Assembly (NCBI GenBank): GCA_965655095.1
Contig: OZ296650.1
Span: forward strand, 134,044,001-134,108,000
Length of the DNA stretch: 64,000 bases
Direction of reading: 5' to 3'
Source: Haplodiscus bocki
Lineage: Eukaryota
Shown: positions 1 to 64,000 of the stretch, piece after piece
How the letters are laid out: every line of letters begins with the position of its first letter
Position numbering within the stretch: the first letter of the stretch is position 1
The notes under the pieces: model-generated
What the model was told of the DNA's origin: nothing
The model's database searches: none
The model's input: only the letters and a program-made list of their open reading frames with translations
Program-made: the position numbers and the translations under genes

Positions 1-189
1 GATTAATGGTAACTAGCCATTTTCATCATTGACTTGAGACACTTGTCTCCATTGTCTCCATCAAGTCATCGTCGGCCATAGATTATGACAAGTTAAAGGC
101 CACTTTGATGACGTATCAGTGCTGATAGTAGACTAAATGTGTGTCTTTCTTTTGTCAAGTGGTGAAATTTGTGCTTTGATTTTCCTGAT

Positions 190-700
190 TTTCAGCTTTT
201 ACCAACAATAAACGTGGTTAGTGAAAGGAATCGAATCAGTTTCTGAAGGTAACATGCTGAGTTAAAACGATGCTTCTTTACTATTGATGTCTTTCAAGAG
301 TGGTTTCGATTTTAATAATTTTTTTCTTCTACAGACCGAACCAGAACTGTCGCGTTTCACAAACGTTTTTGCGTGAGGTTCTTGGAAGAGGCTATTCGGT
401 CGGTTCCGACGCATACATAACGGAGTTTTACACTTATTCCAAAATAACTTTTGAATTTTGTGTAAAAAATTACTTGTTGTCAGATAAAATGATCAGCGAA
501 CGAGCATGTTATGGATACGTTTTATTCCTGTGAAGTTTTGTCGAGGTTTCTTTTTGGATATTGCGTTTTTATATCAAATCATAAATTGTTTCACTTGAAC
601 TCGGCATCGCCAATTTCCAATCCCGCATTTGAACCCTTTCATGTAGATACTTTTTCGTATGTGATAGAAACGTATGAACTGTTCATCCTGTAATTCCTGA
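190..700 (+). pseudogene. Degenerate, possibly spliced coding remnant shared with unit 2
   Basis: Peptides GSDAYITEFYTYSKITFEFCVK and ISNHKL..PISNPAFEP match GSDAYISEFYTFFKETFEYCVK and ISNHKL..PISDPSFEP at 15.1-15.4 kb. TTTTCAG and AAG|GTAAC splice-like sites occur in both copies. Confidence 0.4.
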
Positions 701-2086
701 CTCACTGAAGTCTCAACTGATTTTGGTGAACAATTTTTGGCTTGTGTCGATAAATTCGGCGCATTAACTTTGGTAAATTACTTTGCTAACGTTTTCCTGG
801 GAGAAGAGTGCTGTGTAACGCTTGTCAGAATCGCTGGCTGACTACTAATACTCTTCAATAATTTCTAAAACTAAAAGGGGACCACGCTGTTATCATCGTA
901 CATGAAATGTTGAAATAGTTAATGGCGCATTGGAGACGTGGGAAATTGAAAAGTAAACAAAATAATCGTTACTTTTAATGTATCCCCTTGGTTGCCAACG
1001 TTGACTGGCATTAGAGGAACAATTTCTACAGGTTCAACAAAGTTGAGCATATTATTGGTTTTGCTTAGGAGGAGAACTTGCTTTCATTTACTTTTTAACC
1101 GCCTGCGGCCTAAACACCGGTCACGTAACATTTAGTGTTCGCCATTCGTTAGCTGGTGAGTTTGGTGTCAGTCATGCGGTAAACTGAAAACAAGGGATAA
1201 TTTCTTAGACAAACAGACCGTTTCCGCTGTCAGTGCGGGAATGAAAGATTACGTAACGTTCTTGTTTCACGCTTTTGAAATAAGGGTTTTATCTCTTTTC
1301 AACTGAGCAGTAAAACGCTGTAACATGATATCCTACTTTGTTCAACAGTTCAATGTCAGTTTAATTTAAGCTAATTTTTCATGTTTATTGCTTTCGATAT
1401 ATTTGCTGTTCTTATCGCCAACTACAGGACAGTTAAGTTTCCAGCAGTAAAAAGCAAGCTTCAGATTGATTGCCATTGTAGTCAGCTTGAAGTAAAGGCA
1501 GATAATTGTGTAGTCTGTGTCATTATAGGAAAATTCTTCATGATTTTCGGGTGCTCATTAAAAATAACGTTCGAATATATGAAAGGCAGAATAAACTTGA
1601 GTATTTTTTTGTTTTTGGTTGTGCTGTGCTGGCAGGGAAGAAAATGATGCATTTTTGCGTGTATCTGCAAAAGTTTATTTTCGTTTTTGTTTGTGTTTGC
1701 CAATTGTCACCATATTGAGTAAATTAATGACAAAAAGTTTGTTTCTCGTGCAGTTGTGTGAATGGTCTCTGTTTCATTCCACGTCAAAAGGGGGAAGTAA
1801 TTGGCTGGTACCAATTATCGCAAGTGAAAGTTTTTGGGGAATTTTGACATACGCCTCCTTCCTGTAGGAGTTTGCTGGTTTTTGTTGCAGACCAAAACTT
1901 GCGACCTGAAGCCAAAGATTTTATATCGGCTTCTCTTTCTTGAAGGGTTAATTTGGAAAGTAGTTTATTGCTTCTTGTAAATGTTTAGAGACTTTCATTG
2001 TGTTTTCTATGTGCTTTGCCTGTAGGACTTTTGCTATTTGATGTCGGCACGAGTGAAGCACTATATGTAAAAGGCATCTTCCCAAA

Positions 2087-2124
2087 GCCTTGGTTTCGCT
2101 CAGAGGCCTTCGCAAAACCAAGGC
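2087..2124. promoter_or_regulatory. Conserved 13-12-13 inverted repeat upstream of polyprotein (unit 1)
   Basis: GCCTTGGTTTCGC-tcagaggccttc-GCAAAACCAAGGC, one mismatch; same motif in all four units. Confidence 0.85.
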
Positions 2125-2409
2125 GCTTCTGTTTTTCATTATTCAATTCGCAATGGAAACTGTAACTGTTATGGAAACAGTCCTTTCCTAAAAACTTCAA
2201 AAAGGTTTGAAATGCAGGAAGGAATAAATATCACATTTTGTATGTCGAATTCATAGCAGCCTCTGGAGCTCTATTTATCGCAAATAGGTCATTGGCGACT
2301 TCAATTGTTTGGGGTCTGTAATTTTTTTTGTGTTTCAAATAGATATGGTAAATTTTGACATCCTGCTTCCTTTTTTTGTGCAATCAAACCTGCAATCAAA
2401 AAGCAAAAC

Positions 2410-5400
2410 ATGAAGCGTCGCCGTTGTATTTCGTGTGGACAATTTGCTGTTGCAAGCCATGTTTGCTTGAAGGACATTGATCGAGAACTTCAATCTGATG
2501 AGCGGCTGGGCGTCTTATACAAAATTCCCGACGTTTCAATCTCCGTTTCACCAGTTGCAAGAAGTGAAACTCTGAACTGTCTCTCAACTTTAGGTCTAAC
2601 TGATTTTTTAGTCTCTCCAGAAGTTTCGATCGCAAATGACAGTATCATTTGTACTTTGCGTCCGGCGCGTGTAACTGCGATTCTTGGCGATGGTAATTGT
2701 CTTTTCTCATCCTTAGCAGTTGCTCTCGGTTTGTCACAGGATTGTAGTTCAATTCTACGGAATATAATTGTTAGCAACATGATGTTCATCAACTTCCCTC
2801 CAAACAGCTTACAAACCACAATTTACTCCGCTGTTTTTCCAAACCAATACCGTGTTTTGCTTTGTACGTCGGTTCAAGAGTACCTCAGTTTGTCGAAAAT
2901 GGAAGAAAATGGAGTCTTCGGAACATGCGTTGAAATATACGCGTTTTGTCAGATTTTCCAAGTGGACGTATATTTATACCATGTTCCTCTAAAATCCTGG
3001 TTGGTTTATGAATTCTCTCTGAGCACGAATCGTCGTGGAATTTTCATTCAGCAAACCTGGAATGCAAATCACTTCGAAGTAATCAGTCAGTTGGTTTCAG
3101 TCGCAAATGAAGAAAACGTTGCAGGTTCACAAAGAATTTCGTGTCTTGGTTCCAACGCAATGCATTTGTCTTTGTCAATTTTGGGAGAAGATAATAAATC
3201 TTTCAGGTACCCAGAAAACACAACAGGGGTGCCACCAGCGAAAAAAGCAAAACACACTGCGGATCCATCCACCTGGAAGACACGCCTTGAAACTCACGTC
3301 ACACCCACTCCAAGTCAGAAATTCTGTAACGCAAAGTCTGATCAAAATTTTCCGATGCTACCGTTGTCAGAAAACGCTACCAAACCTGTTGTGGACAAAG
3401 AAATACCCAAAATCAAGGATCTGTACACTAACACTGCTACGGCTTCACACAGTGATGCGACGATTGAACAAACGACAGATGGTAAATCTAAGTCTGCTGA
3501 CGGAGAGTTTTGCGGCAAATGCTTGCGACAATCCACGCTGCAATATCCGTTAAAGCTTACTAAGAAACAAAAATCAGATTTTAAAAACAGAATGTTTGGT
3601 AACCGAATCAAGGACGCTTTTCCCATATTATGCAATCAATGTCTAATTTACTGCACTTCCGAACGCATCGAGTGGAGTCACGCATGGCCATCTGTTTTTT
3701 TCACGCTTTTGAGTGATGAAAAAATGCCCAAGGAGCAGCAGTTGAATGTTTTAACGTTGTTATCTTGGGAACTGAGACAGCAATGGATGGGTTGCTTGGA
3801 AAAATTTACTCCATGTGTCCAACAATTTCTCAATGGGAAACAAATCAATGGGAAATGTGTCGTTGACGGAACCGCTCGTTTGCATTATTTCCAGAAACTG
3901 ATCAAAACTCTTCTACAAGAACAAATTGCAGTTGCTTTGGATAAAGAACCTTACCCCAACGTTCGGTGCCCATTTGGTTGCTGGTGTTTCATTGAAGAAT
4001 CCGGTTTCATCACTGCGAAACATTTTTTGAATCTATTCGACCCAGCTTTCACATCTTTTGGAGCTTATAGTCATTTGCATCTTAGAGGAATTAGGTCAGA
4101 TTTCTTGGTTCCAACGTCATCATTGCTGAAGTTTCTAATTGCAACAACTGTGTGTGTAGACGAAGAAGAAGGATTGGTTGTTCACGCTTGCCCCATGCAC
4201 TCGAAGGGGTCGTCTGTGCAATACCTTCATCCTCCATCGCATCCTGTCCTGTCAAGAACTGCGTTAATTCACGATGAACGTTTGAGTATGGTGACACCAA
4301 CAATTTCGTGGATAACAAACATTAAAGCAAATTTCGCCAGTTATACCTACCAGTTATTGAAAGGTGTTGGCTCTTATAGTGGAATGAGTACAGTTCAGTT
4401 GCGGCGGAGAACGCGTTGGGACATCACCAGCGATATCTTGTACCACGCTGAAGGCCTCGCTTGCCGTTTTCGAGAAGATGTTAAAACGAAGATTCGTGAA
4501 TGGGTGAGAGAAGGTAAAATCGTTGAAGATGTAGCTTTGGGGATTCTTGACTATCCTGCACAGATTGAGAACATTTCAGACTGTTTGTTGCCTGCCCTTT
4601 CTACAGATTTGGAGACTTGCGTAGAATTAGCTAAAGTTCTAGATAAAAATGATAAAGTTTATTTAAACAACGTGGAAGTTTTGAGCTGTTATTCCTTCGC
4701 CCATGGAACCTGCGAGTATGGTTGTTCGCCCCCTCCTCTGAATTGTAAAGGCAGCAATGTTTTTTGGCTTGTACAAGCTGCACTGTGTCTGTCACCGTTG
4801 ATGTGTCGTTCTTTGGTAACATCAGGTAAGTATTCTGTGACCTTGAAGCCTTTGATATTTTTGCTGAGGAATGTCTTTATTACCTCAAAGGCAATGAAAA
4901 AAACCAGCAATACCCTACTTCTACAGCGCTCGGAAGAAGCAATAAACACCTTGCTAGAGAAAAACAGAACTGAAGAGCAGTTAAAAGGTGTGAAGTACTG
5001 TTGTTGCCATCTCGCAGCACAATTTTTGGCAACTGTGTCTGAGAATTTTTGCCACATCCCCTCAACGAATCGAAAAAATATAACTTGTTATACAAATGTG
5101 CAACTTCCCGTTGAAACAACTCACGCTATATTCACCACCAATTCTCCCAATAATTTGCGGAGCAAAAGCGAGCCTCCGTTAAGGTTGGTTGTCAACGATA
5201 TCGGCTATGAACTGATTGCAGTCGGCGCAAAGGATGGAGGCCCGGCCGCCGAGCCAAGGTTGATGGTTCGACATGCAGGTGACTTCCAAAAGTTCTGGCT
5301 TTTGGAGAAAAGCTGCAGATACGCTAGGAAGATGACAGAATCTAGAACTGAGGCTTTGAGTTCAGGTCTTCGTGGATATTGGACGATAGCAATTTATGAG

Positions 5401-8400
5401 AAATCAAGAAATCTTGAATTAGCTGATTTTAATTGGAACTTTCTGAGCACTTTGACGGGTCAAGGCGTCTTCATCTGTGAATCTCATGACGTTCCTTTGA
5501 CAAGAGCAGTTTTCGTTGTAGATGCACCCGTGCTTCTTTTTTGCGTTGCCCTTATTCCCAATGTAACAGTTGCGTATGCAAGCGTCACTTCAACGAAGGT
5601 CTACAGAGTCCGAATAGGCGTGTTCCTGTTGATCCAATGCCGATGTCGAAAAAGAGGGGAAATACGCAATTCTCACCTGTTAATTCAGAGTCGTCTACCA
5701 TGCAGGTTGTATCAGACACATCATCTATTGTAGAGTCAATCGAATCAAGCGAGCCTGATGCAGCAGCAATTGCCTTTGGTAGGGTGTCTAACAACAATTT
5801 TTCAGTTGTTGGGGATTTCTCTTTCGAAGTTGACAACCATGAACCTCTTGAAGACAGCATGAATGTATTGGCTAGTCTCCAAACTTGCCCTGATAAAAAA
5901 GCTCTTTTCATTGACCCACACCGAAATGAAGATCTTTTCAAACTGCCACTTCACATTCTGCTCAATTCTCAATGCAACCTTTTGTACCGGCATAAAGGGA
6001 GTCCAATCAGTTTGTCGTTGAAAGAAAAACGTTTTTTAGAAAACATTGCAGCAACTTCCACGACAGCGCTGCCTCTAATTCAACCAGAAGCTCTTTTGTT
6101 TCCATCAATTTTTTGGTGTCAAGCTAACAACGGTAGTTTTCATGGAGCAATACCAGCCGCGCTGTACAACAACTCCAAGTACAACAGACAACTGGGTTTT
6201 GCTGGTTTGGAAGACATGCTTCGTACGAGAATCAAAGATGGTTCGCTGTTGACATCATGCAATCCAACTTATTTGCAGTATGTGTTTGACAGCCTTTTGA
6301 ACATGCAGCTTCACAAAACTGATGTTAGATTGGTTTTAAATCGGGGATGGCAGGAAGTGAGTTCCGGCCCTACAAATTGTTCATTTGTTTCAACCCAAAC
6401 GTTCAAGTTTGACTGTGCGGAAAGTCGTAAAAATGTCTGTGAACTCGCAGCTTTAATTCGAGATAAAAATCCAACGTACTTTTTGACATATACTTGCAGC
6501 CAATCGACCCATCCTGGCGTTAGAAAAACTTTTCAAGCACTCTATGAAATGTACCCACCAGAAACTACAAAAAAGGAACTGCTTTCTGCCGCCATTCAAA
6601 CAGAATTGATGCCAATGCTCAGGTGTTGGTATAGAGCTTCACAATACGTAATGGAGTGGGTGAAACAGTCTCCAGAAAGACCACTGGGACCAGTATCCCA
6701 CATTTGGATGCAGTATGAATGGCAGGAGGAGACAGCCGGGTTCCCTCATTTGCATGTGATACTTTGTACTCCAGAAGACAAGTTTTCTAATGAGGTGAGA
6801 TCTCGAGTTTGCTGTTCAAAAGAAACTTTTTTGGGTGCATTAGAAAGCAGTTGCCCTCAATTAACGAAAGACGAAAGGTTGCATCTGGGTGAGTTATTCC
6901 AAAAGTATCAAATTCATAACTGTACCAAAGGGCGTCAGCGGTGCCATAAAAAAACAAATCGTCTCAATCAGCCAATTTGTCGTGTGCCAAGATATCCACC
7001 ATCGAATGCATTTTCGTTCAAAGAAGTTCCCATTAACTTCTCTTCTGAAACAATAGACTTGTTACAAGCCATGGACTTAGCAGACATTGACGTTAACACG
7101 TTGTTGCCGAAGGTCAAAAACCCTCTAATTGCCGGGAAGCATCACTATCCCACTGTTTCTAACGAGCATTTCTCGCCAACAAATGCAGCTTTGTTTTGCA
7201 CTGACACAATCAAGCACTAACGTTCAAATTTGCGACGATTACATGGCACCCCGTTACGTTGCGAAGTATGCAGCGGGCATTGAATCTCGAGCAGCAGCCA
7301 CAATTGTTGCAGGTCAGACAGAGAACAGTGTAAAGGTTCTAACAGAACCGATAAAACATGAGAAGATAGCAGGTGTTCGAGCTTGTTTGAAAAATTTGCG
7401 CCAGGAAGAGAAACGACAATCAGTAAAAGGTCGTATTGTCAGTATTACTGAATGTCTTTGGTGGTGCTTACAACTTCCTTACGTCTGCACAAATGTTGAC
7501 TTTGTACATGTGCCTACAGTTCCCAAAGAATATCGTTCAGGAATTGTAATTGAGAAACGTTTTCACAAGTCTCCGAATTTCAGCGCCACTTTCACTGATG
7601 GAGTCCGTGTGCGAAAAGAATTGTTGGAAATGCCAAAACTTCGACAATTTACAAAAAGTCAAACCCTCCTCCTTGCAGATGTTGAAAACAGTTTCATTTC
7701 TCCTGACAAGGTAACTGTTTTTGGACTGAGGCCGCCGGAACTTTTGTTCGTATCCCAGATAAAAGACTACTACAGCTGGTTTGTGCGGTGCAAACCCACA
7801 AGAACAAACTGGCTTAGCAATCACGAGAAGTTCTTGAAAAAAAGTTTACATAAAAGCTGCTGGGTTGATGCATTTGGATATTTGGTTAAACTGCGCCCAT
7901 CTGCTGTTAACTCTTTCGTAAGTCTCTGTCAAGAAAAGTTTTGTGAAGAACGGAATCAGTTCCTGAAACGCGAAATGAGGAAACACATTGTTCCCATTCT
8001 TGAAAACAAGAACAGTTCTCAGTTCGTTGCTCATTGGAGAAACTTGTCAGAAGAAGAGGCCGTTGTTTTTTTCAGCAACACTCTACCGAATAACTCAACA
8101 AAGTTTTTACTTCATCTGTTACTGACCCTCGGGAAACTTGACACTGAGTTGGACATCTTGAACGTCCAAAGTTTCAAAGAAGCTTTCATAAAAGCGGGTA
8201 TTCTGCTAAACTCAACCGTCACTGATGGCGCAGTGAAAGAAATAGCTAGGAAGTATTTGCTGGAACAGCTTCGCTTCACTCCAGGGTCATCTAAATTGAT
8301 TGAAACTTACTTGGTAATGGCCCATAGTGTTATATCGGAGGCACTGTTAATAAATAATCTATTTTTTGCTGCTGCTTTACCACCTGTTCTGGACAAAAGC

Positions 8401-10466
8401 GTCCTGGAGGAATGCGAAGAAACAGTCACAATTCAACTGGCTATGGAAAAGTGTAAAATGATAGCTTTCCTTCAGACATGTCAGACTGAATTACCTGCAG
8501 AGCAAACGATGATCGACGCCACTTTCAATACTCCAGTGCCTTGGAAGCCACTTTTACAGAAGAGCCCGGATCAAAGTAAAAACTCATATTTAGAGCAACG
8601 TCAAGTTTTGGACGAACTCATTAATTCAATAGACATGTATAAACGAGGACATTGCACTTTCATAAGACATCAGATTGTTTTCGGTCCACCAGGAAGCGGC
8701 AAAACTTTTGTGATGCTGAAATCTCTTGCTTACGCCTTATGTCAAGGATAGCATTGTGTGGTGACATCCATAGCAGCTGAAAGATCGGCTGCTTTAGCTG
8801 GAAAACATCTGAATGCTTTGATACCATTTCCAGTTGAAAAATGTTGCTCTGCAGAATCACTTTCGAAGAAGGCTCTGTCCAATTTACAACGATCTCCTAT
8901 CAAAAGCCGAGTTTTACAGCACTTAGACGTAATTTTCGTTGAAGAACTTTCGATGATATCTAGCGAGCTTTGGGCAGCGACAGATCATGTTTTGCAAGTT
9001 GTCACAGCAAATTATGTTCCTTTCGGCGGAAAACTCGTTGTCGCAACTGGTGACTTCTTTCAACTTCCCCCGCCCTCTGGATCTTACTTGATGAGTTCCT
9101 CTTTTCCTTTAACAACCTTTGCTTTCCACAATTTAAAAATTTCGTCCGAATGCGGAACAAGAACGGCCAGGAACTGTTATCATTGTTATCAGCAACGCCT
9201 AAAACAGATGCCAATGCAGAAAGAATTTGGAAAATTATGGAAAAAGATTGCAATTTTGTACAATCGTGGAACGACGTGCCGAACGACAGAATTCGAATTT
9301 TTGCTACTAGACAAGCGGAACGAAAAGCAACCGAGAATAAAATCAATGAAGTTAAATGCAGCAGAACACAATTCTTTGAAAGTGCGTCCATCGACGAAAT
9401 GTGCGTTTCGAGCACCGACAACTGGAGTGAGGCGACTGCAACAGCGTCGAAGTTCCTGAACAAAAAGTGCCTTGAGCCCCAATCACTTTTTCTATACCCC
9501 GGTGCTATTATGCGATTAACTGTCAACAAACCATCCATATCAGCATATCAAGGTCAACTTTGCGTCCTCCTGACTTTGGAGACCATTGAAAATGGTACCC
9601 TAACAGTTGCTCTTGCTCCAGCTGGTTGCAGAAAGATCCCGCCACTCTCTGTGATCAGAAACAGTTGGAGGTGTGTTGTTATTGGCAAGGAAACCGGTGT
9701 AGCCTTCCGATTAAACCATAAAACAGTGTGCAGGAGGATACAGTATCCGTTAAAGCTTTTTGTTGCGTCCACCATTCACAAGACCATGGGCGAAACTCTG
9801 CCGATGGTGGCGACGCCAATAGTGGGGTCACGAGATTTTGCTTTGTGGCTTCCTGAGCAGTTGTATGTGGTTATGAGCAGGGTAAGGAGTTTGAACCATG
9901 TGACTTTTGTGGGCACGAAGGAGGAGAATAGAAGAGCAGTTTTAGACTTAGTCCGCAAAAAATCACAGTGGGCTGAGCTGACTAATGAAATTCTGACAAA
10001 AAGTTCTGCGCGCCATCCCACAGTTTATCATGCCAAAGCATCGCCTTTTCCACCATCAACTCGTGACCTACCTACCCAAAACTTGGGTTTCTGTTACTTG
10101 CTGCAGAGTGTCCCACAAAGTCAGCTGTTGTACATTGGCTCCACTATGTCATTGGTGCGTCGTCTGAGGGAACACAATTCTGGATTAGGTTCCAAGTTCA
10201 CAAAATTTACAAATCGGTTGCCCTGGAAAGTTTGTGCCTATGTAACTGGGTTCAATTTAACCAATGCGTCTCATAGAGTCCGCGTATTTGAGAAAGAATG
10301 GCTGGATGCAGCATCGAACTACGTTAATCTCACAAAGAAAAATGTATCACTCTTCACAGCCATCAATTTAGGTGAAGACATTGCAAAAACTTGGCCGCAC
10401 AAAGAAGACGGTTTAAAACTTATTGTATGTAGTGGTGAACCCACTGCCTGTTTAAAGCCATGGTGA
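2410..10466 (+). pseudogene. OTU-Rep(HUH)-Pif1 helicase-GIY-YIG polyprotein, disrupted
   Basis: Five ORF pieces collinear with the intact unit 3 protein. Lesions: ~13-nt deletion near 5506, +1 near 7195, TAG at 8749-8751, -1 near 9137. Motifs GDGNCLF, PHLH, YVAKY, GPPGSGKT, GDFFQLPP, CYLL..LYIGST. Confidence 0.9.
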
Positions 10467-10547
10467 TCGCAATATCCATTCTGACAAGACTGCTGAAACC
10501 ATTTTCGGTTGTGCACAATGTTTCTGCGTACGCGTTGGATCCCAACT

Positions 10548-10626
10548 GCTTCGACTGCATAGTGAAGCGTTGACAGAGTTCCCTTCCTATATTCTGTATA
10601 AATTTGCATCGACTGCACAGTGTTGC
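10548..10626 (+). repeat. 21-nt hairpin repeats after polyprotein stop (unit 1)
   Basis: gcttcgactgcatagtgaagc (10548-10568) and gcatcgactgcacagtgttgc (10606-10626); weak third copy near 10663. Confidence 0.75.
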
Positions 10627-11319
10627 GAATTTCAGCATAGGACTACTGACGAAAAAATTTTGGCTCGACTGACTGCTGTGACTGTAGATTGTAACATTTT
10701 GAAATGTCAGCTCGTATTGCTCCTTCAGTGCCCTTGATAATATGCACCAGATGAACTGTTTAGAAATTTTGTTCGTGTAGTTGGGTCAGCATTTTTGATT
10801 AGTTGAATTTTCTTGCTTAGTGTAGCTTTGAGTACGTATTAGACTTCAGTTGTGGAACATGTGCTATGAAAATATATTTTATTATCCTTTACTTTCTAGA
10901 AGTTTTGTGGACAGAAAAAAAACCGATGTAATGATGGTGTATTCGAATGCATTGCTCACCTTATTTTTCTATGGCCTTAAGTGTTACTGATTGACAAAGC
11001 GTGATGCGTTGAACCGTAAGATAACTGTAATTGTAACATAACATTTCTGTGAATTAAACTCAGTGATGAAGAAGATTTGAGAACTCTGAATAATTGATGA
11101 ACTTGTCATGCTTTTTTTGAAAAACAGGTTGCTTTACTTGAAACAATAGCGCTATTTCACTGTATTAAATGCTTGAAACCGAAAATACTTGCCTGTTGAC
11201 TTTAATGAACCTTAAAGGAAAATGCGTTCACAGAATCTTTAAAAAAAGTAGAAAGCATGGCTTTGAATATTCCAATTGTTCAGTTCTCAGGCAGCTTCAA
11301 CCACGTTTGATTTCAGACT

Positions 11320-12330
11320 ATGACAACTCAAGTCAACACCTCCCAAGTAACAGCTCCAATTTTTTTGCGTCGAAGCGAAAATACGTTCGTCAGAGGTATC
11401 GTTCTAGTTACTAAGAAATACGACAAACCTTTGCAGTTGTTTAGACCGCAAAATATCAAAAACAAGAGAGGTGCCCTCGATACCACCTATGACCGATTAG
11501 TCATACTAGGCGAAATCATTTCAAAGGAATGCTTTACTGTGATTGCGGAGTCTGCAAAGAAAATCCCTTTTTTGTTCGGGGACACTCTGTTAAAAGTAGC
11601 GTCAATTGTGGACGTAAAAGAACCTGTGTTCTCCAACTTTTGTCTCGGCAATGACCGCAGTAACCCCATTTTACATGTCTTCCTTCCTTTGGAAGTCGTC
11701 ATTAACGATATTCCTTTGTTGCCAATTCCCATAGATCTCCACCCATCAACGACAGCAATGTTTCACTTTTGCTTGCCAAACATACCCCTCACCTTCTTAC
11801 AAGCAAGTGCTGTGGCTCCAACTTGCTCAGGCTTCATGTGTGACAGAGGAGAAAAACGAATTGACTCTGTATGCCCCTGTATACAAAAATCTCCTGTTTC
11901 AGCTTGGGTAATGTGCGCCCGAATTGTCAGTCGTGACATCGAAAATGAAGACGAAGACCCCCTCACGGGAGAAAAAATGCAAAGTGTTAACCTGACAAAA
12001 AAATTTTGCAGCGAAGCAATTTTTAGAACTTCATATGCATCAATCGATTCGCAACAACTGCGGAAAGCTGTTAACCAGTTGTCCCAATTTGTAAATGAGA
12101 ATGGAGGGTGGCAGTTATATGGATTTTACAAAAGTGGATCCACAATCGAAAATCTTGCACAAAACGTACAACGTGTCCGCATTTGCAAAATTACGCCTGC
12201 AGTTGAAATGCCTTTTAACTTGAAGTACAACATTGTGCCATGCAACGCCAATATTGGCAATGAGCCCCTAGCTTTGCAACATGCGAATGCTAACATCGGT
12301 GCTCCTAACAATCCGAACAACCTACGATAG
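11320..12330 (+). CDS. Conserved 336-aa accessory protein of unknown function, Cys cluster CSGFMCD..CPC
   Basis: Intact ORF; homologues of identical length at 28535 and 45301. Confidence 0.85.
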   Translation: MTTQVNTSQVTAPIFLRRSENTFVRGIVLVTKKYDKPLQLFRPQNIKNKRGALDTTYDRLVILGEIISKECFTVIAESAKKIPFLFGDTLLKVASIVDVKEPVFSNFCLGNDRSNPILHVFLPLEVVINDIPLLPIPIDLHPSTTAMFHFCLPNIPLTFLQASAVAPTCSGFMCDRGEKRIDSVCPCIQKSPVSAWVMCARIVSRDIENEDEDPLTGEKMQSVNLTKKFCSEAIFRTSYASIDSQQLRKAVNQLSQFVNENGGWQLYGFYKSGSTIENLAQNVQRVRICKITPAVEMPFNLKYNIVPCNANIGNEPLALQHANANIGAPNNPNNLR

Positions 12331-13392
12331 CTGATCTAGAGTGACTCTTCAGAAGACCGTTCTTTCTCAACCGCGTGAAATGCTTGCAGGTTTTCAAAAC
12401 CAATCTCTCCTTTCGCAATCGACAGCAAGGTGGTTGCTGAAAAAAAACATGCACAAAGTAACAAGTTTCGCGGAAAAAAATCAACTGATAATGTTGTCCT
12501 CGTTCTTTCATACCAAAGTTTGTTCTCCTGCTTTTTTCAATCTTGAAACCTATGCTTCAATTTTCTTGTTTATGATAAAGTTTAACTTTCCAGTACTTAT
12601 CAGTACCGAAAGGTTAATTGTTGTTTTTTGTAGAACTGTAAACACTAATGTCAAATTAGTTGTTGTTGAACAATGGAAATTAGTTTGCAGCTGCCGACGA
12701 CTTGTCTCTGTAAACTTATGTTTTTCAGTAGCTTAGAACATTGTGCTAATTCGTGCTGCTTTTCAATGTGGTTTGTTGGTTCGTGTACAAGTTTTGAACT
12801 TTTCATATTATCCAATGAACTTCTTTCTTGTTTTGTTAAACATTACTATCCGTTCATCACCGAAAGTTTTGAACTTTGAAAAGATGTCTTGTTCCTCTAT
12901 CGGGCTCAGTGCACACTCTCAGTTTGTTGCTTGACGTTTGATACAGTGAACGCTTTGTAAAACAGGGAAAAGGAATAAAACTAGAAAGTGTTGTAGTTTT
13001 CTCCAACAGAAGAATGGGAACAAACTTTCATACGAAAATTTAGAGAAGTTTTTTCTGAAGTCTATACATGCTCATTTGCTTCAATTAGGTTGTTTTCAGA
13101 AAGTAACAGCTGGGAACCTACTGCCTGCAAATTGACAACACTGGTGCGAAACTTTTTGAGAAAGTTAAAACCCTTTCGCGGGTCAAATTTTGAAAGTATC
13201 CGTTAGGAAAAAAATTTCAGTTTTCCTTCCCAGAAACTCATCAACCTTGAAGTTGTTTGTTAAAGGAACAGCTGCTTTCATAAAATAGTGAGCCAAAATT
13301 TCTTGCCGACGTTCGCAGTGCGCCTGTTTAAGTGTCATAATCAAATTATACGGCAAATTTTGATTTTTTGTGATTTTTTTGTTTTTTTTTCG

Positions 13393-14010
13393 AAAAATTC
13401 GTCATAACCGTCATTTGTTTCGGCACTTTGGCCAAAATTTTTTTATCGTCAAAAAATTATCTTTCAAGTTATGGAGTCAATTTCACAATGGAGCCGCTCC
13501 AGAACGCAAGTTATGTGCATCAATGTGGGAGATATGACGAAATGATCGATTTTCGGCATTTTTTTTCAAATTCGTTCCGTCATATCTCCACACTTATGAC
13601 GATTTGACAGAAAATTTTCGCATGCGTATAGGCCACAGTTAATGTGCTTCACACAAGAAGTTTCGGCCAAATGCGTATGGATACTGCTGGAGGTTGCAGA
13701 AAAAAACCGCAAAATTTTGCCAAAAATAGGAATCATTCCGTCATAAGTCCTTAAACAATTGACCTAGAATGATCTAACCGGAACCATTGTTCTTAGAATT
13801 GTAAAGTATGCCTGCATACAAAGTTTGAACCAAATCGTATGGGTGGGAGCTGAGATCGCTATTTCTACACCCCCGTTTCCACAGATGTAAAACACTAACT
13901 ACTAAAACGGCTCGGCAAAGGGGCCCCTCCCCCGCCTCGCAAAGGCCTGATATGGGGCAAAAACCCCTGACCACCCAGTGGAGGCAACGGTGCAAATTAC
14001 TAGAGGGCGG
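13393..14010 (+). repeat. Terminal module (~600 bp) with CGTCATA/TATGACG motifs and GC-rich hairpin end, unit 1
   Basis: Homologous to 30308-30915, 47336-47950 and 48378-48995. Ends GGGGCCCCTCCCCCGCCTCGC...GACCACCCAGTGGAGGC..CGGTG.AAATTACTAGAGGGCGG. Confidence 0.85.
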
Positions 14011-14749
14011 GATTTTTTCCATCCAACTTTTTTTTCTGCATCAATTCTAGTGAGTGGTCCGCAATTCTAATCTAAAATTCTCGTTATTTTAAACGGAAAC
14101 TGTTGTTTGTTCTTTTTTACGATACCTTTCTCCAGGCTGAAGATTTGCTCGCACAACGCAGATTCAACTGCTATATGCACAGTTTGTTTCACACCGTAAA
14201 TGTGCGTTTGCCTTGCAAAACCTATAGTTGTTTTTTTGTTTTTCTTTTAAGGTTCCTGACAGCAGCAATGAAGGATGGCAAACGTACTTTCTCATCGATT
14301 TTTTCCCAAAGTCAGCTCACAACTGTCAAGTTAGAAATTTTCCACTTTATCAGCTGCAGAGTTACAATATGACTAAACAGACCTACCCGTGACCGGTTTC
14401 CATAACAATGGACGGCTTCATTGGAGTTCCTTTCCATTTACTGAATCTACATTTTCTGAAGATATCAAATGATTCCGCAATGAGAGAAATTTCTGAAGCA
14501 TTTCTTGGTGGTTCTCGTTGCCTTTCTTTGTGCTTCAGAGGAACAATATAGGTGTTATGTGCTCCTCCACATCAGTTGATTTTTATAAAACATGAAAATG
14601 TACATTTAGGTGTTCTGTACTGGAAAAAATTCATGAATAAGAAGTTTTGCGCCAAAACATTTCATCCATTATGTAACTATAATATTCATAGACGTATGTA
14701 TAAAATGTACATAGACGTTTGATGCTTCCGGAAAATAACCAGATGAGAA

Positions 14750-15850
14750 GTTACAAGCCGTATTCATCACTGAATTAAGACAGTTGTCTTCATCATAATA
14801 TCGTCAAACATAAATTATGACAAGATAAAGGCCAACTTGATGACGGATCAGTAATATGAGGTCGATTGAATATATGACTTTCATTTATCGAGTCGTAAAA
14901 GTAGCGCTTTCATTCTGTACATTTTCAGCTTTTGTCAACATAAAACGTGGTTTGTGAAAGCAATTTTAACAATATGTGAAGGTAACGTATACAGTTAAAA
15001 CGTTGCTTCTTTACTCTTGATGTCTGTTTCGAGTGTTTCCGGTTTCAAAGACTTTATTCTTTTACATACTATTCGAAACTGCTCGCGTTTTACAAACACT
15101 TTTGTCCAAGTTTTTCGAGAGAACATATTTCATTGGTTCTGACGCATACATATCGGAATTTTACACTTTTTTCAAAGAAACTTTTGAATATTGTGTGAAA
15201 AAATGCCTCTCGTTGTCAGTGAAATTTATCCGCCAACAGCGAGTTTTGGGGACGTGTTTTTCCCGTTAAGTGTTGCCGGATTTAGTTTTTGGATAATGCG
15301 TTTTCATATCAAATCATAAACTCATTAACAACAACTCGACATTGCCAATTTCTGATCCCTCATTTGAACCCTCTGAAGTACACACTTTTCTTTTGTCATT
15401 CGATCATTTGAACTCTTCATTCTGTGAATCCTGACTCACTGAAGTCTCAACTGACTATGGTCTACATGTTTTGACTTCTGTCGATAAATTGTGGTAATTG
15501 TTTCGGGTGATTTACTTTACTGACGTTTCTCTGGGCGAAGAATGCTGGATAATGCTGGTAGAATCGTGGGCTGACTACTAGGTGTTCTTCCACAATTTCC
15601 AAATTTAAAACGCGAACTTCACTCTCATTATGACACACGATTTGTTAATGTGGTTCATGGAGCATGAGAGGCGTAAAAGATTTGAGAAGTATACAACATA
15701 ATCGTAACTTTAAAATCATCCCGATTGATGCCAAGGATGATTGGCATTGAACGAACAGTGTCAACGGGCTGCTCAAAGTTGAGCATGTCAATGGTTTTGC
15801 TACCCAGAAAATGTTTTCTTTACTTTTTACCTGTCTACCGCCTAAAAGCT
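14750..15850 (+). repeat. Diverged copy of window positions ~1-1100
   Basis: Collinear shared blocks such as attatgacaag.taaaggcca, tcctgactcactgaagtctcaactga, gctgactacta, caaagttgagcat. Confidence 0.8.
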
Positions 15851-17213
15851 ACAAAGTGTTAACATGCAAGTAGGCAGAGTCACATTACCTATATTTTTCT
15901 AACAAACTTGACAGTTTGCTCTTCATTTCATCGTGTTTTTATTAGTATTGAAAGTTCCTGATGTTCGTGTTGCCTGTGAGTTTCATTCTATTTTCCATGT
16001 GTTCAACCATGCAATCGTTTTTACCATTCTCGGAAGGAAAATCAAGACCGAATGATCATACCGAATTGACATCATATTATCGTTAGTTTTGACCATAAAA
16101 AAACGGCCTTTCCCAAAGATACTGTTTGGATTCGGACGTGTTTTGTAGAGATATTACGGAAAAAACATTGCGTGTGGAAAAAATTAATGAGGAAAACTAC
16201 TGCTTCAACATTCATAGCAAACTGTGTGTTACCTTTGGCGCTGAAGTACCACGCATGTGACTGTGCATCAACTTTGAAACGCACTTAAAACAAAACGACT
16301 TCTAATTACAATCTTTAGTTGTTGAAATGAAACTTTGAGAAGGTAAAATTGTTGTCATGATGTTTCGCCGCGAAAAAAGACTGCCCCTTGCCGTTTCTTG
16401 TTTCAAAGTTTCATAATTCCTATCTGTTTTATACGATTGTCAACATGAATGTTTTATTTTTAGCATGTTACATAATCGCCGTCGATATTATTGATTGAAT
16501 TTTTATTGATCAACCGCTGCTCCAGGCAATTCTTATCTCAAGTAAGTCACTTGGTTGTGACAGCTTCCAAAACCTCCGTTCCATGGAATGATTTTGGAGG
16601 CCAGGATTTTCCCAAGAAAGTGACGAGATTGGGAGAATCATTCAATCATAGTTACCTAAGTTGAAAGGTTTTTGGGTTTTCTACAAGAATATGTTTTTTT
16701 TTGTGGAGCGAATTTTCACCTGGTATCAAACTTCAGTCAAAGACTATGGGGCGTAACTTCAATTTTCCTCAATTCGTAGTAGAATCTGGGGAAAACTTTA
16801 TTTTTATTCCCTTTCTTTGCTGCTCACTTTTCATGATCTGTTTTTTAAAGTTGACTTGCAGCGCTGCTGAAGTGCACATTTTCCCAAACAGCTTAAGGAA
16901 TTCGTATGAGTTGCCTCAACACTAATGAGTTCTCAGTTGATTTTTCCAACTGAACATTGTTGGTTTCGAAGAACGATTGTGATGTGCATTGTAGTCTCTT
17001 TTACTGAGGATTGTGGAAAAAACTTGACAGAACTCGCCGTGTACACTACTAATTTACGGGAATCCGTAACATCGAGATGCGTTCCACTTGTATGGGAGAA
17101 CGGAAAATATTTTCGTAAATACGGTTTTTAAACAACACAAGATTCGCAATTAACGCTCATTACATCGCCGCCTCTCCAAGTAAATAACTGTTTGTTTTCA
17201 TTCTCTGATGAAT

Positions 17214-17251
17214 GCCTTGGTTTTGCTTCGTTAACTGCGCAAAACCAAGGC
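17214..17251. promoter_or_regulatory. 13-12-13 inverted repeat (unit 2)
   Basis: Perfect GCCTTGGTTTTGC-ttcgttaactgc-GCAAAACCAAGGC. Confidence 0.9.
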
Positions 17252-17449
17252 CCACATTGCATGTATTTTTCTGGATACTCCTTTTTTCGAATTAATTAGA
17301 AGCTACCGTTACTTGAACAGTTTGAAAGCCGAGCAAAACGATGTCATTTTGTACGTTGGTTCTATAATGGCGCCTACTCTTTACATTGTATTCACTATTA
17401 AAGATCAGTGATTGATAGACTTTTGAGCGAAGTTTGTTGTGAAAGAGTA

Positions 17450-20400
17450 ATGCCATCTGGCAAAAGTGATTTGAAAAGACGTCGCTGTGCAAAATGTGGA
17501 CGCTTCAGTGAACGTAATCACTCCTGTCCAAATACCAATGACAATTTTTCTTCAACCAGCGAACCATTAGGAATTTTGTACAGTATAGCTGATAGTAATT
17601 TACTGGTCTCCTCTGTTGATACCCTGCACATAGAATCAACGTTGAAAGCGTTGGGACTATCCTGTTCCCCAACAAGCGGCATAATTGTTAATAAAACTAA
17701 CATTCGCCTCACTTCTGTTCAACCCTCGCAGAGTCTTAAAATAACGGGTGATGGTAATTGTCTTTTCACTGCCCTGGGCGTAGCCATCGGTTTCTCTCAT
17801 GAAAGTGGTCATGATTTGAGGAAACTTATTGTAAGTAACATGGACTTGGTAACTTTTCCGGAAAACAGTTTGCAAACTTCAATCTATTCCGCTGAGTTCC
17901 CCAACCAGAACAAACTTATCACCGGCCCAACTGTCAACCACTACCTGCAGACATCGCGAATGGCAGAAATTGGAGTTTTTGGCACTTGTGTGGAAATTTA
18001 TACCTTTTGTCAAATTTTTAAATTGGACGTTTATGTATACCACAGTATTTTGAAAAGTTGGTTCGTTTACAAATGCGATTGCTCAAATGACAGACAAGGG
18101 GTTTTCATTCAACAAACGCGAACTGGAGATCACTTTGAGGTAATTAGTGGCTTGACCGAAACATACCACACTTCATCACTCCGATCAGAAGATTTTGCTG
18201 GCTCGAGTAGTCAGTGTGGAAATTCAGCAATGAATACTCAATGCCACGTAATGCAAACAACGCTTGCAGCAGTTGCTGAAACTGAGCCCTTGCGGAAGCG
18301 CAGACGGACTTCAGAATATCCAGTCGCGACATGTTTGATCGAAAATAGAGAAAGTGATACAGCTGTGACATCTTTTTGCTTGGCGGAAGCTGTTTGTGGT
18401 GAAGAAAATACTACAACGCAAAGTAGAGGCTGTCCTCCAACTGCTGTGGAACATCGACAACATCAATTTGACAGATTGCCTGGAGGCGAGTTGACTGATG
18501 AGATTTTCTTGGAATTAACTGCAAACTTTGTACCATCATCGAAATTGACTGAAGAATCAACCGTAGAGATTGAATCAAAATTGGCTGTGAAAGATACTGT
18601 CGATGCTGCCAACGTTTGTTGCAAGTGTATGCGTCAAGCCACAGTTTATTTTCCGTTCGACATTAAGGCCTACAGCAAAGTGGGATTGGTTAATAGAAAG
18701 TTCGGTAGGAAGCTGGAAAACGAAGTTGTACATCTGTGTTGTTCCTGTTACAACTATTGCACTGCACCAAAGGTTGACTGGCAAATGGCTTGGCCAGCTG
18801 TTTTTTTCACGCTCCTTTCTGATACTTCCAAGCCAGAAGCTTGTTTAGTCGCTATTTGCTCGTTGTTACCACTAGAAATAAGGCAACATTGGCTGGGAGT
18901 AATAACCCTTTTCCCTATCTGCATCCAGGGTGTTCTAAATCGGCCGCGTATTCTTGGCACATGCACTGTTGATGGAACACGGAGATTGAAACGTTTCGAG
19001 CAATTAATGAGAACAATGAGACAAAAAGAAATGGTTGAAGCTTTGGACCTTGAACCGTATCCAAACATACGTTGCCCTTTTGGTTGTTGGACGTTTATCG
19101 AAGATCCCGGGTACATACCAGCGCAGCATTTTATAAACTTGATAGACAAAACTTTCTCATCATTCCAAGCGTCTGCATTCAAGAAACTCAGAGGCGCTAG
19201 ACTCGACTTTTTGCGTCCTTTGATGTGCTTAGAGACGTTTCTAGTGGCAGCCACGGTCCGGTTACACAAGAAAGAAGGTTTGGTTGTGCAAACTTGTTCT
19301 GCGCATGACAGGGGATGTGCGCTACAGTTTTTGCATCCCCCCAGGCATCCGGAGCTGGGACGAATTCCAACTTTGTTTGAGGAACGATTAGCCATTGCAT
19401 CACCTTCATTGTCGTGTGTGAGTAGCTTAAAGGCTAATTATGCTAGCCACACCTATCAACTGTTTCGGAGCGTTGGGTCTTATAGTGGTATGAGTACTGT
19501 TTCGTTGAGACGTAAACGGCGTTGGAACATCACTAGCAACCGTTTGTTCCAGGCTGAAGGAACCGCCATGTTTTTCAGGTCAGATATTCCCATTTTAATT
19601 AGACAATGGGTTGCTCAAGGTAAATTGATTGAAGATGTCGCCACTGATCTCTCCCAATATCAGCCCAAAAAGGAAAAAATGACGGAGCATGTCGGCGTAG
19701 ATCTTGACACCTGCATTCGATTGACGAACGTGATCGACAAAAACGAACAAGAACTTTTGAGTAATGTGAAATTTCTTCAGTGCTACGCTTTGGCTCAACC
19801 AAACAATGAACATGGTTGCTCACCTCCTCCTCTGATCAATGATACTGGAGATACACTCTGGTATCTTCAAGCAGCATGCTGCATATCTCCAATTTTATGT
19901 TCATCCATGGCATCTGGCGTTAATCACGTTTTGGCAAAAAATTTGTTGTCACTCTTGCGGCACACATTTACTGGGTTTGCAAAAGAAAGCAAGTTGCAGC
20001 GTATTTCACAAGCTCAGGCTGACATTGACAATATATTGAATAACGCGGTGACTGATAATGACAACCCAAACATGATTTCAAACTTATTTCAGGCGGGTGG
20101 CGTGGTGTTGCACGCATTATGTGCTGACTTATGTCATCTGCAGTTGAGCCGAAGATCAGAACTGACTGACCAATTTGTGCGGGACGTAACTGTCGAAACG
20201 AAACACGTGATTGCTACAACAACTGATGTGAACAATCTGAGGAGCAAGGTCAACCCACCTCCCAACATCGTCCTATTTGATGTTCAATTTGAGCTTGTGG
20301 GATGTGGTTGTGGTTCTTGGGGAACAGATGCTGTAATTTTGCTTCGACATGCTGGTCGCTTCTGCAATTTTTGGCGTATACTGAAAGCTAACAAGTTTGC

Positions 20401-23400
20401 TGAACCTTTGTTGGACTCACCTGAGACCTTACTAGATAAAATTCTACGAGGCAACTGGACATTTTTAATCTACCGAGGAACTAACTCTAAAAAGGTGTCG
20501 ACTGTAAAGTGGCAATATCTCAGTAATTTAACCGGCCAAGGAGTTTTCATTTGTGACAAACATGATGTTCCGTTAACAAGGGACTTCCGACGTAGCAACT
20601 ACTTCTGTCGATGTGGAAGGTCATCATTCCTCAGATGTGCCTACTCAAAGTGCAACAGTTGTGTGTGTAAGAAACACTTCGACGAGGGAATGAAAAATCC
20701 GAACTTACGAGTTTTAGTTGGACCTATAGCCGAACAAAGACCAAACGCTGAAGCTGCAATCAATGCTACACAGTGTGAACTGACTTCCAACATAGCTAGT
20801 TTTTGTGAGCAGGACAAAAGCGTTGTTGAACGAGATTTATCCATCAACTGTTCAAGTCAAAACTCAAATTCATCAGTTGCTTCTCTTTTGTGCAACAACA
20901 TGAACGCAAACTCTATCAGCGAAAGTGAATTGGCGATGAATAATTTGAACGTGTGTTCGGGTGAAAGGCCCATTGTTGCTGTACAAAAGGATACTAGAGA
21001 AGAAGATTACATAATTCCCCTCCACATACTGTTGAATTCTCGATGCAACTTACTATACAGGAAAAAAAGTCATCCCATTTCCCTAACCGTTAAAGAGAAA
21101 CGTTTCATGGAAAACATAACAGCTTCCTCAACATCATCAACGCCTTTGCTTCAACCGGAAGGGCTGCTTTTTCCTACTATTTTCTGGTGCCAAAGTTCCG
21201 ATGGCAGCATTGAAGGAGCAATTCCAATATCCCTTTTCCAATCCGAGAAATACAACAAACAAGTGGGGTTTGCAGGTTTAGAAAACATGCTGCGAACTCG
21301 CATCACTGATGGGTCGCTTTTAACCTCTAGTCACGCATCATATCTTCAGTTCGTTTTTGACTGTCTTTTAAATTTGCAATTGAGTAAAACTGATATTCGA
21401 ATTGTGTTGAACAGAGGCTGGCAAGAATTGGGCAGTACGCCTACAAATTACCAGTACTATTCAGCTGAAACGTTCAAGTTCGATTGTGAAGAATCCCGAA
21501 AAAATGTCTGTGAAGTAGCAGCACTTATTAGAGATAAAAACCCCACTTATTTTGTTACATACACATGTGGGCAATCTACTCACCCTGGCTTGCGCAAAAT
21601 TTTCGCGGCTATTGACAAACTTTACCCGCCCGATATGACATCCAAAGAACTGAGATTATCTGTAATACAAAGTGAATTAATGCCTATGCTTAGATGTTGG
21701 CATCGAGCCTCACAGTATGTAATGCAATGGTTGAAATGTTCGGCCGAACAACCTTTGGGACCAATCTCTCACTTATGGATGAGATACGAGTGGCAAGATG
21801 AAACTTCGGCCTTTCCACACATCCATGCACTAGTGTGTACAGGAGAAAACAAGTTTGGTCCGGAAGTTCGTTCCCGAGTCTGCTGTTCAAAAGAAACATT
21901 CATGGGCGCCTTGAGTGACTGTTGTCCAGCGTTATCGGATAGCAAACGGTTCCGGTTGGGAGAACTTTTCCAAAAATACCAACGGCACGATTGTGGCAAG
22001 GGAAAAAATAGATGTAAAAAAAACTGATTGGTTAGGAAAACCAGTGTGTAGAGTGCCCAAATATCCTGCATCAGTTGGGTTCTCTTACAAGCAAATACAA
22101 CCAAATTACTCGAAGGAAACTTGGGACTTGTTGAGAGGCATGAAATTGTCCTATATTGACCCTAACTCTTCAACATACAAAGTTGAGGAAGAACTGAAAG
22201 CTGGAAAGCATCACTACCCTGCTGCTTACAACGAACACATGTCACCAACAAATGCAGCTTTGTTTGCTTTCACTGAAAGTAGTACGAACGTCCAAATTTG
22301 TGACGACGAAATGTGTTCACGCTACGTTGCAAAGTATGCTGCCGGTGTGGAAGGCCGGGCCTTCACAAAAATAGTAGCGTATGCTGGTGAGAATGAAGTG
22401 AAAGTCGAAACGGAACCAATTGTGAACGAAAAAATAGCCGGTGTCCAAACTAGCGTTACCAAAAAACGTCAAGATGATGATAAACGCAAATCTGTAGCAG
22501 GAAGAATTGTTAGTATAACTGAATGCTTGTGGTGGGCTTTGCAGTTGCCGTACGTTTGCACAAACGTAGATTTCATTCATGTACCAACAGTTCCCAAAGA
22601 GTTCAGATCTGGAATAGTGATAGAAAAGCAAATTGCGAGGACCATGAATTTCAGTGCTGTTTTTGCCGAAGCTGTTCGAATTCGGAAAAACGTTCTGAAG
22701 CTTCCAAAACATCGACAATTAACAAAAAATCAAGAATTGTTGTTGGCAGATGTCGAAGTAAGCTCAATTACGCCTGACAAAGTGACTATTTTTGGCCTTA
22801 GACCACCGGAGCTTTTGTTTGTCAGTAGTTTGAAAAGTTATTTCAGCTGGTTCGACAGATTCAAAATCAACAGTTCGAAAGGCAAAAGTAGTCATGAGAT
22901 TTTGTTGAGTCGTGCATCGTGTAATGACTTTTGGGTTGATTGCCTTGGATACGTTATCAAGATACGCCCACCCGCAATCTTTGATTTTATTGATTTCTGT
23001 TCAACGAGAAGTGGTAACCGGAGGGACGAATTTTTGAAAGAGGAGTGCCGCAAACACGTTCTCCCCAAATTGCAAGGAACCAACAGTTGCCCCAGACTAG
23101 TAGCGTACAATCTTTGTTTCTCAGATCAAAAAGCCATTGTGGTTTTCACTAATACTCTACCCAGTAGTCCTACAAAGTTCTTGTTGCATTTTGTGCTAAC
23201 TTTTGGTTAGTTTGACACCGAACTGGATATTCTTACTGTTTCCTCTCTCAGGGAAGATTTTGTAGCTGCCAAACTTGTGGAGCGTAACAAAATTACTGTA
23301 GCAGTTGTGCTTCAACTAGCTCGCCGCTACCTATTGCAACAGCTCAGCTTCGTGCCGGGATCCTCTAAACTCATTGACAAGTTTTTGTTGATGGCAAATA

Positions 23401-25529
23401 GCGTTCTAGGAGAGGCACTGTTAGAAAACAATTTGTATTTTGCATCCGGGGTACCAGCTGTTTTGGATCGCACTATCTCTGCCGACTCCGAATAAAATGT
23501 TGCTGTAGATTTGACAATCAGCAAGACTAGATTGGTGGAATTCTTACACACATGTCAAATGGGACTTCCAAGCGAAGAAAGTATGATAGATGCTTCCATA
23601 ACTGCACCCGTTGATTGGATACCCGACTTCGATAGACATCATAGCCAAACAGTGAAATCGTACTGTGAACAGAGTAAGATTTTGAAATATTTAGTTGAAA
23701 TCGTGGACTTGTACAGAGGAGGAACACAAAATTTCGTCAGACATCAAATCATCGCTGGGGCGCCAGGAACGGGAAAAACATTCATCATGTTGAGAGCTCT
23801 GAGTTATGCAATATGTCAAGGACTCAATTGCATGGTAACTTCGCTGGCGGCCGAAAGGTCGGCTGCTTTAGGTGGCAAGCATCTAAACGCTCTGATTCCT
23901 TTCCCGGTGGAGAAAAATGGAACTGTTAATTCTTTGTCTCGAGTAGCTTTGTCCAGTTTGCAGAAATCACCGGACAAAAGTCGGTTTCTCCAGAATTTGG
24001 ATGTATTGTTCGTTGAAGAAATTTCGATGATCTCTAGTGAGCTTTGGGCTGCGACGGACCGCGTTTTCCAAATCATTTGTTCGAACTACGTGCCATTTGC
24101 TGGCAAACTAATCATTGCAACAGGAGATTTTTTTCAACTTCCTCCTCCAAAAGGAAGTTGTCTGATCAGTTCTTCATTCCCTTTAACGACTTTTCATTTC
24201 AGTTTCCTCGAGCACTTTGTGCGTATGCAAAATGATACGGGTCAGAAAGTTTTGTCACTCATGTCAACTTTTCCCAGAACAACTGCCATCGGAAACCAAA
24301 TTTGGAATTTGATCGAGCGAAATTGCAATTTCGTAGAATGTTGGGATGACGTACCAAATGATACAATTCGAATTTTTGCTACTCGCAAAGCAGAAAGATA
24401 TGCGACGTTGAAGAAAATTAATCAGGTGAAAGACAGTGGTTCCCAGTTCCATGAAAGTTCATCAACAGATGAAATGTGTGTGTCAAGTACGGACAACTGG
24501 ATAGAAGCTTCGGGAGCTGCTACAAAGTTTTTAAACAAGAAATGTTTGGAGCCACAATCATTGTTTCTGTTTCCCGGAGCAATTCTTCGACTCACAGTAA
24601 ACAAGCCAAATGTGATGGCTTTCCAAGGACAACTGTGTGTTTTGGTTTCCCTGGACTCGTTCGCTGACAACGGAACAGTAACTGTTGCCTTGGCATCTGC
24701 TGGTTGCCGATCCATTCCACCACTCTCTGTAATACGAAGTACCTGGAGATGTATTGTCCTCGCAAAGGAAATCGGAGTGAACATTCGTCTAAACGACAGA
24801 ACTATTTGTCGCAGAATCCAATTCCCCCTCAAGTTGTACGTAGCGTCAACTATTCATAAAACTATGGGCGAAACACTCCCAACAGTTGCTACGCAGATTG
24901 TTGGAGCTCAAGAGTTTTCGCTTTGGTTGCCAGAGCAACTATTCGTAGTAATGAGTCGTGTTCGATCACTGACGGACATCACCTTCGTGGGATCGAAGCA
25001 GTCCAACGAAGGAGCCATCCTGAGTTTGCTCTGTAAAAAGTCACAGTGGTCGGAGCTGACTACCGAAATCCTCCAGAAGTGTTCTTCCCGTGACCCAACG
25101 ATCTTCCATGGTGCTACAAGCCCTTTTCCGTCAACCATCAGTATACCGCAGGAGAATGTTGGCTACTGTTATCTTATTCAGAGCCTCCCGCAAAACAACT
25201 TGTTATACATTGGTTCAACAATGTGCCTCAATCGACGAATTCGTGAACATAATGTTGGCTTGGGAGCTTCATTCACGCATGATCCCTCTCGAAGACCTTG
25301 GGTTTTGTGTGCTTACGTGACCGGCTTTCTTGCAAGCAGCTCAACGGAGAGAATAAGGTTTTTTGAAAAACAGTGGCTTGGGGCAGTCACTAAAGTGCTT
25401 AACTTGAGGAAGAAGAACATCTCCCTCCCGAATGCATTGTCAACAGCAGAAAACTTAATCATGAATTGGCCTCATAATGAAGATGTCTTGAAGTTGGTAA
25501 TTTGCTGTAATCAGCCCATATTGCATTAG
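17450..25529 (+). pseudogene. OTU-Rep-Pif1-GIY-YIG polyprotein, disrupted
   Basis: First ATG at 17450. Frameshift in A-run near 22016-22023; in-frame stops at 23208-23210 and 23493-23495. Motifs GDGNCLF, FPHIH, YVAKY, GAPGTGKT, CYLI..LYIGST..RRIREHN. Confidence 0.9.
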
Positions 25530-26445
25530 TACCTTAGAGAAACACTGAAAAACCACTTTTGAATTGCTTCGTCGACTGTGAAATGTGACGAAGTGAATGC
25601 CTTCTTACAAAAAAAACGTAAAGTTCATTATACAATCAACACATAAAATAAATTTTTAAACGTCCAACGTATAGTATATCTTCAATTGTTTCCGTTTGTT
25701 TCCAAAGTTGCACGTGTAAAGTTTCTAGTATGTGTGTTTTTGCTTTTTGCTGTGTTTAAGGAACGCTGAATTTGTTATTTCTCAATGTTTTACCTTTTAT
25801 TATTTACAACAATTCAATTGTTCGTTTTGTGATGTCTTTGAGAGTAGTCTGCCGAGTATTTAGCCAACATACTCTTTTCCTTTCGGTTCAATGTTTAAGT
25901 AAATTTAACATGAAACTTTCTCGACAATTTTTTTTGCGGAAAAGAATTTGCTGCAGTTTCAGCATGCATTTTTTAACGTTAAAATGGGTACATCAGGTGT
26001 TCATAAAGTGCCCCTTAACAATGAACGTTCCTTATTGCCCACTATATGTAATGTTGATTGATTACAAAATTTATTTTTTTCCAATTGCATTTTTCGCATT
26101 TGCTTATCTAACACTTTGTTTTGTGTATGCCATAACAACGATATACTCCCAGACAGTGTATGATAAAAGCCATGTACTTCGTCCTGTTTCGACCGCAAGG
26201 TGAAACACTTGGTAAAACGTTAGTGAAACTTCAATACCAAAAAGCAGACACTCAAACGAGCAAATATATATTTAGAGCTTCTGGAACAATGTTATTTTCA
26301 GCTTTTGCGTTTTATACTCCAATATAATGCTAATGACAGTTATCTTTTGTGTTCCATCATAGTGTACCTATGCTGTTGGAATCATTAATTGTCTGTTTTT
26401 TGTCGTCGCTCCCCGTCGTTGTTTTTTAACGTTCTGCAGATGTAA

Positions 26446-27210
26446 ATGAGACATCTTATCATAGCTGATTCTCTTGGGAGAAGACTTGTGAGGAAGCACG
26501 AAAAGCTGGAAGTGAAGTTTTTTCCTGGTGCCACGGCATGCTGCCGTCGGGTAATTGACTGTCTAAGAAACCTCACAACGTTTTATGAATCAATCATTCT
26601 GTTCATTGGGGGAAACGGACTTACGAGCCGGGGTAGACAACGGGGAAAGACTCCTGAGCAGGTGAGTAATTTGTCCAACATATTGTCAAATTGGATGCGA
26701 ATGAAAACATTTTAGGAAAATAGTGGTTCCAACAACAGGGTTCTTTGTCTATGAATTGATACGCAGGTGATATTTCCCTCCGAAAGCATTTTCCTACTAA
26801 CAAGCAGATCTTCAATTGGAACTAAAAGTAGTTTCTTTTTTTTTCTCCAAAATTTGAATAAAGTTTGACAAAACCAAACGAAACGCATGTTCAGCTCAAA
26901 AAATTTCGTTAACTCTTAGGTGGTTCGAGACATTATGTACCTCGTGCGTCTGGCCACTCCAATGTGTTACAGAGTATACTGTCTGGCTCTAGTCATGAGA
27001 TCCAAACCGTGCCTCCTAGATATCAAAATTGTGAACGATGGACTCAGAAACTCTTCCGGTCCATAAAATTTTGTGTCTGTGGCTAGCAAAATGAGCTCCG
27101 AGAGGAATTTGATGGATGGCGTGCATTTATCTCGTCACGGTGTTTCCAACTTGATGTACATTCTAGGGAAAAGAGTTTTGGGTACTGTACTACGTTTTTC
27201 TTACCAGTGA
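26446..27210 (+). pseudogene. Two-exon SGNH/GDSL hydrolase-like gene with premature stop
   Basis: Exon 1 26446-26661 (IIADSLG, FPGA, IGGN), intron 26662-26919 (GTGAGT..TTAG), exon 2 26920-27210 (DGVHL). TAA at 27064-27066 where unit 3 has Tyr. Confidence 0.8.
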
Positions 27211-28534
27211 TAAGTACAAATAACGAAGCTTTCGTGAAGTAGTTGTTGATTAATCAACGCAGTCTCTAACATGGTACCCTGCGTTTCATTTTTTGGTAAT
27301 GGCGTTTTTGTTCTCTTTCTTCTTCTTTGTTTCTTTTAGAGTATCAGAGTTGACTGGAAAGTTGTCATAATGTGACCGACAAAATTGTGATCAATTGTAA
27401 TTGTTTATTGTCCACTGTTTTAACAGAGCGACGCGGAATACGTACACCTGCTCATTGTCGACTGGGGTTCTGAAAGCAATCACATCCTTTTCCAGCTGAA
27501 AAAGAAATAAAAGTCTGGTGGTAAACCTGGACGACCAATGTTATGAGAGCTTCCTTCGGTATATTCGATTAAACAGATATTCCTATTTTATCGCGCAGCA
27601 AAAAATTGGGAGTTATTGGTTGTTTTAATGTGCATACAATTCAAATGGACTTTAAAGTGATCTTAATTTCTAGTTTTCGTAACTTCTCAACAAAATTAAA
27701 AGATTTTTTTGATTAAATGTCAGTTTAATCCGTGAAACCTTTGAATTTGGCATGTTGCGTTTTTTTTCTGTATGTTAGATTCTTTCAGTTACGTTTTCCC
27801 ATAAACTTTGAATACTGCAAACCCATGAAAATTGCTCTTTGTTCTGCGTTGTTTTTATGCCTGTTACTTTTTCATAGCTAAATGAACTTTTCATTGAGAT
27901 GAAACATTCCACAGATTACTTCCCGTAAAATATCGTTTTATGTAGCTTCGATTCAACTTCATTTGTTTAAGTCAAAGAACTGCCGATTGTTTCATTTCTT
28001 TTGAATTGCTATCCTTGTCTGTGCAATGAATTGTTTGTTTTTAAAACGAATTGCATTCATGCTATACTGGTTTCCACATAAAAAGACACTTTTATCCTGA
28101 ATTAACACGTTTTCAATCCGTATACTGTTTTCATTTGCATTTACAGCCGTTAATATTCTGTGAAAATTCATTGAAGAATGAAATTGTGACCAAACATACC
28201 CATCATTCACTAACGACTGAACCTTCAGACCGTTGAGACGTGGAAAAAAAGTTGAAAAAAGTCAGTTCCACATTTTGCGTGGCATCACGTAGTGAAACAT
28301 GTGAATTTTTTCAACAGAAAAATAGCAAGAACTTTGTTATCGAACCGTTTCATGTATACTAACAATTGTCACTGTGACGTGGAAATTTAATGAAGTTGTG
28401 TTTCATCGTGTTCAACGTCATCTTCTTTGTTTTGCTTTTGAAAACAATTAGTTCTGCGTCCTGAATAGGTTTACAAAATGTCACTGTGTAAACCGCGTTG
28501 TATAAGATGATGATTGAAAAGATTGTTCCAGATT

Positions 28535-29545
28535 ATGACCACCCATGTCAATACGGCCCAAATAACTGCTCCCAATTTCTTGCGCAACAGTGAGAACACG
28601 TATATCCGAGGTGTTGTTTTGGTTTTTAAAAAATTTGATCGTCCCCTACAGTTATTTCGACCGCAAGCTGTAAAAGCTAAAAGAATGACCCCTGACACAA
28701 ACTATGATCGCCTAATCATCATCGGCGAAATCCAGACGCGAGAATGCTTTGCAATAATAGCAGATTCTGCGCAGAAAAGTTCACTCCTTTTTGTTGACCG
28801 AAAATTAACTATTGGTGCCATCGTTGATGTGAAAGAAGCTATTTTTTCCAACTCCTGCCTTGGTAACGATCGAACCAATCCAATTTTCAACGTGTCTCTT
28901 CCGTTAGAGGTAGTTATCGACGACCTGCCAATGGAGCCTATTCCTATCGATTTGAATCCCTCGACGGGTGCAATGTTCCACTTCTGTCTCCCACACCGAC
29001 CCCTTTCGTTTTTGCACGCTATTCCTGTGTTTCCGACTTGTTCCGGTTTTTTGTGCGACAGAAGAAATAGAAAAAACGAAAGCATTTGTGCATGTTTGCA
29101 AAAATCAACTTTGTCAGCATGGGTCATGTCAGCAAGGGTAGTTAGTCAGGACATATTGAACGAAGACGATGATCCTCTAACAGGGGATATTCTGCAAAGT
29201 TTGTCATTGACCAAACTTTTTTGTGAGGAAGCTATCATTAGATCGGCATACACATCAATTGACAGGGGACTTTTGAGAGAAGCCGTCATGCGTGTTGCTA
29301 ACCATGTTAATAACAATGGTGGGTGGAGAGTGTCAGGCTTCTACAAAACTGCTTTAACAGAAGAAAACATTGCGCAAAATGTTCAAAGGGTGAGAATTTG
29401 TCGAATCACTCCAGCGATTGAGATCCCTGTGAACTTGAAGTACAATGTGATTCCTTGGAATGGAGATGATACAAACCAGCCACCACGCCTTTTTCACGCT
29501 AACGCAAATTTGCCGGCAAGTAACAATGCAAACAACATGAGATGA
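28535..29545 (+). CDS. Conserved 336-aa accessory protein (unit 2 variant)
   Basis: ATG at 28535 aligns with the starts in units 1 and 3; intact; shares YDRL, CLGNDR, MFHFCLP, CSGFxCD, NGGW..GFYK, AQNVQRVRIC. Confidence 0.85.
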   Translation: MTTHVNTAQITAPNFLRNSENTYIRGVVLVFKKFDRPLQLFRPQAVKAKRMTPDTNYDRLIIIGEIQTRECFAIIADSAQKSSLLFVDRKLTIGAIVDVKEAIFSNSCLGNDRTNPIFNVSLPLEVVIDDLPMEPIPIDLNPSTGAMFHFCLPHRPLSFLHAIPVFPTCSGFLCDRRNRKNESICACLQKSTLSAWVMSARVVSQDILNEDDDPLTGDILQSLSLTKLFCEEAIIRSAYTSIDRGLLREAVMRVANHVNNNGGWRVSGFYKTALTEENIAQNVQRVRICRITPAIEIPVNLKYNVIPWNGDDTNQPPRLFHANANLPASNNANNMR

Positions 29546-30307
29546 ACACTTAATTGAACCAACAAAACTCAAACAAATCTTATGTCAATCACTGTTGTGA
29601 TAATTTTTACTACAGTTACAAATACTTGATTACCGGTTCAACACAGGTATTAGAGACATTTAAAACAAGGTGCAATGAATCATTCAGCAAGCTACCGAAA
29701 GTTGTTTGCATGCAACATCGACTGTCACAAGGCATTCGACCGTAAGGTGTTTGCCCAAAACTAATAGATCAATTGTCGTTAAAGAAAATGAGAGTTGTCA
29801 TGAAGTGGATTTATTTTACGTGCATCCACTTGAATTTTCAAGGGTTGCTACTATTCATTTGCAGTTAAATTGAGATTTCATTTTGTTTTACTGGTCAACT
29901 TTATTTAGCACCGTTTAAGTTGTTTTCTGTAGTTGGTAACTATAAACTTCATTAAAAATTAAATGGGTCTCTCAGAGAAAAGTTTGTGTGCAGTTCCTTG
30001 TAACTAATCACCTCAAACCTAATTCAATGTCCGCTGAGACAAAAAAAAGTTGCTACAGTTATGTTTAAATATAACGTAATTTTCACAATTTAAATTACAA
30101 ACAATTCGAAATTTAAGGAAAAAACTGCAACGAGTTTTTATGGATGGGCCCTAGTAAGAACTTGTGTCACCGACAGTTTCGCAGCCGACTAGTTTAGCAC
30201 GAAATTTTAGCAAAGCTTCACTCGCGCCTCCAAAAAGTTGACGGATTTCAAATAGATCAAGTATTAAAACTGACTTTTTAGCGGGTTTTTCTTTTTTCTT
30301 TCACAAA

Positions 30308-30915
30308 GAATCATCATAACCGTCATTATTTTCGGCAATTTCACCTAAACTTTTTTTTGTCGCAAAGTTTTTTTTCTTTTGATACAGTTCCCGTCACGTT
30401 GTGACGAAAGCTCACATCACTTTTTCGACATCAACTTGGGAGAAATGACAAAATGCTCGATTTTGGCCTAGTTTTGACAACTTTGAAAGGTCATATCTCC
30501 TAGGGCAATAGGAGCTGGCCAAAAATTTTTGGCATGTAGGTAGTCCACAACAATTGTGCTTCATACAAAAAATTTCGGTCCATTGCTATGGATAAAGTGT
30601 GGAGATTTTGCGAAAAAAACATCGAAAATGGCCAAAAACCAGGATCATTGCGTCATATCTCCCCAACCAAAACAAAAACAATGATGTAGGTGCCAAAAAT
30701 CTTCATACATCGGCGGACTCTAGCCACATGCAAAGTTTGATCGAAATCGTATGGTTAGGTTTCGAGATCGTCTCCTTTTCGGCGGGTTCAGTGTAAGTGT
30801 AAACTTGATTTTTGAAGCTCGGCACAGGGCCCCTCCCCCGCCTCGCAACATGGTTTTGTGGGGCTAAAGAGCTAGACCACCCAGTGGAGGCGACGGTGAA
30901 AATTACCAGAAGGCG
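30308..30915 (+). repeat. Terminal module, unit 2
   Basis: Starts tcataaccgtcatt; ends GGGCCCCTCCCCCGCCTCGC...GACCACCCAGTGGAGGCGACGGTGAAAATTACCAGAAGGCG. Confidence 0.85.
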
Positions 30916-33900
30916 TGAGGTTTGAATCGGTGTTTCTTTCGTGTTCAGATTTATTTTCTGCGACAAACGGGCGTAGTCCTGTCATTGTGCGTCAGTCAAC
31001 GTGAAGCCGTGAAGCAGTATGTTGTCAATTTTTGTGACGAAGACGAAAAATGCCTTTTGGGCGGCAAATATTGACAAAATTATCGTCGTCAATCCTTATT
31101 TCAGATTGTTGTTCTAACTTCTATGTCTCCTGCATGAGAGGTAACTTTGTTTTCCTGTAGACGCACTGGATTTGCCGATGCAGTTTGGGAAAGGTGCAGT
31201 TAGGCGGTGAATACGAAGGGGCCGGAAGTATGCTGAGCAATGAACAGTTGTTATCTTGGAACAAAATATGTTTTTGTTAAAATTTAAGTTTAACAGTTAC
31301 TTTTTAATCTTTTCTTCAGCTACCAAAATTCTGGGTTTTTGTCCAATTCATTAGTAAAATTTATCTGTACTTAAAATATGAAAGGTGAGTAAAGTTTTGT
31401 TTTAACTCTAAGTTTTTATCCATACTTTTGCTGTTTCTTTTGGAGCTGTTCCCAGAAATTTTTTTGTCTCATTGCTGTTGTTGTTTCTTTAAACAAAGAA
31501 AAAACTTGACTGGTGTTCAATTACGCACTCCAAAGTTATGTTTGGATTCTGCCTTCGTGGAAAAAACAATAATTGTTTTGTTGTTTCTAATGTTTTCTGC
31601 AGGGATGAACTTGACAATGCAGCTTTGCAATGGGATACTAACATTTAGTGAACAAAAATCAGGATATTGGAAGCGGGTGGTCTCCACGAACCTTAAGCGT
31701 TGTTTGAACCTCGAAAATCACGAGCAAGTTTCTCCAGTTTCTCATACCTATGAGATTCATTTTCAAGGTTTTCAATGATTGTTATAACTTACATTGGTTT
31801 TTTGAAAAATGTGTCTGATTAATATCAACCACCCATTCCGCCGCTTTCGAAAATGAATTTCTGAATAGTTTTGTTGAATGAAATTTTAATGTTCAAAAAA
31901 AAGAGGCAACGGAATGATGACTTGTTTTTGATCGACACCAAATGCTATTTTTTTTCCGGGCTCAGGTGGAGTTTTTTATTGGAAACGTTGCACTACGCAT
32001 CTGGTAGGTAATTTATTTTTTTGTTGTTTTGTATTTTAATGGATAACACGATTCATCACAATCATTTCTTCAATTAAGGCTTCCTGCGCTGTAGCTGCTT
32101 CTTTTTGTTTGAATCAAGCGTTTCTTGACGGGAAAGGTCCGGTTTCCCCTTGTGTTGGCATGAAGTTTCACTAACCAATAATGTTTTTCAATCAGCACAT
32201 AAGTAGAAAAGTAAAGATGGCTACTGCACGCTTCCTCGTGGCTTCATGTTTTCGCGTTAATTCGCTTTCTTCATTTGTTTACAACGTTGTCCGAGCCAAT
32301 TTTCCCTAAATAATTACGTTTTTTATTCATGGCTTCCCATTGACATGACTGTCCTGCTTTTACGGTAAACATTTTTAAGAAAAGCACCCAACCTTTTTTT
32401 CCGCAATAATGTCTTCCTAAAAATAATTTCCTTTTTTGAAGACTGTACTGACAATTCGAAATTTCCGATATTTTCGCGAAACTAATAAGTTTCGTTAGTC
32501 CAGATTGAGTAACGAACGGGGCATTTCCTCAGCTATTTAATTCCATCACTTGTTCAACATTTTACCGAATTTCAGATTCGTCCTTCCCTTCTTTGACTTT
32601 TTCTTCCTGATTTTAAATTATAGAATTTCCAGAAGCAAATTATTGTTTTTTATTGTAGAGCTTATTATTTTATTCACAATGTTTTTCTAATTTTGCTAAT
32701 TCCCATCCTGATACTCTGATCCCCCAGAGTCATTTGGAATTTTGGTGGACGGAAGGCAATTCACTTCTGCAACCTTATGCTAGTTCTCTTACGACTGTTC
32801 ACATTAGCATCTGTTTCACCGCAGACATATATAAAACATCGTTAATGTTTGTAAAGTGATTGATTAAAAATAAAAACCTATTTCATCTTTAACTTCATAA
32901 ATATCTTTTATATGCGTAACTTTTTCTCACACGCAATGGCTGGCTTTGGCAGCCTTTTTCTGCGGAATAATATTTCCGTTAACTGCCAATTTTCTCACTT
33001 GGACTAGCCTGGTTGTTTAAAAGTCAATGCTTTCGAATCTTAAGGTCCACTTTGAGGCTCTTTCTTTCCTGCAGTGAAGATTTTATGAAATGGCTCCACT
33101 GCCAGAAATTCAAAATTTCAAATATGCTTTACTTGTAAAAGATCATCGGGAAGTGGATGTTCATCTAATTGTCAGTAGACGGAATCAAGACAATAAGAAG
33201 CCAAGGCGGGATAGCCATATTGATCAATGACTTTAACCGATTCAATTTTTCAAGTTCAATATGCAAACTATATCACAACGATTAACTGTGTCTGAATGAT
33301 GCTAGGCAGTTGGAATTGCACACAACTATGGCACTTTTTGAACATCCTTGATCCATTCTTTTTATGTTTTCATCAAGAGATTTCGTATCTGGAGCCTTGA
33401 AATTTTCCCCTCTGTTCCATCAACGTGCCTGTTCATCTATCACCGTTAACGAAAGGACATGAAATAAAACAACGAATAGAGTTTGCGGAATTTGTTACTA
33501 AGCTCTTGATTTCAAGAAGCTTTCCAACGTTGAAGTAATTTAAAAAAAAATACTAAATTCATTTTTATGACGCCTAAAGACTGTCAGTAGTGGTTTACGT
33601 TGTGTATTTCAATGAAATAGGCCGTGAATATATGATTTTGAGAATTTGTCGGAGAGAAAAGTGAATTCGACGGAGAATGATGGAAATGTAGAGCTTCCCA
33701 TTGTTCCTCCCAACTGAAACAAAATTTGTACCAACAATTATCTGTACCCCCTTATTTGTATGAAATTGTTATTCGATGCTTTTTTTAGACTGTCAAATTC
33801 TTGAGCTTTTTCGTATCTTAAATCTGGTCTCTTTTCGTCTTCTATACGACATTTTCTTCGAAACCTAGACTGATCTTTTCAACTTTACATCTGTTAAAAC

Positions 33901-34171
33901 AAGCTACTTACTTCATAGATGAAACAAAGGTACTGATTTTTTTGGGCCCTTGAATATAAAGTTTTTTTACCTGCAAAAACTGAATTGAATTGATGCCTGG
34001 TTTACACCAGTGAAAAAGACTACGAACCTCTGAAAACTTTGTTGGGTCTTAATTTACCCAACTTCAGTTACTTGGTGCCATTTTTTGCAAAAAGTTTTCA
34101 AGTTCCTAAGTGTTTTGTGAAACTGAAAAATTACGTTGTGTTCGATTGAAGTCAATACAACTGCTGAGGAA

Positions 34172-34209
34172 GCCTTGGTTTTGCTCCTGTGCGTTCGCAA
34201 AACCAAGGC
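34172..34209. promoter_or_regulatory. 13-12-13 inverted repeat (unit 3)
   Basis: Perfect GCCTTGGTTTTGC-tcctgtgcgttc-GCAAAACCAAGGC. Confidence 0.9.
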
Positions 34210-34470
34210 GTCTGGTTTATGAATGGTTGGAATTGAATTATGATTTTTTACAGTACTGCCTTATCTTTTTCGCGGCATCGAACCTGAAATTTAATTAGGC
34301 AGGCAACGGTTTGTAATTGAACCGTAAAAGACTTCGCTCAAACGACAATTTGATGTATTTACCTATTATACGAATTTCCCTGCTAATTCTTCAACGTGTG
34401 TTTGTATTGTAACATCTTGTTTTTTCATATAGTCATGATCCCACTGAATTAATGTCTGTTGTGTTTTACA

Positions 34471-37400
34471 ATGTCAAAACAAAACAACAAAGGAAACTTG
34501 AAGCGTCGTCGTTGTACTTCCTGTGGACAATTTGTTGGAGAACATCATGTGTGTGCAAAATCAATTGAGCTGGAACTTCAGGTCAACGAGCCTTTAGGAA
34601 TTTTATACAAAATTCCCGATGCATCAGTTGCTGTGTCACCTACCGCGAGAACGGAGATACACAGCTCGCTGAACACTTTGGGGTTGATGGACTTTTTAAA
34701 GCCTACAAAAACAGCTATCGGAAACGATACAGTTATCTGCTCCATGCAGCCAGTCCGGGTAACAGCAGTGCTTGGGGACGGTAATTGCCTTTTTTCTTCT
34801 CTGGCAGTTGCTCTGGGACTGTCACATGAATGTGGCCCAATCATACGTAACATTATTGTCAGCCACATGAATTTAATCAGTTTCCCCCCTAATAGCCTGC
34901 AAACATCTGTTTACTCCGATGACTTTCCCAACCAACATCGTGTTTTGAGTTGTACTTCCGTCGATGAGTACCTCCGCGAATCTAGAATGGCAGAAAATGG
35001 TGTTTTTGGAAGCTGTGTAGAAATATATTCATTTTGCCAAATCTTCAAAGTAGATGTTTTTTTGTACCATGTTCCATTCAAATCCTGGATGATTTATGAA
35101 TGTTCCTCCAACGTAAATAGAAAAGGAATTTTCATTCCACAAAACCGGAATGCAAATCACTTCGAGGTGATAACAGAGCTGGTTTCAATTGGTCCTGAAA
35201 GCTCCAGCTTATCGCAAGTTGCATCAATTAATCGCCCTCCTTCTCAATCAAGCGAAACTAATCATTGGAGTCAAGCCTTGCAGAACTGCGAAGGAACTGA
35301 AACTGAACCAGCTTCGAAAAAAAGCAAAGTCAATTCTGATTACACCTGGGAAGAGCACCCTGACCCGCTCGCATTAAGTCTCTTCGCCAATTCTGTATCT
35401 ACCAAAATGAAGAAACTTTCGGCCTTGGAAACATTATCAACAAATTCAACGAACCTCCCAAAGAACGATTGTTCACAAATGCTGGAACCCCCATGTTTTG
35501 ACTTTTCCCCAACAGATAGTGTTTCAGGAAATATGCACACGAACGGCGAGTGCCCAAATTTGGGCGGATGTGACTGTTGCGCAAAATGCATGCGCCAGTC
35601 AACAGTTCTTTACCCTTTAAAGTTGAAGAGGAAGAATAAATTTGATCTTAAAAACCGTGTGTTTGGAAACAAGCTAACGGAGCCCATTGTTGTTTTATGT
35701 AAGCTCTGTCTTCTCTATTGCACAACCGAAAGTTATGATTGGTACAATGCTTGGCCCTCTGTGTTTTTCAGCCTATTGAGTGATCAAGACATGCCAGTTA
35801 GAACCCAAATGGATATTTTGTCTTTGTTACCTTGGGAATTGAGACAGCAGTGGATGACATCCATGCACTACTTTCCCCTGTGCGTTCAAAGATGTCTAAG
35901 TCGGAAACGGATTGCTGGGAAATGTTCCGTTGATGGGACGCTTCGTTTGCGTCGTTTCCACGAACTCATGAAAACCTTGAAGCAGACTAACATTGCTCTT
36001 GCCCTGGACAATGAACCTTATCCCAACGTCCGCTGCCCATATGGGTGCTGGTGTTTCATTGAAGAATCAGGTTGGATACCCGCAAATCACTTCATCAATC
36101 TTTTTGAAAGAAACTTTACCTCGTTTCAGTCCTCCAGCTTCCTGCATCTAAGAGGAATTAGGTCCGACTTTTTGACACCATTTGTGTCCCTGCGCCAGTT
36201 CTTAGTAGCGACTACAGTGCGAGTTGATGAAAAAGCGGGACTCGTGGTTCAGGCTTGCTCCAGGCACTCAAGAGGCTCCAGTGTGCAGTACTTTCATCCG
36301 CCATCACATCCTTCGCTGGTGCGAACTACAGTGAATTATGAAGAACGTCTTAGTGCCATCGCACCCACATTGTCGTTCATCTCAAGCATAAAAGCCAACT
36401 TCGCCAGTCATACGTACCAATTGCTAAGAAGTGTTGGCTCTTACAGTGGAATGAGCACAGTCCGATTGAAGCGGAAAACGCGCTGGGATTTCACTAGTGA
36501 CATTTTGTATCATGCTGAAGGCGTCGCTTGTCATTTCAGAGAAGACATCAAAACAATGATTCGTGAGTGGGTAAGACAGGGTAAAATCCTTGATGACGTA
36601 GCTTCGGGAATGCTGGATTATGTACCGGACAAAAAGAAAGTCAACAGTTGTTTGTCACAGGCCACTTCAATAGACTTACAAACATGCCTGAACCTCACGA
36701 AAATAGTGGAAATGAATGAAAAAGAATATCTCAACAATGTTGAGTCGTTGAGTTGTTACACTCTCGTTCATGGGAATGATGATTACGGCTGCTCTCCACC
36801 TCCTCTGGAAAATAGAGTAAGCATAGTATCGTGGATTGTGCAGGCTGCAGTTTGTGTTTCCCCAATACTTTGTCGATCCTTAGTGAAATCATCAAAATAC
36901 AGTGTGACACTTAGGCCTTTGTTCACTTTACTCAGGAAAGTGTTGCTTGGCACCGCAAGAATGAATACAGCAAAAGTTTTATGGCTTGTTAGAAAATCCG
37001 AACAAGCAGTCTCAGCTGTCATAGAACAAACTAACACTGATGACAAAACAGAGGGAACAACCGACTGTTGTTGTTTTGTAGGAGCAAGGTTTCTTTCAGA
37101 AATTTGTGACACCATTCAACACGTTCCCTTAAACAAACGGAAGAATATCGGTTCAGCCACAACAGAGCAAGTTTCGTACAACATGACTCATGCCATTTTT
37201 ACGACAGGTTCCCCAAAAAATTTGCGGAACAAGGTGAAACCACCGTTAACCCTGATTATTTCCGACAATGAATTCGAATTGATTGCAGTTGGAACGAAGG
37301 ATGGAAGCAGCAAGGGAGAACCGAGGTGGTTGGTTAGACATGGAGGGAGGTTTCAGGGGTTTTGGCTCATTGAGAAAAGTAAAAAATTTGCCACAAAAAC

Positions 37401-40400
37401 AGAAGGCTCTCCGACTGATGCCCTGGAAACTTTCATTCGGGGTTATTGGACAATTGCAATTTATCAAAAGTCAAGAAATGTTGAATTGATTGATTTGAAG
37501 TGGAAATTTCTGAGCACTTTGACAGGTCAGGGTATTTTTATTTGTGCACATCACACAATTCCTTTAACAAGAGATTTCAGAAACAGTGGTTTCCAATGTA
37601 GATGTAATCGTGCATCGTTTTTGCGCTGCCCGCATTTGCAGTGCTACTCTTGCGTTTGCAAGCGTCTTTTCAATGAAGGTCTACAGCAGCAACACAGACG
37701 TATTTTAATTGATTCAGTACCGTTGGAGAAGTTAAATAAAACTAATTCCCCTTCTCTGGTATCGGAATCATCTTCGTCACGGGATTTTATTGAGCCCAAC
37801 AGCATGCCTGCAAATGAACCAATTCAACCAGATGCGGCAGCAGAAACGCTTGACATTGCATCAAGCAACAGTTCGTCCGTCAGTTATATTGTTCATCCGG
37901 AAACAAATGACGAAGAATTCGAAGATGACAACTTGAGAATAATGGCTACATTAAAAACCAACTCAGATGAAAAACTGATTTCCGTGGATCTTGAACGAAA
38001 AGAAGATGCCTTCAAACTACCGCTCCATATTCTTTTAAACTCACAATGCAATCTTCTTTATCGACGTAACGGGAATCCAATCAGCCTTTCTCTGAAAGAA
38101 AAACGTTTCCTGGAAAATATTTCAGCTGTTTCGACGTCTGCATTACCGCTCATTCAACCCGAAGCTCTTCTTTTTCCATCGATTTTTTGGTGTCAAGCTA
38201 GCAGCGGCAGTTTTCCAGGAGCAATACCAACGGCTTTATACAATTCATCCAAGTACAACAAACAGCTGGGTTTCGCCGGTTTGGATGACATGCTTCGAAC
38301 TCGAATCAAGGACGGCTCTCTTTTGACATCTTGCAATCCTACTTATTTGCAGTATGTGTTTGATTGCCTCTTGAACATGCAGCTTCATAAAAGTGACATT
38401 AGGATAATACTAAATCGAGGATGGCAAGAAGTTAATTCGGTTCCTCATAATTGCTCTTTTCTTTCGACTCAAACTTTCAAGTTTGATTGTGCCGAAAGTC
38501 GAAAAAATGTCTGCGAACTTGCGGCTTTGATTACAGACAAAAATCCAACCTACTTTGTGACATACACTTGTAGTCAATCGACCCACCCGGGGATTCGCAA
38601 AATCTTTGAAGCACTGCATGAAATGTATCCCGCAGAAACCACTCCAAAGGAAGTACTTGCAGCAGCAATTCAAGCTGAGCTCATGCCCATGCTCAGGTCT
38701 TGGTACCGCGCCTCTCAATATGTAATGGAATGGGTGAAAAATTCACCAGAAGAACCACTTGGTCCTGTGTCTCATATTTGGATGAGGTACGAATGGCAAG
38801 AAGAGACAGCTGGCTTTCCACACTTGCATGCTATATTGTGCACACCAGAAGATAAATTTAGTGATGATGTACGATCTCGAGTTTGCTGTTCAAAACAAAC
38901 GTTTTTGGGTGGCTTAGAAGTCAGTTGCCCCGAATTGAACGCAGTCGAACGTTTCCAACTGGGTAAACTTTACCAAAAGTATCAAACCCATAACTGTTCG
39001 AAAGGCCGTAAACGTTGCCATAAGAAGACAGACAGGCTGGACAAACCAATTTGTCGTGTACCTAAATATCCTCCTTCGAATTGTTTTTCTTTCAAGGAAA
39101 TTCCTGTGAACTTTTCCTGCGAAACAATGGGACTTCTGCGAGAAATGGAACTGGCAGACATAGATGAAAACTCGCTATTCCCAAAAGTGAAAGATCCTTT
39201 AACGGCCGGAAAACATCATTATCCCACTGTTTCTAACGAACATTATTCACCAACGAACGCTGCTCTTTTTGCTTTGACACAATCCAGCACCAATGTTCAA
39301 ATATGTGACGACTACATGGCCCCCCGCTACGTTGCAAAATATGCAGCCGGCATTGAATCTCGAGCAGTTGCCAAAATTGTTGCTGGTGAAACAGAAAATA
39401 GTGTCAAAGTTTTAACAGAACCAATCGCACATGAAAAAATAGCTGGGGTACAGGCTTCGCAAAAGAAAATGAGAGGCGATGAAAAACAAAAATCGGTAAC
39501 TGGTCGTGTGGTCAGCATAACAGAGTGTCTCTGGTGGTCCTTACAGCTTCCTTATGTCTGCACAAATGTCGATTTTGTTCACGTGCCAACTGTTCCCAAA
39601 GAAAATCGATCTGGAATTATCACTGAAAAACGCTTTAGCAATAAAATTAAGTTGGGCGCCACGTTTATGGAAGGAATCCGAGTTCGGAAACACGTTTTAC
39701 AACTTCCAAAGCACCGGCAGTTCACAAGAACACAAAGTTTTCTTCTTGCAGATGTTGAAAACAGCTCTATTTCGCCAGACAAAGTAACAGTTTTTGGACT
39801 CCGCCCACCTGAACTTTTGTTTGTCTCGAAGTTAAAAAATTACTACAGTTGGTTTGTTCGTTGTAAACCGCAAACAAAAAAATCCATCAGCAATCATGAA
39901 GTGTTCTTGAAGAGAAGCTTCCGCAGAAGTTGTTGGGTTGATGCATTGGGGTATTTGGTTAAACTACGCCCTTGTTCAGTGGACGCTTTCGTAAATTTCT
40001 GTCGTGCAAATGGTACCGATGGACGGGATGGGATTCTGAAACGCGAAATGAGAATACACATTGTTCCGTTGCTTGTGACGAAAAAAGCATCACAATTTGT
40101 TGCTCACTGGAAGCAGTTGTCCGAAGAAGATGCCGTGGTTGTTTTCAGTAACGTTTTGCCGAATAACCCAACTAAATTTCTACTACATGTGCTCTTGACT
40201 AATGGAGAATTTGACACAGAGATGGACATTCTGAACGTGCAGTCTTTCAAAGAAGCTTTCACAACAGCTAAAATTATTCCAAGCTGTAACATAAACGCCA
40301 AGACCGTGCAAAATTTAACACGGAATTATTTGCTGAAACAGCTGCGTTTTGTACCTGGGTCCTCGAAACTAATTGACAAATACCTTTTAATGGCTCACAG

Positions 40401-42528
40401 TGTTCTTTCAGAGGCTCTGTTAGTAAACATCCTTTATTTCGCTGCTGCGCTACCGCCTGTGCTGGACAGAAGTGTCATTGAAGAATACGAAGAATCACTA
40501 GCAGTGCAAATCAGTATGGAAAAATGCAAAATGGTAGCTTTTCTTCACACTTGTCAGAAACAATTACCTACTGAGCAGGCGATGCTAGATGCAACCATCA
40601 CCGTCCCTTTACCTTGGAAACCAGTCATTCAGAAAAGCCCGGATCAATGTCGAAACTCTTATACGGAACAGAAGAGTGTATTAAACAAACTGTTGAGTTC
40701 CATCGACATTTATAAAGAAGGACTTTGCAGTTTCATCAGGCATCAAATTGTCTTTGGACCTCCAGGAAGTGGGAAAACTTTCGTTGTGCTAAAATCGCTT
40801 GCATATGCTTTATGCCAAGGTCTCAACTGTGTAGTGACATCTTTGGCTGCTGAAAGATCTGCCGCTTTGGCTGGAAAACATCTGAATGCCCTCATCCCAT
40901 TTCCAGTGGAAAAACACGCTTCTGCAGAATCGCTCTCGAGAACAGCCCTGTCCAACCTACAACGATCTCCTATTAAGAGCCGCTTTCTGCAAAATCTACA
41001 CGTTCTTTTCGTGGAGGAATTGTCAATGATTTCTAGCGAACTTTGGGCTGCCACGGATTATGTGCTTCAGGTTATCACAGCAAACTATGTTCCATTCGGT
41101 GGGAAACTTGTTATTGCAACCGGAGATTTCTTCCAACTTCCTCCACCATCAGGATCTTGTTTGATGAGTTCTTCTTTTCCTCTCACAACGTTCACTTTTC
41201 TCAAACTGGAAAATTTCGTTCGCATGCAAAACAAAAATGGCCAAGAACTGTTGTCTTTGTTGTCAGCGACTCCAAAAACTGACGGCAATGCGAGGCGTAT
41301 CTGGGAAATTATCGGTAAAGGTTGCAATTTTGTCCATTCATGGAAAGACGTGCCGAATGATAGAATTCGAATTTTTGCCACTCGACAAGCAGAACGTAAA
41401 GCAACTGAAGACAAAATAATCGATGTTAAAAACAGCGGTACCCAATTTTATGAAAATGCGGCAATTGATGAAATGTGCGTTTCAAGCACTGACAACTGGA
41501 CCGAGGCGTCGCCAAGTACATCAAAATTTCTCAACAAAAAGTGTCTTGAACCCCAGTCGTTGTTTCTGTACCCCGGAGCCATTTTACGACTAACAGTGAA
41601 TATGCCATCTATATCCGCGTATCAGGGTCAACTCTGTGTTCTGCTTTCTTTGGATACAATTCAGAATGGCTCTGTGACAATTGCTCTAGCACCAGCTGGT
41701 TGCCGAAGTATTCCACCGCTTGTTGTGATCAAAAACAAATGGCGTTGTGTTGTTATCGGCAAAGAAACTGGTGTTACCTACCGATTAAACCACAAAACGG
41801 TTTGCAGACGAATCCAGTTTCCACTAAATTTATTTGTTGCGTCAACCATTCATAAGACAATGGGTGAAACGCTTCCGATGGTCGCAACCCAAATAGTTGG
41901 ATCGAAAGACTTCGCTTTGTGGCTTCCCGAACAACTCTATGTTGTAATGAGTCGAGTAAGAAGTCTGAATCAGGTGACTTTTGTTGGATCGAAGGAATCT
42001 AACAAACGAGCAGTCTTGGATTTAGTCTGCAAAAATTCGCAATGGGCTGAACTCACGAATGAAATTTTGACTAAAAGTTCCGCTGGTGACCCTACAATTG
42101 ATCATGCAAGAGCATCTCCTTTTCCCCCTTCAATGAGAGAACTACCCGTTCAAAATGTGGGCTTCTGTTACTTGCTCCAAAGTGAACCACAGCAGCACCT
42201 TCTGTACATTGGCTCCACTATGTCGTTAGTGCGTCGTTTGCGAGAGCACAATGCAGGACTGGGTTCCTCCTTCACCAAGGTACAAAATCGTTTGCCCTGG
42301 ATGGTTTGTGCTTATGTTACTGGTTTCAATTCGATTAATGCTTCAGAGAGAATCCGAGCATTCGAGAAGGAGTGGCTGAATGCGGCAACACACTACGTCA
42401 ACGCAAAAAAGAAAAATGTGTCACTTCCCACAGCTATCAATTTGGGGGAAATTGTCGCAAAAAATTGGCTATACAAAGAAGATGATTTGAAACTAGTAGT
42501 GTGCTGCAGGTCATCAACTGTGTCTTGA
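34471..42528 (+). CDS. Intact ~2685-aa RepHel-type transposase: Zn knuckle, OTU protease, Cys-rich region, HUH/Y2 Rep, Pif1-like helicase, GIY-YIG nuclease
   Basis: OTU GDGNC (34774-34788) and NHF (~35158). Rep FVTYTC (~38554), YEWQEETAGFPHLH (38788-38829), YVAKY (39328-39342). Walker A GPPGSGKT (40756-40779), EELSM (41014), GDFFQLPP, TIHKTMG, QLYVVMSRV. GIY-YIG GFCYLL..LYIGST..RRLREHN..W...FEKEW (from 42160). Confidence 0.93.
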   Translation: MSKQNNKGNLKRRRCTSCGQFVGEHHVCAKSIELELQVNEPLGILYKIPDASVAVSPTARTEIHSSLNTLGLMDFLKPTKTAIGNDTVICSMQPVRVTAVLGDGNCLFSSLAVALGLSHECGPIIRNIIVSHMNLISFPPNSLQTSVYSDDFPNQHRVLSCTSVDEYLRESRMAENGVFGSCVEIYSFCQIFKVDVFLYHVPFKSWMIYECSSNVNRKGIFIPQNRNANHFEVITELVSIGPESSSLSQVASINRPPSQSSETNHWSQALQNCEGTETEPASKKSKVNSDYTWEEHPDPLALSLFANSVSTKMKKLSALETLSTNSTNLPKNDCSQMLEPPCFDFSPTDSVSGNMHTNGECPNLGGCDCCAKCMRQSTVLYPLKLKRKNKFDLKNRVFGNKLTEPIVVLCKLCLLYCTTESYDWYNAWPSVFFSLLSDQDMPVRTQMDILSLLPWELRQQWMTSMHYFPLCVQRCLSRKRIAGKCSVDGTLRLRRFHELMKTLKQTNIALALDNEPYPNVRCPYGCWCFIEESGWIPANHFINLFERNFTSFQSSSFLHLRGIRSDFLTPFVSLRQFLVATTVRVDEKAGLVVQACSRHSRGSSVQYFHPPSHPSLVRTTVNYEERLSAIAPTLSFISSIKANFASHTYQLLRSVGSYSGMSTVRLKRKTRWDFTSDILYHAEGVACHFREDIKTMIREWVRQGKILDDVASGMLDYVPDKKKVNSCLSQATSIDLQTCLNLTKIVEMNEKEYLNNVESLSCYTLVHGNDDYGCSPPPLENRVSIVSWIVQAAVCVSPILCRSLVKSSKYSVTLRPLFTLLRKVLLGTARMNTAKVLWLVRKSEQAVSAVIEQTNTDDKTEGTTDCCCFVGARFLSEICDTIQHVPLNKRKNIGSATTEQVSYNMTHAIFTTGSPKNLRNKVKPPLTLIISDNEFELIAVGTKDGSSKGEPRWLVRHGGRFQGFWLIEKSKKFATKTEGSPTDALETFIRGYWTIAIYQKSRNVELIDLKWKFLSTLTGQGIFICAHHTIPLTRDFRNSGFQCRCNRASFLRCPHLQCYSCVCKRLFNEGLQQQHRRILIDSVPLEKLNKTNSPSLVSESSSSRDFIEPNSMPANEPIQPDAAAETLDIASSNSSSVSYIVHPETNDEEFEDDNLRIMATLKTNSDEKLISVDLERKEDAFKLPLHILLNSQCNLLYRRNGNPISLSLKEKRFLENISAVSTSALPLIQPEALLFPSIFWCQASSGSFPGAIPTALYNSSKYNKQLGFAGLDDMLRTRIKDGSLLTSCNPTYLQYVFDCLLNMQLHKSDIRIILNRGWQEVNSVPHNCSFLSTQTFKFDCAESRKNVCELAALITDKNPTYFVTYTCSQSTHPGIRKIFEALHEMYPAETTPKEVLAAAIQAELMPMLRSWYRASQYVMEWVKNSPEEPLGPVSHIWMRYEWQEETAGFPHLHAILCTPEDKFSDDVRSRVCCSKQTFLGGLEVSCPELNAVERFQLGKLYQKYQTHNCSKGRKRCHKKTDRLDKPICRVPKYPPSNCFSFKEIPVNFSCETMGLLREMELADIDENSLFPKVKDPLTAGKHHYPTVSNEHYSPTNAALFALTQSSTNVQICDDYMAPRYVAKYAAGIESRAVAKIVAGETENSVKVLTEPIAHEKIAGVQASQKKMRGDEKQKSVTGRVVSITECLWWSLQLPYVCTNVDFVHVPTVPKENRSGIITEKRFSNKIKLGATFMEGIRVRKHVLQLPKHRQFTRTQSFLLADVENSSISPDKVTVFGLRPPELLFVSKLKNYYSWFVRCKPQTKKSISNHEVFLKRSFRRSCWVDALGYLVKLRPCSVDAFVNFCRANGTDGRDGILKREMRIHIVPLLVTKKASQFVAHWKQLSEEDAVVVFSNVLPNNPTKFLLHVLLTNGEFDTEMDILNVQSFKEAFTTAKIIPSCNINAKTVQNLTRNYLLKQLRFVPGSSKLIDKYLLMAHSVLSEALLVNILYFAAALPPVLDRSVIEEYEESLAVQISMEKCKMVAFLHTCQKQLPTEQAMLDATITVPLPWKPVIQKSPDQCRNSYTEQKSVLNKLLSSIDIYKEGLCSFIRHQIVFGPPGSGKTFVVLKSLAYALCQGLNCVVTSLAAERSAALAGKHLNALIPFPVEKHASAESLSRTALSNLQRSPIKSRFLQNLHVLFVEELSMISSELWAATDYVLQVITANYVPFGGKLVIATGDFFQLPPPSGSCLMSSSFPLTTFTFLKLENFVRMQNKNGQELLSLLSATPKTDGNARRIWEIIGKGCNFVHSWKDVPNDRIRIFATRQAERKATEDKIIDVKNSGTQFYENAAIDEMCVSSTDNWTEASPSTSKFLNKKCLEPQSLFLYPGAILRLTVNMPSISAYQGQLCVLLSLDTIQNGSVTIALAPAGCRSIPPLVVIKNKWRCVVIGKETGVTYRLNHKTVCRRIQFPLNLFVASTIHKTMGETLPMVATQIVGSKDFALWLPEQLYVVMSRVRSLNQVTFVGSKESNKRAVLDLVCKNSQWAELTNEILTKSSAGDPTIDHARASPFPPSMRELPVQNVGFCYLLQSEPQQHLLYIGSTMSLVRRLREHNAGLGSSFTKVQNRLPWMVCAYVTGFNSINASERIRAFEKEWLNAATHYVNAKKKNVSLPTAINLGEIVAKNWLYKEDDLKLVVCCRSSTVS

Positions 42529-42626
42529 AAAGTCGTACTTTAGGAGAAAGCTGCCCAAAAACTTATGGATTAGTTTGAGATAATTGTTTTACTTGCACAC
42601 AAACTTCCTTGCCTTGACAGCCATAC

Positions 42627-42772
42627 GCATCGACTGCATAGTGATGCAATGGTGAATTTCTCTTTATGTTATGCTGCAACCGCATCGGCTGCAGAGTGAT
42701 GTACCAAGTAGCACGTGCAGCAACATCAACCTTTTTGCTGGAAAATATAATGCCTCGACTGCATAGTGTTGC
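42627..42772 (+). repeat. Three 21-nt hairpin repeats after polyprotein stop (unit 3)
   Basis: gcatcgactgcatagtgatgc (42627), gcatcggctgcagagtgatgt (42682), gcctcgactgcatagtgttgc (42752). Confidence 0.8.
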
Positions 42773-43105
42773 ATTATCTATTTTGCAGTTGAGATGATTT
42801 GTTGCTAATCACTTGTCTGTGTCTGTTTAATTCATTAGTTTGATGGGATTCACTTTCACTGAACCTGATTTGATGGACTTTGATTTTGGAAGCACTAGAA
42901 AGAGTCCATTTAAAAAAGCGCCGTTAATTTTGGACAATAGAAATCAGCTAACTTTCAAGTTTTTTCGGGAAAAAAATATAATCATACGTTAAATGACGAA
43001 TTTTGACATTGTTGATTGAAGCACTCTTGTTACTGTATCCCCGTATTCGGGGATGATACCTGAAGCTGCAGAAACCGACGTTTTTCACAGTGCTTCCAGA
43101 TCATT

Positions 43106-43858
43106 ATGGCTCATTTGATCATAACCGACTCTCTGGGCGTACAACTGGAAGGTGTGCTTGAAAATTTGGCAGTTAAAAGTTTTCCTGGCGCCAGAGCGGC
43201 GGACCGACGTGTAACGAGTTTCCTGGAAAATTTGCGGCGCCGCTTCCAATCCATTACAATTTTCATTGGAGGGAATGGCCTTTCCAATTGGGGCCGGCGT
43301 CCAGCTGAAAGTCCAGAACAGGTAAAGCTTAAGTGATGGTTCATGGGGTTACTGTTTGCAAAATCAAATTAGACGCTAGTAAAATTTGGAACGTTTTTGT
43401 GTATTGTTAAACCCTTTATTGAAGTACGTTTAGTAAAAATCTAGGAAAACGTTGTTTTCAATATTAAGTCTTTCTACTGGTACTTTAACTGGTGCTACTT
43501 GCAAACTATAATTGAACCGTAACTTTGTGTTTTTAATGTCTCAACAGTACTTCATTTGCTTTTGTTGTTTTATTATTAGGTGTTCCATGATATCTTGAAC
43601 CTTGTGAGAATTGCCGAGAGAAAATGCGACAAAGTATACTGCCTGGGCTTAGTAATGCGAAGCCGACCGTGCTTCCTTGCAGTGAAAGAAATAAACCGAA
43701 TGCTGCGAACATCCATTGGACACTACACTTACGTTTCCGTGTCATCTAAGATGTCATCTGAAAGAAATCTTAAAGACGGAGTGCATCTGTCTCAGCACGG
43801 CGTGACGAACATCCTGTGGATTATAAAAAGACGGATTTTAGGTAACAAATGTGTCTAG
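43106..43858 (+). CDS. Two-exon SGNH/GDSL hydrolase-like protein, 164 aa, intact
   Basis: Exon 1 43106-43321, phase-0 intron 43322-43579 (GTAAAG..TTAG), exon 2 43580-43858. Blocks IITDSLG, FPGA, IGGN, DGVHL give the S-G-N-H signature with DxxH. Confidence 0.85.
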
Positions 43859-44342
43859 CAGTACATTAAGATGTTGAAAAACAGTATTGATTCCAGTAAT
43901 TTGCGGTTGATATCAACTTTCCAGCAATTGAATGTTTCTAGCTTTAAACTCTTTGGAATTTACCTATAGAAGGTTTACGTTTTTTCCATAAACTTCCATT
44001 CTAACACCAATGTCGTTTAGGACACTCAATCAGGAGACTCTCCCATCGCAAAAACCGCTACGTCCACTGGAAGTGGTGAAGATCCGGCCCTGTGTTGTTG
44101 TAGGCTTCATTTGGACATTTCTGGAAAATGGAATTACAATCTTGGTCGTTGCACCTATGTTTCGAATACTCTTGGTAGTTTTTTCATGATGACACAATTT
44201 TGAAACTTTTTTTGGTGGTACCATTAAAAACAAACAAAGGTGCTTTTTTGGTTTCCAATAATCTTGGCCAATTGACGCCGCTAACAGTGTTTTAATTTTG
44301 TTTTCGTGTCCTCTTCGATTTGTAATTTGTCAGTGATAAAAT

Positions 44343-44548
44343 TGTAAAAAAGCTCGACCGCATGGTGGCCTCTACTTCTTTGAAGTTTTGAATTTTTTTT
44401 GTTCCACACACCTTGCATTTTGGCGTACATTACAACATATTTATTATTTTAAACTTTGTCTTCATGCCTCATTCAATTTAAAGTTGGTTTGTGATGACGT
44501 TGTAAGGAGTTCAACCGCATGGTGATCTGTACCTCTTTGAATTTTTGA
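44343..44548 (+). repeat. Imperfect ~48-bp direct repeat, ~158-bp period
   Basis: accgcatggtggcctctacttctttgaagttttga versus accgcatggtgatctgtacctctttgaatttttga. Confidence 0.6.
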
Positions 44549-45300
44549 TGCTTCGTTGTCATTGGAACATTTTTTTAATGGTCGCCGTCCGCTATTAGTC
44601 GTCACAATTCCTTCATGTTTTCGCTGAAATAGTGTACTCCATAGTTACATTGTTTGTTAAAAACTTTTGGTAGTTTAAAATTTCGAAAGTGATCAACTAA
44701 CCTCGGCCATACTGTTACAAGGATTGTTCATATTATTTTGAATAAAGTTTTCTTTTGAAATGTTTGTTCTTATATTCGCAAAAAACGTTATAGCAAACAT
44801 TGTGCAGCTTTGAGCTCGTATTAAACTTCAGTTGTCGAACATCTGCAATGAAGATATAATTTATAATCCTTAACTTTCTACAAGTTTTGTAGACAGGAAA
44901 AAAACCGATGTAATAACGATGTATTTGAATGCATTGCTCACCATTTTTTTTCTTTTGCCTTGAGTGTTACTGATCGATAAAGCGTGATGCGTTGAACAGT
45001 AAGATAACTGTAAATGTAACATAACATTTCGATGAAATAAACTTAATGATAAAGAAGATTTGAGAAATGTGAATAATTGAGAAACTTGTCATGCTTTTTT
45101 GAAAAACAGGTTGCTTTACTTGAAGCAATAGCGCTAATTCACTGGATTAAATGCTTGAAACCAAAATTACTTGCCTGTTGACTTCATTGAACCTTATAGG
45201 AAAATGCGTTCACAGAATCTTTAAAAAAGGAAAAAGCATGGTTTTGAATGTTCCAATTGTTCAATTCTCAGGCAGCTTCAACCACGTTTGATTTCAGACT

Positions 45301-46311
45301 ATGACAACTCAAGTGAACACCTCCCAAGTAACAGCACCAAATTTTTTGCGACGAAGCGAAAATACATTCGTCAGAGGTATCGTTCTAGTAATTAAGAAAT
45401 ACGACAAACCTTTGCAGTTGTTTAGACCGCAAAATATCAAAAACAAGAGAGGTGCCCTCGATACCAGCTGTGATCGATTAGTCATACTAGGCGAGATCAA
45501 TTCAAAAGAATGCTTTGCTGTGATTGCGGAGTCTGCACAGAAAAGCTATTTTTTGTTCGGGGACACTCTGTTAACAGTAGGGTCAATTGTGGACGTAAAA
45601 GAACCTGTGTTCTCGAACTCTTGTCTCGGCAATGACCGCAGTAATCCAATTTTTCATGTCTTTCTTCCTTTGGAAGTCGTGGTTAACAATATTCCATTGT
45701 TGCCAATTCCCATAGATCTCCACCCATCAACGACAGCAATGTTTCACTTTTGCTTGCCAAACAGACCCCTCACCTTCTTACAAGCAGGTGCTGTAGCTCC
45801 AACTTGCTCAGGCTTCATGTGTGACAGACGAGAAAAACGAATTGACTCTGTATGCCCCTGTATACAGAAATCTCCTGTTTCAGCTTGGGTAATGTGCGCC
45901 CGAATTGTCAGTCGTGACATCGAAAATGAAGACGAAGATTCCCTCACGGGAGAAATGATACAAAGTCTTAACCTGACAAAACTGTTTTGCAGCGAAGCAA
46001 TTATTAGAAGTTCATATGCATCAATCGATTCGCAACAACTGCGGATTGCTGTTAACCAGGTGTCCCAATTTGTAAATGAGAATGGTGGTTGGCAGGTATG
46101 TGGATTTTAAAAAAGTGGATCCACAGACGAAAATCTTGCACAAAACGTACAACGTGTCCGCATTTGCAAAATTACGCCTGCCGTTGAAGTTCCTTTTAAC
46201 TTGAAATACAACATTGTGCCATGCAACGCCAATATTGGCAATGAGCCCCCAGCTTTGCAACATGCGGATACTAACGTCGGTGCTCCTAACAATCCGAACA
46301 ACGTACGATAG
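45301..46311 (+). pseudogene. 336-codon accessory gene with one nonsense codon
   Basis: Near-identical to 11320-12330; TAC>TAA at 46108-46110; frame continues to TAG at 46309-46311. Confidence 0.85.
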
Positions 46312-47335
46312 CTGATCTAGACTTACTCCTCAGATGACCGTTCTTTCTCCACCGCATGAACTGCTTGCTGGTTTTCAAAACCAATCTCTCCTTTCGCAAT
46401 CGACCGCAAGGTGGTTGCTGAAAAAAACATGCACAAATTAACAAGTTTCGGAAAAAAAGTCAACTGATAAAGTTGTCCTCGTTCTTTCATACCACAATTT
46501 GTTCTCCTCCTTTTCAATCTTGAAACCTATGCTTCAATTTTCTTGTTAATGATAAAGTTTAACTTTCCAGTACTTATCAGTACCCAAAGGTTAATTGTTG
46601 GTTTTTGTGGAACTGTAAACACTAATGTCAAATTACAAATTAGTTGTTGTTGAACAATGGAAATTAGTTTGCAACTGCCGACGACTTGTCTCTGTAAACC
46701 TACGTTTTTCAGTAGCTTAGAACATTGTGCTAATTCGTGTGGCTTTTGAGTGTGGTTTATTGGTTCGTGTAGAAGTTGTGAACTTTTTATGTTATGCAAT
46801 TAACTTCTTTCTTGTTATGTTAAACATTACTATCCGTTCATGACCGAACGTTTTGAACTTTGAAACGCTGGCTTGCTCTTCCATCGGTCGAAGTGCACGC
46901 TCTCAGTTCGTTGCTTGACGTTTGATACAGTGTTGTAATTTTCGCTAACAGAAGAATGGGATCAAACTTTCATACGAAATTTTAGGGAAATTTTTTTCTG
47001 AAGTCCATACAGGTTCATTTGGTTCATTCGGGTTGTTTTCACAAAGTAACAGCTGGGAACCTACTGCCTACAAATTGACAACATTGATGCGAAACTTTTT
47101 GAGAAAGTTAAAACACTTTCGCTGGTCAAATTTTGAAAGTATTCGTTCGGACAAAAATTTTAGTTTTCCTTCCCAGAAACTCATCAAACTTGAAGTTGTT
47201 TGTTAAAGGAACAGTTGCTCTCCGAGAATTGCGGGCAAAAATTCCTGCCGACGTTTCACCATACGCCTGTTTAAGTGTTATATTCAAATTCTACAGCAAA
47301 AATTGATTTTTTTCTGATTTTTGTTTTTTTTTCCA

Positions 47336-47950
47336 AAAAATTCGTCATAACCGTCATTTTTTTCGGCAAAGTGGCCGAAACTTTTTCATCTTCGGAAAAT
47401 TGCCTTTGAAGTTATGGAGTCGATTTCATACTGGAGCCACTCCAGAGGGCAAACTATGCACTTCAATGTGGGAGCTATGACGAAATGGTCGATTTTCGGC
47501 ATTTTTTTCCAACTTTGATCCGTCATATCTCAACACCTATGACGAGTTGGTAGAAAATTTTTTGCATGTGTGTAGCCCTTAGTTATACTGCTTCACACGA
47601 AAAGTTTCGGCCAAATGCATGTGGTTCCTTGCAGGGCTGTCGGTAAAAAACTGCAAAATGAGGCCAAAAAACAGAATCATCTCGTCATAATTCCCCAACC
47701 ATTTTTGCTAGAATGATCTAACTTGCACCATTGTTCTTAGAATTGAAAGTTATGCCCGCATGCAAAGTTTGATCAAAATCGTATGGGTGGGAGCTGAGAT
47801 CGTTATTTTCCTATACCGTATTTGCATAGAGTTATTTCTTATATTTTAACGCGAGGCAAAGGGGCCCCTCCCCCGCCTCGCCTGGACCTATGAGGGGCGT
47901 AATCCCGTGACCACCCAGTGGAGGCACCGGTGAAAATCACCAGGTGGCGG
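47336..47950 (+). repeat. Terminal module, unit 3
   Basis: GCGAGGC-aaaggggcccctccccc-GCCTCGC hairpin (47851-47881), CCACccaGTGG, GGTGAaaaTCACC. Confidence 0.85.
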
Positions 47951-48995
47951 TCACTGGTTATGCCATTCTGAAATTTGAACAAATTTGCTAGTGTTTTCTT
48001 TCAACACAGTAATGATTTTTGCAAATGCAAATTTTATATATTGAAATTTAGCCTGTGAAAACTTTACCGATCTGGATGACACATCCATGATGGAGCTTGC
48101 AAACATTTTAGCCCCGTTGTTTCTCCGTGTCGCTTCGCTAATCTACGAAACAACGGGGCGGGGCAATTAACATTTTGGCAATTGTGGTGAATTTTTTAAA
48201 CAGAAATGCATCAAAGTTTGATTTTTTTTCGCAGAATGACTTTTACTCCAAATTTTACCCCAAGTTGAAGAATCATTTGCACCAAAGCAGTTTGCGAAAA
48301 AAATCCGACCACAAAAATATCAGAAACGAACTCTACGGGGAAAATTGAGTTTTCTGCTAAAAAATTTTTTTTTTTCGGAAAATTCGTCATAACCGTCATT
48401 TTTTTCGGCAAACTGGCCAAAACTTTTTCATCATCGGAAAATTATCTTTCAAATTATGCAGTCAATTTCAGACTGGAGCCAGTCCAGAACGCAAGCTACG
48501 TACTTCAATGTGGGAGCCATGACGAAATGGTCGATTTTCGGCATTTTTTTCCAAATTTCATCCGTCATATCTCCACACCTATGACGAGTTGGTAGAAAAT
48601 TTTTTGCATGCGTGTAGCCCTTAGTTATTCTGCTTCACACAAAAAGTTTCGGCCAAATGCATGCGGTTACTTGCAGGGCTGTCGGTAAAAAACTGCAAAA
48701 TGGGGCCAAAAAACAGAATCATCCCGTCATAACTCCCCAACCAATTTTGCTAGATTGATCTAACTTGCACCATTGTTCTTAGAATTGAAAGTTATGCCCG
48801 CATGCATAGTTTGATCCAAATCGTATGGGTGGGAGCTGAGATCGCTAATTCCCTATACCGTTTGTGCATATTTGTTTTTTTCTTATATTTTAACGCGAGG
48901 CAAAGGGGCCCCTCCCCCGCCTCGCAAGGACTAATGTGGGGCGCGATCCCCTGACCACCCAGTGGAGGCGACGGTGAAAATTACCAGATGGCGGG
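47951..48995 (+). mobile_element. ~1.05-kb non-coding mini-unit (non-autonomous derivative or terminal duplication)
   Basis: ~430 bp of unique sequence with a 13-bp hairpin, then a second terminal module (48378-48995). Confidence 0.65.
48111..48159. other. Perfect 13-bp GC-rich hairpin
   Basis: GCCCCGTTGTTTC (48111-48123) and GAAACAACGGGGC (48147-48159); 23-nt loop containing CGCTTCGCT. Confidence 0.8.
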
Positions 48996-51900
48996 ATTAC
49001 AAGGATTTTTTATCGGATCCAAAGTCCAGAGAACAATTGGATTGCCAATTCCGGGCATGTTTTCTCTGCAAATGTTTTTTTTGTTTATGCCTAACGTCTT
49101 TTCCGTCGGCCTTTGATCATTATAAACTGCTGAATCTTTCTGGGATAGGTTGTCGTTGTTTTTTTTGGGAAAAGTGTGTCATACCAAAGTGTCAATTTGC
49201 TTACTTTGTGGAATTACGTTTTTCGCCATTAATTCAGTAAGTGTTACACCCTCAGTGTAGTAAAACTTTGCTACAAGGATGCCACAACGGTGAAGTGCCT
49301 TCAAGTAAATGTATTTTTCTCAAAATAAGTTTTCACCCTGGGCCGTTAACAGTCCCATCTGTTTTCAAGAAAGTTTACAATATTTTCTGTCAACTTTTAG
49401 TAAAATGGCATGATATATAGGCACAGTTTTTTTCTGTGGTTGTTGTATAAAAGCTCAGACTTTATAGCAATTTCACGTGCACTGGAGTGTTGATGTGTTA
49501 ATTCCTCTGCAGGGAAGGTGCTCCGTCGTGCTTTTTTATCATGTTTTTGCAGTTGCCTATGAGTCTGCCTGTGAGGAACATAGGCTATTAGGAGAAAGTT
49601 CGTTCTGTCACTTTTCCCCTCCTTTACGCTTCATTCCGTTTTCCAGTGATTTTCTATGTAGAGTGGACCTAAATCGTTCTGTTTTGCCTGTAGCTGTACG
49701 TAACATGACAGATTCGACGCCTATATGACTCAGTCGGTAGACCAACTGCCAAAAAATTGTGAATTAGTCTGTCAGGTATGAAACACATTCAATACGAAAA
49801 CATTGCTTCACTTAAGAATTGCTTCAATTTCATTTTATGGTAGTCCTTACTACTGGATCTTGTTCTTCGACAATTGCTTCTTTTCGCAAGCAGTCTCAAA
49901 TTTCCCAACTGATTGCTTTCAACAATGCCACAAGAAGTGGACTTTGTTCATGCAGGATGAAAAACGTTAAAAACGGTGTTCCAAAATCTCAGATTGCGTT
50001 TTGTCTGGGCTTTGATTTTACATTTCGTCTTTGCTCTGAAGTGTTTTCGATTTAACAGGCCACTGCATGATGACTACCCTGCAGCGTCAGTGAGTTTTTT
50101 AATGTCAGACATTGGAATAACTTTTGGCCAGTTTGCTTGACCGAGTTTCAGTACACGCATTGACCAAATATACAAAAATGAATGCAGGTGCTGCAGTAAC
50201 ATGCTACCCGTATTCGCTGCGTTTCAGACCCGATGCTTCTATTTCTGCCATTTATTTCGTTTCCTACTAATTTCCTTTGGATTCCGGACACCATCTACTG
50301 CTTCATCCGTCCCGTTGATTCGGACGCTCTTTTCACAAGTTTTTTGGTATTTCGAAGTTTCCATTGTTAATTAGCAAAGGTCATTTGAAAAACTCGAGGC
50401 TTGCCACACGTCAACTACACACATTGCAGTATTTTTGTGTGGTGCTTCTCGCGAGTTTGGAACCCTCTTGGAATTGTTAAAGTACTGTTAATTTGTCCAA
50501 ATCGTCAGAAAAATTTGAGGACCTTTCATTTAATTCCATATATTTGGCCAAATTTCACCTAAGTACAAGTGCATCATCTTGAATGATTTTTGAATCCAAT
50601 CAGCATGCTTCAGGAAACTGTGTTTTGTTATTCCCCAGCTGCAGAACAACACCAGGTTCTTTGGGTTGGTTTATTTTGATTTTTTTTTGGATTCAACTCG
50701 ATGTTTCGATTGTCAGAAAGATTGTCATCATTTTTGAAATTGGTAGCAGGTCGAAAAATAGAGGTGGGGTAAATGCAAAATCCCGGTGTTTTCTTCTTCA
50801 TATCATAATATGATTTTTGGTTAGGATGTAGCAATTTGTACAATACCAATATCTTTGGTGTGTTTCTATAATAAATGCCGATTTTTTAATCCCTACCATA
50901 TTCTATCATTGGGTTGGTTTAGGTAAAAGATCAATTCACCTAAAACGACATCGCCTTTTAAATTTTATTCTGACTGTTTTGCAGCGTTTATTCACAGATC
51001 TCCGTTTATTTTCTTCAGCAGAGCAACTGATGAACAAATTTTTCTCCAAAGTGCTTCTTTTGAAATCTCTTTGCCTGACATTTGTTGATTGTGTTGAATT
51101 TATGTTTTCTCTAGGCTGGTGTCACATAATTGCGTTTCATTACTGGTTTATCAGCCATAATCAATCAATTGGCAAGAGCAAATATGTTGTTTCAATTGAT
51201 GATTCGACTTCCCAACGGAGAAATAGTACTTGAATTTCACGATAGAGTACTGATGACGAATGAATTTTTTGGCTACTTGTTGTTGCAGTCTGTTTCCTTT
51301 TAGTTAAACGATGCCTTTTTCACGTTGCATTTTTCAGAAAAAACGGCAGGCCAGCATGTCCTAACTGCTACTTGTGTTGCGCAGTTTGGTTAGAGTAATC
51401 AAAAAGTTTCATCTAACGACTCCCATATGTTTTATCGGATAACTTCTGTAGTCCGCGGTGTTTTCCATATACCCAAAGACTAATTTTCGATCCTTTTTTT
51501 TTCTTTGTCAATTTTGTTCTTTGGTTCTCAATTTTTGTAGTTTTCTATAAAATAACATTTCCATTACGTTTTTCTGTTGGCGTTCCCTCAACGATAACTG
51601 AATGTACACCTCAATAGGAGCGGAATGATCTCAGATGAAAGTATGCGGAAAATGAATTAGCACCTCAACTGTTTGGATGATTGCACTGCATAACATGAAC
51701 ATTGTTATGCCTCACAACAACTGATGAATCTACTTTTTGCTCGATTAAAATATCCAAATTGTCCTAAAGCCGAAGAAACGAATAGGAGTGTTTCTTGTTT
51801 CATAAAAAAGCCAAGTGGGCATTGTACATAGCTCAAAAATGGGGACTGTTCTCTGACTTTTTGCAGATGTATGAATTTGATCAGGGTTTCGTCAATACTG

Positions 51901-52451
51901 GTTTTGTGTCTCTCTGCAGAAGTTGTGCTGTTATTTGCATGTCTTTTGTGGCTTTTTACGTCAACAAAAACCACTTGTTTGTCTTCTGATTTCCGACATC
52001 TCAAAAGATGTGAAACGAAATTCCAAAATAACTTGTTTGATGAAACATGATTTTTCTCAGCAATGTAAACTACTTAGGTAGTTTTTTTGCGTTGGTTAAG
52101 CCCTTTCATTTTGATTATAACAGTTTTTGCAAAAATAAAGTAACAATCAAGTGGATTTACGCAACCAAAGTTTTCCTGTACAAAGAAATGTTCTTTTTAA
52201 TTTCCAGTTTATCGTGTGTGATTTATTGAGATTTTACTCGTGTACGATGGTGAACATTTTTTAAGTCCTGTTGTTTTTGAAAAAAAAATACCTTTAGCTG
52301 TTTTTTTCTCCAACTAATTGCTGAACACGTTTTTGCATTGACATTTCCTTGGTCTTCACTTTTTTTCCACTAGAACAAGTTGTTATGGGAACATCTGTAG
52401 CTAGATAAAACGATCTGTCTCTTAGAGTAGAAATTCATGAGATCACTGACC

Positions 52452-52489
52452 GCCTTGGTTTTGCTCAGTAGCCCTCACAAAACCAAGGC
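52452..52489. promoter_or_regulatory. 13-12-13 inverted repeat (unit 4)
   Basis: GCCTTGGTTTTGC-tcagtagccctc-ACAAAACCAAGGC, one mismatch. Confidence 0.85.
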
Positions 52490-52776
52490 TGAAAGGATTT
52501 ATGCATTTCGTTCGATATGCTATTTTTTCTCAGTTTTGTTGGGTGTTTGCTCGGATGATTTAATCCCTTCACTGAAGTTGAGTTGCAGTATGAATGTATT
52601 CATAGAGAATTTTTTTCTGTCAGGTATTTTCCCGCTTGTGTATTAGGGAAATAAATTGTTTAAAAAACGTGTTGCGCCAGTTTGAACCACTCGTTTCTTT
52701 TTCAAATAGATATGGAATGACATGATCATGACCTTCTGTTAAATTGTCACTGGCTCCTTATGACAATTTTTGAAAT

Positions 52777-55700
52777 ATGAAGCGGCGACGTTGCATTGCT
52801 TGTGGACAATTTGCTGGTAAGAACCATGAATGTGTCAAAGATATTGAAACAGAACTTCAAGCTGACGAGCCTTTAGGTGTGTTATACAAAATTCCAGACA
52901 CTGCCATATCCGTGTCACCTGCCCGAAGAAAAGATATTTTGCATTCCCTGGCTAATTTGGAGTTGAGTGACTTTCTCTTGAATCACCAAAGTACAATCCC
53001 AAATGATTGCTTCATTTCTTCTTTGCGCCCGGCGAACGTCACTCCAATTCTTGGTGACGGTAATTGCCTTTTTACTGCTTTGGCTGTTGCTCTCGGTCTG
53101 ATGCAGGATTGTGGTGAAAATATACGAAATGTAATTGTTGCAAACATGAACTTGATCAATTTCCCCCCTAATAGCCTGCAAACTGTAATTCACTCGGACG
53201 ATTTTCCCAATCAGCATCGTATTTTGACTTGTGCTTCTGTTGACGAGTACCTCCGTGTTTCGAAAATGGGCGAAAATGGTGTTTTTGGGACTTGCGTAGA
53301 AATTTATACTTTCTGTCAAGTTTTTTCAGTTGACGTTTATTTATACCATGTGCCTTTGAAATCTTGGTTGATATATGAATGTTGTTTGAATACAGACAGG
53401 CGAGGCATTTTCATTCAACAAACTAGGAGTGCAAATCACTTTGAAGTAGTCAATGAGCTCTTTTCGATTAGAATTGATGAAATTGTGTGTCCGCCAAGAA
53501 CTTCAATGGTTAACTCTTCCTTGGAATTCTCTTCGAGGATTTGTGCAGCTGAGACTCAGTTACTGAGAGCTCTTCAGGGTACAGCAGAAGAACCAGCTAC
53601 GAAAAAAACGAAGCTCAGTACTACTGATGCTAACACTTTTGAAACACATTCTCCAATGCCAGAAGTGTCTTCGCCTCACATTAGTGTCACCGCAACTTGC
53701 AACTACAACCCGCCATTCTCCCCTTCTTCGACTGAGGGCAGCAAGAAAATGACGGGAAATCATTCACCAGAATGGATGAACCTTCACAATTCTGCTTCCA
53801 GTGTGTCAGGCACTGATAAAAGCAATAGAGAAACGCATGACAAAAGTTCTGTTCCGGACAATATTGACTACTGCCAAAAATGCATGCGAAAACCAACACT
53901 CCATCATCCATTCAAGCTGGTTAGCAAAAAGAAATCAGAACTGAAGAACAGAATGTTCGGAAATCGACTTCGAGAATCCCTTGTCTATCTATGTAATTTG
54001 TGTTTATGTTATTGCACATTCGAGCGCATTGACTGGAATGAGGCATGGCCTTCTGTGTTTTTCACACTCTTAAGTGATATAAAATTAGCCAGAGAAACAC
54101 AGATAAACATTTTGGCAATATTGCCTGTGGAAATAAGGCAGCAATGGCTGGGATCTATTGGATGTTTTTCATCTAGTGTGCAGCAATATCTGAACAAAAG
54201 CAGAATCCAGGGCAAATGTGCTGTTGATGGAACCCTTCGATTGCGTCGTTTTCAACAACTATTGAGAGGTTTGGAGCAGGAAAGCATCGCACTTGCTTTA
54301 GATGAGGAACCTTACCCCAACGTCAGGTGCCCTTTCGGTTGCTGGTGTTTCATTGAAGAAGTAGGATTCATTGCAGCCAAACACTTTTTGAACCTATTTT
54401 ACCCGGAGTTTACATCTTTTCAAGCTTCTAGCCACTTGCATCTGCGCGGGATGCGATCGGATTTCTTGGTACCTACATTATCACTGCGACGATTCTTAGT
54501 TGCAGCAACATTGAGAGTGGACAAGTCGGAAGGATTGATAGTTCATGCTTGCTCCATGCACTCAAAGGGGTCCTCCGTTCATTACATTCACCCTCCTTCC
54601 CATCCTTCTTTAACACGAACAGCTCTACTCCACGAGGAGCGTTTGAGTGTGGTAGCTCCGACAATTTCCTGGATAACAAACATCAAAGCGAATTTCGCCA
54701 GTCATACATACCAGTTACTGAAAAGTATCGGTTCTTACAGTGGCATAAGTACAGTGCGGTTGAAGCGAAAAACACGTTGGGACATCACTAGCGATATCTT
54801 GTATCAGGCGGAAGGAATTTCTTGCTGTTTCAGAGACGATATTAAAGCTCTGATTCGCCAATGGGTGAGAGACGGCAAAATTGTTGATGATATTTCTTCC
54901 GGAAAGCTTCAGTATCAGCCACAGATGGCAAATGTGACCAGTTGTTTGTTGCATAGCTCTTCGACTGACTTGGAAACTTGCGTTGAGGTTGCCAAAATTG
55001 TGGACAAATGTGAAAAGCAATATTTGAACTACGTTGAAGCTTTAAGTTGTTATTCTTTTGCACAAGGTACTGACGATTTCCGTTGTTCACCCCCTCCACT
55101 GAACAATAACTGCAATAACGTCTTGTGGCTTGTACAAGCTGCAACCTGTTTGTCACCATTGATGTGTCGTTTGTTAGTTAATTCGCCCAAATACCCTGTG
55201 ACACTGAAACCCTTGTTCTGTTTGCTGAGAAATGTTTTCATTTCCCCAACGACAATGCGTAATGCAAACAGTACGATACTTCTGAGGCGATCGGAGGAAT
55301 CCATAAAGAAATTACTACAACAATGTCAAAGTGAAGACGAAGCCTCGACTAGTGCCCAATGTTGTTGCGTCCTCGGTGCGAAATTCCTTGAAATGTGTTG
55401 TGACAGTATTCGCCATATCCCTCTGCTGGAACGCAAAGCCATTACTTGTGCGTCAAATTTGGAGTTTCCTGATGTAACAACTCATGCCATTTTCACTACC
55501 ACGTCCGTCAATAATTTGCGAAACAGAAATGAACCTCCATTGAGCTTCGTTGTCTCAGGCCAGGAATATGAATTGATTGCAATGGGATCAAAAGATGCAG
55601 GACCTAAAAACGAGCCACGTTGGTTGGTTCGGCATGGAAAAGATTTCCAAAGGTTTTGGATCATTGAAAAGAACAGCAAATTCGCGAGGAAAACTGACGG

Positions 55701-58700
55701 CAATCCAACCGAGGCTATTCAGTCAGCCTTTCGTGGTTACTGGACTATTGCAATTTTTGAAAAAACAAGAAATGTTGACTTGGCCGATCTGAAGTGGCAA
55801 TTTTTGAGCAGTTTGACAGGTCAGGGCGTCTTTATATGTCAAAAGCACGATTTACCGCTGACGAGAGATTTTAGGAAAAGTACTTTTCGTTGCAGATGCG
55901 GCCTGTGCTCGTTTTTGCGCTGCCCATACTTTCAATGTCATAGCTGTATATGCAAGAGTTATTTCAAGGAAGGACTGAAGGAGACCAATAAACGTGTCCT
56001 AATAAATGCTGATCCATGCCCAAAGGAAGAGATAATGGAATTGTCTTCTGAATCTGATTCTTCAGTTTCAACTAATCCAAGAAGTGGGCCTAAGAGATTT
56101 TGTAACATGCCATTTTTTGAATCAACAGACCCTGAGGTAGCTGCAGAAACAATCGATTTTGTTACCAGCAGCAATTCCTCACTCATAGATGAACTCTTAC
56201 CCGGCAAAAACGATGATGACTTTATTGATGAGAACTTGAAATACATGGGCAAACTAAAACCTTGTCAAGATAGTAAAGCTCTTTCAGTTCAACGTAGTTG
56301 TAAGGAAGAGAACTTTAAATTACCGTTGCATATCCTTCTGAACTCTCAATGCAATCTTTTGTATCGGCGTAAGGGAAATCCCATCAGTCTAACCTTGAAA
56401 GAGAAACGTTTCGTGGAAAATATTGCTGCTATCTCAACTTCCTCGTTGCCTCTTGTTCAACCGGAAGCGTTGCTTTTCCCGTCAATTTTCTGGTCTCAGT
56501 CAAAAAACGGAAGTTTTCACGGTGCGATACCAGCAGCTCTATACAATTCATCGAAGTACAACAAACAGCTGGGTTTCGCTGGTTTGGAAGATATGCTTCG
56601 CACTCGAATAAAAGATGGGTCACTATTAACTTCTTGTAATGCTGCATATCTGCAGTACGTATTCGACTGTCTCCTGAACACTCAACTTCACAAAACTGAT
56701 GTTCGAATTGTTTTAAATCGCGGCTGGCAGGAAGTGAGTTCTGCTCCGAGTAATTGTAGATTTGTATCAACCGAAACTTTCAAGTTTGACTGTGCTGAAA
56801 GCCGGAAGAATGTGTGCGAACTCGCTGCTCTTATCAGGGAGAAAAATCCAACCTACTTTGTGACATATACTTGCGGGCAATCAACCCATCCCGGTATTAG
56901 AAAAATTTTTGAAGCACTTCATGAACTCTACCCAGAAGATACTACAACAAAGGAAGTGTTGTCAGCTGCAATTCAAGCTGAACTAATGCCAATGCTCAGG
57001 TGCTGGTATCGAGCTTCCCAATATGTCATGGAATGGATAAAGAAATCACCAGAACGTCCATTGGGACCTGTATCTCACATTTGGATGAGATATGAATGGC
57101 AAGAGGAGACTGCAGGGTTTCCACACTTGCATGCAATTTTGTGTACTCCGGAAGATAAATTTTCGAATGATGTCCGATCTCGCATATGCTGCTCAAAAGA
57201 AACGTTCTTAGGTGCCTTGGAAATCAGTTGTCCCACATTAACCAAGGGCGACCGTTTGATGCTTGCCGATTTATTTCAAAAATATCAGGTTCATAATTGT
57301 ACCAAAGGCCGTAAACGATGCCACAAGAAAACAGACAGACTCAATGAGCCTATCTGCCGTGTGCCTAAGTATCCGGCATCGCAATGTTTCTCCTTCAAAG
57401 AGGTGCCCATCAATTTCTCCGCTGAAACGTGGGATTTGCTGCAAGAATTAGGTTTAGCGGACATTGATGAAAATACTTTAACGCCAAAGGCTAAAGCACC
57501 ATTGGTAGGTGGAAAACACCATTATCCAACTGTGAGTAACGAACATTTTTCTCCCACTAATGCGGCTCTGTTTGCTCTTACACAGTCAAGTACAAATGTC
57601 CAAATTTGTGATGACTACATGGCACCACGTTACGTTGCAAAATATGCCGCTGGAATTGAATCTCGAGCAGCGGCAAATATCCTGGCGGGTGAAGCAGAGG
57701 ACAGTGTGAAAGTGTTGACACAGCCGATTGAAAACGAAAAAATAGCTGGCGTTCAAGCTACTATAAACAAGAAACTGCGGGACTATGAAAAACAGAATGC
57801 AATTACAGGGCGGATAGTAAGTATAACAGAGTGCCTCTGGTGGTGCTTACAACTCCCTTACGTTTGCACGAACGTCGATTTCGTACATGTGCCTACAGTT
57901 CCAAAAGAATATCGCTCAGGGATTGTGAAAGAGAAACATAACAACAAATTGAAATTCAGCACAACTTTTGACGAAGCAGTTCGCGTGCGCAGACAAGTTT
58001 TGCAACTTCCGAAATACCGGCAGTTCACAGAAAGTCAGGTACTTTTGCTTGCGGATGTTGAAACCAGCTTCGTTACGCCCGACAAAGTTACCCTTTTCGG
58101 ACTTCGTCCACCCGAATTAAATTTCATTTCAACTTTATCGGTTTATTACAGTTGGTTTGTTCGTTGTAAATCACAAATTGAGAGAGTCAAAAGCAATCAT
58201 GAACTGTTTGTGAAAAAAAATATCCGCAAAACTTGTTGGGTGGATGCCACAGGGTCTGTCATCAAGTTACGTCCAGCTGCTGTAGAGTCATTCATTAACG
58301 TTTGTCGTTTGAAAGGTAGTAATGAGCGGAATGAAAAGCTGAAAAATGAAATGAGAAAAAACGTCGTTCCAGTTCTTCGAAGCGGAAACAATAGCCAATT
58401 TGTTGCTCATTGGAAAAGTTTGTCCGACGAAACGGCTGTTGTTGTGTATAGCAACATTTTACCAAACAATCCCACGAAATTTTTACTGCATCTTTTGTTA
58501 ACTCTGGGAGATTTCATTACAGAAATAGACATTTTAAATGTTCAATCATTCAAAGATGCTTTCGTAGCAGCCAATGTTGTTCCCAGCTGCGTCAATGAGA
58601 TGACGGTAAAAACTGTGACACGTAAGTATTTGTTGGAACAACTACGTTTTACACCCGGATCCTCGAAGTTAATCGAAAAATACCTTTTGATGGCACATGG

Positions 58701-60827
58701 TGTCCTTTCCGAAGCCCTTTTAAGAAACAATCTTTATTTTGCGGCTGCACTACCGCCTGCCCTTGATATAAAAGTCATGGAAGAAAGTGATGAAGCTTTA
58801 ACTCTTCAATTAGTGTTGGAAAAAAGTAAAATGGTGGCTTTTCTTCACACATGTCAAACTCAATTGCCAAATGAACAGACCATGTTAGATTCAACTGTCA
58901 ATGCCCAGTCCCGTGGAAGCCAAAGATACAAAAGAGCCCTGATCAGTGTAAAAATTCGTACCTTGAGCAATGCCGGACTTTAGACAGGCTGATGCTGTCA
59001 ATCGATAAATACAAGCGGCGACTGTGCTTTTTCATAAGACATCAAGTTGTCTTCGGTCCGCCTGGAAGTGGCAAAACTTTTGTGATGCTGAAATCACTTG
59101 CGTTTGCCCTCTGTCAAGGATTACACTGTGTTGTGACCTCTTTAGCGGCTGAGAGATCTGCTGCTCTAGCGGGAAGACATCTAAATGCCTTAATTCCTTT
59201 TCCGGTTGAAAAAAGTTCTTCTGCTGAGTCGCTTGCAAAGACTGCGTTGTCCAACTTACAGCGTTCCCCTGTTAAAACCCGGTTCCTGCAAAATGTTGAT
59301 GTGTTTTTTATTGAAGAAATGTCGATGATCTCAAGCGAAATATGGGCAGCAACTGATCATGTGTTGCAAGTCATAACCTCGAATTATGTTCCTTTCGGTG
59401 GAAAATTGGTCATTGCAACTGGGGATTTCTTTCAACTTCCTCCGCCTTCGGGTTCCTATCTGATGAGCTCGTCATTCCCTCTAACCACCTTCGCCTTCCA
59501 CAACTTGAAGAATTTCGTTAGGATGCAAAACAAAAACGGCCAAGAACTACTGTCTCTAATGTCTTCAGTCCCCAAAACAGATGCCAATGCAAAGCGCATT
59601 TGGGAAATCATTGAAAAAAGTTGCAACTTTGTGGAGTCGTGGTCCGACGTGCCTAGCGATAGTATCAGAATTTTCGCTACACGGCAAGCTGAGCGTAAAG
59701 CAACTGAAAACAAGATAACCGACGTTAAAAACAGTGGAACTCAATATTATGAACACATGGCAGTAGATGAAATGTGTTTGTCTAGCACTGAAAACTGGAC
59801 CGAAGCGTCAACAACGACTTCCAATTTCCTCAACAAGAAATGCCTCGAACCCGGGTCCTTGTTCCTTTACCCAGGGGCCATTCTACGATTAACAGTTAAT
59901 AAGCCATCAATACAAGCTTATCAGGGCCAACTTTGTGTTCTAGTCTCTATGGAAAGCATTGAAAATGGGAGTGTGACAGTTGCTCTAGCTCCAGCTGGTT
60001 GCCGAACTATTCCTCCGCTGTCAGTTATGACAAACACTTGGCGATGTGTTGTTATCAATAAAGAGATCGGCGTGACAATTCGGTTGAACCATAAAACAGT
60101 ATGTCGCAGAATCCAGTTCCCTCTGAAGCTGTTTGTAGCTTCGACCATCCACAAAACCATGGGTGAAACGTTGCCTATGGTGGCCACTCAAATTGTGGGG
60201 TCTAGGGAGTTTAGTTTGTGGCTTCCGGAGCAACTATATGTAGTCATGAGTAGAGTAAGAAATTTAAGCCACGTAACGTTTGTGGGAACAAGAGAAGCTA
60301 ACAAGAAAACGATTCTTGATCTAACGCGTAAGAAATCACAGTGGTCTGAGCTAACGAATGAAATTTTGACAAAAAGTTGCACGAAAGATGCTTCAATTGA
60401 CCTTGCCAAAGCATCCCCTTTTCCGCCTTCAGTGCAAGAGTTGCCGACGCAAGCTTTGGGTTTTTGTTACTTGCTGCAAAGTGTTCCTCAAAAGAACGTA
60501 TTGTATATTGGCTCAACGATGTCCTTGGTTCGTCGTGCTCGAGAGCATAATGCAGGCTTGGGGTCGGCATTCACGAGGGTGCCAACTCGAATGCCGTGGA
60601 TAGTTTGTGCCTATGTTACTGGTTTCGACAGGACGAATGCTGGCCAAAGAATCCGACTTTTTGAAAAAGAATGGCTCGATGCTGCTTCACTTTATGTCAA
60701 TGTCAAGAAGAGCAATGTTTCACTTCCCACAGCCATCTCCTTAGCTGAAAACATTGCTAGAACATGGGCACACAGAGAAGACAATTTGAAAGTTGTAGTG
60801 TGTTCCAACCAATCGAATGCTTTCTAA
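52777..60827 (+). pseudogene. OTU-Rep-Pif1-GIY-YIG polyprotein with one -1 frameshift (real lesion or assembly error)
   Basis: ORFs 52777-58983 and 58992-60827 join if one C is restored near 58905 (aat gcc [c]ca gtc ccg tgg = NAPVPW, compare TPVPW in unit 1). All catalytic motifs intact. Confidence 0.88.
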
Positions 60828-60923
60828 AAAACTCTATCAGAGACTTTGTTGTCAAAATTTTTTTCGATCGTTACTTTGCTTCTCTACGAGTCCAAAATTT
60901 TTTCAATGCACTGACAAACAAAT

Positions 60924-61077
60924 GCTTCGACTGCATAGTGGAGCCCCTCAGGACGTTTCGCTTCTCGAGTATAATGCAGCCGCTTCGACTGCAAAAGTTC
61001 TGGTTTTTTCTGCAGGCTTTACAACAAAATAGCCCCGGATTTCATTTACATTGTGTGCTTCGACTGCATAGTGTTGC
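60924..61077 (+). repeat. Three 21-nt hairpin repeats after polyprotein stop (unit 4)
   Basis: gcttcgactgcatagtggagc (60924), gcttcgactgcaaaag.. (60982, partial), gcttcgactgcatagtgttgc (61057). Confidence 0.8.
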
Positions 61078-64000
61078 ATGCAAACCGCCTTGTTTACTAT
61101 GTTGACATCATTGTGCTTTATCTGCAAACTTTTTATCTTTTCAAAATAATTCAATGTCCATTTCTTGCATCTGAAAAACCAGTTGAACAGATTACAATAG
61201 CTTTAACTTGTGTCTTATTGCTAACTTAACTAGTTTTATAATAAAGTGCTTTTTCTGATGAACTCCCTCAAACCTGTTCCCTTGTCTTTTTGTGTTTCTA
61301 TTCGTTGGGCTACCCATTTCTGTTTTTTGTATGAAATCAATTGCATCTTTAATTTTCGCCGTGTTTTACAATAGTTACACTTTTCAAGAAGTACAGCAAG
61401 TTACTGTAGTTGTAGTATGCATAGTCCGCAAAATTAGTTTAAAGTTAAAACTGACTTGTTCCCTTAGTTTTTTCAATAGTTTCAACGAAGTTCTCCGAAG
61501 GTGAGCGTTTTTGTTCGAAAATTGTTTGTTTTCCCAGATAGTGGACCATATTATGTGAAGCCAGATCTGAAACTTGGATTATAAACTATAGGTTAATGAG
61601 CATCCCGTATTGTCAGCAAAAGAACGATATATTTTCAGTGGATGCTTTGCGGCACAATGTTTTAGTTTCCATCTTTGTCTGAACAAAAGACCATACTTGA
61701 AAAAATTGAATAAACCTGAAATGTTTGATTTGAAATTTTTGTTATTCGTTTGCAGTATCATTTTGGCTATTTTCTGGAAAATGTAATTGCCTCAGAGGCT
61801 GTCGTTGGGTAACTGCCACTGATATCTCGGGGACTTCCAAGGGAAGTGCCGAAGTTCTTATGGGTTTCTTTGTTAAAAAGTTTCTCTCAAAATTTTCATT
61901 TCCTGGTAGCGAAAACAGATATTATGAATTTGAGCACACTTGAACAAACGTAGGATAATTTTGTGACGCACTTAATCTTGGGAACTTTAGAAATAATTTC
62001 AGCATTTTAACGAAAACTCCATTTCTGAACGAACCTCTTGTGTCCGATCATAAGTTCTATAAGAAATTGAATTTGTTAGAAGTCATCATGTGTGTACTAT
62101 TTGAAGCATTGGTTGTTATAACTTTAAATTGATATTGGCCGCACGTTGGTACCCACCGAAATAAATTTCAACAAGTTTTTAATGCTTCTTTGTGTTAACT
62201 GTAAAACAACGCAAACTTTGTGTTGCTGTGCTGAATTTGACTGAAACCGCTTGGAGCTTCGTAAATAGGCACTGTCCAATTAACGACTGGAATTTACTCG
62301 TTTTTGCGTCGAACCATTTTTTAATAGTCAAATGCCTAAAGAATCAGTCCTAATGATTCGTGGCTGTTGGATTTCGTGCCTTAACATTGTGTACTTTTGA
62401 GAGTTAAAAGAGGAGTTTTGAGATAACCCGTCAACAAAATGATGATTAATCGGTTGATCATGTGTAGCTGCCTTCTATGTGACTGCTAGATTTTTGAGAT
62501 CATTTCCATTTCGGATAACTGTCAATCAGGCGGCTGCGAGCAACCAACCAAGACTGCAAACTCTGCAATATGTTTGATGTTTTTGCAGCATTAAAAAGTG
62601 TCGCCCTCCGGCAATTCGCAATGAAACGAATCATAATTTTTACTGTGTGAAAGTCCTTTGTCTTGCATTTGTTGCATTGAATCGAATTTTTGCTGGTGCT
62701 TCCCCCCTTGCAATCGTAATCGTGTCCCAAAACTCGCACTTCTCACGTCAGAAACCATTTTTGTTTAATTTTTTCTTCCATGAGAAAATGACTATTTCAG
62801 CAACAGTCACTCCAAATGCAACTGATTGTTTTCCAATTTCCATCAAACGCTTGGCTTTTTCAATGCGCTACGAATCAATTATCTCAGGGAAAAACTGATG
62901 ATATTTCTTAGCCACATGCAGTTCATCGATTCTTCATCTTTTGAGTGAATTCAGATTTTTGCAGTACATTTGTCAGAAAAGTACGTGTGCAATCTTGCTG
63001 AATTTTTTTAATGATGACACGTTTTGTACTTTCATAGTTAATCGTTTTCGACTACTTTGCGTAAAGTTTCTTTTTTGGAAAACAGAAACAACTCATCAAA
63101 GATCCTTGTCTGAGCCATTTCACAAACTGAAACGTCATACATAAGAGTCAAATAAGTTGCAATCACAATATTTTCCTTGTATTTACAATTTGAAATGTAC
63201 TACTTTTGAACTGATTGCTTGTCCTTTCTCTAAAATGCGGTTCATTACAAAAACGATCATGGTTGCGATCATAACTTTTTGATAACAATTGTAAGCTTTT
63301 AGCTTGTTCTGGGTGTCCTGGAAGATTTTAATATCCAAGAAAAAGTTTCTTTTGAGGAAATTTTGACTTTGCAATTGCGCGGTCAAACTGGAACAAATGA
63401 TAAGTGTGCAAACAGGAACTACAGTTTGTTATCATATTACTCTCTTGATTGACACTGTTTAAGGCCACTGTGCTTTTCTTCGCATAACTTGGTTTGAATC
63501 AAATTTTCACGATGTCAATGCCCACGCCTCATAAAAGTTGAGTCCCAACAAGCTGTTTCAATTTTTGACTATTGCTCTCTTTCCACAATTTGCCTCAATT
63601 CCTATTTCTTAAGTAAATATATATCCATTGTGGCTCTAGTTTCACATTTGGCTTTTCCTCATTGTATTGCTTGTTGCACTGTACAATAGCACGGCCTCTT
63701 GAATACGTCGTATCTCAGTTGTATTACAGCGCAGACTTTCTAAATGAAATACTTGTAGAAAACTTTTGTCGATATTAAACGGTGATATGAAGTTCTGCCG
63801 CGGAATGTCCACCAGTCGAATTTTTTTGGTAGCTTATGAGTTCTCCTTCGTTTTATATGGATTATCAAATTGTGATTCACCGAATAACTGATTGAAAGTT
63901 AGTGGCAATGAAAGATAGTGGCTTTTATCCGAAAGCATCTTTTTGATTATGTACCAGCGTTTTTCTTCCGTTTCGTCTTCTTTGACCTCCATTGTGTAAT

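Follow-up and report, generated by a model that had tools for sequence, protein, structure and literature searches.

The 64-kb stretch of DNA analyzed here (the window) carries, on one strand (+), four diverged Helitron-like elements and a gene-less mini-unit of 1,044 bp, joined at an invariant 17-bp junction. This array of diverged families was likely built by the transposase of the elements, RepHel, which would cut and rejoin the junction and thereby insert units into resident junctions; we give this reading a probability of about 60%. Each element encodes a protein combining an OTU domain, an HUH Rep, a PIF1 helicase and a C-terminal Slx1-like GIY-YIG domain, with a gene for an RPA-like, predicted OB-fold protein downstream. 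The units complete within the window are U2, U3 and the mini-unit, and four joints are visible, not five.

Features of the array, in order of position in the window
Feature	Positions	Strand	Remarks
Unit 1 (U1)	1..13968	+	start outside window
U1 RepHel (OTU, HUH Rep, PIF1, GIY-YIG)	2410..10466	+	three frameshifts, stop at 8749
U1 ORF2, predicted RPA/POT1-like OB-fold protein	11320..12330	+	open; fold taken from U2 copy
U1 right-end conserved module	13382..13968	+	CGTCATA/TATGACG repeats, GC-rich hairpin
Unit 2 (U2)	13969..30874	+	complete, 16,906 bp core to core, most diverged family
Junction core U1/U2	13969..13985	+	invariant 17-mer
U2 RepHel	17450..25529	+	one frameshift near 21950-22020; stops at 23208, 23493
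U2 two-exon gene, presumably SGNH/GDSL-like	26446..27210	+	GT-AG intron 26662-26919; stop in exon 2
U2 ORF2, 337 aa, predicted OB-fold protein	28532..29545	+	predicted structure, pLDDT 91
U2 right-end module	30275..30874	+	self-match
Unit 3 (U3)	30875..47908	+	complete, 17,034 bp core to core
Junction core U2/U3	30875..30891	+	invariant 17-mer
Palindrome CCTTGGTTT..CAAAACCAAGG	34170..34212	.	also 2088, 17215, 52453, and contig L002
U3 RepHel	34471..42528	+	intact; HUH motif FPHLH, Y2-type RYVAKY motif
Short repeated CGACTGCA-type hairpin motifs	42624..42775	+	directly after RepHel stop; also 10545, 10603, 25566, 60921-61080
U3 two-exon gene, presumably SGNH/GDSL-like	43106..43858	+	GT-AG intron 43322-43579
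U3 ORF2	45301..46311	+	premature stop at 46108
U3 right-end module	47299..47908	+	self-match
Mini-unit	47909..48952	+	gene-less; 1,044 bp core to core
Junction core U3/mini	47909..47925	+	invariant 17-mer
Unit 4 (U4)	48953..64000	+	ORF2 and right end outside window
Junction core mini/U4	48953..48969	+	invariant 17-mer
U4 RepHel	52777..60827	+	one frameshift near 58900

The sequence-only reading had described units stacked in one orientation, each behind the previous GC-rich end. This description holds and can be sharpened to the 17-mer GACCACCCAGTGGAGGC, which is present in all four joints, on the + strand only, and absent from the rest of the window. The number of cores expected by chance was 0.05 with up to 3 mismatches allowed, and none of 100 shuffles reached four. 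All four joints in the 64 kb are exact, with neither host DNA nor another transposon between units. The common orientation of the five units, taken alone, is a weak argument (1 in 16 by chance); their exact abutment at one invariant site goes beyond chance. Joints that are unlike on both sides of the core share only 17 to 22 identical letters. In all seven joints available (four in the window and three outside it), perfect inverted repeats between a start and the preceding end reach at most 5 to 7 bp. All seven are element-to-element at the core, in a sample composed of joints only. The coding strand of the core contains neither TC nor CTRR; the opposite strand contains both CTGG and TC, 4 nt apart, and assignment of the true ends needs a solo insertion. 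Only one clade was detected among open reading frames of at least 90 aa and self-matches in the window, a search that decayed foreign fragments could escape. The window lacks tandem repeats, tRNAs and any credible Rfam family, indicating that the core is not a known RNA gene target.

A module of ~640 bp with a GC-rich end is present in four copies (13382-14014, 30275-30918, 47299-47950 and 48367-48998) that are 63 to 89% identical. In five of the seven joints, the bulged GC hairpin preceding the core keeps its shape with different, compensatory letters; this subterminal hairpin is imperfect or weaker in U1 and U2. In the mini-unit, a left part of ~400 bp peculiar to it and containing a 13-bp inverted repeat is followed by a module 89% identical to that of U3.

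The four long RepHel reading frames, all on the + strand, each matched OTU, Helitron_like_N, PIF1 and GIY-YIG, that of U3 spanning 2,691 codons from stop to stop. Helitron_like_N scored 26 to 28 bits (E = 1e-5) in the window proteins, below the cut-off of 28.9; the relative P0007 clears that cut-off at 33.4. PIF1 was above its cut-off and the HUH and Y2-type motifs are conserved, so that Rep and helicase are found in one open reading frame, as in the Helitron superfamily. The best-matching stretch of Helraiser covered the helicase only (E = 3e-5 with the single sequence and 2e-22 with the profile), and Slx1 was the closest solved match of the C-terminal GIY-YIG domain. No AP endonuclease match was found in RepHel, and atlas matches to the stretch between OTU and Rep were all below 0.9.

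The structure predicted for ORF2 of U2 (pLDDT 91) had RPA, Teb1, TEBP and CST as its best structural matches (Foldseek E = 4e-5 for RPA; VIA Z = 9.7, rmsd 4.0 and 104 aligned positions for Teb1; Z = 9.1 for RPA70), indicating that the predicted fold is an OB fold of the RPA/POT1 type. ORF2 had no sequence match in Pfam or the PDB. An initial model built from 17 sequences (pLDDT 33) was discarded. The two-exon gene of U2 and U3 is presumably SGNH/GDSL-like, judging from its motifs; neither exon 1 of U2 nor the U3 copy matched Pfam.

The earlier suggestion that the elements are divergent rather than clonal was borne out. The polyprotein of unit 2 is the most diverged (39 to 65% amino acid identity to the others), those of units 1, 3 and 4 are 56 to 86% identical depending on the segment, and the lesions differ, with separate frameshifts or stops in the RepHels of U1, U2 and U4 and a stop in ORF2 of U3. 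RepHel dS was 1.75 to 4.15 with a dN/dS of 0.05 to 0.12 in five comparisons, the sixth being saturated. These values indicate that the RepHels diverged under purifying selection, and such divergence rules out a simple clonal rolling-circle concatemer, whose copies would be near-identical. U2, U3 and U4 each have a near-identical sister elsewhere. The units are also internally heterogeneous: U1 and U3 are 70 to 78% identical over RepHel, 88 to 94% over the ORF2 region and 78 to 81% over the module. Their ORF2 dS of 0.12, against 1.75 to 1.88 for RepHel, indicates that recombination away from the core also occurs. U1 and U2 have a leader in common at 73% although their proteins are far apart; neither an open frame nor a codon phase was found in it.

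Metagenomes were scanned with a pattern that spans the joint and hence recovers joints only, being blind to solo ends. Three of the six loci obtained were AT-rich element joints, on coral-metagenome contigs of 1.0 to 4.1 kb (L001 to L003); the others (L004 to L006, 60-62% GC) matched only the pattern, had no element similarity and were dropped. In L002, a new type of end precedes the U2 family (92.7% over 4,005 bp), the right 150 nt being 97% identical to the window and the left 85 nt 58%. L001 carries the U2 family (82%) behind an end of the U3/mini type (left 85 nt 88-89% identical to the U3 and mini ends versus 68% to that of U1), and in L003 the new end type of L002 recurs, here ahead of the non-autonomous family of the mini-unit (84.5%). 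The switch to another neighbor mapped to the 17- to 18-bp core in all three contigs, left letters following the upstream unit up to -1 and right letters following the downstream family from +2. These outside joints, three only and from related, not identical, families, directly support the proposal that insertion of related families takes place beside the terminal motif conserved in a resident copy. In at least three runs there are contigs that terminate at the core or within it (X7 at 30875, X1 and X2 at 48959, among 32 pieces listed of ~5,660), as expected if several neighbors branch there. Among the pieces listed, one contig from run X8 (organism B) has retained a U2-like end beside a U3 start (30567-31233), indicating that some neighbors are old or recurrent. 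The viral collection gave no match for three patterns and no encoded relatives; one core match there was GC-rich and attributed to chance. All nine matches to the end-only pattern in prokaryote genomes, devoid of further similarity, were likewise attributed to chance.

These joints also bear on the view that an old tandem array of rolling-circle origin has diversified in situ, host recombination or conversion reshuffling its units and the core staying invariant only as the start and stop signal of each. The internal mosaics and the neighbor pair recurring in run X8 fit this view, and PMC5876387 and PMC5148889 cite reports of clonal tandem Helitron arrays from plants and bats. However, crossovers within long same-family homology cannot create new end-start joints, the three outside joints switch within 17 to 18 bp despite ~640 bp of homology alongside, and the low dN/dS argues for lineages kept active rather than decaying in place. 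An old array thus accounts for the mosaic interiors but not for neighbor switches confined to the core, and we consider it unlikely as the origin of the whole. Less probable still is ordinary insertion at many genomic sites, with neighboring copies only partly preferred or else captured by read-through, the window and the three contigs then being a stacked minority. Helitrons of Fusarium are known to insert into themselves occasionally (PMC5148889), the scan could not see solo ends, and the loose ends listed are 24 of 782 rows; on the other hand, every joint in the window is exact and free of intervening DNA, and five different starts or ends would need to meet the same base by chance.

piRNA clusters of the flamenco type consist of fragments from many transposon classes, nested in one another. 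A host-selected, uni-strand cluster of this kind, trapping the elements, would fit the common strand of all units and the fact that three of the four RepHels are broken. The window nevertheless holds a single clade among open reading frames of at least 90 aa and self-matches, unit lengths, exact abutment and an intact RepHel, and the proposed junction mechanism by itself would already force orientation; a piRNA cluster found no support here and is very improbable. That the swapped joints are assembly chimeras formed at the common core is scarcely credible, since, short as the metagenome contigs are, the identical stretch at joints differing on both sides (17 to 22 letters) is shorter than reads and the new end type occurs in two data sets, ahead of two different families.

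For insertion into resident junctions, we propose the following mechanism. RepHel would nick one strand in the core and peel off one unit as far as the next core, the OB-fold protein coating the displaced strand. The peeled unit would close into a circle whose joint recreates the core, and a chromosomal core, nicked likewise, would accept it; insertion at the core would force the same orientation and leave two cores. Since a match would be required in the core alone, the scheme would extend to different families, and the mini-unit would be mobilized in trans. The Slx1-like GIY-YIG domain may resolve a branched intermediate, and ordinary recombination would also reshuffle unit interiors. Rolling-circle transposition through a circular intermediate is suggested by the domains and by analogy with Helraiser, described as forming precise end-to-end circles whose junction is cleaved precisely (PMC5876387). 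Given that Helraiser cuts the junction of its own ends, the HUH domain would be enough by itself. More tentatively, and with somewhat less than even odds, the elements may form a widespread lineage of their own within the Helitrons, one that has an Slx1-like nuclease fused to its protein and is now an obligate self-targeter. RepHel would then act as a site-specific integrase on the 17-bp junction, and diverged families and non-autonomous minis would assemble into integron-like arrays of cassettes, exchanging modules and leaving host genes unharmed. The RepHel tree covers 44 of 45 rows (P0041 was dropped), database relatives only, without reference HLE sequences.

Similar to HLE1 Helitrons and Helraiser, as described in PMC5876387 and PMC11417382, the elements combine HUH Rep and PIF1 helicase in one protein and have a subterminal hairpin, an RPA-like gene downstream of RepHel, no visible target-site duplication and head-to-tail joints. 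Differences from HLE1 concern the protein, which measures 2,700 aa and ends in an Slx1-like GIY-YIG domain, and, as far as the joints show, the coding strand of the core, which has neither TC nor CTRR. Helraiser is described as inserting at AT, whereas the joints sampled here (joints only) fall on the element's own junction. The OTU domain upstream of Rep and hairpins on both sides of the joint recall HLE2 (Helitron2/Helentron), one Sphagnum family of which has GIY-YIG (PMC3627910, PMC11417382). In contrast to HLE2, there is no AP endonuclease match, no TT target and, with 5 to 7 bp at most, no asymmetric inverted repeat of the 8 to 15 bp given in these sources. Third-clade Helitrons of Paramecium, according to PMC13085455, share very long transposase open reading frames under purifying selection, non-autonomous derivatives, ends common across families and an absolute orientation bias ascribed to sequence-specific insertion. 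Their RTS ends in CCAA, and the core similarly holds CCAG. By contrast, they are proposed to target telomeric repeats, which flank them, whereas the window sequence has no telomeric runs; and the main text of that source has neither GIY nor OTU, both present here. Head-to-tail clustering is also found in tandem Helitron concatemers of plant centromeres and in cnidarian subtelomeric Helitron-like repeats, which have been interpreted as concatemers made by rolling-circle replication or as short derivative repeats (Xiong 2016, as cited in PMC13404089 and PMC11934779). Unlike those cases, the window has 17-kb coding units, families with saturated synonymous divergence and a variable order. Reuse of an element's own nick site as a target, or piling up of diverged elements in one orientation at one site, is known for TrwC at oriT, AAV Rep at AAVS1, IS91, phage arrays at dif and HeT-A/TART. 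These involve other enzymes and hosts, and to our knowledge none is a Helitron array.

Almost no target specificity beyond AT or TT is ascribed to Helitrons, and their target choice and joining are poorly understood. Tandem and telomere-targeted Helitrons are already known (PMC13404089, PMC11934779, PMC13085455); junction-targeted mixed-family Helitron arrays were not found in a literature search having subscription journals and Repbase outside its scope. If insertion into resident junctions is correct, rolling-circle transposons gain a safe-haven strategy, inserting into themselves, mixed-family tandem arrays are explained without host selection, and the system points to a sequence-specific eukaryotic integrase carrying about 17 kb. 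The invariant junction, the intact U3 transposase and a 1-kb non-autonomous donor make target choice directly testable in vitro.

Summed contig depth, which is not a copy number, was higher at the core. The palindrome CCTTGGTTT..CAAAACCAAGG lies 235 to 324 bp upstream of every RepHel ATG.

Four long reading frames of a single family, all on the + strand, occupy the window (GC 39-40%, N-free) and encode the Rep/helicase proteins (RepHels) of four head-to-tail units, U1 to U4. Pfam profiles gave the domain order OTU, Helitron_like_N (Rep), PIF1, and GIY-YIG; the Rep score was below the cut-off in the window proteins and above it in the relative P0007, and the HUH and Y2-type motifs were conserved in an alignment of 41 sequences. 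The closest solved structure to the GIY-YIG domain was Slx1, and no domain was identified between OTU and Rep. The RepHel and the hairpin place the element in the Helitron superfamily, and it probably works like a Helitron. The modeled product of the OB-fold gene (pLDDT 91; 134 sequences) resembles the OB folds of RPA, Teb1, TEBP, and CST. Clustering at 50% identity puts this gene at the head of a family with 370 clusters, and no Pfam family fitted the 134 members aligned. The two-exon gene, which we take to be SGNH-like from its motifs, had no Pfam match; its intron indicates that the owner is a eukaryote. The DNA was present in 18 runs from 7 studies, labeled as coral or coral-reef metagenome or as coded organisms A-D; the owner may be the coral or a eukaryotic partner.

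Features of the units and their positions
Feature	Position (window unless stated)	Remarks
Palindrome, 13-bp arms	2088, 17215, 34173, 52453; 3366 in contig L002	235-324 bp 5' of every RepHel ATG
Short bulged-hairpin motifs, CGACTGCA core, 1-3 copies	10545-10630, 25566, 42624-42775, 60921-61080	Directly 3' of each RepHel stop
RepHel stretch between OTU and Rep	35620-37899	~760 residues; invariant Cys/His clusters
OB-fold gene (ORF2), ~337 aa	U1-U3, downstream of RepHel; 28532-29545 in U2	Predicted structure
Two-exon gene, GT-AG intron	U2 and U3	SGNH-like motifs

A ~640-bp module (copies 63-89% identical) closes each unit and is directly followed at 4/4 window joints by the 17-mer GACCACCCAGTGGAGGC, the core, for which no further window site was found even with ≤3 mismatches (0.05 expected). 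Core-to-core sizes were 16,906, 17,034, and, for the gene-less mini-unit between U3 and U4, 1,044 bp; the U1 start and U4 end lie beyond the window edges. Scanning a metagenome collection with one pattern spanning the core, which by design covers element joints only, returned 6 loci, namely, three element joints on coral-metagenome contigs (L001-L003) and three GC-rich chance matches, which were dropped. Three end types precede the U2 family: the U1 type in the window, the U3/mini type in L001, and a new one in L002. The mini family has two predecessors, U3 in the window and, in L003, the new type also present in L002. Since the upstream unit sets the left-flank letters up to -1 and the downstream family sets the right-flank letters from +2, every swap falls within 17-18 bp. 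The right flank of L002 is 97% identical to the window, versus 58% for the left flank.

Helraiser circles are described as containing a precise end-to-end joint that Helraiser also cleaves precisely (PMC5876387). A chromosomal joint would therefore be a natural substrate, and we infer that this lineage targets its own chromosomal joint. A nick inside the core followed by strand transfer would leave two cores and force orientation, and families would be interchangeable because the core alone must match. On the coding strand, two hairpins lie 5' of CCAG|TG, a candidate nick site; Paramecium Helitron ends are given as CCAA (PMC13085455) and Helitron2 as beginning with T (PMC3627910). On the opposite strand, the core reads CTGG-GTGG-TC, with both canonical signals 4 nt apart. 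If that strand were nicked, the origin end would be the long module, an arrangement for which IS91 is a precedent.

The RepHels are 39-86% identical, depending on the segment. Five comparisons gave dS values of 1.75-4.15 and dN/dS ratios of 0.05-0.12; a sixth, involving U2, was saturated. The array is real and, as the sequence-only reading had proposed, a stack of divergent rather than clonal elements. The protein collection contains near-identical sisters of U2 (P0030, 97%), U3 (P0001, 96%; 165 member sequences), and U4 (P0002, 99%), which may represent other loci or the same locus from other samples, and P0002 is open across the site of the U4 frameshift. Together, these results indicate that the families diverged as working elements; the array is not a fresh concatemer.

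Between U1 and U3, dS was 0.12 for ORF2 versus 1.75-1.88 for RepHel, and identity steps from about 75% to 93% to 80% near 10820 and 13270 (U3: 44802 and 47250), indicating a second type of exchange acting within units. The OB-fold gene region was recently exchanged between U1 and U3. Host recombination reshuffling an old array would account for these mosaics, but it leaves unexplained why swaps are limited to the core when 640 bp of homology lies next to it, and we consider this scenario unlikely. Among the matches listed, contigs from runs X7, X1, and X2 terminate at or in the core, and one X8 contig has a U2-like end adjoining a U3 start, which speaks against constant shuffling of neighbors. 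A mostly dispersed family, with stacked copies a minority, is less probable still. The shared orientation does not require a flamenco-like cluster, no mixed fragments were seen among ORFs of 90 aa or more and self-matches, and we consider this explanation very doubtful. Assembly chimeras are extremely improbable.

The inverted repeat and the AP endonuclease of HLE2 are absent from these units, and the HLE1 target was found at none of the seven joints (four in the window plus L001-L003), a comparison confined to joints. Tandem Helitron concatemers are known (cited in PMC5876387, PMC13404089, and PMC11934779), sporadic self-insertion is described for Fusarium Helitrons (PMC5148889), and telomere targeting is described for those of Paramecium (PMC13085455). 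One Sphagnum HLE2 is described as bearing GIY-YIG (PMC11417382), which could affect how new the domain fusion is. The available portions of PMC6431247 and bioRxiv 10.64898/2026.09.17.752431 contained nothing on such a layout, and arrays combining several families at one unchanging junction were not found in the literature outside subscription journals and Repbase.

The lineage is broad: 41 relatives were found among 7,999 scored candidates (lowest identity 26%; 40 strong), including one from Perkinsus olseni. The 13-bp-arm palindrome is kept although the remaining leader sequence has nothing in common between units, and it is possibly a promoter or autoregulatory site. The U1 leader (9-1114) and the U2 leader (14750-15846) are 73% identical over 1.1 kb, yet their proteins form the most distant pair; neither an open frame nor codon phase was found in this common leader. 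Diverged pairs of relatives have equal-sized longest contigs (P0003 and P0011, P0012 and P0018, P0016 and P0044, P0021 and P0048, and P0006 and P0053), a hint that the members of a pair may lie together in other assemblies. The longest contigs of P0001, P0034, and P0035 (17.3-17.6 kb) are near one unit length and could reflect collapsed arrays, circles, or chance.

What the first reader, a model, noticed from the sequence alone, without database searches (positions are those of the whole stretch)
11320..12330. Orphan 336-aa protein conserved to the exact codon count in three units
Seen: 1011 nt in all three copies, no net indels despite many substitutions between units 1 and 2. It has beta-strand-like hydrophobic patterning, a CSGFxCD-x8-CxC cluster, NGGWxxxGFYK and an Asn-rich tail. 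Known: some Helitrons carry RPA-like OB-fold ssDNA-binding genes. Inference: most likely a divergent Zn-containing OB-fold SSB; a capsid-like fold would instead imply a viral stage.
Basis: inference. Interest (0 to 1): 0.7.

Follow-up and report, generated by a model that had tools for sequence, protein, structure and literature searches.

The report
Transposon's own single-strand DNA-binding protein
The orphan gene is the second gene of an unusual family of rolling-circle jumping elements, has been inherited with their transposase over very long evolutionary distances, and encodes a protein predicted to fold like the cell's single-stranded-DNA-binding proteins, so it likely coats the DNA strand that the element peels off when it copies itself.

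Summary
The three 1011-nt frames exist, but copy 3 has a premature stop, copies 1 and 3 are 94% identical, and equal length is unremarkable. The gene is real: synonymous sites are saturated between subfamilies while only 23% of non-synonymous sites differ. It has no Pfam match. AlphaFold (pLDDT 90) gives two domains: an N-terminal OB fold (Z 9.5) and a second domain with four invariant cysteines that best matches zinc-bearing RPA70C/Teb1/CTC1 OB domains (weak, Z 5.2). It is a near-constant partner of a Helitron-like transposase (OTU-Rep-Pif1-GIY-YIG) that groups apart from the host's HLE1 and HLE2 elements. It lies downstream of 110 of 117 such Rep hits in this genome, 0 of 24 other Helitron hits, and 13 of 14 informative metagenome loci. 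The two gene trees are congruent (10 of 16 splits shared). One recently spread subfamily has an intact transposase but lacks the gene, so it is not needed in cis. DNA binding is untested. SSB genes in Helitrons are known; I found this family and its long co-inheritance undescribed. The scan had already noted this array type elsewhere in this genome (e1-9365549).

The parts
11320..12330 (+). ORF2, intact 336-aa two-OB-fold protein (the finding)
11320..11715 (+). OB domain 1, residues 1-132 (conserved K32, Y57-D58-R59, F72, E101-P102)
   Evidence: VIA Z 9.5 to Teb1 and Oxytricha telomere protein, 9.0 Mcm10, 8.9 RPA70; conservation
11737..12204 (+). Domain 2, residues 140-295, predicted Zn-ribbon-containing OB (RPA70C/Teb1 OB-C/CTC1-like)
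   Evidence: best Z 5.2, rmsd 4.6, 127 aligned
11824..11880 (+). Invariant C169, C174, C185, C187: predicted zinc site
   Evidence: invariant in 90 of 90 and 99 of 99 aligned sequences
28535..29545 (+). ORF2 copy 2, intact, 63% amino-acid identity
45301..46311 (+). ORF2 copy 3, premature TAA at 46108-46110
2410..10466 (+). RepHel transposase gene of the unit carrying the finding, broken into several frames
17408..25529 (+). RepHel of unit 2, broken
34459..42528 (+). Intact RepHel, 2689 aa: OTU-like, HUH Rep, Pif1 helicase, SLX1-like GIY-YIG
52777..60827 (+). RepHel (split in two frames) of the subfamily that lacks ORF2
13360..13975 (.). Conserved ~620-bp non-coding terminal block ending GACCACC, with a GC-rich stem-loop about 30-60 nt from the end
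13969..13985 (.). Element-to-element junction GACCACC|CAGTGGAGGC (CTGG|GTGGTC on the minus strand); also at 30875, 47909, 48953
47916..48959 (.). 1044-bp gene-less unit with the same two ends

Best explanation
This is the second gene of a divergent family of Helitron-like rolling-circle transposons, and it encodes a protein predicted to have two OB folds and a zinc site that likely works as the element's own single-stranded-DNA-binding protein. Shown: the gene lies just downstream of the transposase gene, is under purifying selection and has been co-inherited with the transposase. Predicted: an N-terminal OB fold plus a Zn-ribbon OB of the RPA70C class, without a long C-terminal helix. Inferred mechanism: the HUH Rep nicks one element end, the Pif1 helicase peels off a 15-18-kb strand, and this protein coats that strand. 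Coating would keep it from re-annealing or being degraded until it is copied, circularised and inserted. It probably acts alone rather than as a subunit of host RPA. It can be lost from an element, so it is supplied in trans by neighbours or replaced by host RPA.
For: Structure: AF2 mean pLDDT 89.9, pTM 0.86. Foldseek PDB: archaeal RPA E 1.4e-5, then RPA70- and CST-containing complexes. Viral library: the top 10 rows are baculovirus proteins, 9 of them named LEF-3 (LEF-3 as an SSB is recalled). Domain 1 Z 9.5. Domain 2 folded alone: 8 of the top 9 VIA rows are RPA/Teb1/CTC1/POT1 C-terminal OB domains and the ninth is Cdc13-Stn1; the top 6 Foldseek rows are RPA-containing, weakly. A remote homolog's Atlas neighbours are POT1, CTC1, CDC24-OB and MEIOB clusters (0.90-0.91, low recognition score). 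Conserved aromatic and basic residues K32, Y57, R59, R176, R248, W264, F/W269, K271. Selection: pS 0.74-0.87 against pN 0.20-0.37 between subfamilies. Linkage: 110 of 117 clade Rep hits have an ORF2 hit <9.5 kb downstream; 0 of the other 24 listed hits (canonical-type, mostly higher-scoring) have one within 20 kb (6 of the 147 rows were left out as fragments). 16 of 59 metagenome loci fetched by RepHel alone carry it, including 13 of 14 with the RepHel end and >=2.4 kb downstream. Trees of 19 pairs share 10 of 16 splits (shuffled mean 0.15, max 2), Mantel r 0.93.
Against: No sequence-level similarity to RPA: none to solved chains, to Pfam or to the host RPA70C exon. The domain-2 match is weak (Z 5.2, in the range common for unrelated models; Foldseek E>=0.018), and whole-protein TM-scores are only about 0.2-0.3. 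OB folds also bind RNA and proteins. A subfamily without ORF2 has an intact 2684-aa RepHel and 99.5%-identical copies on three chromosomes; 2 of 6 long units in the 124 kb around the window lack it, as does metagenome locus L053. One supported split conflicts between the trees, and 3 of the 19 pairs were matched only by equal contig length. dN/dS between the young copies 1 and 3 is 0.5.
Confidence: 0.7

Rival explanations
1. It is a sequence-specific end-binding factor of the POT1/CST/Mcm10 type. It would recognise the element's G-rich terminal strand, steer insertion to element-element junctions and/or recruit host Pol alpha-primase for second-strand synthesis.
For: Best domain matches include telomeric OB proteins (Teb1, Oxytricha telomere protein, CTC1) and Mcm10, tied within 1 Z unit with RPA70. 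Atlas neighbours include POT1 and CTC1. All 30 of 30 element ends examined (of 76 found) abut another element's end at G(A/G/C)C(C/G)ACC, in many end-to-end combinations. Lagging-strand synthesis on the peeled strand is proposed for Helraiser (PMC5876387, passages).
Against: The ORF2-less subfamily also starts at such junctions in 3 of 4 copies fetched. Targeting can be explained by Rep nicking a site like its own circle junction. Structural ties do not separate specific from non-specific binders.
Confidence: 0.18
2. It is a host-conflict accessory protein, for example an RPA mimic that hides the intermediate from checkpoint or silencing systems, or binds RNA, rather than a replication factor.
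For: It is dispensable in cis. The elements carry other accessory ORFs. The ORF2 module is swapped between subfamilies whose RepHels are 68% identical.
Against: Long co-inheritance with RepHel across elements of 31-57% GC and strong purifying selection suit a core function better than an arms-race factor.
Confidence: 0.07
3. It is a recently captured or domesticated host gene, or passive cargo.
For: Helitrons capture genes, and HELIANO's authors treat RPA-type domains as fragmented ancient captures (PMC11417382, passages).
Against: The gene is intronless, has at least 215 listed matches and sits beside the clade's Rep. The host's own RPA70 is a separate two-exon match to PF08646, which reported none of the ORF2 copies. 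The tree follows the transposase.
Confidence: 0.03
4. It is a capsid protein, and the element has a viral stage.
For: Beta-rich sequence; HUH Rep proteins also serve ssDNA viruses (general knowledge).
Against: Both folded domains (residues 1-132 and 140-297) align to OB folds, and domain 2 holds a 17-residue helix and a Cys4 cluster. That leaves no unassigned folded stretch for a jelly roll.
Confidence: 0.02

Closest known systems
Helitron-encoded RPA-like proteins (plant PHRPA/Mothra; RPA and Ssb-like_OB domains of HLE1/HLE2; divergent RPA of zebrafish and Nematostella Helitrons)
   Same: A separate OB-fold gene beside RepHel, proposed to bind ssDNA. At least three independent acquisitions are argued in PMC4683698 (passages); positions relative to RepHel are given in PMC11417382 (passages).
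   Different: The known ones are found through RPA/Pfam similarity (PF08646, PF21473) and are described as fragmented and patchy. This family has no Pfam or RPA sequence match, is intronless here, has only two OB domains and accompanies most members of its clade. I could not compare it with the zebrafish/Nematostella proteins, so identity with them is not excluded.
RPA70 DBD-B/C, Pyrococcus RPA1, Tetrahymena Teb1, CTC1
   Same: OB fold followed by a Zn-type OB; best structural matches.
   Different: About 10% identity. The Cys spacing is C-x4-C-x(5-16)-C-x-C, against C-x2-C-x13-C-x2-C in the host RPA70 exon. The model has no long C-terminal helix (the RPA trimerisation helix is recalled).
Baculovirus LEF-3
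   Same: A ~330-450-aa OB-fold protein encoded by a mobile genome; top viral fold hit, E 1.3e-4.
   Different: 7-11% identity, TM about 0.25; shared fold only.
HLE1/HLE2 Helitrons, and the third clade 'HLE Paramecium' (PMC13085455)
   Same: HUH Rep + Pif1 fusion. CTRG at one end. Like the Paramecium elements: very long transposase ORF, target specificity, ORF orientation varying relative to the ends.
   Different: The Rep region is 15-18% identical to host HLE1/HLE2 and forms its own branch (SH-aLRT 98). Motif 2 is E[FWY]Q-x2-3-GNLPHxH-like, DUF6570 is absent, and a C-terminal SLX1-like GIY-YIG is present. The Paramecium paper mentions neither GIY-YIG nor RPA; whether it is the same clade could not be tested.

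Membership tests
OB-fold ssDNA-binding proteins (RPA/CST/POT1 class) | OB fold | tested here: met
   Predicted model; domain 1 Z 9.5, rmsd 2.9-4.5, 95-104 aligned
OB-fold ssDNA-binding proteins (RPA/CST/POT1 class) | Second OB of the Zn-ribbon (RPA70C) type | tested here: inconclusive
   Consistent top hits but Z 5.2, rmsd 4.6, 127 aligned, and E>=0.018; four invariant Cys
OB-fold ssDNA-binding proteins (RPA/CST/POT1 class) | Binds ssDNA and zinc | not testable with these tools
   Needs biochemistry; conserved aromatic/basic residues only
RPA70 / Helitron RPA family (PF08646, PF21473) | Pfam or sequence similarity to RPA | tested here: not met
   0 families for the query; no RPA-type family for 34 homologs; PF08646 reports only the host gene; no RPA chain at E<=10
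RPA70 / Helitron RPA family (PF08646, PF21473) | Three or more OB domains and a C-terminal trimerisation helix (recalled) | tested here: not met
   Model has two domains; after the last strand (280-293) there is only a short turn and a low-confidence, unconserved tail
Jelly-roll capsid protein | Eight-stranded beta sandwich | tested here: inconclusive
   Both domains are positively assigned to OB-type folds
Helitron-like elements (carrier) | HUH Rep fused to Pif1 helicase | tested here: met
   PF14214 E 1e-5, PF05970 E 5e-11; HUH motif; Helraiser 7lcc E 6e-20 over the helicase part
HLE1 | 5'-TC and CTRR-3' ends, insertion in AT, Rep within the HLE1 clade | tested here: not met
   One end reads CTRG but the other reads GTGGYC, and ends abut other elements; Rep 15% identical to the one host HLE1-type sequence in the tree
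HLE2 (Helentron/Helitron2) | DUF6570 marker; Rep within the HLE2 clade | tested here: not met
   DUF6570 present in host controls L154 and L161, absent from window and P0192 RepHels; separate branch
HLE Paramecium (third clade) | Transposase groups with the Paramecium elements | not testable with these tools
   No sequences available; 7 supplements searched, 2 too large to read

The most novel reading that the evidence does not exclude
A widespread third lineage of eukaryotic rolling-circle transposons runs on a two-gene module: a RepHel-GIY-YIG fusion plus its own CST/POT1-like end-binding OB protein. That protein recognises the element's terminal single strand, directs insertion into junctions between existing elements and recruits second-strand synthesis, so that the elements build their own safe-haven arrays.
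Probability: 0.2. Interest if true: 0.78.

Novelty: new variant of a known kind. Interest (0 to 1): 0.5.

Why it matters
Whether Helitron-borne RPA-like genes do anything in transposition is open; HELIANO's authors call them fragmented and probably non-essential captures (PMC11417382, passages). This family is intact in most copies (101 of 120 listed matches have no internal stop) and has travelled with its transposase across Rep identities of about 26%, which argues for a real function. The same genome offers a natural experiment: near-identical young elements with and without the gene, each with intact transposase copies. It also gives a marker, invisible to Pfam, for a Helitron-like lineage that scores poorly on standard profiles and appears to insert at a defined junction sequence. 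It would be a further independent SSB acquisition by Helitrons, not a new kind of system.

Tried and rejected
Pfam on the query and on 34 homologs: nothing relevant. Profile against PDB sequences: 2 chance-level hits. ESM Atlas on the query: no usable hit. No jelly-roll or capsid entry among the listed rows of the fold searches; such an absence does not exclude a fold. Viral contigs: none with RepHel or ORF2; phage records none. Other ORFs of the metagenome elements gave only weak coiled-coil-type Pfam rows, including a sub-threshold phage scaffold hit at E 0.009. None of 22 metagenome contigs had terminal repeats. The deep alignment was too variable for the locus finder. Expression: no RNA holder listed; three RNA runs under a different organism label gave 1-5 partial reads under 90% alike, so nothing is known about expression. 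Complex prediction (homodimer with Zn) was not available (queue full; last try), so oligomerisation is untested. 'Exact codon count' as a sign of a special constraint was rejected. No strong, shared hairpin was found next to the CTRG end, so which end is 5' and which is 3' is unsettled. Literature: nine searches found no description of this family or of a GIY-YIG-fused Helitron clade, apart from one HLE2 family in Sphagnum with a GIY-YIG. Repbase and most subscription journals are not covered.

Full report
Observation. The window is part of a 1.5-Gb eukaryotic genome and is a head-to-tail array of 15-18-kb units. Three units hold a 1011-nt frame downstream of a long gene. Two frames are intact; the third has a TAA at codon 270. 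Copies 1 and 3 are 93.6% identical and copy 2 is 63.1% identical, with differences concentrated at third codon positions (105/60/208). Between subfamilies synonymous sites are saturated or nearly so (pS 0.74-0.87) while pN is 0.20-0.37, so this is a protein gene under purifying selection. Equal length is not special: the chance of no indel at the neighbouring transposase core's rate is 0.24-0.38, and relatives differ in length.

The family. No Pfam family matches, and none that is relevant matches 34 of the homologs tested. A full search found 137 unnamed homologs down to about 20% identity. In an alignment of 90 sequences (near full-length ones picked, fragments left out), C169, C174, C185 and C187 are invariant, and R59, F150, G171, D175, S222, N259, G263, G268 and P293 nearly so. 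Conservation ends near residue 295; the Asn-rich tail is not conserved.

Fold. AlphaFold2 gives pLDDT 89.9 and pTM 0.86, with low confidence only in the tail. Foldseek ranks Pyrococcus RPA first (E 1.4e-5), then RPA70- and CST-containing complexes, with low whole-chain TM-scores; among viral models baculovirus LEF-3 leads. Residues 1-132 align to OB folds at Z 9.5 (Teb1, Oxytricha telomere protein), 9.0 (Mcm10) and 8.9 (RPA70), which are ties. Residues 140-306 folded alone (pLDDT 88.2) match Teb1 OB-C (Z 5.2, rmsd 4.6, 127 aligned), Cdc13, CTC1, RPA70C, archaeal RPA and POT1C, and RPA-containing entries by Foldseek at E 0.018-0.26. This second assignment is weak in score but consistent in kind, and it fits the four Cys. 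A remote homolog's language-model neighbours are POT1, CTC1, CDC24-OB and MEIOB clusters, with a low recognition score. There is no sequence similarity to solved RPA chains or to the host's own RPA70, a separate two-exon PF08646 match.

The carrier. The long gene (intact, 2689 aa, at 34459-42528) has OTU-like, HUH Rep, Pif1 and SLX1-like GIY-YIG parts. Its Rep region is 15-18% identical to canonical HLE1- and HLE2-type elements of the same genome. With 30 relatives it forms its own branch (SH-aLRT 98; one HLE1-type and four HLE2-type rows; unrooted; 11 of 40 alignment rows left out as redundant). It lacks DUF6570, the HLE2 marker, which the controls have. Every unit, including 1044-bp gene-less ones, runs from CAGTGGAGGC to GACCACC on the plus strand. 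All 30 of the 76 pattern matches that I examined abut another element's end, and end types join in many combinations. This suggests insertion at junctions; it was seen before I read the same idea in an earlier scan note. In most other subfamilies the genes face the other way relative to these ends.

Linkage. In this genome 110 of 117 clade Rep hits have an ORF2 hit less than 9.5 kb downstream on the same strand, against 0 of 24 other, canonical-type hits within 20 kb (using the capped lists; 6 fragment rows were left out, and ORF2-less subfamilies may be under-sampled). All 8 distant subfamily loci fetched carry it. Of 59 metagenome loci fetched by RepHel alone, 16 hold an ORF2 homolog, including 13 of the 14 that reach the RepHel end and have at least 2.4 kb beyond it (about 11 of 12 distinct elements). 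It lies on either strand, and the contigs range from 31 to 57% GC. Trees of 19 gene pairs (11 metagenome, 5 from this genome, 3 paired by equal contig length) share 10 of 16 splits (shuffled mean 0.15), with one supported conflict; Mantel r is 0.93, and 0.95 for metagenome rows alone.

Against essentiality. Two of six long units around the window lack the gene. One such subfamily has an intact 2684-aa RepHel and copies 99.5% identical on three chromosomes. Locus L053 also lacks it. The ORF2-plus-end module has been exchanged between subfamilies: about 90-95% DNA identity beyond position 10820, while their RepHels are 68% identical.

Mechanism. Helraiser is nicked at its left end, one strand is peeled off, and circles form (PMC5876387, passages). 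I infer that ORF2 coats the displaced strand of these 15-18-kb elements, acting alone because the model lacks a long C-terminal helix (the role of that helix in RPA is recalled), and that neighbours or host RPA can replace it (0.70). The main rival is a sequence-specific end-binding or primase-recruiting role (0.18). Host-conflict accessory (0.07), passive cargo (0.03) and capsid (0.02) follow. Binding, zinc, oligomerisation and expression are all untested.

Comparison with print. RPA-like genes in Helitrons are known and were acquired at least three times (PMC4683698, passages). HELIANO describes RPA and Ssb-like OB domains in HLE1/HLE2, one HLE2 family with a GIY-YIG, and a few unclassified clusters (PMC11417382, passages and supplement search). 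PMC6431247 (passages) adds nothing on this clade. A third clade with 9-10-kb ORFs, target specificity and reversible ORF orientation is described in Paramecium, with no mention of GIY-YIG or RPA (PMC13085455: abstract, sections 7, 14 and part 1 of 18, and 7 supplements searched; 2 supplements were unreadable and may bear on this). Nine searches found no description of this protein family. It works like an RPA-type SSB but fails membership of the RPA70/PF08646 family. Verdict: a new variant of a known kind; interest 0.5.

Noticed in passing
window 43107-43858 (+): Two-exon ORF (GT-AG intron about 43324-43579) between RepHel and ORF2 with SGNH/GDSL-hydrolase-like motifs judged by eye (IITDSLG, FIGGN, DGVH); no Pfam hit. 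Other subfamilies have 209-236-aa ORFs at this place. An SGNH gene in a fish Helitron is in print (PMC4021074, search listing only).
   Followed up: partly
window 13969, 30875, 47909, 48953 and genome-wide: Elements of many subfamilies, in both orientations of their genes, meet at one junction sequence (CTRG|GTGGYC) in varied combinations, suggesting targeted insertion at element junctions.
   Followed up: partly
window 47916-48959: 1044-bp non-autonomous unit sharing both ends with the long elements; four such units lie in 124 kb.
   Followed up: partly
window 41900-42528 (C-terminus of RepHel): SLX1-like GIY-YIG nuclease fused to most RepHels of the clade; its role is unknown, perhaps resolving branched intermediates.
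   Followed up: partly
window 48960-64000: Subfamily lacking ORF2, recently spread, with an intact RepHel copy at G000:C3:3233843-3241894.
   Followed up: yes
G000:C4:64092274-64128285 and G000:C3:27156583-27174969: ORF2-like matches repeated at about 3-kb and 6-kb spacing, too close for whole elements: possibly satellites made from element fragments.
   Followed up: no
L061, L066, L085, L053: Metagenome relatives carry several further long ORFs (up to 1465 aa) with no Pfam family.
   Followed up: no

What the first reader, a model, noticed from the sequence alone, without database searches (positions are those of the whole stretch)
17214..17251. Near-invariant palindrome GCCTTGGTTTTGC-N12-GCAAAACCAAGGC upstream of all four polyproteins
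Seen at 2087, 17214, 34172 and 52452. Arms are perfect or have one mismatch, the spacer is always exactly 12 nt with variable sequence, and the surrounding DNA is unalignable. The motif lies 200-290 bp before the ATG. Conserved arm sequence with fixed spacing suggests a dimeric protein-binding site or a cruciform. Inference: an autoregulatory operator, a Rep-binding origin, or the true left-end/termination hairpin, which would make the ~3.2-3.5 kb upstream transduced DNA.
Basis: partly seen in the sequence, partly recalled or inferred. Interest (0 to 1): 0.8.

Follow-up and report, generated by a model that had tools for sequence, protein, structure and literature searches.

The report
Conserved palindrome upstream of rolling-circle transposase gene
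A 38-base palindrome with identical arms sits upstream of the transposase gene in almost every full-length copy of a giant Helitron-like transposon; it is most likely a protein-binding control site inside the element and is not one of its ends.

Summary
GCCTTGGTTTTGC-N12-GCAAAACCAAGGC lies at 2087, 17214, 34172 and 52452, 198-287 nt before each polyprotein ATG, where chance predicts none.

In the 1.5-Gb genome:
- There are 70 perfect sites, all with a 12-nt spacer, and about 90 in all.
- Free half-sites are no commoner than chance.
- 44 of 45 polyprotein N-termini checked have the motif at the expected place.
- Short non-autonomous units in the same arrays lack it. So do a distant polyprotein clade in this genome and relatives in another species.

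It is not a terminus. Each unit begins 3.0-3.5 kb upstream with a 45-nt block (GACCACCCAGTGGAGGC...). That block and the leader behind it co-vary with the downstream gene. Within a family, homology runs straight through the palindrome.

Across families whose leaders are otherwise unalignable, only that block and the palindrome arms are shared. The arms are invariant, the spacer sequence is free and its length never changes. This pattern fits readout of duplex DNA by a two-fold symmetric binding protein.

Best reading (about 0.4): an operator-like control site of the autonomous element's gene. The main rival (about 0.25) is a single-strand DNA hairpin acting in rolling-circle transposition. RNA data gave no usable start site.

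An earlier follow-up in this scan had already described the array itself.

The parts
2087..2124 (+). Palindrome, unit 1. Arm 1 carries the family-fixed T11C change; spacer TCAGAGGCCTTC.
17214..17251 (+). Palindrome, unit 2. Arms perfect; spacer TTCGTTAACTGC.
34172..34209 (+). Palindrome, unit 3 (intact polyprotein). Arms perfect; spacer TCCTGTGCGTTC. It is the only inverted repeat with arms of 13 nt or more within 40 nt in the whole 17-kb unit.
52452..52489 (+). Palindrome, unit 4. Arm 2 carries the family-fixed G1A change; spacer TCAGTAGCCCTC.
13969..14013 (+). 45-nt left-end block of unit 2 (starts GACCACCCAGTGGAGGC). Its variant follows the downstream unit.
30875..30919 (+). 45-nt left-end block of unit 3.
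47909..48952 (+). Short (1.04 kb) non-autonomous unit with its own left-end block and a shared 3' region. It has no palindrome.
48953..48997 (+). 45-nt left-end block of unit 4.
14014..17213 (+). Non-coding, T-rich 5' leader of unit 2, between the left-end block and the palindrome. It is family-specific and has no long ORF.
30920..34171 (+). 5' leader of unit 3. The genome holds 31 copies, all adjacent to class B or C polyprotein genes.
34471..42528 (+). Intact polyprotein gene with Helitron-type Rep, PIF1 helicase and GIY-YIG domains. Its ATG lies 261 nt after the palindrome.

Best explanation
The palindrome is an internal cis-element of the autonomous element. It lies 3.0-3.5 kb from the left end and 198-287 nt before the polyprotein start codon. 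Most likely it is an operator-like site on duplex DNA, where a two-fold symmetric (dimeric or two-domain) sequence-specific protein reads the two 13-bp arms at a fixed distance and controls expression of the polyprotein gene.

Shown: it is internal; it is specific to one clade; it is tied to the polyprotein gene; it is absent from non-autonomous units; the arms are invariant; the spacer sequence is free and its length is fixed.

Inferred: that a protein binds it; that the protein is element-encoded (for example the N-terminal Cys/His-rich part of the polyprotein) rather than a host factor; and that the effect is on transcription.
For: 1. Tied to the gene. 44 of 45 polyprotein N-termini on contigs C1-C4 (a list drawn up without reference to the motif) have the palindrome with at least one perfect arm at the expected upstream place.
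2. Not needed in cis by small units. At least 20 short 1.04-1.43 kb units in the same arrays have the end sequences but no palindrome and no single arm.
3. Selection on sequence. Families whose N-terminal protein is only 43-68% identical, and whose leaders share nothing else but the first 17 nt of the left end, keep the same 26 arm bases. The 12-nt spacer varies about as fast as the flanks within a family.
4. Spacing. All 70 perfect sites found with a gap of 10-14 allowed have exactly 12, as do the 9 variant sites, in leaders otherwise full of indels.
5. Direction of constraint. Conserved stem with a free loop is the reverse of the Helraiser 3' terminator hairpin, where a loop mutant lost activity like a full hairpin deletion and the stem-swap mutant is set in contrast to it (PMC4778049). 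From general knowledge, it is also the reverse of virus-type Rep origins, where the loop is conserved.
6. The motif is not used elsewhere in the genome. The half-site 13-mer occurs 209 times: 140 inside perfect palindromes, and 69 others against 49 for the reversed control, with the excess explained by family variants that have one changed arm.
Against: - No transcription start is known. Three RNA runs gave no reads, and the one run with coverage is of unknown type.
- No DNA-binding domain was recognised in the polyprotein N-terminal 1,340 residues by Pfam.
- The half-site centres are 25 bp apart (about 2.4 helical turns), so the two arms do not face the same side. That is unusual for a simple dimer.
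- The first and last spacer bases (T and C) are invariant and not complementary, a conserved asymmetry that a purely symmetric site does not need.
- No other conserved promoter element lies between the palindrome and the ATG.
- The loci were found through perfect arms, so their arm invariance is by construction.
Confidence: 0.4

Rival explanations
1. The palindrome acts as a single-strand DNA hairpin or cruciform during rolling-circle transposition. When the helicase peels off the + strand, the palindrome folds. It would then serve as a Rep or nuclease binding site, a pause signal, or a priming site for complementary-strand synthesis, analogous to the single-strand origins of rolling-circle plasmids.
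For: Both strands fold into a 13-bp stem with a 12-nt loop, at -15 to -18 kcal/mol as DNA and z of -3.8 to -5.3 for the perfect copies. The element encodes a Rep nuclease, a PIF1 helicase and a GIY-YIG nuclease. The GIY-YIG domain was read as SLX1-like in an earlier scan note; SLX1-type nucleases act on branched DNA (general knowledge). The only other conserved non-coding sequence in the leader is the left end, where Rep should act. The two family-fixed mismatches lie next to the loop, where a hairpin tolerates them.
Against: Short non-autonomous units multiply in the same arrays without it. No compensatory changes are seen and the stem sequence is invariant, which a purely structural signal does not require. 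A hairpin loop need not keep an exact length, yet no indel is seen in about 80 sites. The two fixed mismatches are C.A on the + strand, which by analogy with Helitrons is the strand expected to be displaced, and G.T only on the - strand. The pattern is opposite to the Helraiser hairpin.
Confidence: 0.25
2. The palindrome is an RNA hairpin in a long 5' leader or intron of the polyprotein transcript. It would affect translation, splicing or RNA stability.
For: The leader is T-rich on the + strand, as transcribed non-coding sequence often is. Acceptor-like sequences (a pyrimidine run followed by AG) lie upstream of the ATG in all four units, about 40-70 nt before it in units 1, 3 and 4 and nearer in unit 2. 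The run X1 covers the leader at about a fifth of the depth of the ORF, though its type is unknown.
Against: RNA-binding proteins usually read loops and bulges, whereas here the loop is free and the stem sequence is fixed. There is no Rfam match. The two variant families would carry C.A mismatches in the sense RNA. No spliced joint was seen in X1.
Confidence: 0.1
3. The palindrome is the true or ancestral left end, or the junction of two elements joined head to tail (arm 1 being a right inverted repeat and arm 2 a left one). The upstream 3.3 kb would then be transduced DNA or belong to the previous unit.
For: Helentron-type elements have 12-16 nt terminal inverted repeats, and a proto-Helentron has about 3.6 kb between its 5' stem-loop end and its left repeat (PMC11417382). 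A relative in another species (L026) has its ATG within about 90 nt of the GC-rich boundary sequence and no long leader.
Against: Half-sites do not occur alone above chance. All ten upstream regions read keep the leader back to the 45-nt block. The leader and the block follow the downstream gene family, not the upstream one. One array edge abuts non-element DNA exactly at the block (L025:4918). There is no third arm copy near the 3' end. No free copy of the leader exists elsewhere in the genome.
Confidence: 0.04
4. The palindrome is a functionless relic kept alike by recent common descent or gene conversion.
For: Many copies are very young: class B leaders are 99-100% identical. The arrays also look partly like segmental duplications.
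Against: Identity holds between families whose flanks on both sides are unalignable and whose proteins are 43-68% identical. Gene conversion confined to two 13-nt arms while skipping the 12 nt between them is not plausible.
Confidence: 0.03

Closest known systems
Operator-type inverted repeats bound by dimeric regulators, including sites through which mobile-element or viral proteins control their own genes (P-element transposase sites at its promoter, the AAV Rep-binding element in the p5 promoter, geminivirus iterons, the I-TevI operator). Named from general knowledge and not tested here.
   Same: Two sequence-conserved half-sites at a fixed distance, a free spacer sequence, and a position just upstream of the gene that encodes the element's own enzyme.
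   Different: No binding protein or start site is known here. The arms are long (13 bp) and 25 bp apart centre to centre. Nothing of this kind has been described for Helitron-like elements in the papers searched.
Helentron / HLE2 terminal structures: 12-16 nt (sub)terminal inverted repeats plus a short 3' stem-loop (PMC4067079, PMC11417382).
   Same: Arm length of 13 nt. The host element is Helitron-like, with a Rep-helicase polyprotein and a nuclease domain. An earlier follow-up in this scan also reported OTU and RPA-like parts, which were not re-tested here.
   Different: Those repeats sit at opposite ends of the element and are kept by non-autonomous derivatives. Here both arms are adjacent, lie 3.0-3.5 kb inside the unit, and are missing from the non-autonomous units.
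Helraiser / canonical Helitron 3' terminator hairpin (PMC4778049).
   Same: A palindrome in a rolling-circle transposon that can fold in the displaced strand.
   Different: That hairpin is 19 bp long and lies 11 nt from the 3' end. A loop mutant lost activity like a full hairpin deletion, and the stem-swap mutant is set in contrast to it. Here the stem sequence is invariant, the loop is free, and the site is near the 5' side of the gene.
Origin hairpins of Rep-encoding viruses, and subterminal hairpins of IS200/IS605 (general knowledge).
   Same: HUH-type nuclease systems that use DNA hairpins.
   Different: Virus origins keep the loop (the nick site) and vary the stem. IS608 hairpins are subterminal and imperfect. 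Neither pattern is seen here.
Single-strand origins (sso) of rolling-circle plasmids (general knowledge).
   Same: An internal, non-coding palindrome away from the nick site in a rolling-circle replicon.
   Different: An sso is a larger, imperfect, strand-specific structure with conserved loop motifs. Here there is one simple stem with a free loop. The small units would need such a site too, and they lack it.

Membership tests
Helentron/HLE2 terminal inverted repeats | The two arms lie at (or within a few tens of nt of) opposite ends of the element. | tested here: not met
   Both arms are 12 nt apart and 3.0-3.5 kb from the left-end block. There is no further arm copy anywhere in the window.
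Helentron/HLE2 terminal inverted repeats | Retained by non-autonomous derivatives (HINE/DINE-1-like). | tested here: not met
   The short 1.04- and 1.43-kb units in ten 10-kb loci and in the window have no palindrome and no single arm.
Head-to-tail junction of two termini | Each arm also occurs alone at array edges and at solo insertions. | tested here: not met
   There are 209 half-site hits: 140 inside perfect palindromes, plus 69 others against 49 for the control. The excess is explained by family variants with one changed arm.
Canonical Helitron 3' terminator hairpin | About 16-20 nt palindrome roughly 11 nt before a CTRR 3' end; function depends on the loop, while the stem can be exchanged. 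| tested here: not met
   The site lies on the 5' side of the gene. The stem is invariant and the loop is free.
Rep-virus type origin hairpin | A conserved loop sequence holding the nick site, with a variable stem. | tested here: not met
   Eleven different spacer sequences were seen, and only the first T and the last C are constant. The arms are invariant.
Operator-type dimer binding site | Inverted half-sites at a fixed distance, with spacer sequence free. | tested here: met
   All 70 perfect sites have spacer 12 although 10-14 was allowed, and so do the 9 variants. The spacer varies as fast as the flanks.
Operator-type dimer binding site | Lies in or next to the promoter of the regulated gene. 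| tested here: inconclusive
   The site is 198-287 nt before the ATG. The start site is unknown: RNA runs gave 0 reads, and the depth step near 34430 is in a run of unknown type.
Operator-type dimer binding site | A cognate sequence-specific binding protein exists. | not testable with these tools
   Pfam finds no DNA-binding domain in the N-terminal 1,340 residues. There is only a Cys-x2-Cys...His-x-Cys motif at residues 15-29 of the unit-3 polyprotein counted from its ATG.
Known structured RNA | A match to an Rfam family. | tested here: not met
   No match at gathering score anywhere in the window.

The most novel reading that the evidence does not exclude
The palindrome is the binding site of the element's own polyprotein (its N-terminal DNA-binding part). 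Through it, a eukaryotic rolling-circle transposon would regulate its own transposase gene, or mark the autonomous copy for a step that small units do not need. That would be the first operator-like control site described for Helitron-like elements. Because all families keep the same arms, it would be shared across them, allowing cross-regulation within mixed arrays.
Probability: 0.2. Interest if true: 0.7.

Novelty: new variant of a known kind. Interest (0 to 1): 0.5.

Why it matters
Almost nothing is known about how Helitron-like transposons control expression of their transposase, and only their end sequences have been studied. This genome offers a sharply defined 26-base candidate control site. 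It has been kept unchanged while everything around it diverged. It is present in nearly every autonomous copy and absent from the small dependent units. The site is short enough to test directly by binding and reporter assays.

The work also corrects the element map. The left end is a 45-nt block that earlier notes assigned to the right end, and the 3.3-kb leader belongs to the element and is not captured DNA.

Tried and rejected
- **RNA evidence.** One run search and the single read-laying run were used. The three RNA raw-read runs laid no reads on 30900-36899, so they test nothing. Run X1 is of unknown type, with contig depths in the thousands. It shows about a fivefold depth step near 34430, between palindrome and ATG. 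That could be a start site, a splice acceptor or a copy-number effect, so I did not use it as evidence.
- **Cross-species conservation.** Homologues from another assembly (L026-L028, 32-42% N-terminal identity) have neither the palindrome nor the 45-nt block. No shared palindrome of their own was found. The 13-nt match between L027 and L028 is at chance level.
- **Public collections.** A metagenome scan gave 12 contigs, of which only two (L042, L049; 88-93% identical to unit 2) are real. The rest, and the one viral hit, are unrelated palindromes.
- **Other negative checks.** No Rfam match. No DNA-binding domain by Pfam. No shift in base composition at the motif. No sequence relation to the 21-nt hairpins after the stop codon.
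- **Strand of the hairpin.** Both family-fixed mismatches give G.T on the - strand, but two cases cannot decide this.
- **Limits reached.** The variant sites beyond the first 100 listed rows could not be listed.

Full report
**Observation.** The pattern GCCTTGGTTTTGC-N12-GCAAAACCAAGGC occurs four times in the window, at 2087, 17214, 34172 and 52452, all on the + strand. The mismatch counts are 1, 0, 0 and 1, and no match appeared in 100 shuffles. Each site lies 198-287 nt before the ATG of a very long ORF or ORF series. The intact copy (34471-42528) carries Helitron-type Rep, PIF1 helicase and GIY-YIG nuclease domains. The four units are head to tail, 15-18 kb long, and only 60-78% identical in coding DNA. 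Between units the DNA around the motif does not align; self-BLAST gives only a 51-nt hit centred on the motif. An earlier follow-up in this scan had already described the window as an array of Helentron-like rolling-circle elements. I took that as a lead and checked only what bears on the palindrome.

**Genome-wide distribution.** The window is part of a 1.5-Gb eukaryotic assembly.
- A search allowing spacers of 10-14 nt found 70 perfect sites, all with exactly 12 nt, against none for the reversed control.
- Allowing up to 3 mismatches in the 22 core arm bases gives 101 sites against 11 for the control.
- The 13-nt half-site occurs 209 times. Of these, 140 lie in the perfect palindromes. The other 69 compare with 49 for the control.
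- I read nine of the unpaired half-sites. All were full palindromes of two families, each with one fixed change: T11C in arm 1 (unit-1 type) or G1A in arm 2 (unit-4 type).

Free half-sites are therefore not seen above chance. The spacers fall into about eleven family-specific sequences. Only the first T and the last C are constant.

**Link to the gene, counted without reference to the motif.** A search with the first 240 residues of the polyprotein listed about 100 N-termini of this clade, at 43-100% identity. For contigs C1-C4, where the half-site list is complete, 44 of 45 N-termini have a palindrome with at least one perfect arm at the expected upstream distance. A second clade of polyproteins in the same genome has about 31% N-terminal identity and open frames near 2,780 aa. 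It has no half-site at the corresponding places.

**Where the element begins.** Ten 10-kb stretches upstream of palindromes were fetched.
- In all ten, the family-specific leader runs 3.0-3.3 kb upstream of the palindrome to a conserved 45-nt block that starts GACCACCCAGTGGAGGC.
- The variant of this block follows the unit downstream of it, whatever lies upstream. What lies upstream may be another long unit, a 1.04-kb unit, a 1.43-kb unit, or, at L025:4918, DNA with no match to the element.
- The block is therefore the left end of each unit. In the window it lies at 13969, 30875, 47909 and 48953. The GC-rich hairpins just before it are the right end of the preceding unit.
- The leader of unit 3 occurs 31 times in the genome, always next to a class B or C polyprotein gene, and nowhere on its own.
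- Within a family, homology runs through the palindrome on both sides.

Together with the lack of free half-sites, this rules out the reading that the palindrome is a terminus or a junction of termini, and that the upstream DNA is transduced.

**Non-autonomous units.** The arrays also hold tandem runs of short units (1.04 and 1.43 kb) that carry left- and right-end sequences. A relaxed search found no palindrome and no single arm in any of them. Whatever multiplies these units does not need the palindrome in cis. This points to a function tied to the autonomous element's gene.

**Pattern of constraint.** In the complete leaders of units 2, 3 and 4 (3.5-3.8 kb each), the only collinear shared words of 10 nt or more are the first 17 nt of the left end and the palindrome arms. 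The proteins of these families are only about 50-68% identical at the N-terminus.
- Within families the spacer varies about as fast as the flanks: 2-3 of 12 columns, against 20-35% of flanking columns.
- Those loci were found through perfect arms, so their arm invariance is by construction. The unbiased support is the 44-of-45 count and the finding that imperfect sites are family-fixed single changes.
- Both tolerated changes lie in the three base pairs next to the spacer. The outer ten are invariant everywhere.
- No indel in the spacer was seen in any site.

Invariant arm sequence with no compensatory change, a free spacer sequence and strictly fixed spacing is what readout of duplex DNA by a two-fold symmetric protein predicts. 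It is the reverse of the Helraiser 3' terminator hairpin, where a loop mutant lost activity like a full hairpin deletion and the stem-swap mutant is set in contrast to it (PMC4778049). From general knowledge, it is also the reverse of Rep-virus origins. It does not match Helentron terminal repeats, which sit at opposite ends and are kept by non-autonomous derivatives (PMC4067079, PMC11417382).

**What speaks for the rivals.** Either strand can fold into a 13-bp stem with a 12-nt loop, and the element encodes enzymes that work on single-stranded and branched DNA. A role as a DNA hairpin during rolling-circle transposition therefore remains possible. Against it:
- The small units lack the palindrome.
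- The loop length is fixed.
- The two fixed mismatches are C.A on the + strand, the strand expected to be displaced, and G.T only on the - strand. Two cases cannot carry weight.

An RNA hairpin in a long leader or intron is also possible. The leader is T-rich on the sense strand, and acceptor-like sequences lie shortly before each ATG. But the loop is unconstrained, and there is no Rfam match.

**What could not be settled.** RNA evidence failed. The three RNA raw-read runs laid no reads. The only run with coverage is of unknown type, with contig depths in the thousands. It shows about a fivefold rise in depth near 34430, between palindrome and ATG. I report this but do not build on it. Pfam finds no DNA-binding domain in the N-terminal 1,340 residues; only a short Cys/His motif is visible at residues 15-29 of the unit-3 polyprotein. 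Relatives in another species (L026-L028) lack both the palindrome and the 45-nt block. In L026 the ATG lies within about 90 nt of the GC-rich boundary, so the long leader with its palindrome is peculiar to this clade. Public metagenome hits with the true motif are near-identical copies from the same or a very close species.

**Verdict.** The terminus reading is refuted. The best reading is an operator-like protein-binding site serving the polyprotein gene (confidence about 0.4). The main rival is a single-strand DNA hairpin role in transposition (about 0.25). It is a new variant of a known kind of cis-element, not reported for Helitron-like transposons in the papers searched. It is directly testable by start-site mapping, binding assays and reporter assays.

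Noticed in passing
window 13969-14013, 30875-30919, 47909-47953, 48953-48997: The conserved 45-nt block at unit boundaries belongs to the downstream unit (left end), not to the right end as earlier notes assumed. Its variant follows the downstream family in 22 boundaries read. The right end is the GC-rich hairpin pair ending ...GGGGC-N5-CCCCT just before it.
   Followed up: yes
L025:4918 (G000:C4, about 111.77 Mb, reverse-oriented locus): An array edge. DNA with no match to the element abuts the left-end block directly (...GTAGTTATTG|AGACACCCAGTGGAGGC). This gives one real 5' boundary.
   Followed up: partly
window 47909-48952; L016-L025: Tandem runs of short non-autonomous units (1.04 kb and 1.43 kb) sit immediately upstream of many long units. 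They share the 3' region and have their own left-end variant.
   Followed up: partly
G000:C3 133.76-134.29 Mb and other arrays: A second, distant polyprotein clade (about 31% N-terminal identity, open frames of about 2,780 aa) is interleaved in the same regions, mostly on the opposite strand. It lacks the palindrome.
   Followed up: partly
arrays on C3:3.16-3.23 Mb, C4:111.7 Mb, C9:1.74-1.86 Mb: Arrays are mosaics of different families joined head to tail. Class B copies on five or more chromosomes are 99-100% identical, which suggests very recent activity or duplication of whole array segments.
   Followed up: no
window 30900-36899 in run X1: A run of unknown type holds the element at contig depths of 2,000-32,000, far above what about 90 genomic copies would give in a 3-Gb DNA run. 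It may be RNA or amplified DNA. Depth rises about fivefold near 34430.
   Followed up: no
L026:5840-6010: In a relative from another species, the polyprotein ATG lies within about 90 nt of the homologous GC-rich right-end sequence. That family has no 3.3-kb leader, no 45-nt block and no palindrome.
   Followed up: partly
window 2330-2345, 17420-17435, 34415-34425, 52695-52712: Acceptor-like sequences (a pyrimidine run followed by AG) lie before each ATG, about 40-70 nt upstream in units 1, 3 and 4 and nearer in unit 2. Units 1 and 4 share the word TTTCAAATAGATATGG. A 5' UTR intron is possible.
   Followed up: no
window 1055-1065 and 15792-15801: A lone partial copy of arm 1 (TGGTTTTGCT) lies at homologous places in the leaders of units 1 and 2, with no partner arm. 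It is probably chance or a relic.
   Followed up: partly

Follow-up and report, generated by a model that had tools for sequence, protein, structure and literature searches.

A probable Helitron-like rolling-circle transposon with a C-terminal GIY-YIG domain in a concatemeric array of Haplodiscus bocki

In a 64,000-nt stretch of Haplodiscus bocki DNA (the window), sequence comparisons point to what is probably an autonomous Helitron-like (HLE) rolling-circle transposon of Helentron-type layout, lying among related elements in a concatemeric array; the putative Helentron-type assignment is made from layout, domains, and shared traits. One complete autonomous unit, u3 (30885..47918, + strand), spans 17,034 bp, counted from the first base past a junction decamer through the last base of the following one, and encodes an intact OTU-Rep-helicase-GIY-YIG protein of 2,685 aa, bearing out the proposal in an earlier note on this DNA of a multi-gene rolling-circle element of ~17 kb. 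The edges proposed there (30916 and 47950) did not hold as exact bounds, with the joint falling about 32 nt further left.

Units, joints, and copies

Self-BLAST resolves the window into four diverged units arranged head-to-tail in one orientation (+ strand). Unit 2 (u2; 13979..30884, 16,906 bp) precedes u3, while unit 1 (1..13978) and unit 4 (48963..64000) are cut by the window at their 5′ and 3′ ends, respectively. A short non-coding unit after u3 (47919..48962, + strand; 1,044 bp) has the same 5′ and 3′ ends as the long units and looks like a non-autonomous, HINE-like partner; its family also forms tandem repeats in L006 and L007. An invariant 17-mer occurs at every unit junction (4 matches versus 0 expected), and long and short units alike join at one invariant decamer, GACCACCYAG (GACCACCCAG). 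Junction alignments place the unit joint within this decamer or at its 3′ edge, and we infer a nick position within the decamer, no finer.

Alignments show that sequence specific to each downstream unit starts at a conserved, LTS-like 5′-terminal segment (30885..30920, + strand) that begins TGGAGGC and is common to long and short units. The family-specific 5′ non-coding region that follows (30921..34171, + strand; about 3.3 kb) shows 99% conservation among copies of u3 but none between units, and it holds no ORF conserved between them. Next, about 260 nt 5′ of the polyprotein ATG, lies a palindrome with a 13-bp stem (GCCTTGGTTTTGC / GCAAAACCAAGGC; 34172..34209) whose sequence hardly varies across the four units and which as single-stranded DNA has a predicted fold of −15.6 kcal/mol (z = −5.0; equally stable shuffles, 0/200). 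At the other end, the 3′ non-coding region (47287..47918, + strand; about 630 bp), also common to the short non-autonomous units, terminates in GC-rich inverted repeats followed by the decamer (47909-47918). Compensatory change affects only three base pairs of these repeats, the 3′ hairpins are no more stable than shuffled sequence, and the sub-terminal inverted repeat measures 6 to 7 nt at most. No junction with host DNA was found, and the ends given here are therefore putative; in HLE2 the target site is TT.

Shared orientation and similar length would also be expected if a single insertion or host gene cluster had been duplicated in tandem long ago, its units diverging in place and not being independently mobile. 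The u2-u3 block does recur whole, at 96.7% identity, in L005, and therefore some growth has occurred by block duplication or multi-unit copying. As an account of the array, however, in-place duplication is very unlikely: close copies number more than 100 over many contigs (two clusters formed at ≥90% identity hold 165 and 140 sequences), and u3 copies with 96.7 to 99.4% identity over their full length adjoin different neighbors in L005, L006, and L007. Even at 99% identity, both upstream and downstream neighbors vary, and the break falls at the decamer. Synonymous sites are saturated, yet the proteins are conserved (dN/dS about 0.1), and ORFs of 2,000 to 2,700 aa persist, which neutral in-place decay would not permit. 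For the polyprotein dN/dS is 0.06 to 0.12, indicating purifying selection, and in comparison with unit 2 dS is saturated while dN is 0.26 to 0.50 for all three genes. The earlier observation that one gene set recurs in diverged units is supported; the set evolves under purifying selection and is found in other assemblies too, with the esterase present in 2/4 window units.

The polyprotein and its GIY-YIG domain

The polyprotein ORF (34471..42528, + strand) is uninterrupted in u3 and comprises OTU, Cys-rich, Rep, PIF1 helicase, and GIY-YIG segments, the activities of all of which are predicted. Its counterparts carry three frame breaks in unit 1, a split over three ORFs in unit 2, and one break in unit 4 (52777-60827). 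At the N terminus is a deubiquitinase-like OTU cysteine-protease domain (34648..35265, + strand) with a DGNC box (residues 103 to 106) and His 230. Its Pfam match in u3 is weak (7e-4), and the family profile matches OTUD3 (3e-9) as well as OTUD2/5 and viral OTUs; in family alignments the catalytic Cys never varies and the Asp and His hardly do. A large, conserved Cys/His-rich region follows (35518..37710, + strand), with invariant Cys/His clusters; it is presumed to bind zinc and DNA and is kept in metagenome relatives with E values down to 1e-60 to 1e-149. DUF6570 is a Pfam marker of HLE2; Pfam searches of u3, its homologues, and metagenome relatives did not detect it, and the Cys/His-rich region of u3 and relatives had no match to this or any other Pfam family.

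The HUH-Y2 Rep nuclease domain (38008..39630, + strand) matches Pfam Helitron_like_N weakly in u3 (1e-5) and more strongly in relatives (8.7e-11), and a PDB search gave no sequence match between it and Helraiser. Its HUH motif is H1451/H1453 (nt 38821-38829) and its tyrosines are Y1620 and Y1624 (nt 39328-39342); all four residues are invariant across 11 proteins with 25 to 52% identity. The PIF1-family SF1 helicase (40588..42030, + strand; Walker A GPPGSGKT, nt 40756-40779) has matches to PIF1 in Pfam (5.5e-11) and PDB (5e-13), with Helraiser at just 3e-5. The polyprotein ends in an SLX1-like GIY-YIG nuclease domain (42103..42450, + strand; Pfam, 3.5e-9) whose best solved matches are SLX1 structures (5.5e-9) and which is without the SLX1 RING finger; its invariant residues are Y2567, Y2579, G2581, R2589, H2593, and E2632. 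Judged from the alignments, the predicted catalytic residues of the polyprotein are all conserved (OTU Asp/His nearly so) at 25 to 52% identity.

The GIY-YIG domain was found in all 11 homologues and in 15/15 metagenome contigs that reach the C terminus, always C-terminal, in agreement with the earlier observation that it takes the position of the Helentron AP endonuclease. The same note had suspected that such elements might already be catalogued, and this proved correct: one report describes GIY-YIG in the HLE2 family HelenSM92 of Sphagnum magellanicum (PMC11417382), where it likewise travels with Rep-Hel in a Helitron-like element. The HelenSM92 domain is reported as a capture in a single element family of a moss, whereas here the domain is clade-wide, in frame, and C-terminal. 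Capture of host sequence is frequent in Helitron-like elements, and HELIANO terms the moss GIY-YIG "captured" (PMC11417382), so that u3 might be read as a canonical Helitron or Helentron with GIY-YIG, the esterase, and the 336-aa gene as passengers without a role. We regard this as very improbable for the set, given that GIY-YIG is fused in frame and keeps its catalytic residues unchanged in all relatives, the most distant at 24% identity.

RPA-like and esterase genes

The 336-codon gene (45301..46311, + strand), whose product the earlier note had left as unknown, is predicted to encode a diverged RPA-like tandem-OB ssDNA-binding protein with a C4 cluster (C169/C174/C185/C187). Its AF2 model (pLDDT, 89.9) has top Foldseek matches to RPA, SSB, CST, and baculovirus LEF-3; the family comprises 422 representatives and has no Pfam match. 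The gene recurs in unit 1 (11320-12330, intact) and unit 2 (28535-29545), and in u3 a nonsense codon (46108-46110) cuts the reading frame short; other copies are open. It evolves under constraint and is linked to Rep-Hel in 10 of about 12 informative metagenome contigs, which argues against a passenger; RPA-like genes are also a classic Helitron/Helentron accessory (PMC4067079, PMC11417382). The order polyprotein, small gene, RPA-like gene is kept in lineages of other assemblies down to 34% identity, and GIY-YIG and the RPA-like gene stay linked to Rep-Hel in metagenome relatives at 24 to 31% identity.

The second accessory gene fits the earlier description of a spliced SGNH esterase. Exon 1 (43106..43321) carries blocks I (TDS), II (PGA), and III (GGN), exon 2 with the stop codon (43580..43858) carries block V (DGVH), and the phase-0 GT..AG intron between them (43322..43579; all + strand) has canonical splice sites and occupies the position that it has in unit 2 and in L009, which belongs to a lineage at 61% identity found in another assembly; the product has 164 aa. 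The assignment as an SGNH esterase rests on motifs and marginal E values (0.018 and 0.0026): the family profile best matches, over its full length, the zebrafish LINE ORF1 esterase (PDB 4c1b; E = 0.018), followed by GDSL lipases and PAF-AH, and an intronless relative in L010 matches Pfam Lipase_GDSL_2 at 0.0026, under the curated cut-off. The unit 2 copy (26446-27192) has an in-frame stop, the gene is deleted from unit 1, and the in-window part of unit 4 has neither esterase nor RPA-like gene within 3.2 kb 3′ of the polyprotein. No distant relative among the metagenome contigs has the esterase. It is lineage-restricted and not a core component, and for this gene alone the passenger reading is plausible. 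Of the accessory genes that the earlier note took to be core, the RPA-like gene stays with Rep-Hel in distant relatives, as the GIY-YIG domain does, and the esterase does not.

Viruses too carry OTU domains and SGNH esterases, and the LEF-3 match, the similar lengths of u2 and u3, and a u3-bearing contig of 21,555 bp flagged circular by its name suffix could suggest an integrated or episomal virus-like replicon, that is, a large Rep-encoding circular DNA with concatemeric replication whose OTU and esterase are host-interaction genes. This virus-like reading, which the earlier note had also entertained, is highly improbable. Capsid, packaging, and polymerase genes are absent from every unit, and an IMG/VR search returned no relative. 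The near-constant unit length that had been put forward did not survive comparison, as units range from 12.1 kb in L003 through 16.9 to 17.0 kb in the window to about 18.8 kb in L004. The "circular" contig consists of five units, one long and four short, joined at decamers, a mix expected as an assembler product of a repeated array, and the other copies all lie within contigs of up to 1.5 Mb.

Relation to known elements and proposed mechanism

The Helitron-like transposon reading is consistent with published traits. HLE2 elements combine OTU, RPA, a C-terminal nuclease, termini common to diverged families, and non-autonomous partners (PMC4067079); OTU is a known Helentron component. Like Helentrons (HLE2; mite Helentron-Mo, fish), the present element joins Rep-PIF1 helicase to OTU and a C-terminal nuclease and has a separate RPA-like ORF (about 350 aa in Helentrons), 3′ palindromes, HINE partners, and near-identical termini between families sharing <70% identity (PMC4067079). 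It differs in having an SLX1-like GIY-YIG nuclease rather than an AP endonuclease, an OTU fused to the N terminus of a roughly 2,700-aa protein with a large Cys-rich region, an added SGNH esterase gene, and an RPA-like protein too diverged for Pfam; the TT target and 12- to 15-bp subTIRs of Helentrons were not observed here. Helitron2 elements with inverted RepHel (Helitron-2_CRe, Helitron-1_DR) share hairpin-bearing ends and genes inverted relative to those ends (PMC3627910), as we found in L001, L003, and L004, although our candidate repeat is just 6 to 7 nt long. Canonical Helitrons and Helraiser have HUH-Y2 Rep and PIF1 helicase, precise head-to-tail joints, tandem arrays, and a 3′ hairpin with a tail of about 11 nt ending in C-T/C-A-G (compare CTRR) (PMC5876387), but similarity to Helraiser is in the helicase only and the protein here is almost twice as long, with extra enzymatic domains. 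The zebrafish ZfL2-1 esterase (4c1b) is likewise mobile-element-encoded; its compact SGNH fold spans about 165 aa, and all four catalytic blocks align. There the esterase forms part of an RNA-binding protein of a retrotransposon, whereas in the present DNA transposon it has a spliced gene of its own. Penelope-like retroelements also have a C-terminal GIY-YIG nuclease in a eukaryotic mobile element, with reverse transcriptase in place of Rep-Hel, a likeness considered for the nuclease fold alone.

By analogy with Helraiser and Helentrons, Rep would nick the element strand, cutting at the decamer, and become covalently joined via tyrosine, and the helicase would peel the strand 5′ to 3′ as the RPA-like protein coats it. 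The GC-rich 3′ region would signal termination, giving rise to a circle in which the 3′|5′ joint is precise. The GIY-YIG nuclease, replacing the Helentron AP endonuclease, may nick the target strand or cut a branched intermediate. New units could insert at old joints, since existing joints are proposed to carry the Rep-recognized sequence, or read-through could copy several units, either of which would yield mixed head-to-tail arrays. OTU and esterase presumably play auxiliary roles; for LINE ORF1 esterases action on lipids has been proposed, and the esterase here may do likewise. OTU, the RPA gene, the C-terminal nuclease, short non-autonomous partners, and tandem arrays are known Helentron/HLE2 traits; the variant features of this element are GIY-YIG instead of the usual endonuclease and the added LINE-type esterase gene.

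Discrete units joined head-to-tail at one decamer

Self-BLAST resolved the window (40% G+C) into four diverged long units arranged head-to-tail plus one short unit. The 17-mer GACCACCCAGTGGAGGC is invariant and occurs once per junction (pattern search of the window; 4 matches, 0 expected). With the decamer GACCACCCAG as the reference point, the long units that are complete within the window span 16,906 bp (unit 2) and 17,034 bp (focal unit 3, 30885-47918), and the short unit spans 1,044 bp; the window ends truncate units 1 and 4. The earlier note had drawn the element at 30916-47950, which has the correct period and is shifted about 32 nt rightward. The decamer GACCACCYAG is the only fully shared core across lineages in an alignment of 13 sequences. 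At joints in contigs of one ENA assembly that hold unit 3 copies (loci L005-L007), the sequence particular to the upstream unit stops before CCAC, and from TGGAGGC on the sequence is fixed as that of the downstream unit. The same joint behavior was found in L003, a locus with a more distant lineage, where a 12.1-kb autonomous unit lies in phase between 1,435-bp short units. Because one joint core is shared and unit-specific sequence switches there, the units are discrete and joined at a single site, and the nick would lie within the decamer or at its 3′ edge. Altogether, we found defined ends and precise head-to-tail joints at one decamer, and such joints and tandem arrays are recognized marks of rolling-circle transposition (PMC5876387). 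More than 100 copies of the elements exist.

Elements of this kind could also have been embedded in a host satellite or tandem RNA gene, as R2 is in rDNA. No junction between element and host DNA was found among the joints examined. We rejected the host-repeat reading, since short and long units have both ends in common and follow one another in phase at the decamer; self-BLAST showed that about 630 bp at the 3′ end of the long units is common to short units, and no split monomer flanks a long unit at the window and L003 joints. In L003, arrays of 1,435-bp noncoding units extend on both sides of the autonomous unit (1-9001 and 21064-27104), and two further loci have a roughly 360-bp satellite outside the terminal repeats (L001 13330-14860; L002 12260-13800 and 17540-18730). 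The window has a CpG observed/expected ratio of 0.87 at its 40% G+C, and thus no strong CpG depletion despite its repeat-only content.

About 65 nt of conserved GC-rich sequence lies left of the decamer and contains inverted repeats, GCGAGGC...GCCTCGC and GGGG...CCCC. The latter stops about 11 nt short of the C-Y-A-G end, an arrangement that resembles Helitron 3′ ends with their hairpin plus CTRR. Compensatory change is seen at three pairs of these repeats in the 13-sequence alignment, and the fold is no more stable than that of shuffled sequence; a 3′ hairpin is plausible. On its right side the decamer is followed by about 35 conserved nt that begin with TGGAGGC; the inverted match between 5′ and 3′ ends is only 6 to 7 nt (GAGGCG/CGCCTC). 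A palindrome with a 13-bp stem at 34172-34209, about 260 nt upstream of the polyprotein ATG, is nearly invariant in sequence in all four units and much more stable than shuffles (z = -5.0); no palindrome of this type was found in lineages other than the four window units. Rfam contained no RNA family matching the window or the junction module, and a ribozyme or small-RNA reading of that module was dropped. In three of the more distant loci (L001, L003, and L004) genes and terminal module are on opposite strands, an inversion documented in some Helitron2 elements (PMC3627910).

The units differ unevenly from one another. Units 1 and 3 are 87.5% identical over their 3′ 3.2 kb (10820-14010 versus 44802-47950) but only 66 to 76% identical over the polyprotein, a mosaic structure suggestive of recombination between lineages. 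Units 1 and 2 alone share a 1.1-kb noncoding stretch of the 5′ region (9-1114 versus 14750-15846, 73% identity); its six frames are equally similar, and it therefore does not look coding. Unit 4 past its polyprotein (60828-64000) has no similarity to the other units and carries no esterase or RPA-like gene.

Gene content of the units

The unit 3 polyprotein is encoded by an uninterrupted open reading frame on the forward strand (34471-42528; 2,685 aa). Pfam identified a PIF1 helicase (5.5e-11) and a GIY-YIG domain (3.5e-9) in it, along with weak matches to Helitron_like_N and OTU, and homologues made the weak assignments firmer: Helitron_like_N matches 10 of 11 (best, 8.7e-11), and a profile of 11 relatives over the N-terminal 300 residues matched OTUD3 at 3e-9 as well as other OTU deubiquitinases. 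PIF1 was found in all 11 homologues, fused C-terminal to Rep. Searches of the PDB matched the helicase to PIF1 structures (5e-13) and to Helraiser, the bat Helitron transposase, weakly and in the helicase part only (3e-5); the C-terminal domain matched SLX1 structures best (5.5e-9 to 2e-8), and the SLX1 RING finger is absent from it. Across an alignment of 11 full-length homologues (25 to 52% identity), the HUH histidines H1451/H1453 and the tyrosines Y1620/Y1624, four residues apart, are invariant, the OTU Asp-Gly-x-Cys box and its His are invariant or nearly so, and Walker A and Walker B are conserved, as are GIY-YIG residues Y2567, Y2579-G2581, R2589, H2593-N2594, and E2632. The roughly 730 residues between OTU and Rep are rich in invariant Cys and His and have no Pfam match.

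The 336-aa protein, which the earlier note had left as unknown, had no Pfam or PDB sequence match, whether searched by itself or as a 71-member alignment. A profile search expanded its family to 422 representatives, and none of the 71 scanned contains a Pfam domain. With the deeper alignment from this search, AlphaFold2 returned a model at pLDDT 89.9, compared with 33 from a shallow 10-sequence alignment, so distant relatives were needed for a confident model. The model consists of two OB folds, and Foldseek matched it to RPA (3e-5, probability 0.98), RPA70, CST, and bacterial SSB, as well as to baculovirus LEF-3 in a viral library. Four Cys residues cluster at the second OB fold in a manner reminiscent of the RPA70 zinc ribbon; C174 and C185 are invariant, and C169 and C187 almost invariant. 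On the strength of this model, the gene is predicted to encode an RPA-like single-stranded DNA-binding protein, a classic accessory of Helitrons and Helentrons (PMC4067079, PMC11417382). The unit 3 gene carries a nonsense codon at 46108-46110 and is open in units 1 and 2 and in the L005-L007 copies. In L009, a lineage of 61% identity from another assembly, an intact RPA-like gene (7387-8430) precedes the polyprotein without an intervening decamer, and only degenerate RPA-like fragments lie downstream (20485-20956), which may reflect a different gene order or a lost junction.

Downstream of the unit 3 polyprotein lie two exon pieces (43106-43321 and 43580-43858); the intron between them has GT..AG borders and a polypyrimidine tract, and its codon position is shared by unit 2 and L009. 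The spliced product is 164 aa and contains four SGNH blocks in order, I (G/T-D-S), II (G), III (G-x-N), and V (D-x-x-H), which align among unit 2, unit 3, L009, and L010, the last a locus with an intronless relative. Single exons had no match in Pfam or PDB sequence searches, and the database searches used the L010 relative and a fragment-based family profile as queries. The former matched Pfam Lipase_GDSL_2 at 0.0026, below the curated cutoff. The best PDB match of the latter was 4c1b, the esterase of zebrafish LINE ORF1 (E = 0.018, full length), followed by two GDSL lipases and PAF acetylhydrolase, and four of the six PDB matches are SGNH enzymes. We consider this gene a probable SGNH esterase. 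Among the window units, only units 2 and 3 carry it, and the unit 2 copy has an in-frame stop. Unit 4 has no esterase within 3.2 kb downstream of the polyprotein, and unit 1 is without the approximately 2.3-kb segment that holds the unit 3 gene (10420-10820 versus 42494-44802), with only about 850 bp from the polyprotein stop to the RPA-like gene. By its distribution, the esterase appears to be a recent addition.

More distant lineages carry a different middle gene of 190 to 210 aa, type B (L001 8228-8800, L003 17920-18546, L004 1786-2355), with motifs IGASSL and HDVISNS. It had no Pfam or PDB match, and its similarity to the type A esterase is marginal (hhalign E = 0.08), leaving its reading as an esterase unsupported. 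L010 carries two small genes in one element (20734-21300 and 25262-25843), type B between the polyprotein and the RPA-like gene and the intronless type A esterase after the RPA-like gene; since both occur in one element, they are paralogous or unrelated, not orthologues.

Selection, recent copies, and breadth of the family

Synonymous sites are near or past saturation between units, and the proteins are conserved: polyprotein dN/dS between units is 0.06 to 0.12, and in comparisons with unit 2, where dS is beyond estimation, dN is 0.26 to 0.50 for all three genes. Clusters at a minimum of 90% identity comprise 165 polyprotein and 140 RPA-like sequences, spread over many contigs. Copies of unit 3 that are 96.7 to 99.4% identical over the whole 17 kb, including the 3.3-kb noncoding 5′ part, are present on three other contigs, all from one ENA assembly. 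The neighbors of these copies differ: upstream lies unit 2 or short units, and downstream a short unit, a unit of another kind (1.36 kb), or a unit-2-like element. One of these contigs, L007 (21,555 bp), is made up of one unit 3 (17,046 bp), three short units of 1.05 kb, and one L003-type unit of 1.36 kb, with decamers at all joints; it represents a collapsed array or else a genuine multi-unit circle. We read the suffix of its contig name, "_c" in place of the "_l" of the others, as marking a circular rather than a linear contig. The L003-type short unit (88% identity) follows the unit 3 copy there, and thus short partners of one lineage sit in another's arrays.

Relatives at 34 to 96% identity came from ENA assemblies only; in all of them the polyprotein is followed by a small gene and then by the RPA-like gene, and most likewise lie in arrays. 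A further 38 loci at 24 to 31% identity were found in JGI metagenomes, where domains were called with HMMs built from our alignments. GIY-YIG is present in all 15 metagenome contigs that reach the C terminus (confirmed by Pfam in three), and the RPA-like gene in 10 of about 12 with enough flank, on either strand; two distant RPA-like homologues lie on contigs too short for gene context. OTU, frequent in the branch sampled here, was found in two metagenome contigs, and the HMM scan found no esterase in these relatives. From this linkage, Rep-Hel-GIY-YIG plus the RPA-like gene appears to be the conserved core of an old clade. The earlier suggestion that the accessory genes look like core components thus holds for the GIY-YIG domain and the RPA-like gene and fails for the esterase. 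The proposal of a virus-like element found no support, and IMG/VR contained no relative.

Relationship to Helentrons and significance

The description of a multi-gene rolling-circle element was borne out. A HUH Rep with two tyrosines and a C-terminal PIF1 helicase are hallmarks of Helitron-like elements, and both are found here. The defining feature of Helentrons (HLE2) is the fusion of an AP endonuclease to the RepHel C terminus, and they often have OTU and an RPA open reading frame of about 350 aa (PMC4067079); OTU and the 336-aa protein, two of three components that had looked unusual, are both ordinary for Helentrons. Helentrons also have 3′ stem-loops, subterminal inverted repeats (12 to 15 bp), and insertion at TT, give rise to short nonautonomous partners sharing their ends, and can have near-identical termini between families less than 70% identical (PMC4067079). 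With Helentrons the present elements have in common OTU, the RPA-like gene, conserved termini, short partners with the same ends, and head-to-tail arrays. Where Helentrons have the AP endonuclease, however, the present elements have GIY-YIG, and Exo_endo_phos had no match in the 14 proteins scanned. DUF6570 upstream of Rep, a proposed HLE2 marker (PMC11417382), is likewise absent (Pfam; none at E ≤ 0.01 in 14 proteins, none at E ≤ 1 in unit 3 residues 311 to 1310), and the candidate inverted repeat between the ends spans 6 to 7 nt. One literature record describes GIY-YIG in a Helitron-like element, HelenSM92 of Sphagnum, as a capture (PMC11417382); compared by description only, it differs from the clade-wide occurrence here. 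From their sequences, we file these elements as working like a Helentron, a variant rather than a proven member. Three features are new: the clade-wide GIY-YIG, the probable esterase of LINE type, and the strict joining of long and short units, unrelated to each other, at a single decamer. The earlier idea of a distinct lineage was reasonable and is strengthened by the metagenome relatives. We would go further only speculatively, and consider it rather unlikely as a whole, that these elements form a deep, widespread, and unnamed branch of Helitron-like elements ("GIY-YIG Helentrons") that acquired a structure-specific nuclease independently of the Helentron AP endonuclease; they would integrate preferentially into their own 3′/5′ joints, such that lineages and short parasites share concatemer arrays, and multi-unit circles may persist extrachromosomally as replicons.

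To our knowledge, the role of the Helentron endonuclease is unknown. A second, unrelated nuclease fixed at the same place across a wide clade argues for a needed second strand-cutting activity, and the GIY-YIG domain offers a compact enzyme for testing the need for a second cut in rolling-circle transposition. Rep's choice of origin, terminator, and target can likewise be tested on a concrete substrate, the invariant joint decamer and the mixed arrays. With 422 RPA-like representatives and no Pfam model, annotation pipelines may undercall Helitron accessory genes. Finally, a LINE-type esterase recruited by a DNA transposon would be an accessory function common to two otherwise unrelated mobile-element classes, and so a link between them.

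What the first reader, a model, noticed from the sequence alone, without database searches (positions are those of the whole stretch)
43106..43858. Hidden spliced SGNH esterase with an intron of identical length (258 nt) in two diverged units
Seen: the ORF track splits this gene. Joining at CAG|GT..AG|GTG gives a 164-aa protein with all S-G-N-H residues. Exon 1 is 216 nt and the intron 258 nt in both units 2 and 3, although the intron sequences look dissimilar. Known: SGNH esterases occur in ORF1 of some non-LTR retrotransposons and in viral haemagglutinin-esterases. I know of none as a standing gene of a rolling-circle DNA transposon. Inference: a deacylase or membrane/lipid-interacting accessory factor.
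Basis: partly seen in the sequence, partly recalled or inferred. Interest (0 to 1): 0.72.

Follow-up and report, generated by a model that had tools for sequence, protein, structure and literature searches.

The report
Small spliced esterase gene in Helitron
A giant rolling-circle (Helitron-like) transposon carries a small, selectively maintained gene in two coding exons for an SGNH-type esterase, related to the esterases of LINE retrotransposons; esterase genes next to Helitrons were already known from fish, and the "identical intron length" is a coincidence.

Summary
The gene model is real as sequence. Exon 1 is 43106-43321, a GT..AG intron of 258 nt follows, and exon 2 is 43580-43858. Together they give 164 codons with Ser9, Gly28, Asn57, Asp138 and His141. 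Unit 2 has the same layout (26446-27210) but an in-frame TAA.

Intronless relatives align straight across the junction. Three further lineages, two of them in another organism, have an intron at the same phase-0 site. Coding sequence is under purifying selection while the intron is randomised.

An intronless relative folds confidently, and every top PDB match is an SGNH/GDSL hydrolase. The closest solved relative by sequence is the zebrafish ZfL2-1 LINE ORF1 esterase.

The gene lies beside RepHel-GIY-YIG ORFs in every lineage whose neighbourhood I could read, here and in the other organism, so it is a standing accessory gene. It is optional: units 1 and 4 lack it.

Intron length is not fixed: 203-268 nt in the two window clades, and 215, 445 and 555 nt elsewhere.

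Splicing stays untested, since no RNA run was found.

The parts
43106..43321 (+). SGNH gene, coding exon 1 (72 codons). It holds block I (Ser9, codon at 43130), block II (Gly28, 43187) and block III (Asn57, 43274).
   Evidence: All 30 unit-3-type copies examined in the genome are intact.
43322..43579 (+). Phase-0 GT..AG intron of 258 nt. Reading through it gives a stop after 4 codons.
   Evidence: Intronless relatives are contiguous across the site. Three other lineages have an intron at the same site.
43580..43858 (+). SGNH gene, coding exon 2 (92 codons plus TAG). It holds block V, D-G-V-H (Asp138 at 43775, His141 at 43784).
43090..43099 (+). Splice-acceptor-like pyrimidine stretch plus CAG, 6 nt before the start codon. 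It may mark an upstream non-coding leader exon (inference).
26446..27210 (+). Unit 2 copy of the gene: exon 1 at 26446-26661, intron at 26662-26919, exon 2 at 26920-27210. It is broken by an in-frame TAA at 27064-27066.
34471..42528 (+). Unit 3 RepHel ORF (Rep HUH and Tyr motifs, PIF1-like helicase, C-terminal GIY-YIG nuclease). This is the transposase gene that the esterase gene follows.
45301..46110 (+). Third gene of the unit (ORF3, no known domain). It is conserved across lineages and in the other organism.
42495..44801 (+). A roughly 2.3-kb module holding the esterase gene. It is present in unit 3 and has no counterpart in unit 1 (10421-10819).

Best explanation
This is a real gene with two coding exons for a small (164 aa), strongly basic SGNH/GDSL-family serine esterase. 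It is carried as a conserved but dispensable accessory gene by a clade of giant Helitron-like elements whose transposase is a Rep-helicase with a C-terminal GIY-YIG nuclease.

Shown here:
- the exon-intron structure;
- an intron site conserved between lineages and between two organisms;
- purifying selection on the coding sequence;
- the SGNH fold of a close intronless relative;
- conservation of the Ser/Gly/Asn/Asp-His residues;
- kinship with LINE-borne esterases;
- repeated adjacency to RepHel-GIY-YIG ORFs.

Inferred:
- The protein is made from a spliced mRNA, perhaps with an upstream leader exon, and acts in trans for the element family.
- By analogy with the ZfL2-1 ORF1 esterase it acts as an acyl-ester or lipid hydrolase and/or a binder of negatively charged membranes. 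Such a role could help nuclear access, localisation or transmission of the transposon.

The equal intron length in units 2 and 3 is chance within a slowly drifting length.
For: Gene model:
- tblastn finds both exons in units 2 and 3.
- Exon 1 ends and exon 2 starts on adjacent residues of intronless relatives: L063 at nt 1032/1033 and P0007 at residues 95/96.
- The same phase-0 site before a Val codon holds an intron in L085 (215 nt), L095 (445 nt) and L096 (555 nt).

Selection:
- Unit 2 against unit 3 gives pS 0.81 (saturated) and pN 0.30, with the intron at shuffle level.
- Within the unit-3 clade, dN/dS is 0.21-0.41. Intron identity is 91% against 95-98% for the coding sequence. All 30 copies are intact with GT..AG kept.

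Fold and family:
- The profile that includes the exons finds 1450 proteins.
- Its multi-domain hits carry Lipase_GDSL_2 above Pfam's cut-off in the matched region.
- P0002 models at pLDDT 95 and pTM 0.90.
- All 50 best PDB matches are SGNH/GDSL enzymes, or designed scaffolds placed among them, with E from 4e-7.
- The best profile hit in PDB is 4c1b, the LINE ORF1 esterase, at E 4e-4, with blocks I, II, III and V aligned.
- G, G, N, D and H are nearly invariant in the alignment.

Linkage to the element:
- The gene lies next to RepHel-GIY-YIG ORFs in L070, L086, L087, L092 and L095 of another organism, and next to RepHel-like ORF pieces in L085 of this genome.
- RepHel is only 31% identical between L070 and the window.

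Charge: 25 Lys+Arg against 13 Asp+Glu.

Analogy: the ZfL2-1 esterase is active on pNP-acetate and binds acidic phospholipids (PMC3905857).
Against: - No transcript evidence exists. No RNA run is on record, and the four runs laid look like DNA and show no joint.
- The window protein itself was not folded or searched as a whole. The fold evidence comes from a relative that is 25-34% identical.
- The single exons hit nothing in Pfam. Relatives reach only 14-21 bits against a cut-off of 32.9.
- Block I reads T-D-S, not G-D-S.
- Units 1 and 4, whose RepHel is closer to unit 3 than unit 2's is, lack the gene. It is therefore not needed in cis.
- Gene order relative to RepHel and ORF3 differs between lineages.
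- The enzymatic activity and any lipid role are inference only.
Confidence: 0.75

Rival explanations
1. Passenger gene. An esterase gene of host or LINE origin was captured and is merely carried along by the Helitron. It is kept for a host function (as proposed as one option for fish texim in spermatogenesis) or not kept for the element's own benefit.
For: - Helitrons capture genes, and texim was interpreted this way (PMC4021074).
- Units 1 and 4 lack the gene.
- Its position relative to RepHel varies.
- It has an intron whereas the 2689-aa RepHel ORF has none.
- Its nearest relatives are LINE esterases.
Against: - It is linked to RepHel-GIY-YIG ORFs in every lineage whose neighbourhood was readable, in two organisms, although RepHel has diverged to 31% identity.
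- Purifying selection is seen among multicopy transposon-borne copies.
- No solitary, single-copy host version was seen among the own-genome hits. They lie in arrays or in LINEs.
Confidence: 0.15
2. Non-catalytic SGNH-like module. The domain serves as a binding or structural module for nucleic acid or membrane, like Oskar's OSK domain, and not as an enzyme.
For: - The protein is strongly basic, about +12 net.
- One related ORF1-like protein also matches Pfam OSK.
- Block I glycine is replaced (T-D-S in unit 3, A-D-S in unit 2).
- A residue that PMC3905857 calls transposon-specific in ZfL2-1 (H191) aligns with Phe here.
Against: - Ser, Gly, Asn, Asp and His are kept in all lineages, over divergence that has saturated silent sites.
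- The closest solved relative is an active esterase (PMC3905857).
Confidence: 0.07
3. Intron length is itself under selection (a fixed 258-nt spacer), as the title of the finding implies.
For: - The length is 258 nt in both window copies although the sequence is randomised.
- Neighbouring spacers differ much more. RepHel stop to ATG is 577 nt in unit 3 and 916 nt in unit 2.
- Lengths in both clades stay within about 247-268 nt.
Against: - Copies with introns only 9% diverged already differ by 5-10 nt: 258, 263, 264 and 268. One copy has 203.
- The nearest relatives of the unit 2 copy have 257.
- Homologous introns are 215, 445 and 555 nt in other lineages.
- A random walk scaled from the shallow comparisons predicts a spread of about 20 nt. 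A difference of 10 nt or less between the clades is therefore not unusual (my estimate).
Confidence: 0.08
4. Not a gene: two chance ORFs, or a dead fragment of a LINE ORF1 nested in the element.
For: Each exon alone has no Pfam hit, and there is no RNA evidence.
Against: - Both halves are colinear with full-length intronless homologues.
- Splice signals are conserved and dN/dS is well below 1.
- All 30 copies examined are intact.
- No APE or RT is nearby, whereas the LINE-borne versions have them.
Confidence: 0.02

Closest known systems
texim genes of teleost fish (SGNH hydrolase genes associated with Helitrons; Tomaszkiewicz et al. 2014, PMC4021074)
   Same: - It is a predicted SGNH esterase gene lying next to a Helitron coding region, multicopy and spread with the element.
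- It is reported as related to CR1 (LINE) esterases and to PAF acetylhydrolase. The same relatives appear here.
- In several lineages of the present family the esterase gene lies 5' of RepHel, as texim does.
   Different: - texim is multi-exon (15 exons for teximY), and the Helitron ORF lies 3' of it or in its last intron.
- Here the gene has two coding exons and 164 codons. In the window it lies 3' of a RepHel that carries a GIY-YIG nuclease, and it is paired with a conserved ORF3.
- Sequence-level membership in the texim clade could not be tested, because no texim sequence was available to the tools.
- The host organism of this window is not known to me.
Esterase (ES) domain of LINE ORF1 proteins, e.g. 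zebrafish ZfL2-1 (PDB 4c1b; PMC3905857), and stand-alone esterase ORFs of LINEs
   Same: - It is the closest solved structure by sequence profile (E 4e-4, blocks I-V aligned) and a fold match.
- The family tree places the Helitron-borne proteins with a LINE-borne stand-alone esterase clade (97/92 support).
- Both are basic proteins.
- The intron lies within a few residues of the hinge between the two half-domains described for ZfL2-1.
   Different: - It is not part of an ORF1 with coiled coil, PHD or CCHC, and no APE-RT ORF follows it (against the window).
- It has an intron.
- The residue equivalent to ZfL2-1 H191 is Phe.
GDSL esterase/lipase ORFs of rotifer Terminons and LTR retrotransposons (PMC6431247, PMC5408684)
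   Same: Stand-alone accessory GDSL/SGNH ORFs recruited by large multi-gene transposons, together with GIY-YIG nucleases and Rep proteins.
   Different: Those are retroelements, and no sequence comparison was done here.
Cellular SGNH hydrolases (PAF-AH Ib alpha, sialate O-acetylesterase, CE3 acetyl esterases)
   Same: The fold and the catalytic residues.
   Different: 12-21% identity only. The window protein is shorter (164 aa) and is transposon-borne.

Membership tests
SGNH/GDSL hydrolase superfamily | Four conserved blocks: Ser (block I), Gly (II), Asn (III) and His with Asp at -3 (V) | tested here: met
   Ser9 (T-D-S), Gly28 (P-G-A), Asn57 (G-G-N) and Asp138/His141 (D-G-V-H) align with the blocks of relatives and of 4c1b. 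The Gly of G-D-S is Thr in unit 3 and Ala in unit 2.
SGNH/GDSL hydrolase superfamily | Three-layer alpha/beta/alpha flavodoxin-like fold | tested here: inconclusive
   Met for the intronless relative P0002: pLDDT 95, and all top PDB matches are SGNH enzymes or designed scaffolds placed among them.
SGNH/GDSL hydrolase superfamily | Score above Pfam's gathering cut-off for Lipase_GDSL or Lipase_GDSL_2 | tested here: not met
   The single exons give no hit. Relatives score 14-21 bits against 32.9. The link is transitive, through profile hits that do pass the cut-off.
SGNH/GDSL hydrolase superfamily | Ser-dependent ester hydrolysis | not testable with these tools
   This needs a recombinant protein and pNP-ester or lipid assays.
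LINE ORF1p esterase domain | Domain of an ORF1 protein (with coiled coil, PHD or CCHC) followed by an APE-RT ORF2 | tested here: not met
   The window gene stands alone between a RepHel ORF and ORF3. True LINE versions show APE and RT downstream.
LINE ORF1p esterase domain | Closest sequence kinship among solved or known esterases | tested here: met
   The best PDB profile hit is 4c1b. The tree groups the Helitron-borne proteins with the LINE stand-alone esterases.
texim (Helitron-associated SGNH genes of fish) | SGNH gene physically adjacent to a Helitron coding region in several copies or species | tested here: met
texim (Helitron-associated SGNH genes of fish) | Membership in the texim sequence clade; multi-exon structure; testis expression | not tested
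   No texim sequence or RNA data could be reached. The exon structure differs: 2 coding exons against up to 15 (PMC4021074).
Helitron-like element (the carrier) | Rep domain with HUH and two-Tyr motifs, fused to a PIF1-like helicase | tested here: met
   PIF1 scores 42.9 bits (above cut-off) and Helitron_like_N 26.1 bits (just below) in the window ORF. Precomputed Pfam records list Helitron_like_N for the homologues in L070, L087 and L092. The H-L-H and Y-V-A-K-Y motifs can be read in the translation. GIY-YIG scores 37.3 bits.

The most novel reading that the evidence does not exclude
The esterase and ORF3 may be the 'late' or accessory genes of a virus-like expression programme. Both have a pyrimidine tract plus YAG a few bases before their start codons in most lineages, and RepHel does not. 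They might therefore be expressed by alternative splicing from a shared leader exon of the element. The esterase, inherited from or shared with LINEs, would then provide a membrane or lipid step, such as nuclear entry or cell-to-cell or horizontal spread, for a DNA transposon.
Probability: 0.15. Interest if true: 0.75.

Novelty: new member of a known kind. Interest (0 to 1): 0.42.

Why it matters
Esterases of the SGNH type have now been found in LINEs, in Penelope-like and LTR retroelements, and next to fish Helitrons. Nobody knows what they do for a transposon.

Here the gene is small and intact, and it is selected in dozens of copies. It is linked to a rolling-circle transposase across deep divergence and in two organisms. 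That argues it serves the element and is not a chance capture. It also offers a compact protein for biochemical tests.

It links the esterases of DNA transposons and retrotransposons by descent. This points to exchange of accessory modules between transposon classes.

Tried and rejected
- **Pfam on each exon alone:** no hit.
- **phmmer of a relative against PDB:** nothing meaningful.
- **RNA evidence:** no RNA run is on record. The four runs laid are contigs that also cover the intergenic DNA, with no joint, so they say nothing about splicing.
- **Complex prediction with the two exon products as separate chains:** no verdict, so it is no evidence either way.
- **The fetch from genomes:** As a result:
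  - unit-2-type intron lengths rest on hit coordinates, not on sequences;
  - the own-genome context of the 198-aa LINE-type esterase could not be read. The LINE context was taken from other assemblies.
- **Cluster look-up:** gave no names or organisms, so the host species and any identity with texim stay open.
- **Tree:** it did not resolve whether the Helitron-borne esterases are one clade.
- **Idea of a length-locked intron:** rejected.
- **Nested LINE fragment:** rejected, because there is no APE or RT nearby.
- **Joined model:** the joined 164-aa model was not searched, folded or saved. Only the codons of the two exons were pooled for dN/dS counts.

Full report
**What is there**

The window holds four head-to-tail, diverged (60-80% nt) units of 15-18 kb. 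Each has a very long Rep-helicase ORF. Only unit 3 has it intact: 2689 codons, with PIF1 helicase, a Helitron N-terminal domain just under threshold, and a C-terminal GIY-YIG nuclease.

The claimed gene starts 577 nt after the stop of that ORF.
- Exon 1 is 43106-43321.
- The intron is 43322-43579 (258 nt, CAG|GTAAAG...TTAG|GTG).
- Exon 2 is 43580-43858.

tblastn with each exon finds one more copy in the window, in unit 2. It also has a 216-nt exon 1 and a 258-nt intron. Units 1 and 4 have no copy. Unit 1 lacks a 2.3-kb module (42495-44801 of unit 3). The DNA after that module is 87.5% identical between units 1 and 3.

**Is it one spliced gene?**

No RNA data could be found. No RNA run is on record. 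The four runs laid behave like DNA and show no joint. The case therefore rests on comparison, and it is strong.
- Intronless homologues exist in the same genome (L063, 202 codons) and in another assembly (P0002, P0007).
- The two exons align to them on directly adjacent residues: nt 1032/1033 in L063 and residues 95/96 in P0007. See also the alignment.
- Three more distant lineages have an intron at exactly this phase-0 site, always before a Val codon and with good GT and polypyrimidine-AG signals.
  - L085 in this genome: 215 nt.
  - L095 and L096 in the other organism: 445 and 555 nt.
  - That organism is different, since P0002's best match in this genome is only 52%.

**Selection**

Between units 2 and 3, silent sites are saturated (pS 0.81) while pN is 0.30. 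The introns are as unlike as shuffled sequence.

Among 30 unit-3-type copies elsewhere in the genome:
- all have both exons open and GT..AG kept;
- between subfamilies dN/dS is 0.21-0.41;
- the intron is 91% identical against 95-98% for the coding sequence.

**Intron length**

The equality 258 = 258 is true for this pair but is not a rule.
- Unit-3-type copies have 258, 268, 263, 264 and 203 nt.
- Unit-2-type copies have 247-262 nt, and the closest relatives of the window's unit 2 copy have 257.
- Copies whose introns are only 9% diverged already differ by 5-10 nt.
- Homologous introns elsewhere are 215-555 nt.

I read the match as chance within drift.

**What the protein is**

The 164-aa protein was therefore never searched or folded as a whole.
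- Each exon alone gives nothing in Pfam.
- A profile built from the exons and the intronless relatives (A3) finds 1450 proteins.
- Among them are LINE ORF1-like proteins with PHD, coiled coil and CCHC. Their matched region passes Pfam's cut-off for Lipase_GDSL_2.
- The small relatives give consistent sub-threshold GDSL hits.
- P0002 models at pLDDT 95 and pTM 0.90.
- Its 50 best PDB matches are all SGNH/GDSL enzymes, or designed scaffolds placed among them: sialate O-acetylesterase, PAF acetylhydrolase, CE3 esterases, OatA/PatB and the ZfL2-1 ORF1 esterase.
- By sequence profile, the best solved relative is that LINE esterase, 4c1b, at E 4e-4 with blocks I, II, III and V aligned.

In the window protein the residues are Ser9, Gly28, Asn57, Asp138 and His141. 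The protein is basic, with 25 K+R against 13 D+E. The same residues are kept in every lineage.

**Linkage to the element**

The esterase gene lies beside, and in the same direction as, a RepHel-GIY-YIG ORF (RepHel-like ORF pieces in L085) in:
- L070, 3' of RepHel and followed by an ORF3 homologue;
- L086, L087 and L095, 5' of RepHel;
- L092, further 3' of RepHel;
- L085, where the order is RepHel-ORF3-esterase.

RepHel of L070 and of the window share only 31% identity. So the association is old and recurrent, the position is flexible, and the gene can be lost.

**Relatives in other transposons**

A very abundant 197-198-aa esterase ORF with a Cys-rich tail (at least 150 hits in this genome) is the first ORF of a LINE with APE and RT.

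In a tree, these LINE esterases and the Helitron-borne ones sit together, apart from the multi-domain ORF1 esterases (97/92). Whether the Helitron-borne ones form a single clade is unresolved.

**What is known**

- Tomaszkiewicz et al. 2014 (PMC4021074) described texim. These are SGNH hydrolase genes associated with Helitrons in several fish, related to CR1 esterases and PAF-AH, and expressed in testis. The authors left open whether they serve the Helitron.
- The HELIANO survey lists 20 domains stably carried by Helitron-like elements. GDSL/SGNH is not among the ones its text names (the full list is in a supplementary table I did not open). It notes a GIY-YIG domain in one moss family (PMC11417382).
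- GDSL esterases are also accessory ORFs of rotifer Terminons and LTR elements (PMC6431247, PMC5408684).
- The ZfL2-1 esterase is catalytically active, binds acidic phospholipids and can open into two half-domains (PMC3905857). By alignment, the intron found here lies within a few residues of that hinge.

**Verdict**

It is an SGNH-family accessory gene of a Helitron-like clade.

It is not the first esterase gene found with Helitrons, and the intron-length coincidence carries no weight. What the esterase does for the element remains inference. My best guess is a trans-acting acyl-ester or lipid hydrolase, or a membrane binder.

Noticed in passing
window 43090-43105, 26432-26445, 45283-45300, 11302-11319; also L070, L085, L086, L095, L096 just before the esterase ATG: A pyrimidine-rich stretch plus YAG lies 2-10 nt before the start codon of the esterase gene. 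By a strict rule (chosen after seeing the pattern) it is found in 5 of 9 lineages, against a 4.7% background, P about 2e-5. The two window copies fall just short of the rule. The same motif lies before ORF3's ATG but not before RepHel's in 6 of 7 cases. This suggests non-coding leader exons or a shared spliced leader.
   Followed up: partly
G000:C3:133.80-134.31 Mb (includes the window); also C9:1.75-1.85 Mb, C9:18.6-19.0 Mb, C4:117.5-117.8 Mb, C23: The units form very long head-to-tail arrays, more than 300 kb on C3, with spacing of 15-19 kb. Units of different subfamilies (55-100% identical esterase exons) are interleaved in different orders. This looks more like repeated insertion next to resident copies than like simple tandem duplication.
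   Followed up: no
L062:871-1461, L079:1501-2097; context in L089-L091: A highly abundant LINE family (at least 150 hits here) starts with a stand-alone 197-198-aa SGNH ORF with a Cys-rich C-terminal tail. A 298-aa ORF and an APE+RT ORF follow. Copies in this genome often come in same-strand pairs about 8 kb apart.
   Followed up: partly
window 10420-14010 against 42494-47950: Units 1 and 3 are 75% identical in the end of RepHel but 87.5% identical in the 3.2 kb that holds ORF3. Unit 3 has an extra 2.3-kb esterase module between the two. This points to module exchange or recombination between subfamilies.
   Followed up: partly
L016-L022, L026, L029, L030 (exon 2 end): In the subfamilies with 268-, 264- or 263-nt introns, the stop codon of exon 2 is replaced by Gln. 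The frame then runs on to 129 codons, giving a C-terminal extension.
   Followed up: no
window 11320-12330, 28514-29545, 45301-46110; L070:11413-12486; L085:7382-8473: ORF3 (about 270-360 aa, no Pfam hit) is conserved at 23-34% identity across lineages and in the other organism. Its order relative to the esterase gene is swapped in the L085 lineage. In unit 3 it is shorter (269 codons) than in unit 1 (336).
   Followed up: partly
window 43319-43582 (exon junction): By alignment to PDB 4c1b, the intron falls within a few residues of the hinge (R200-Q201) between the two half-domains of the ZfL2-1 esterase. Exon 1 would then encode the half with Ser, Gly and Asn, and exon 2 the half with Asp and His.
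   Followed up: partly
window 47324-47623 and 48366-48665: A 1042-nt direct duplication (91% identical) lies in the 3' non-coding part of unit 3, with single counterparts in units 1 and 2.
   Followed up: no
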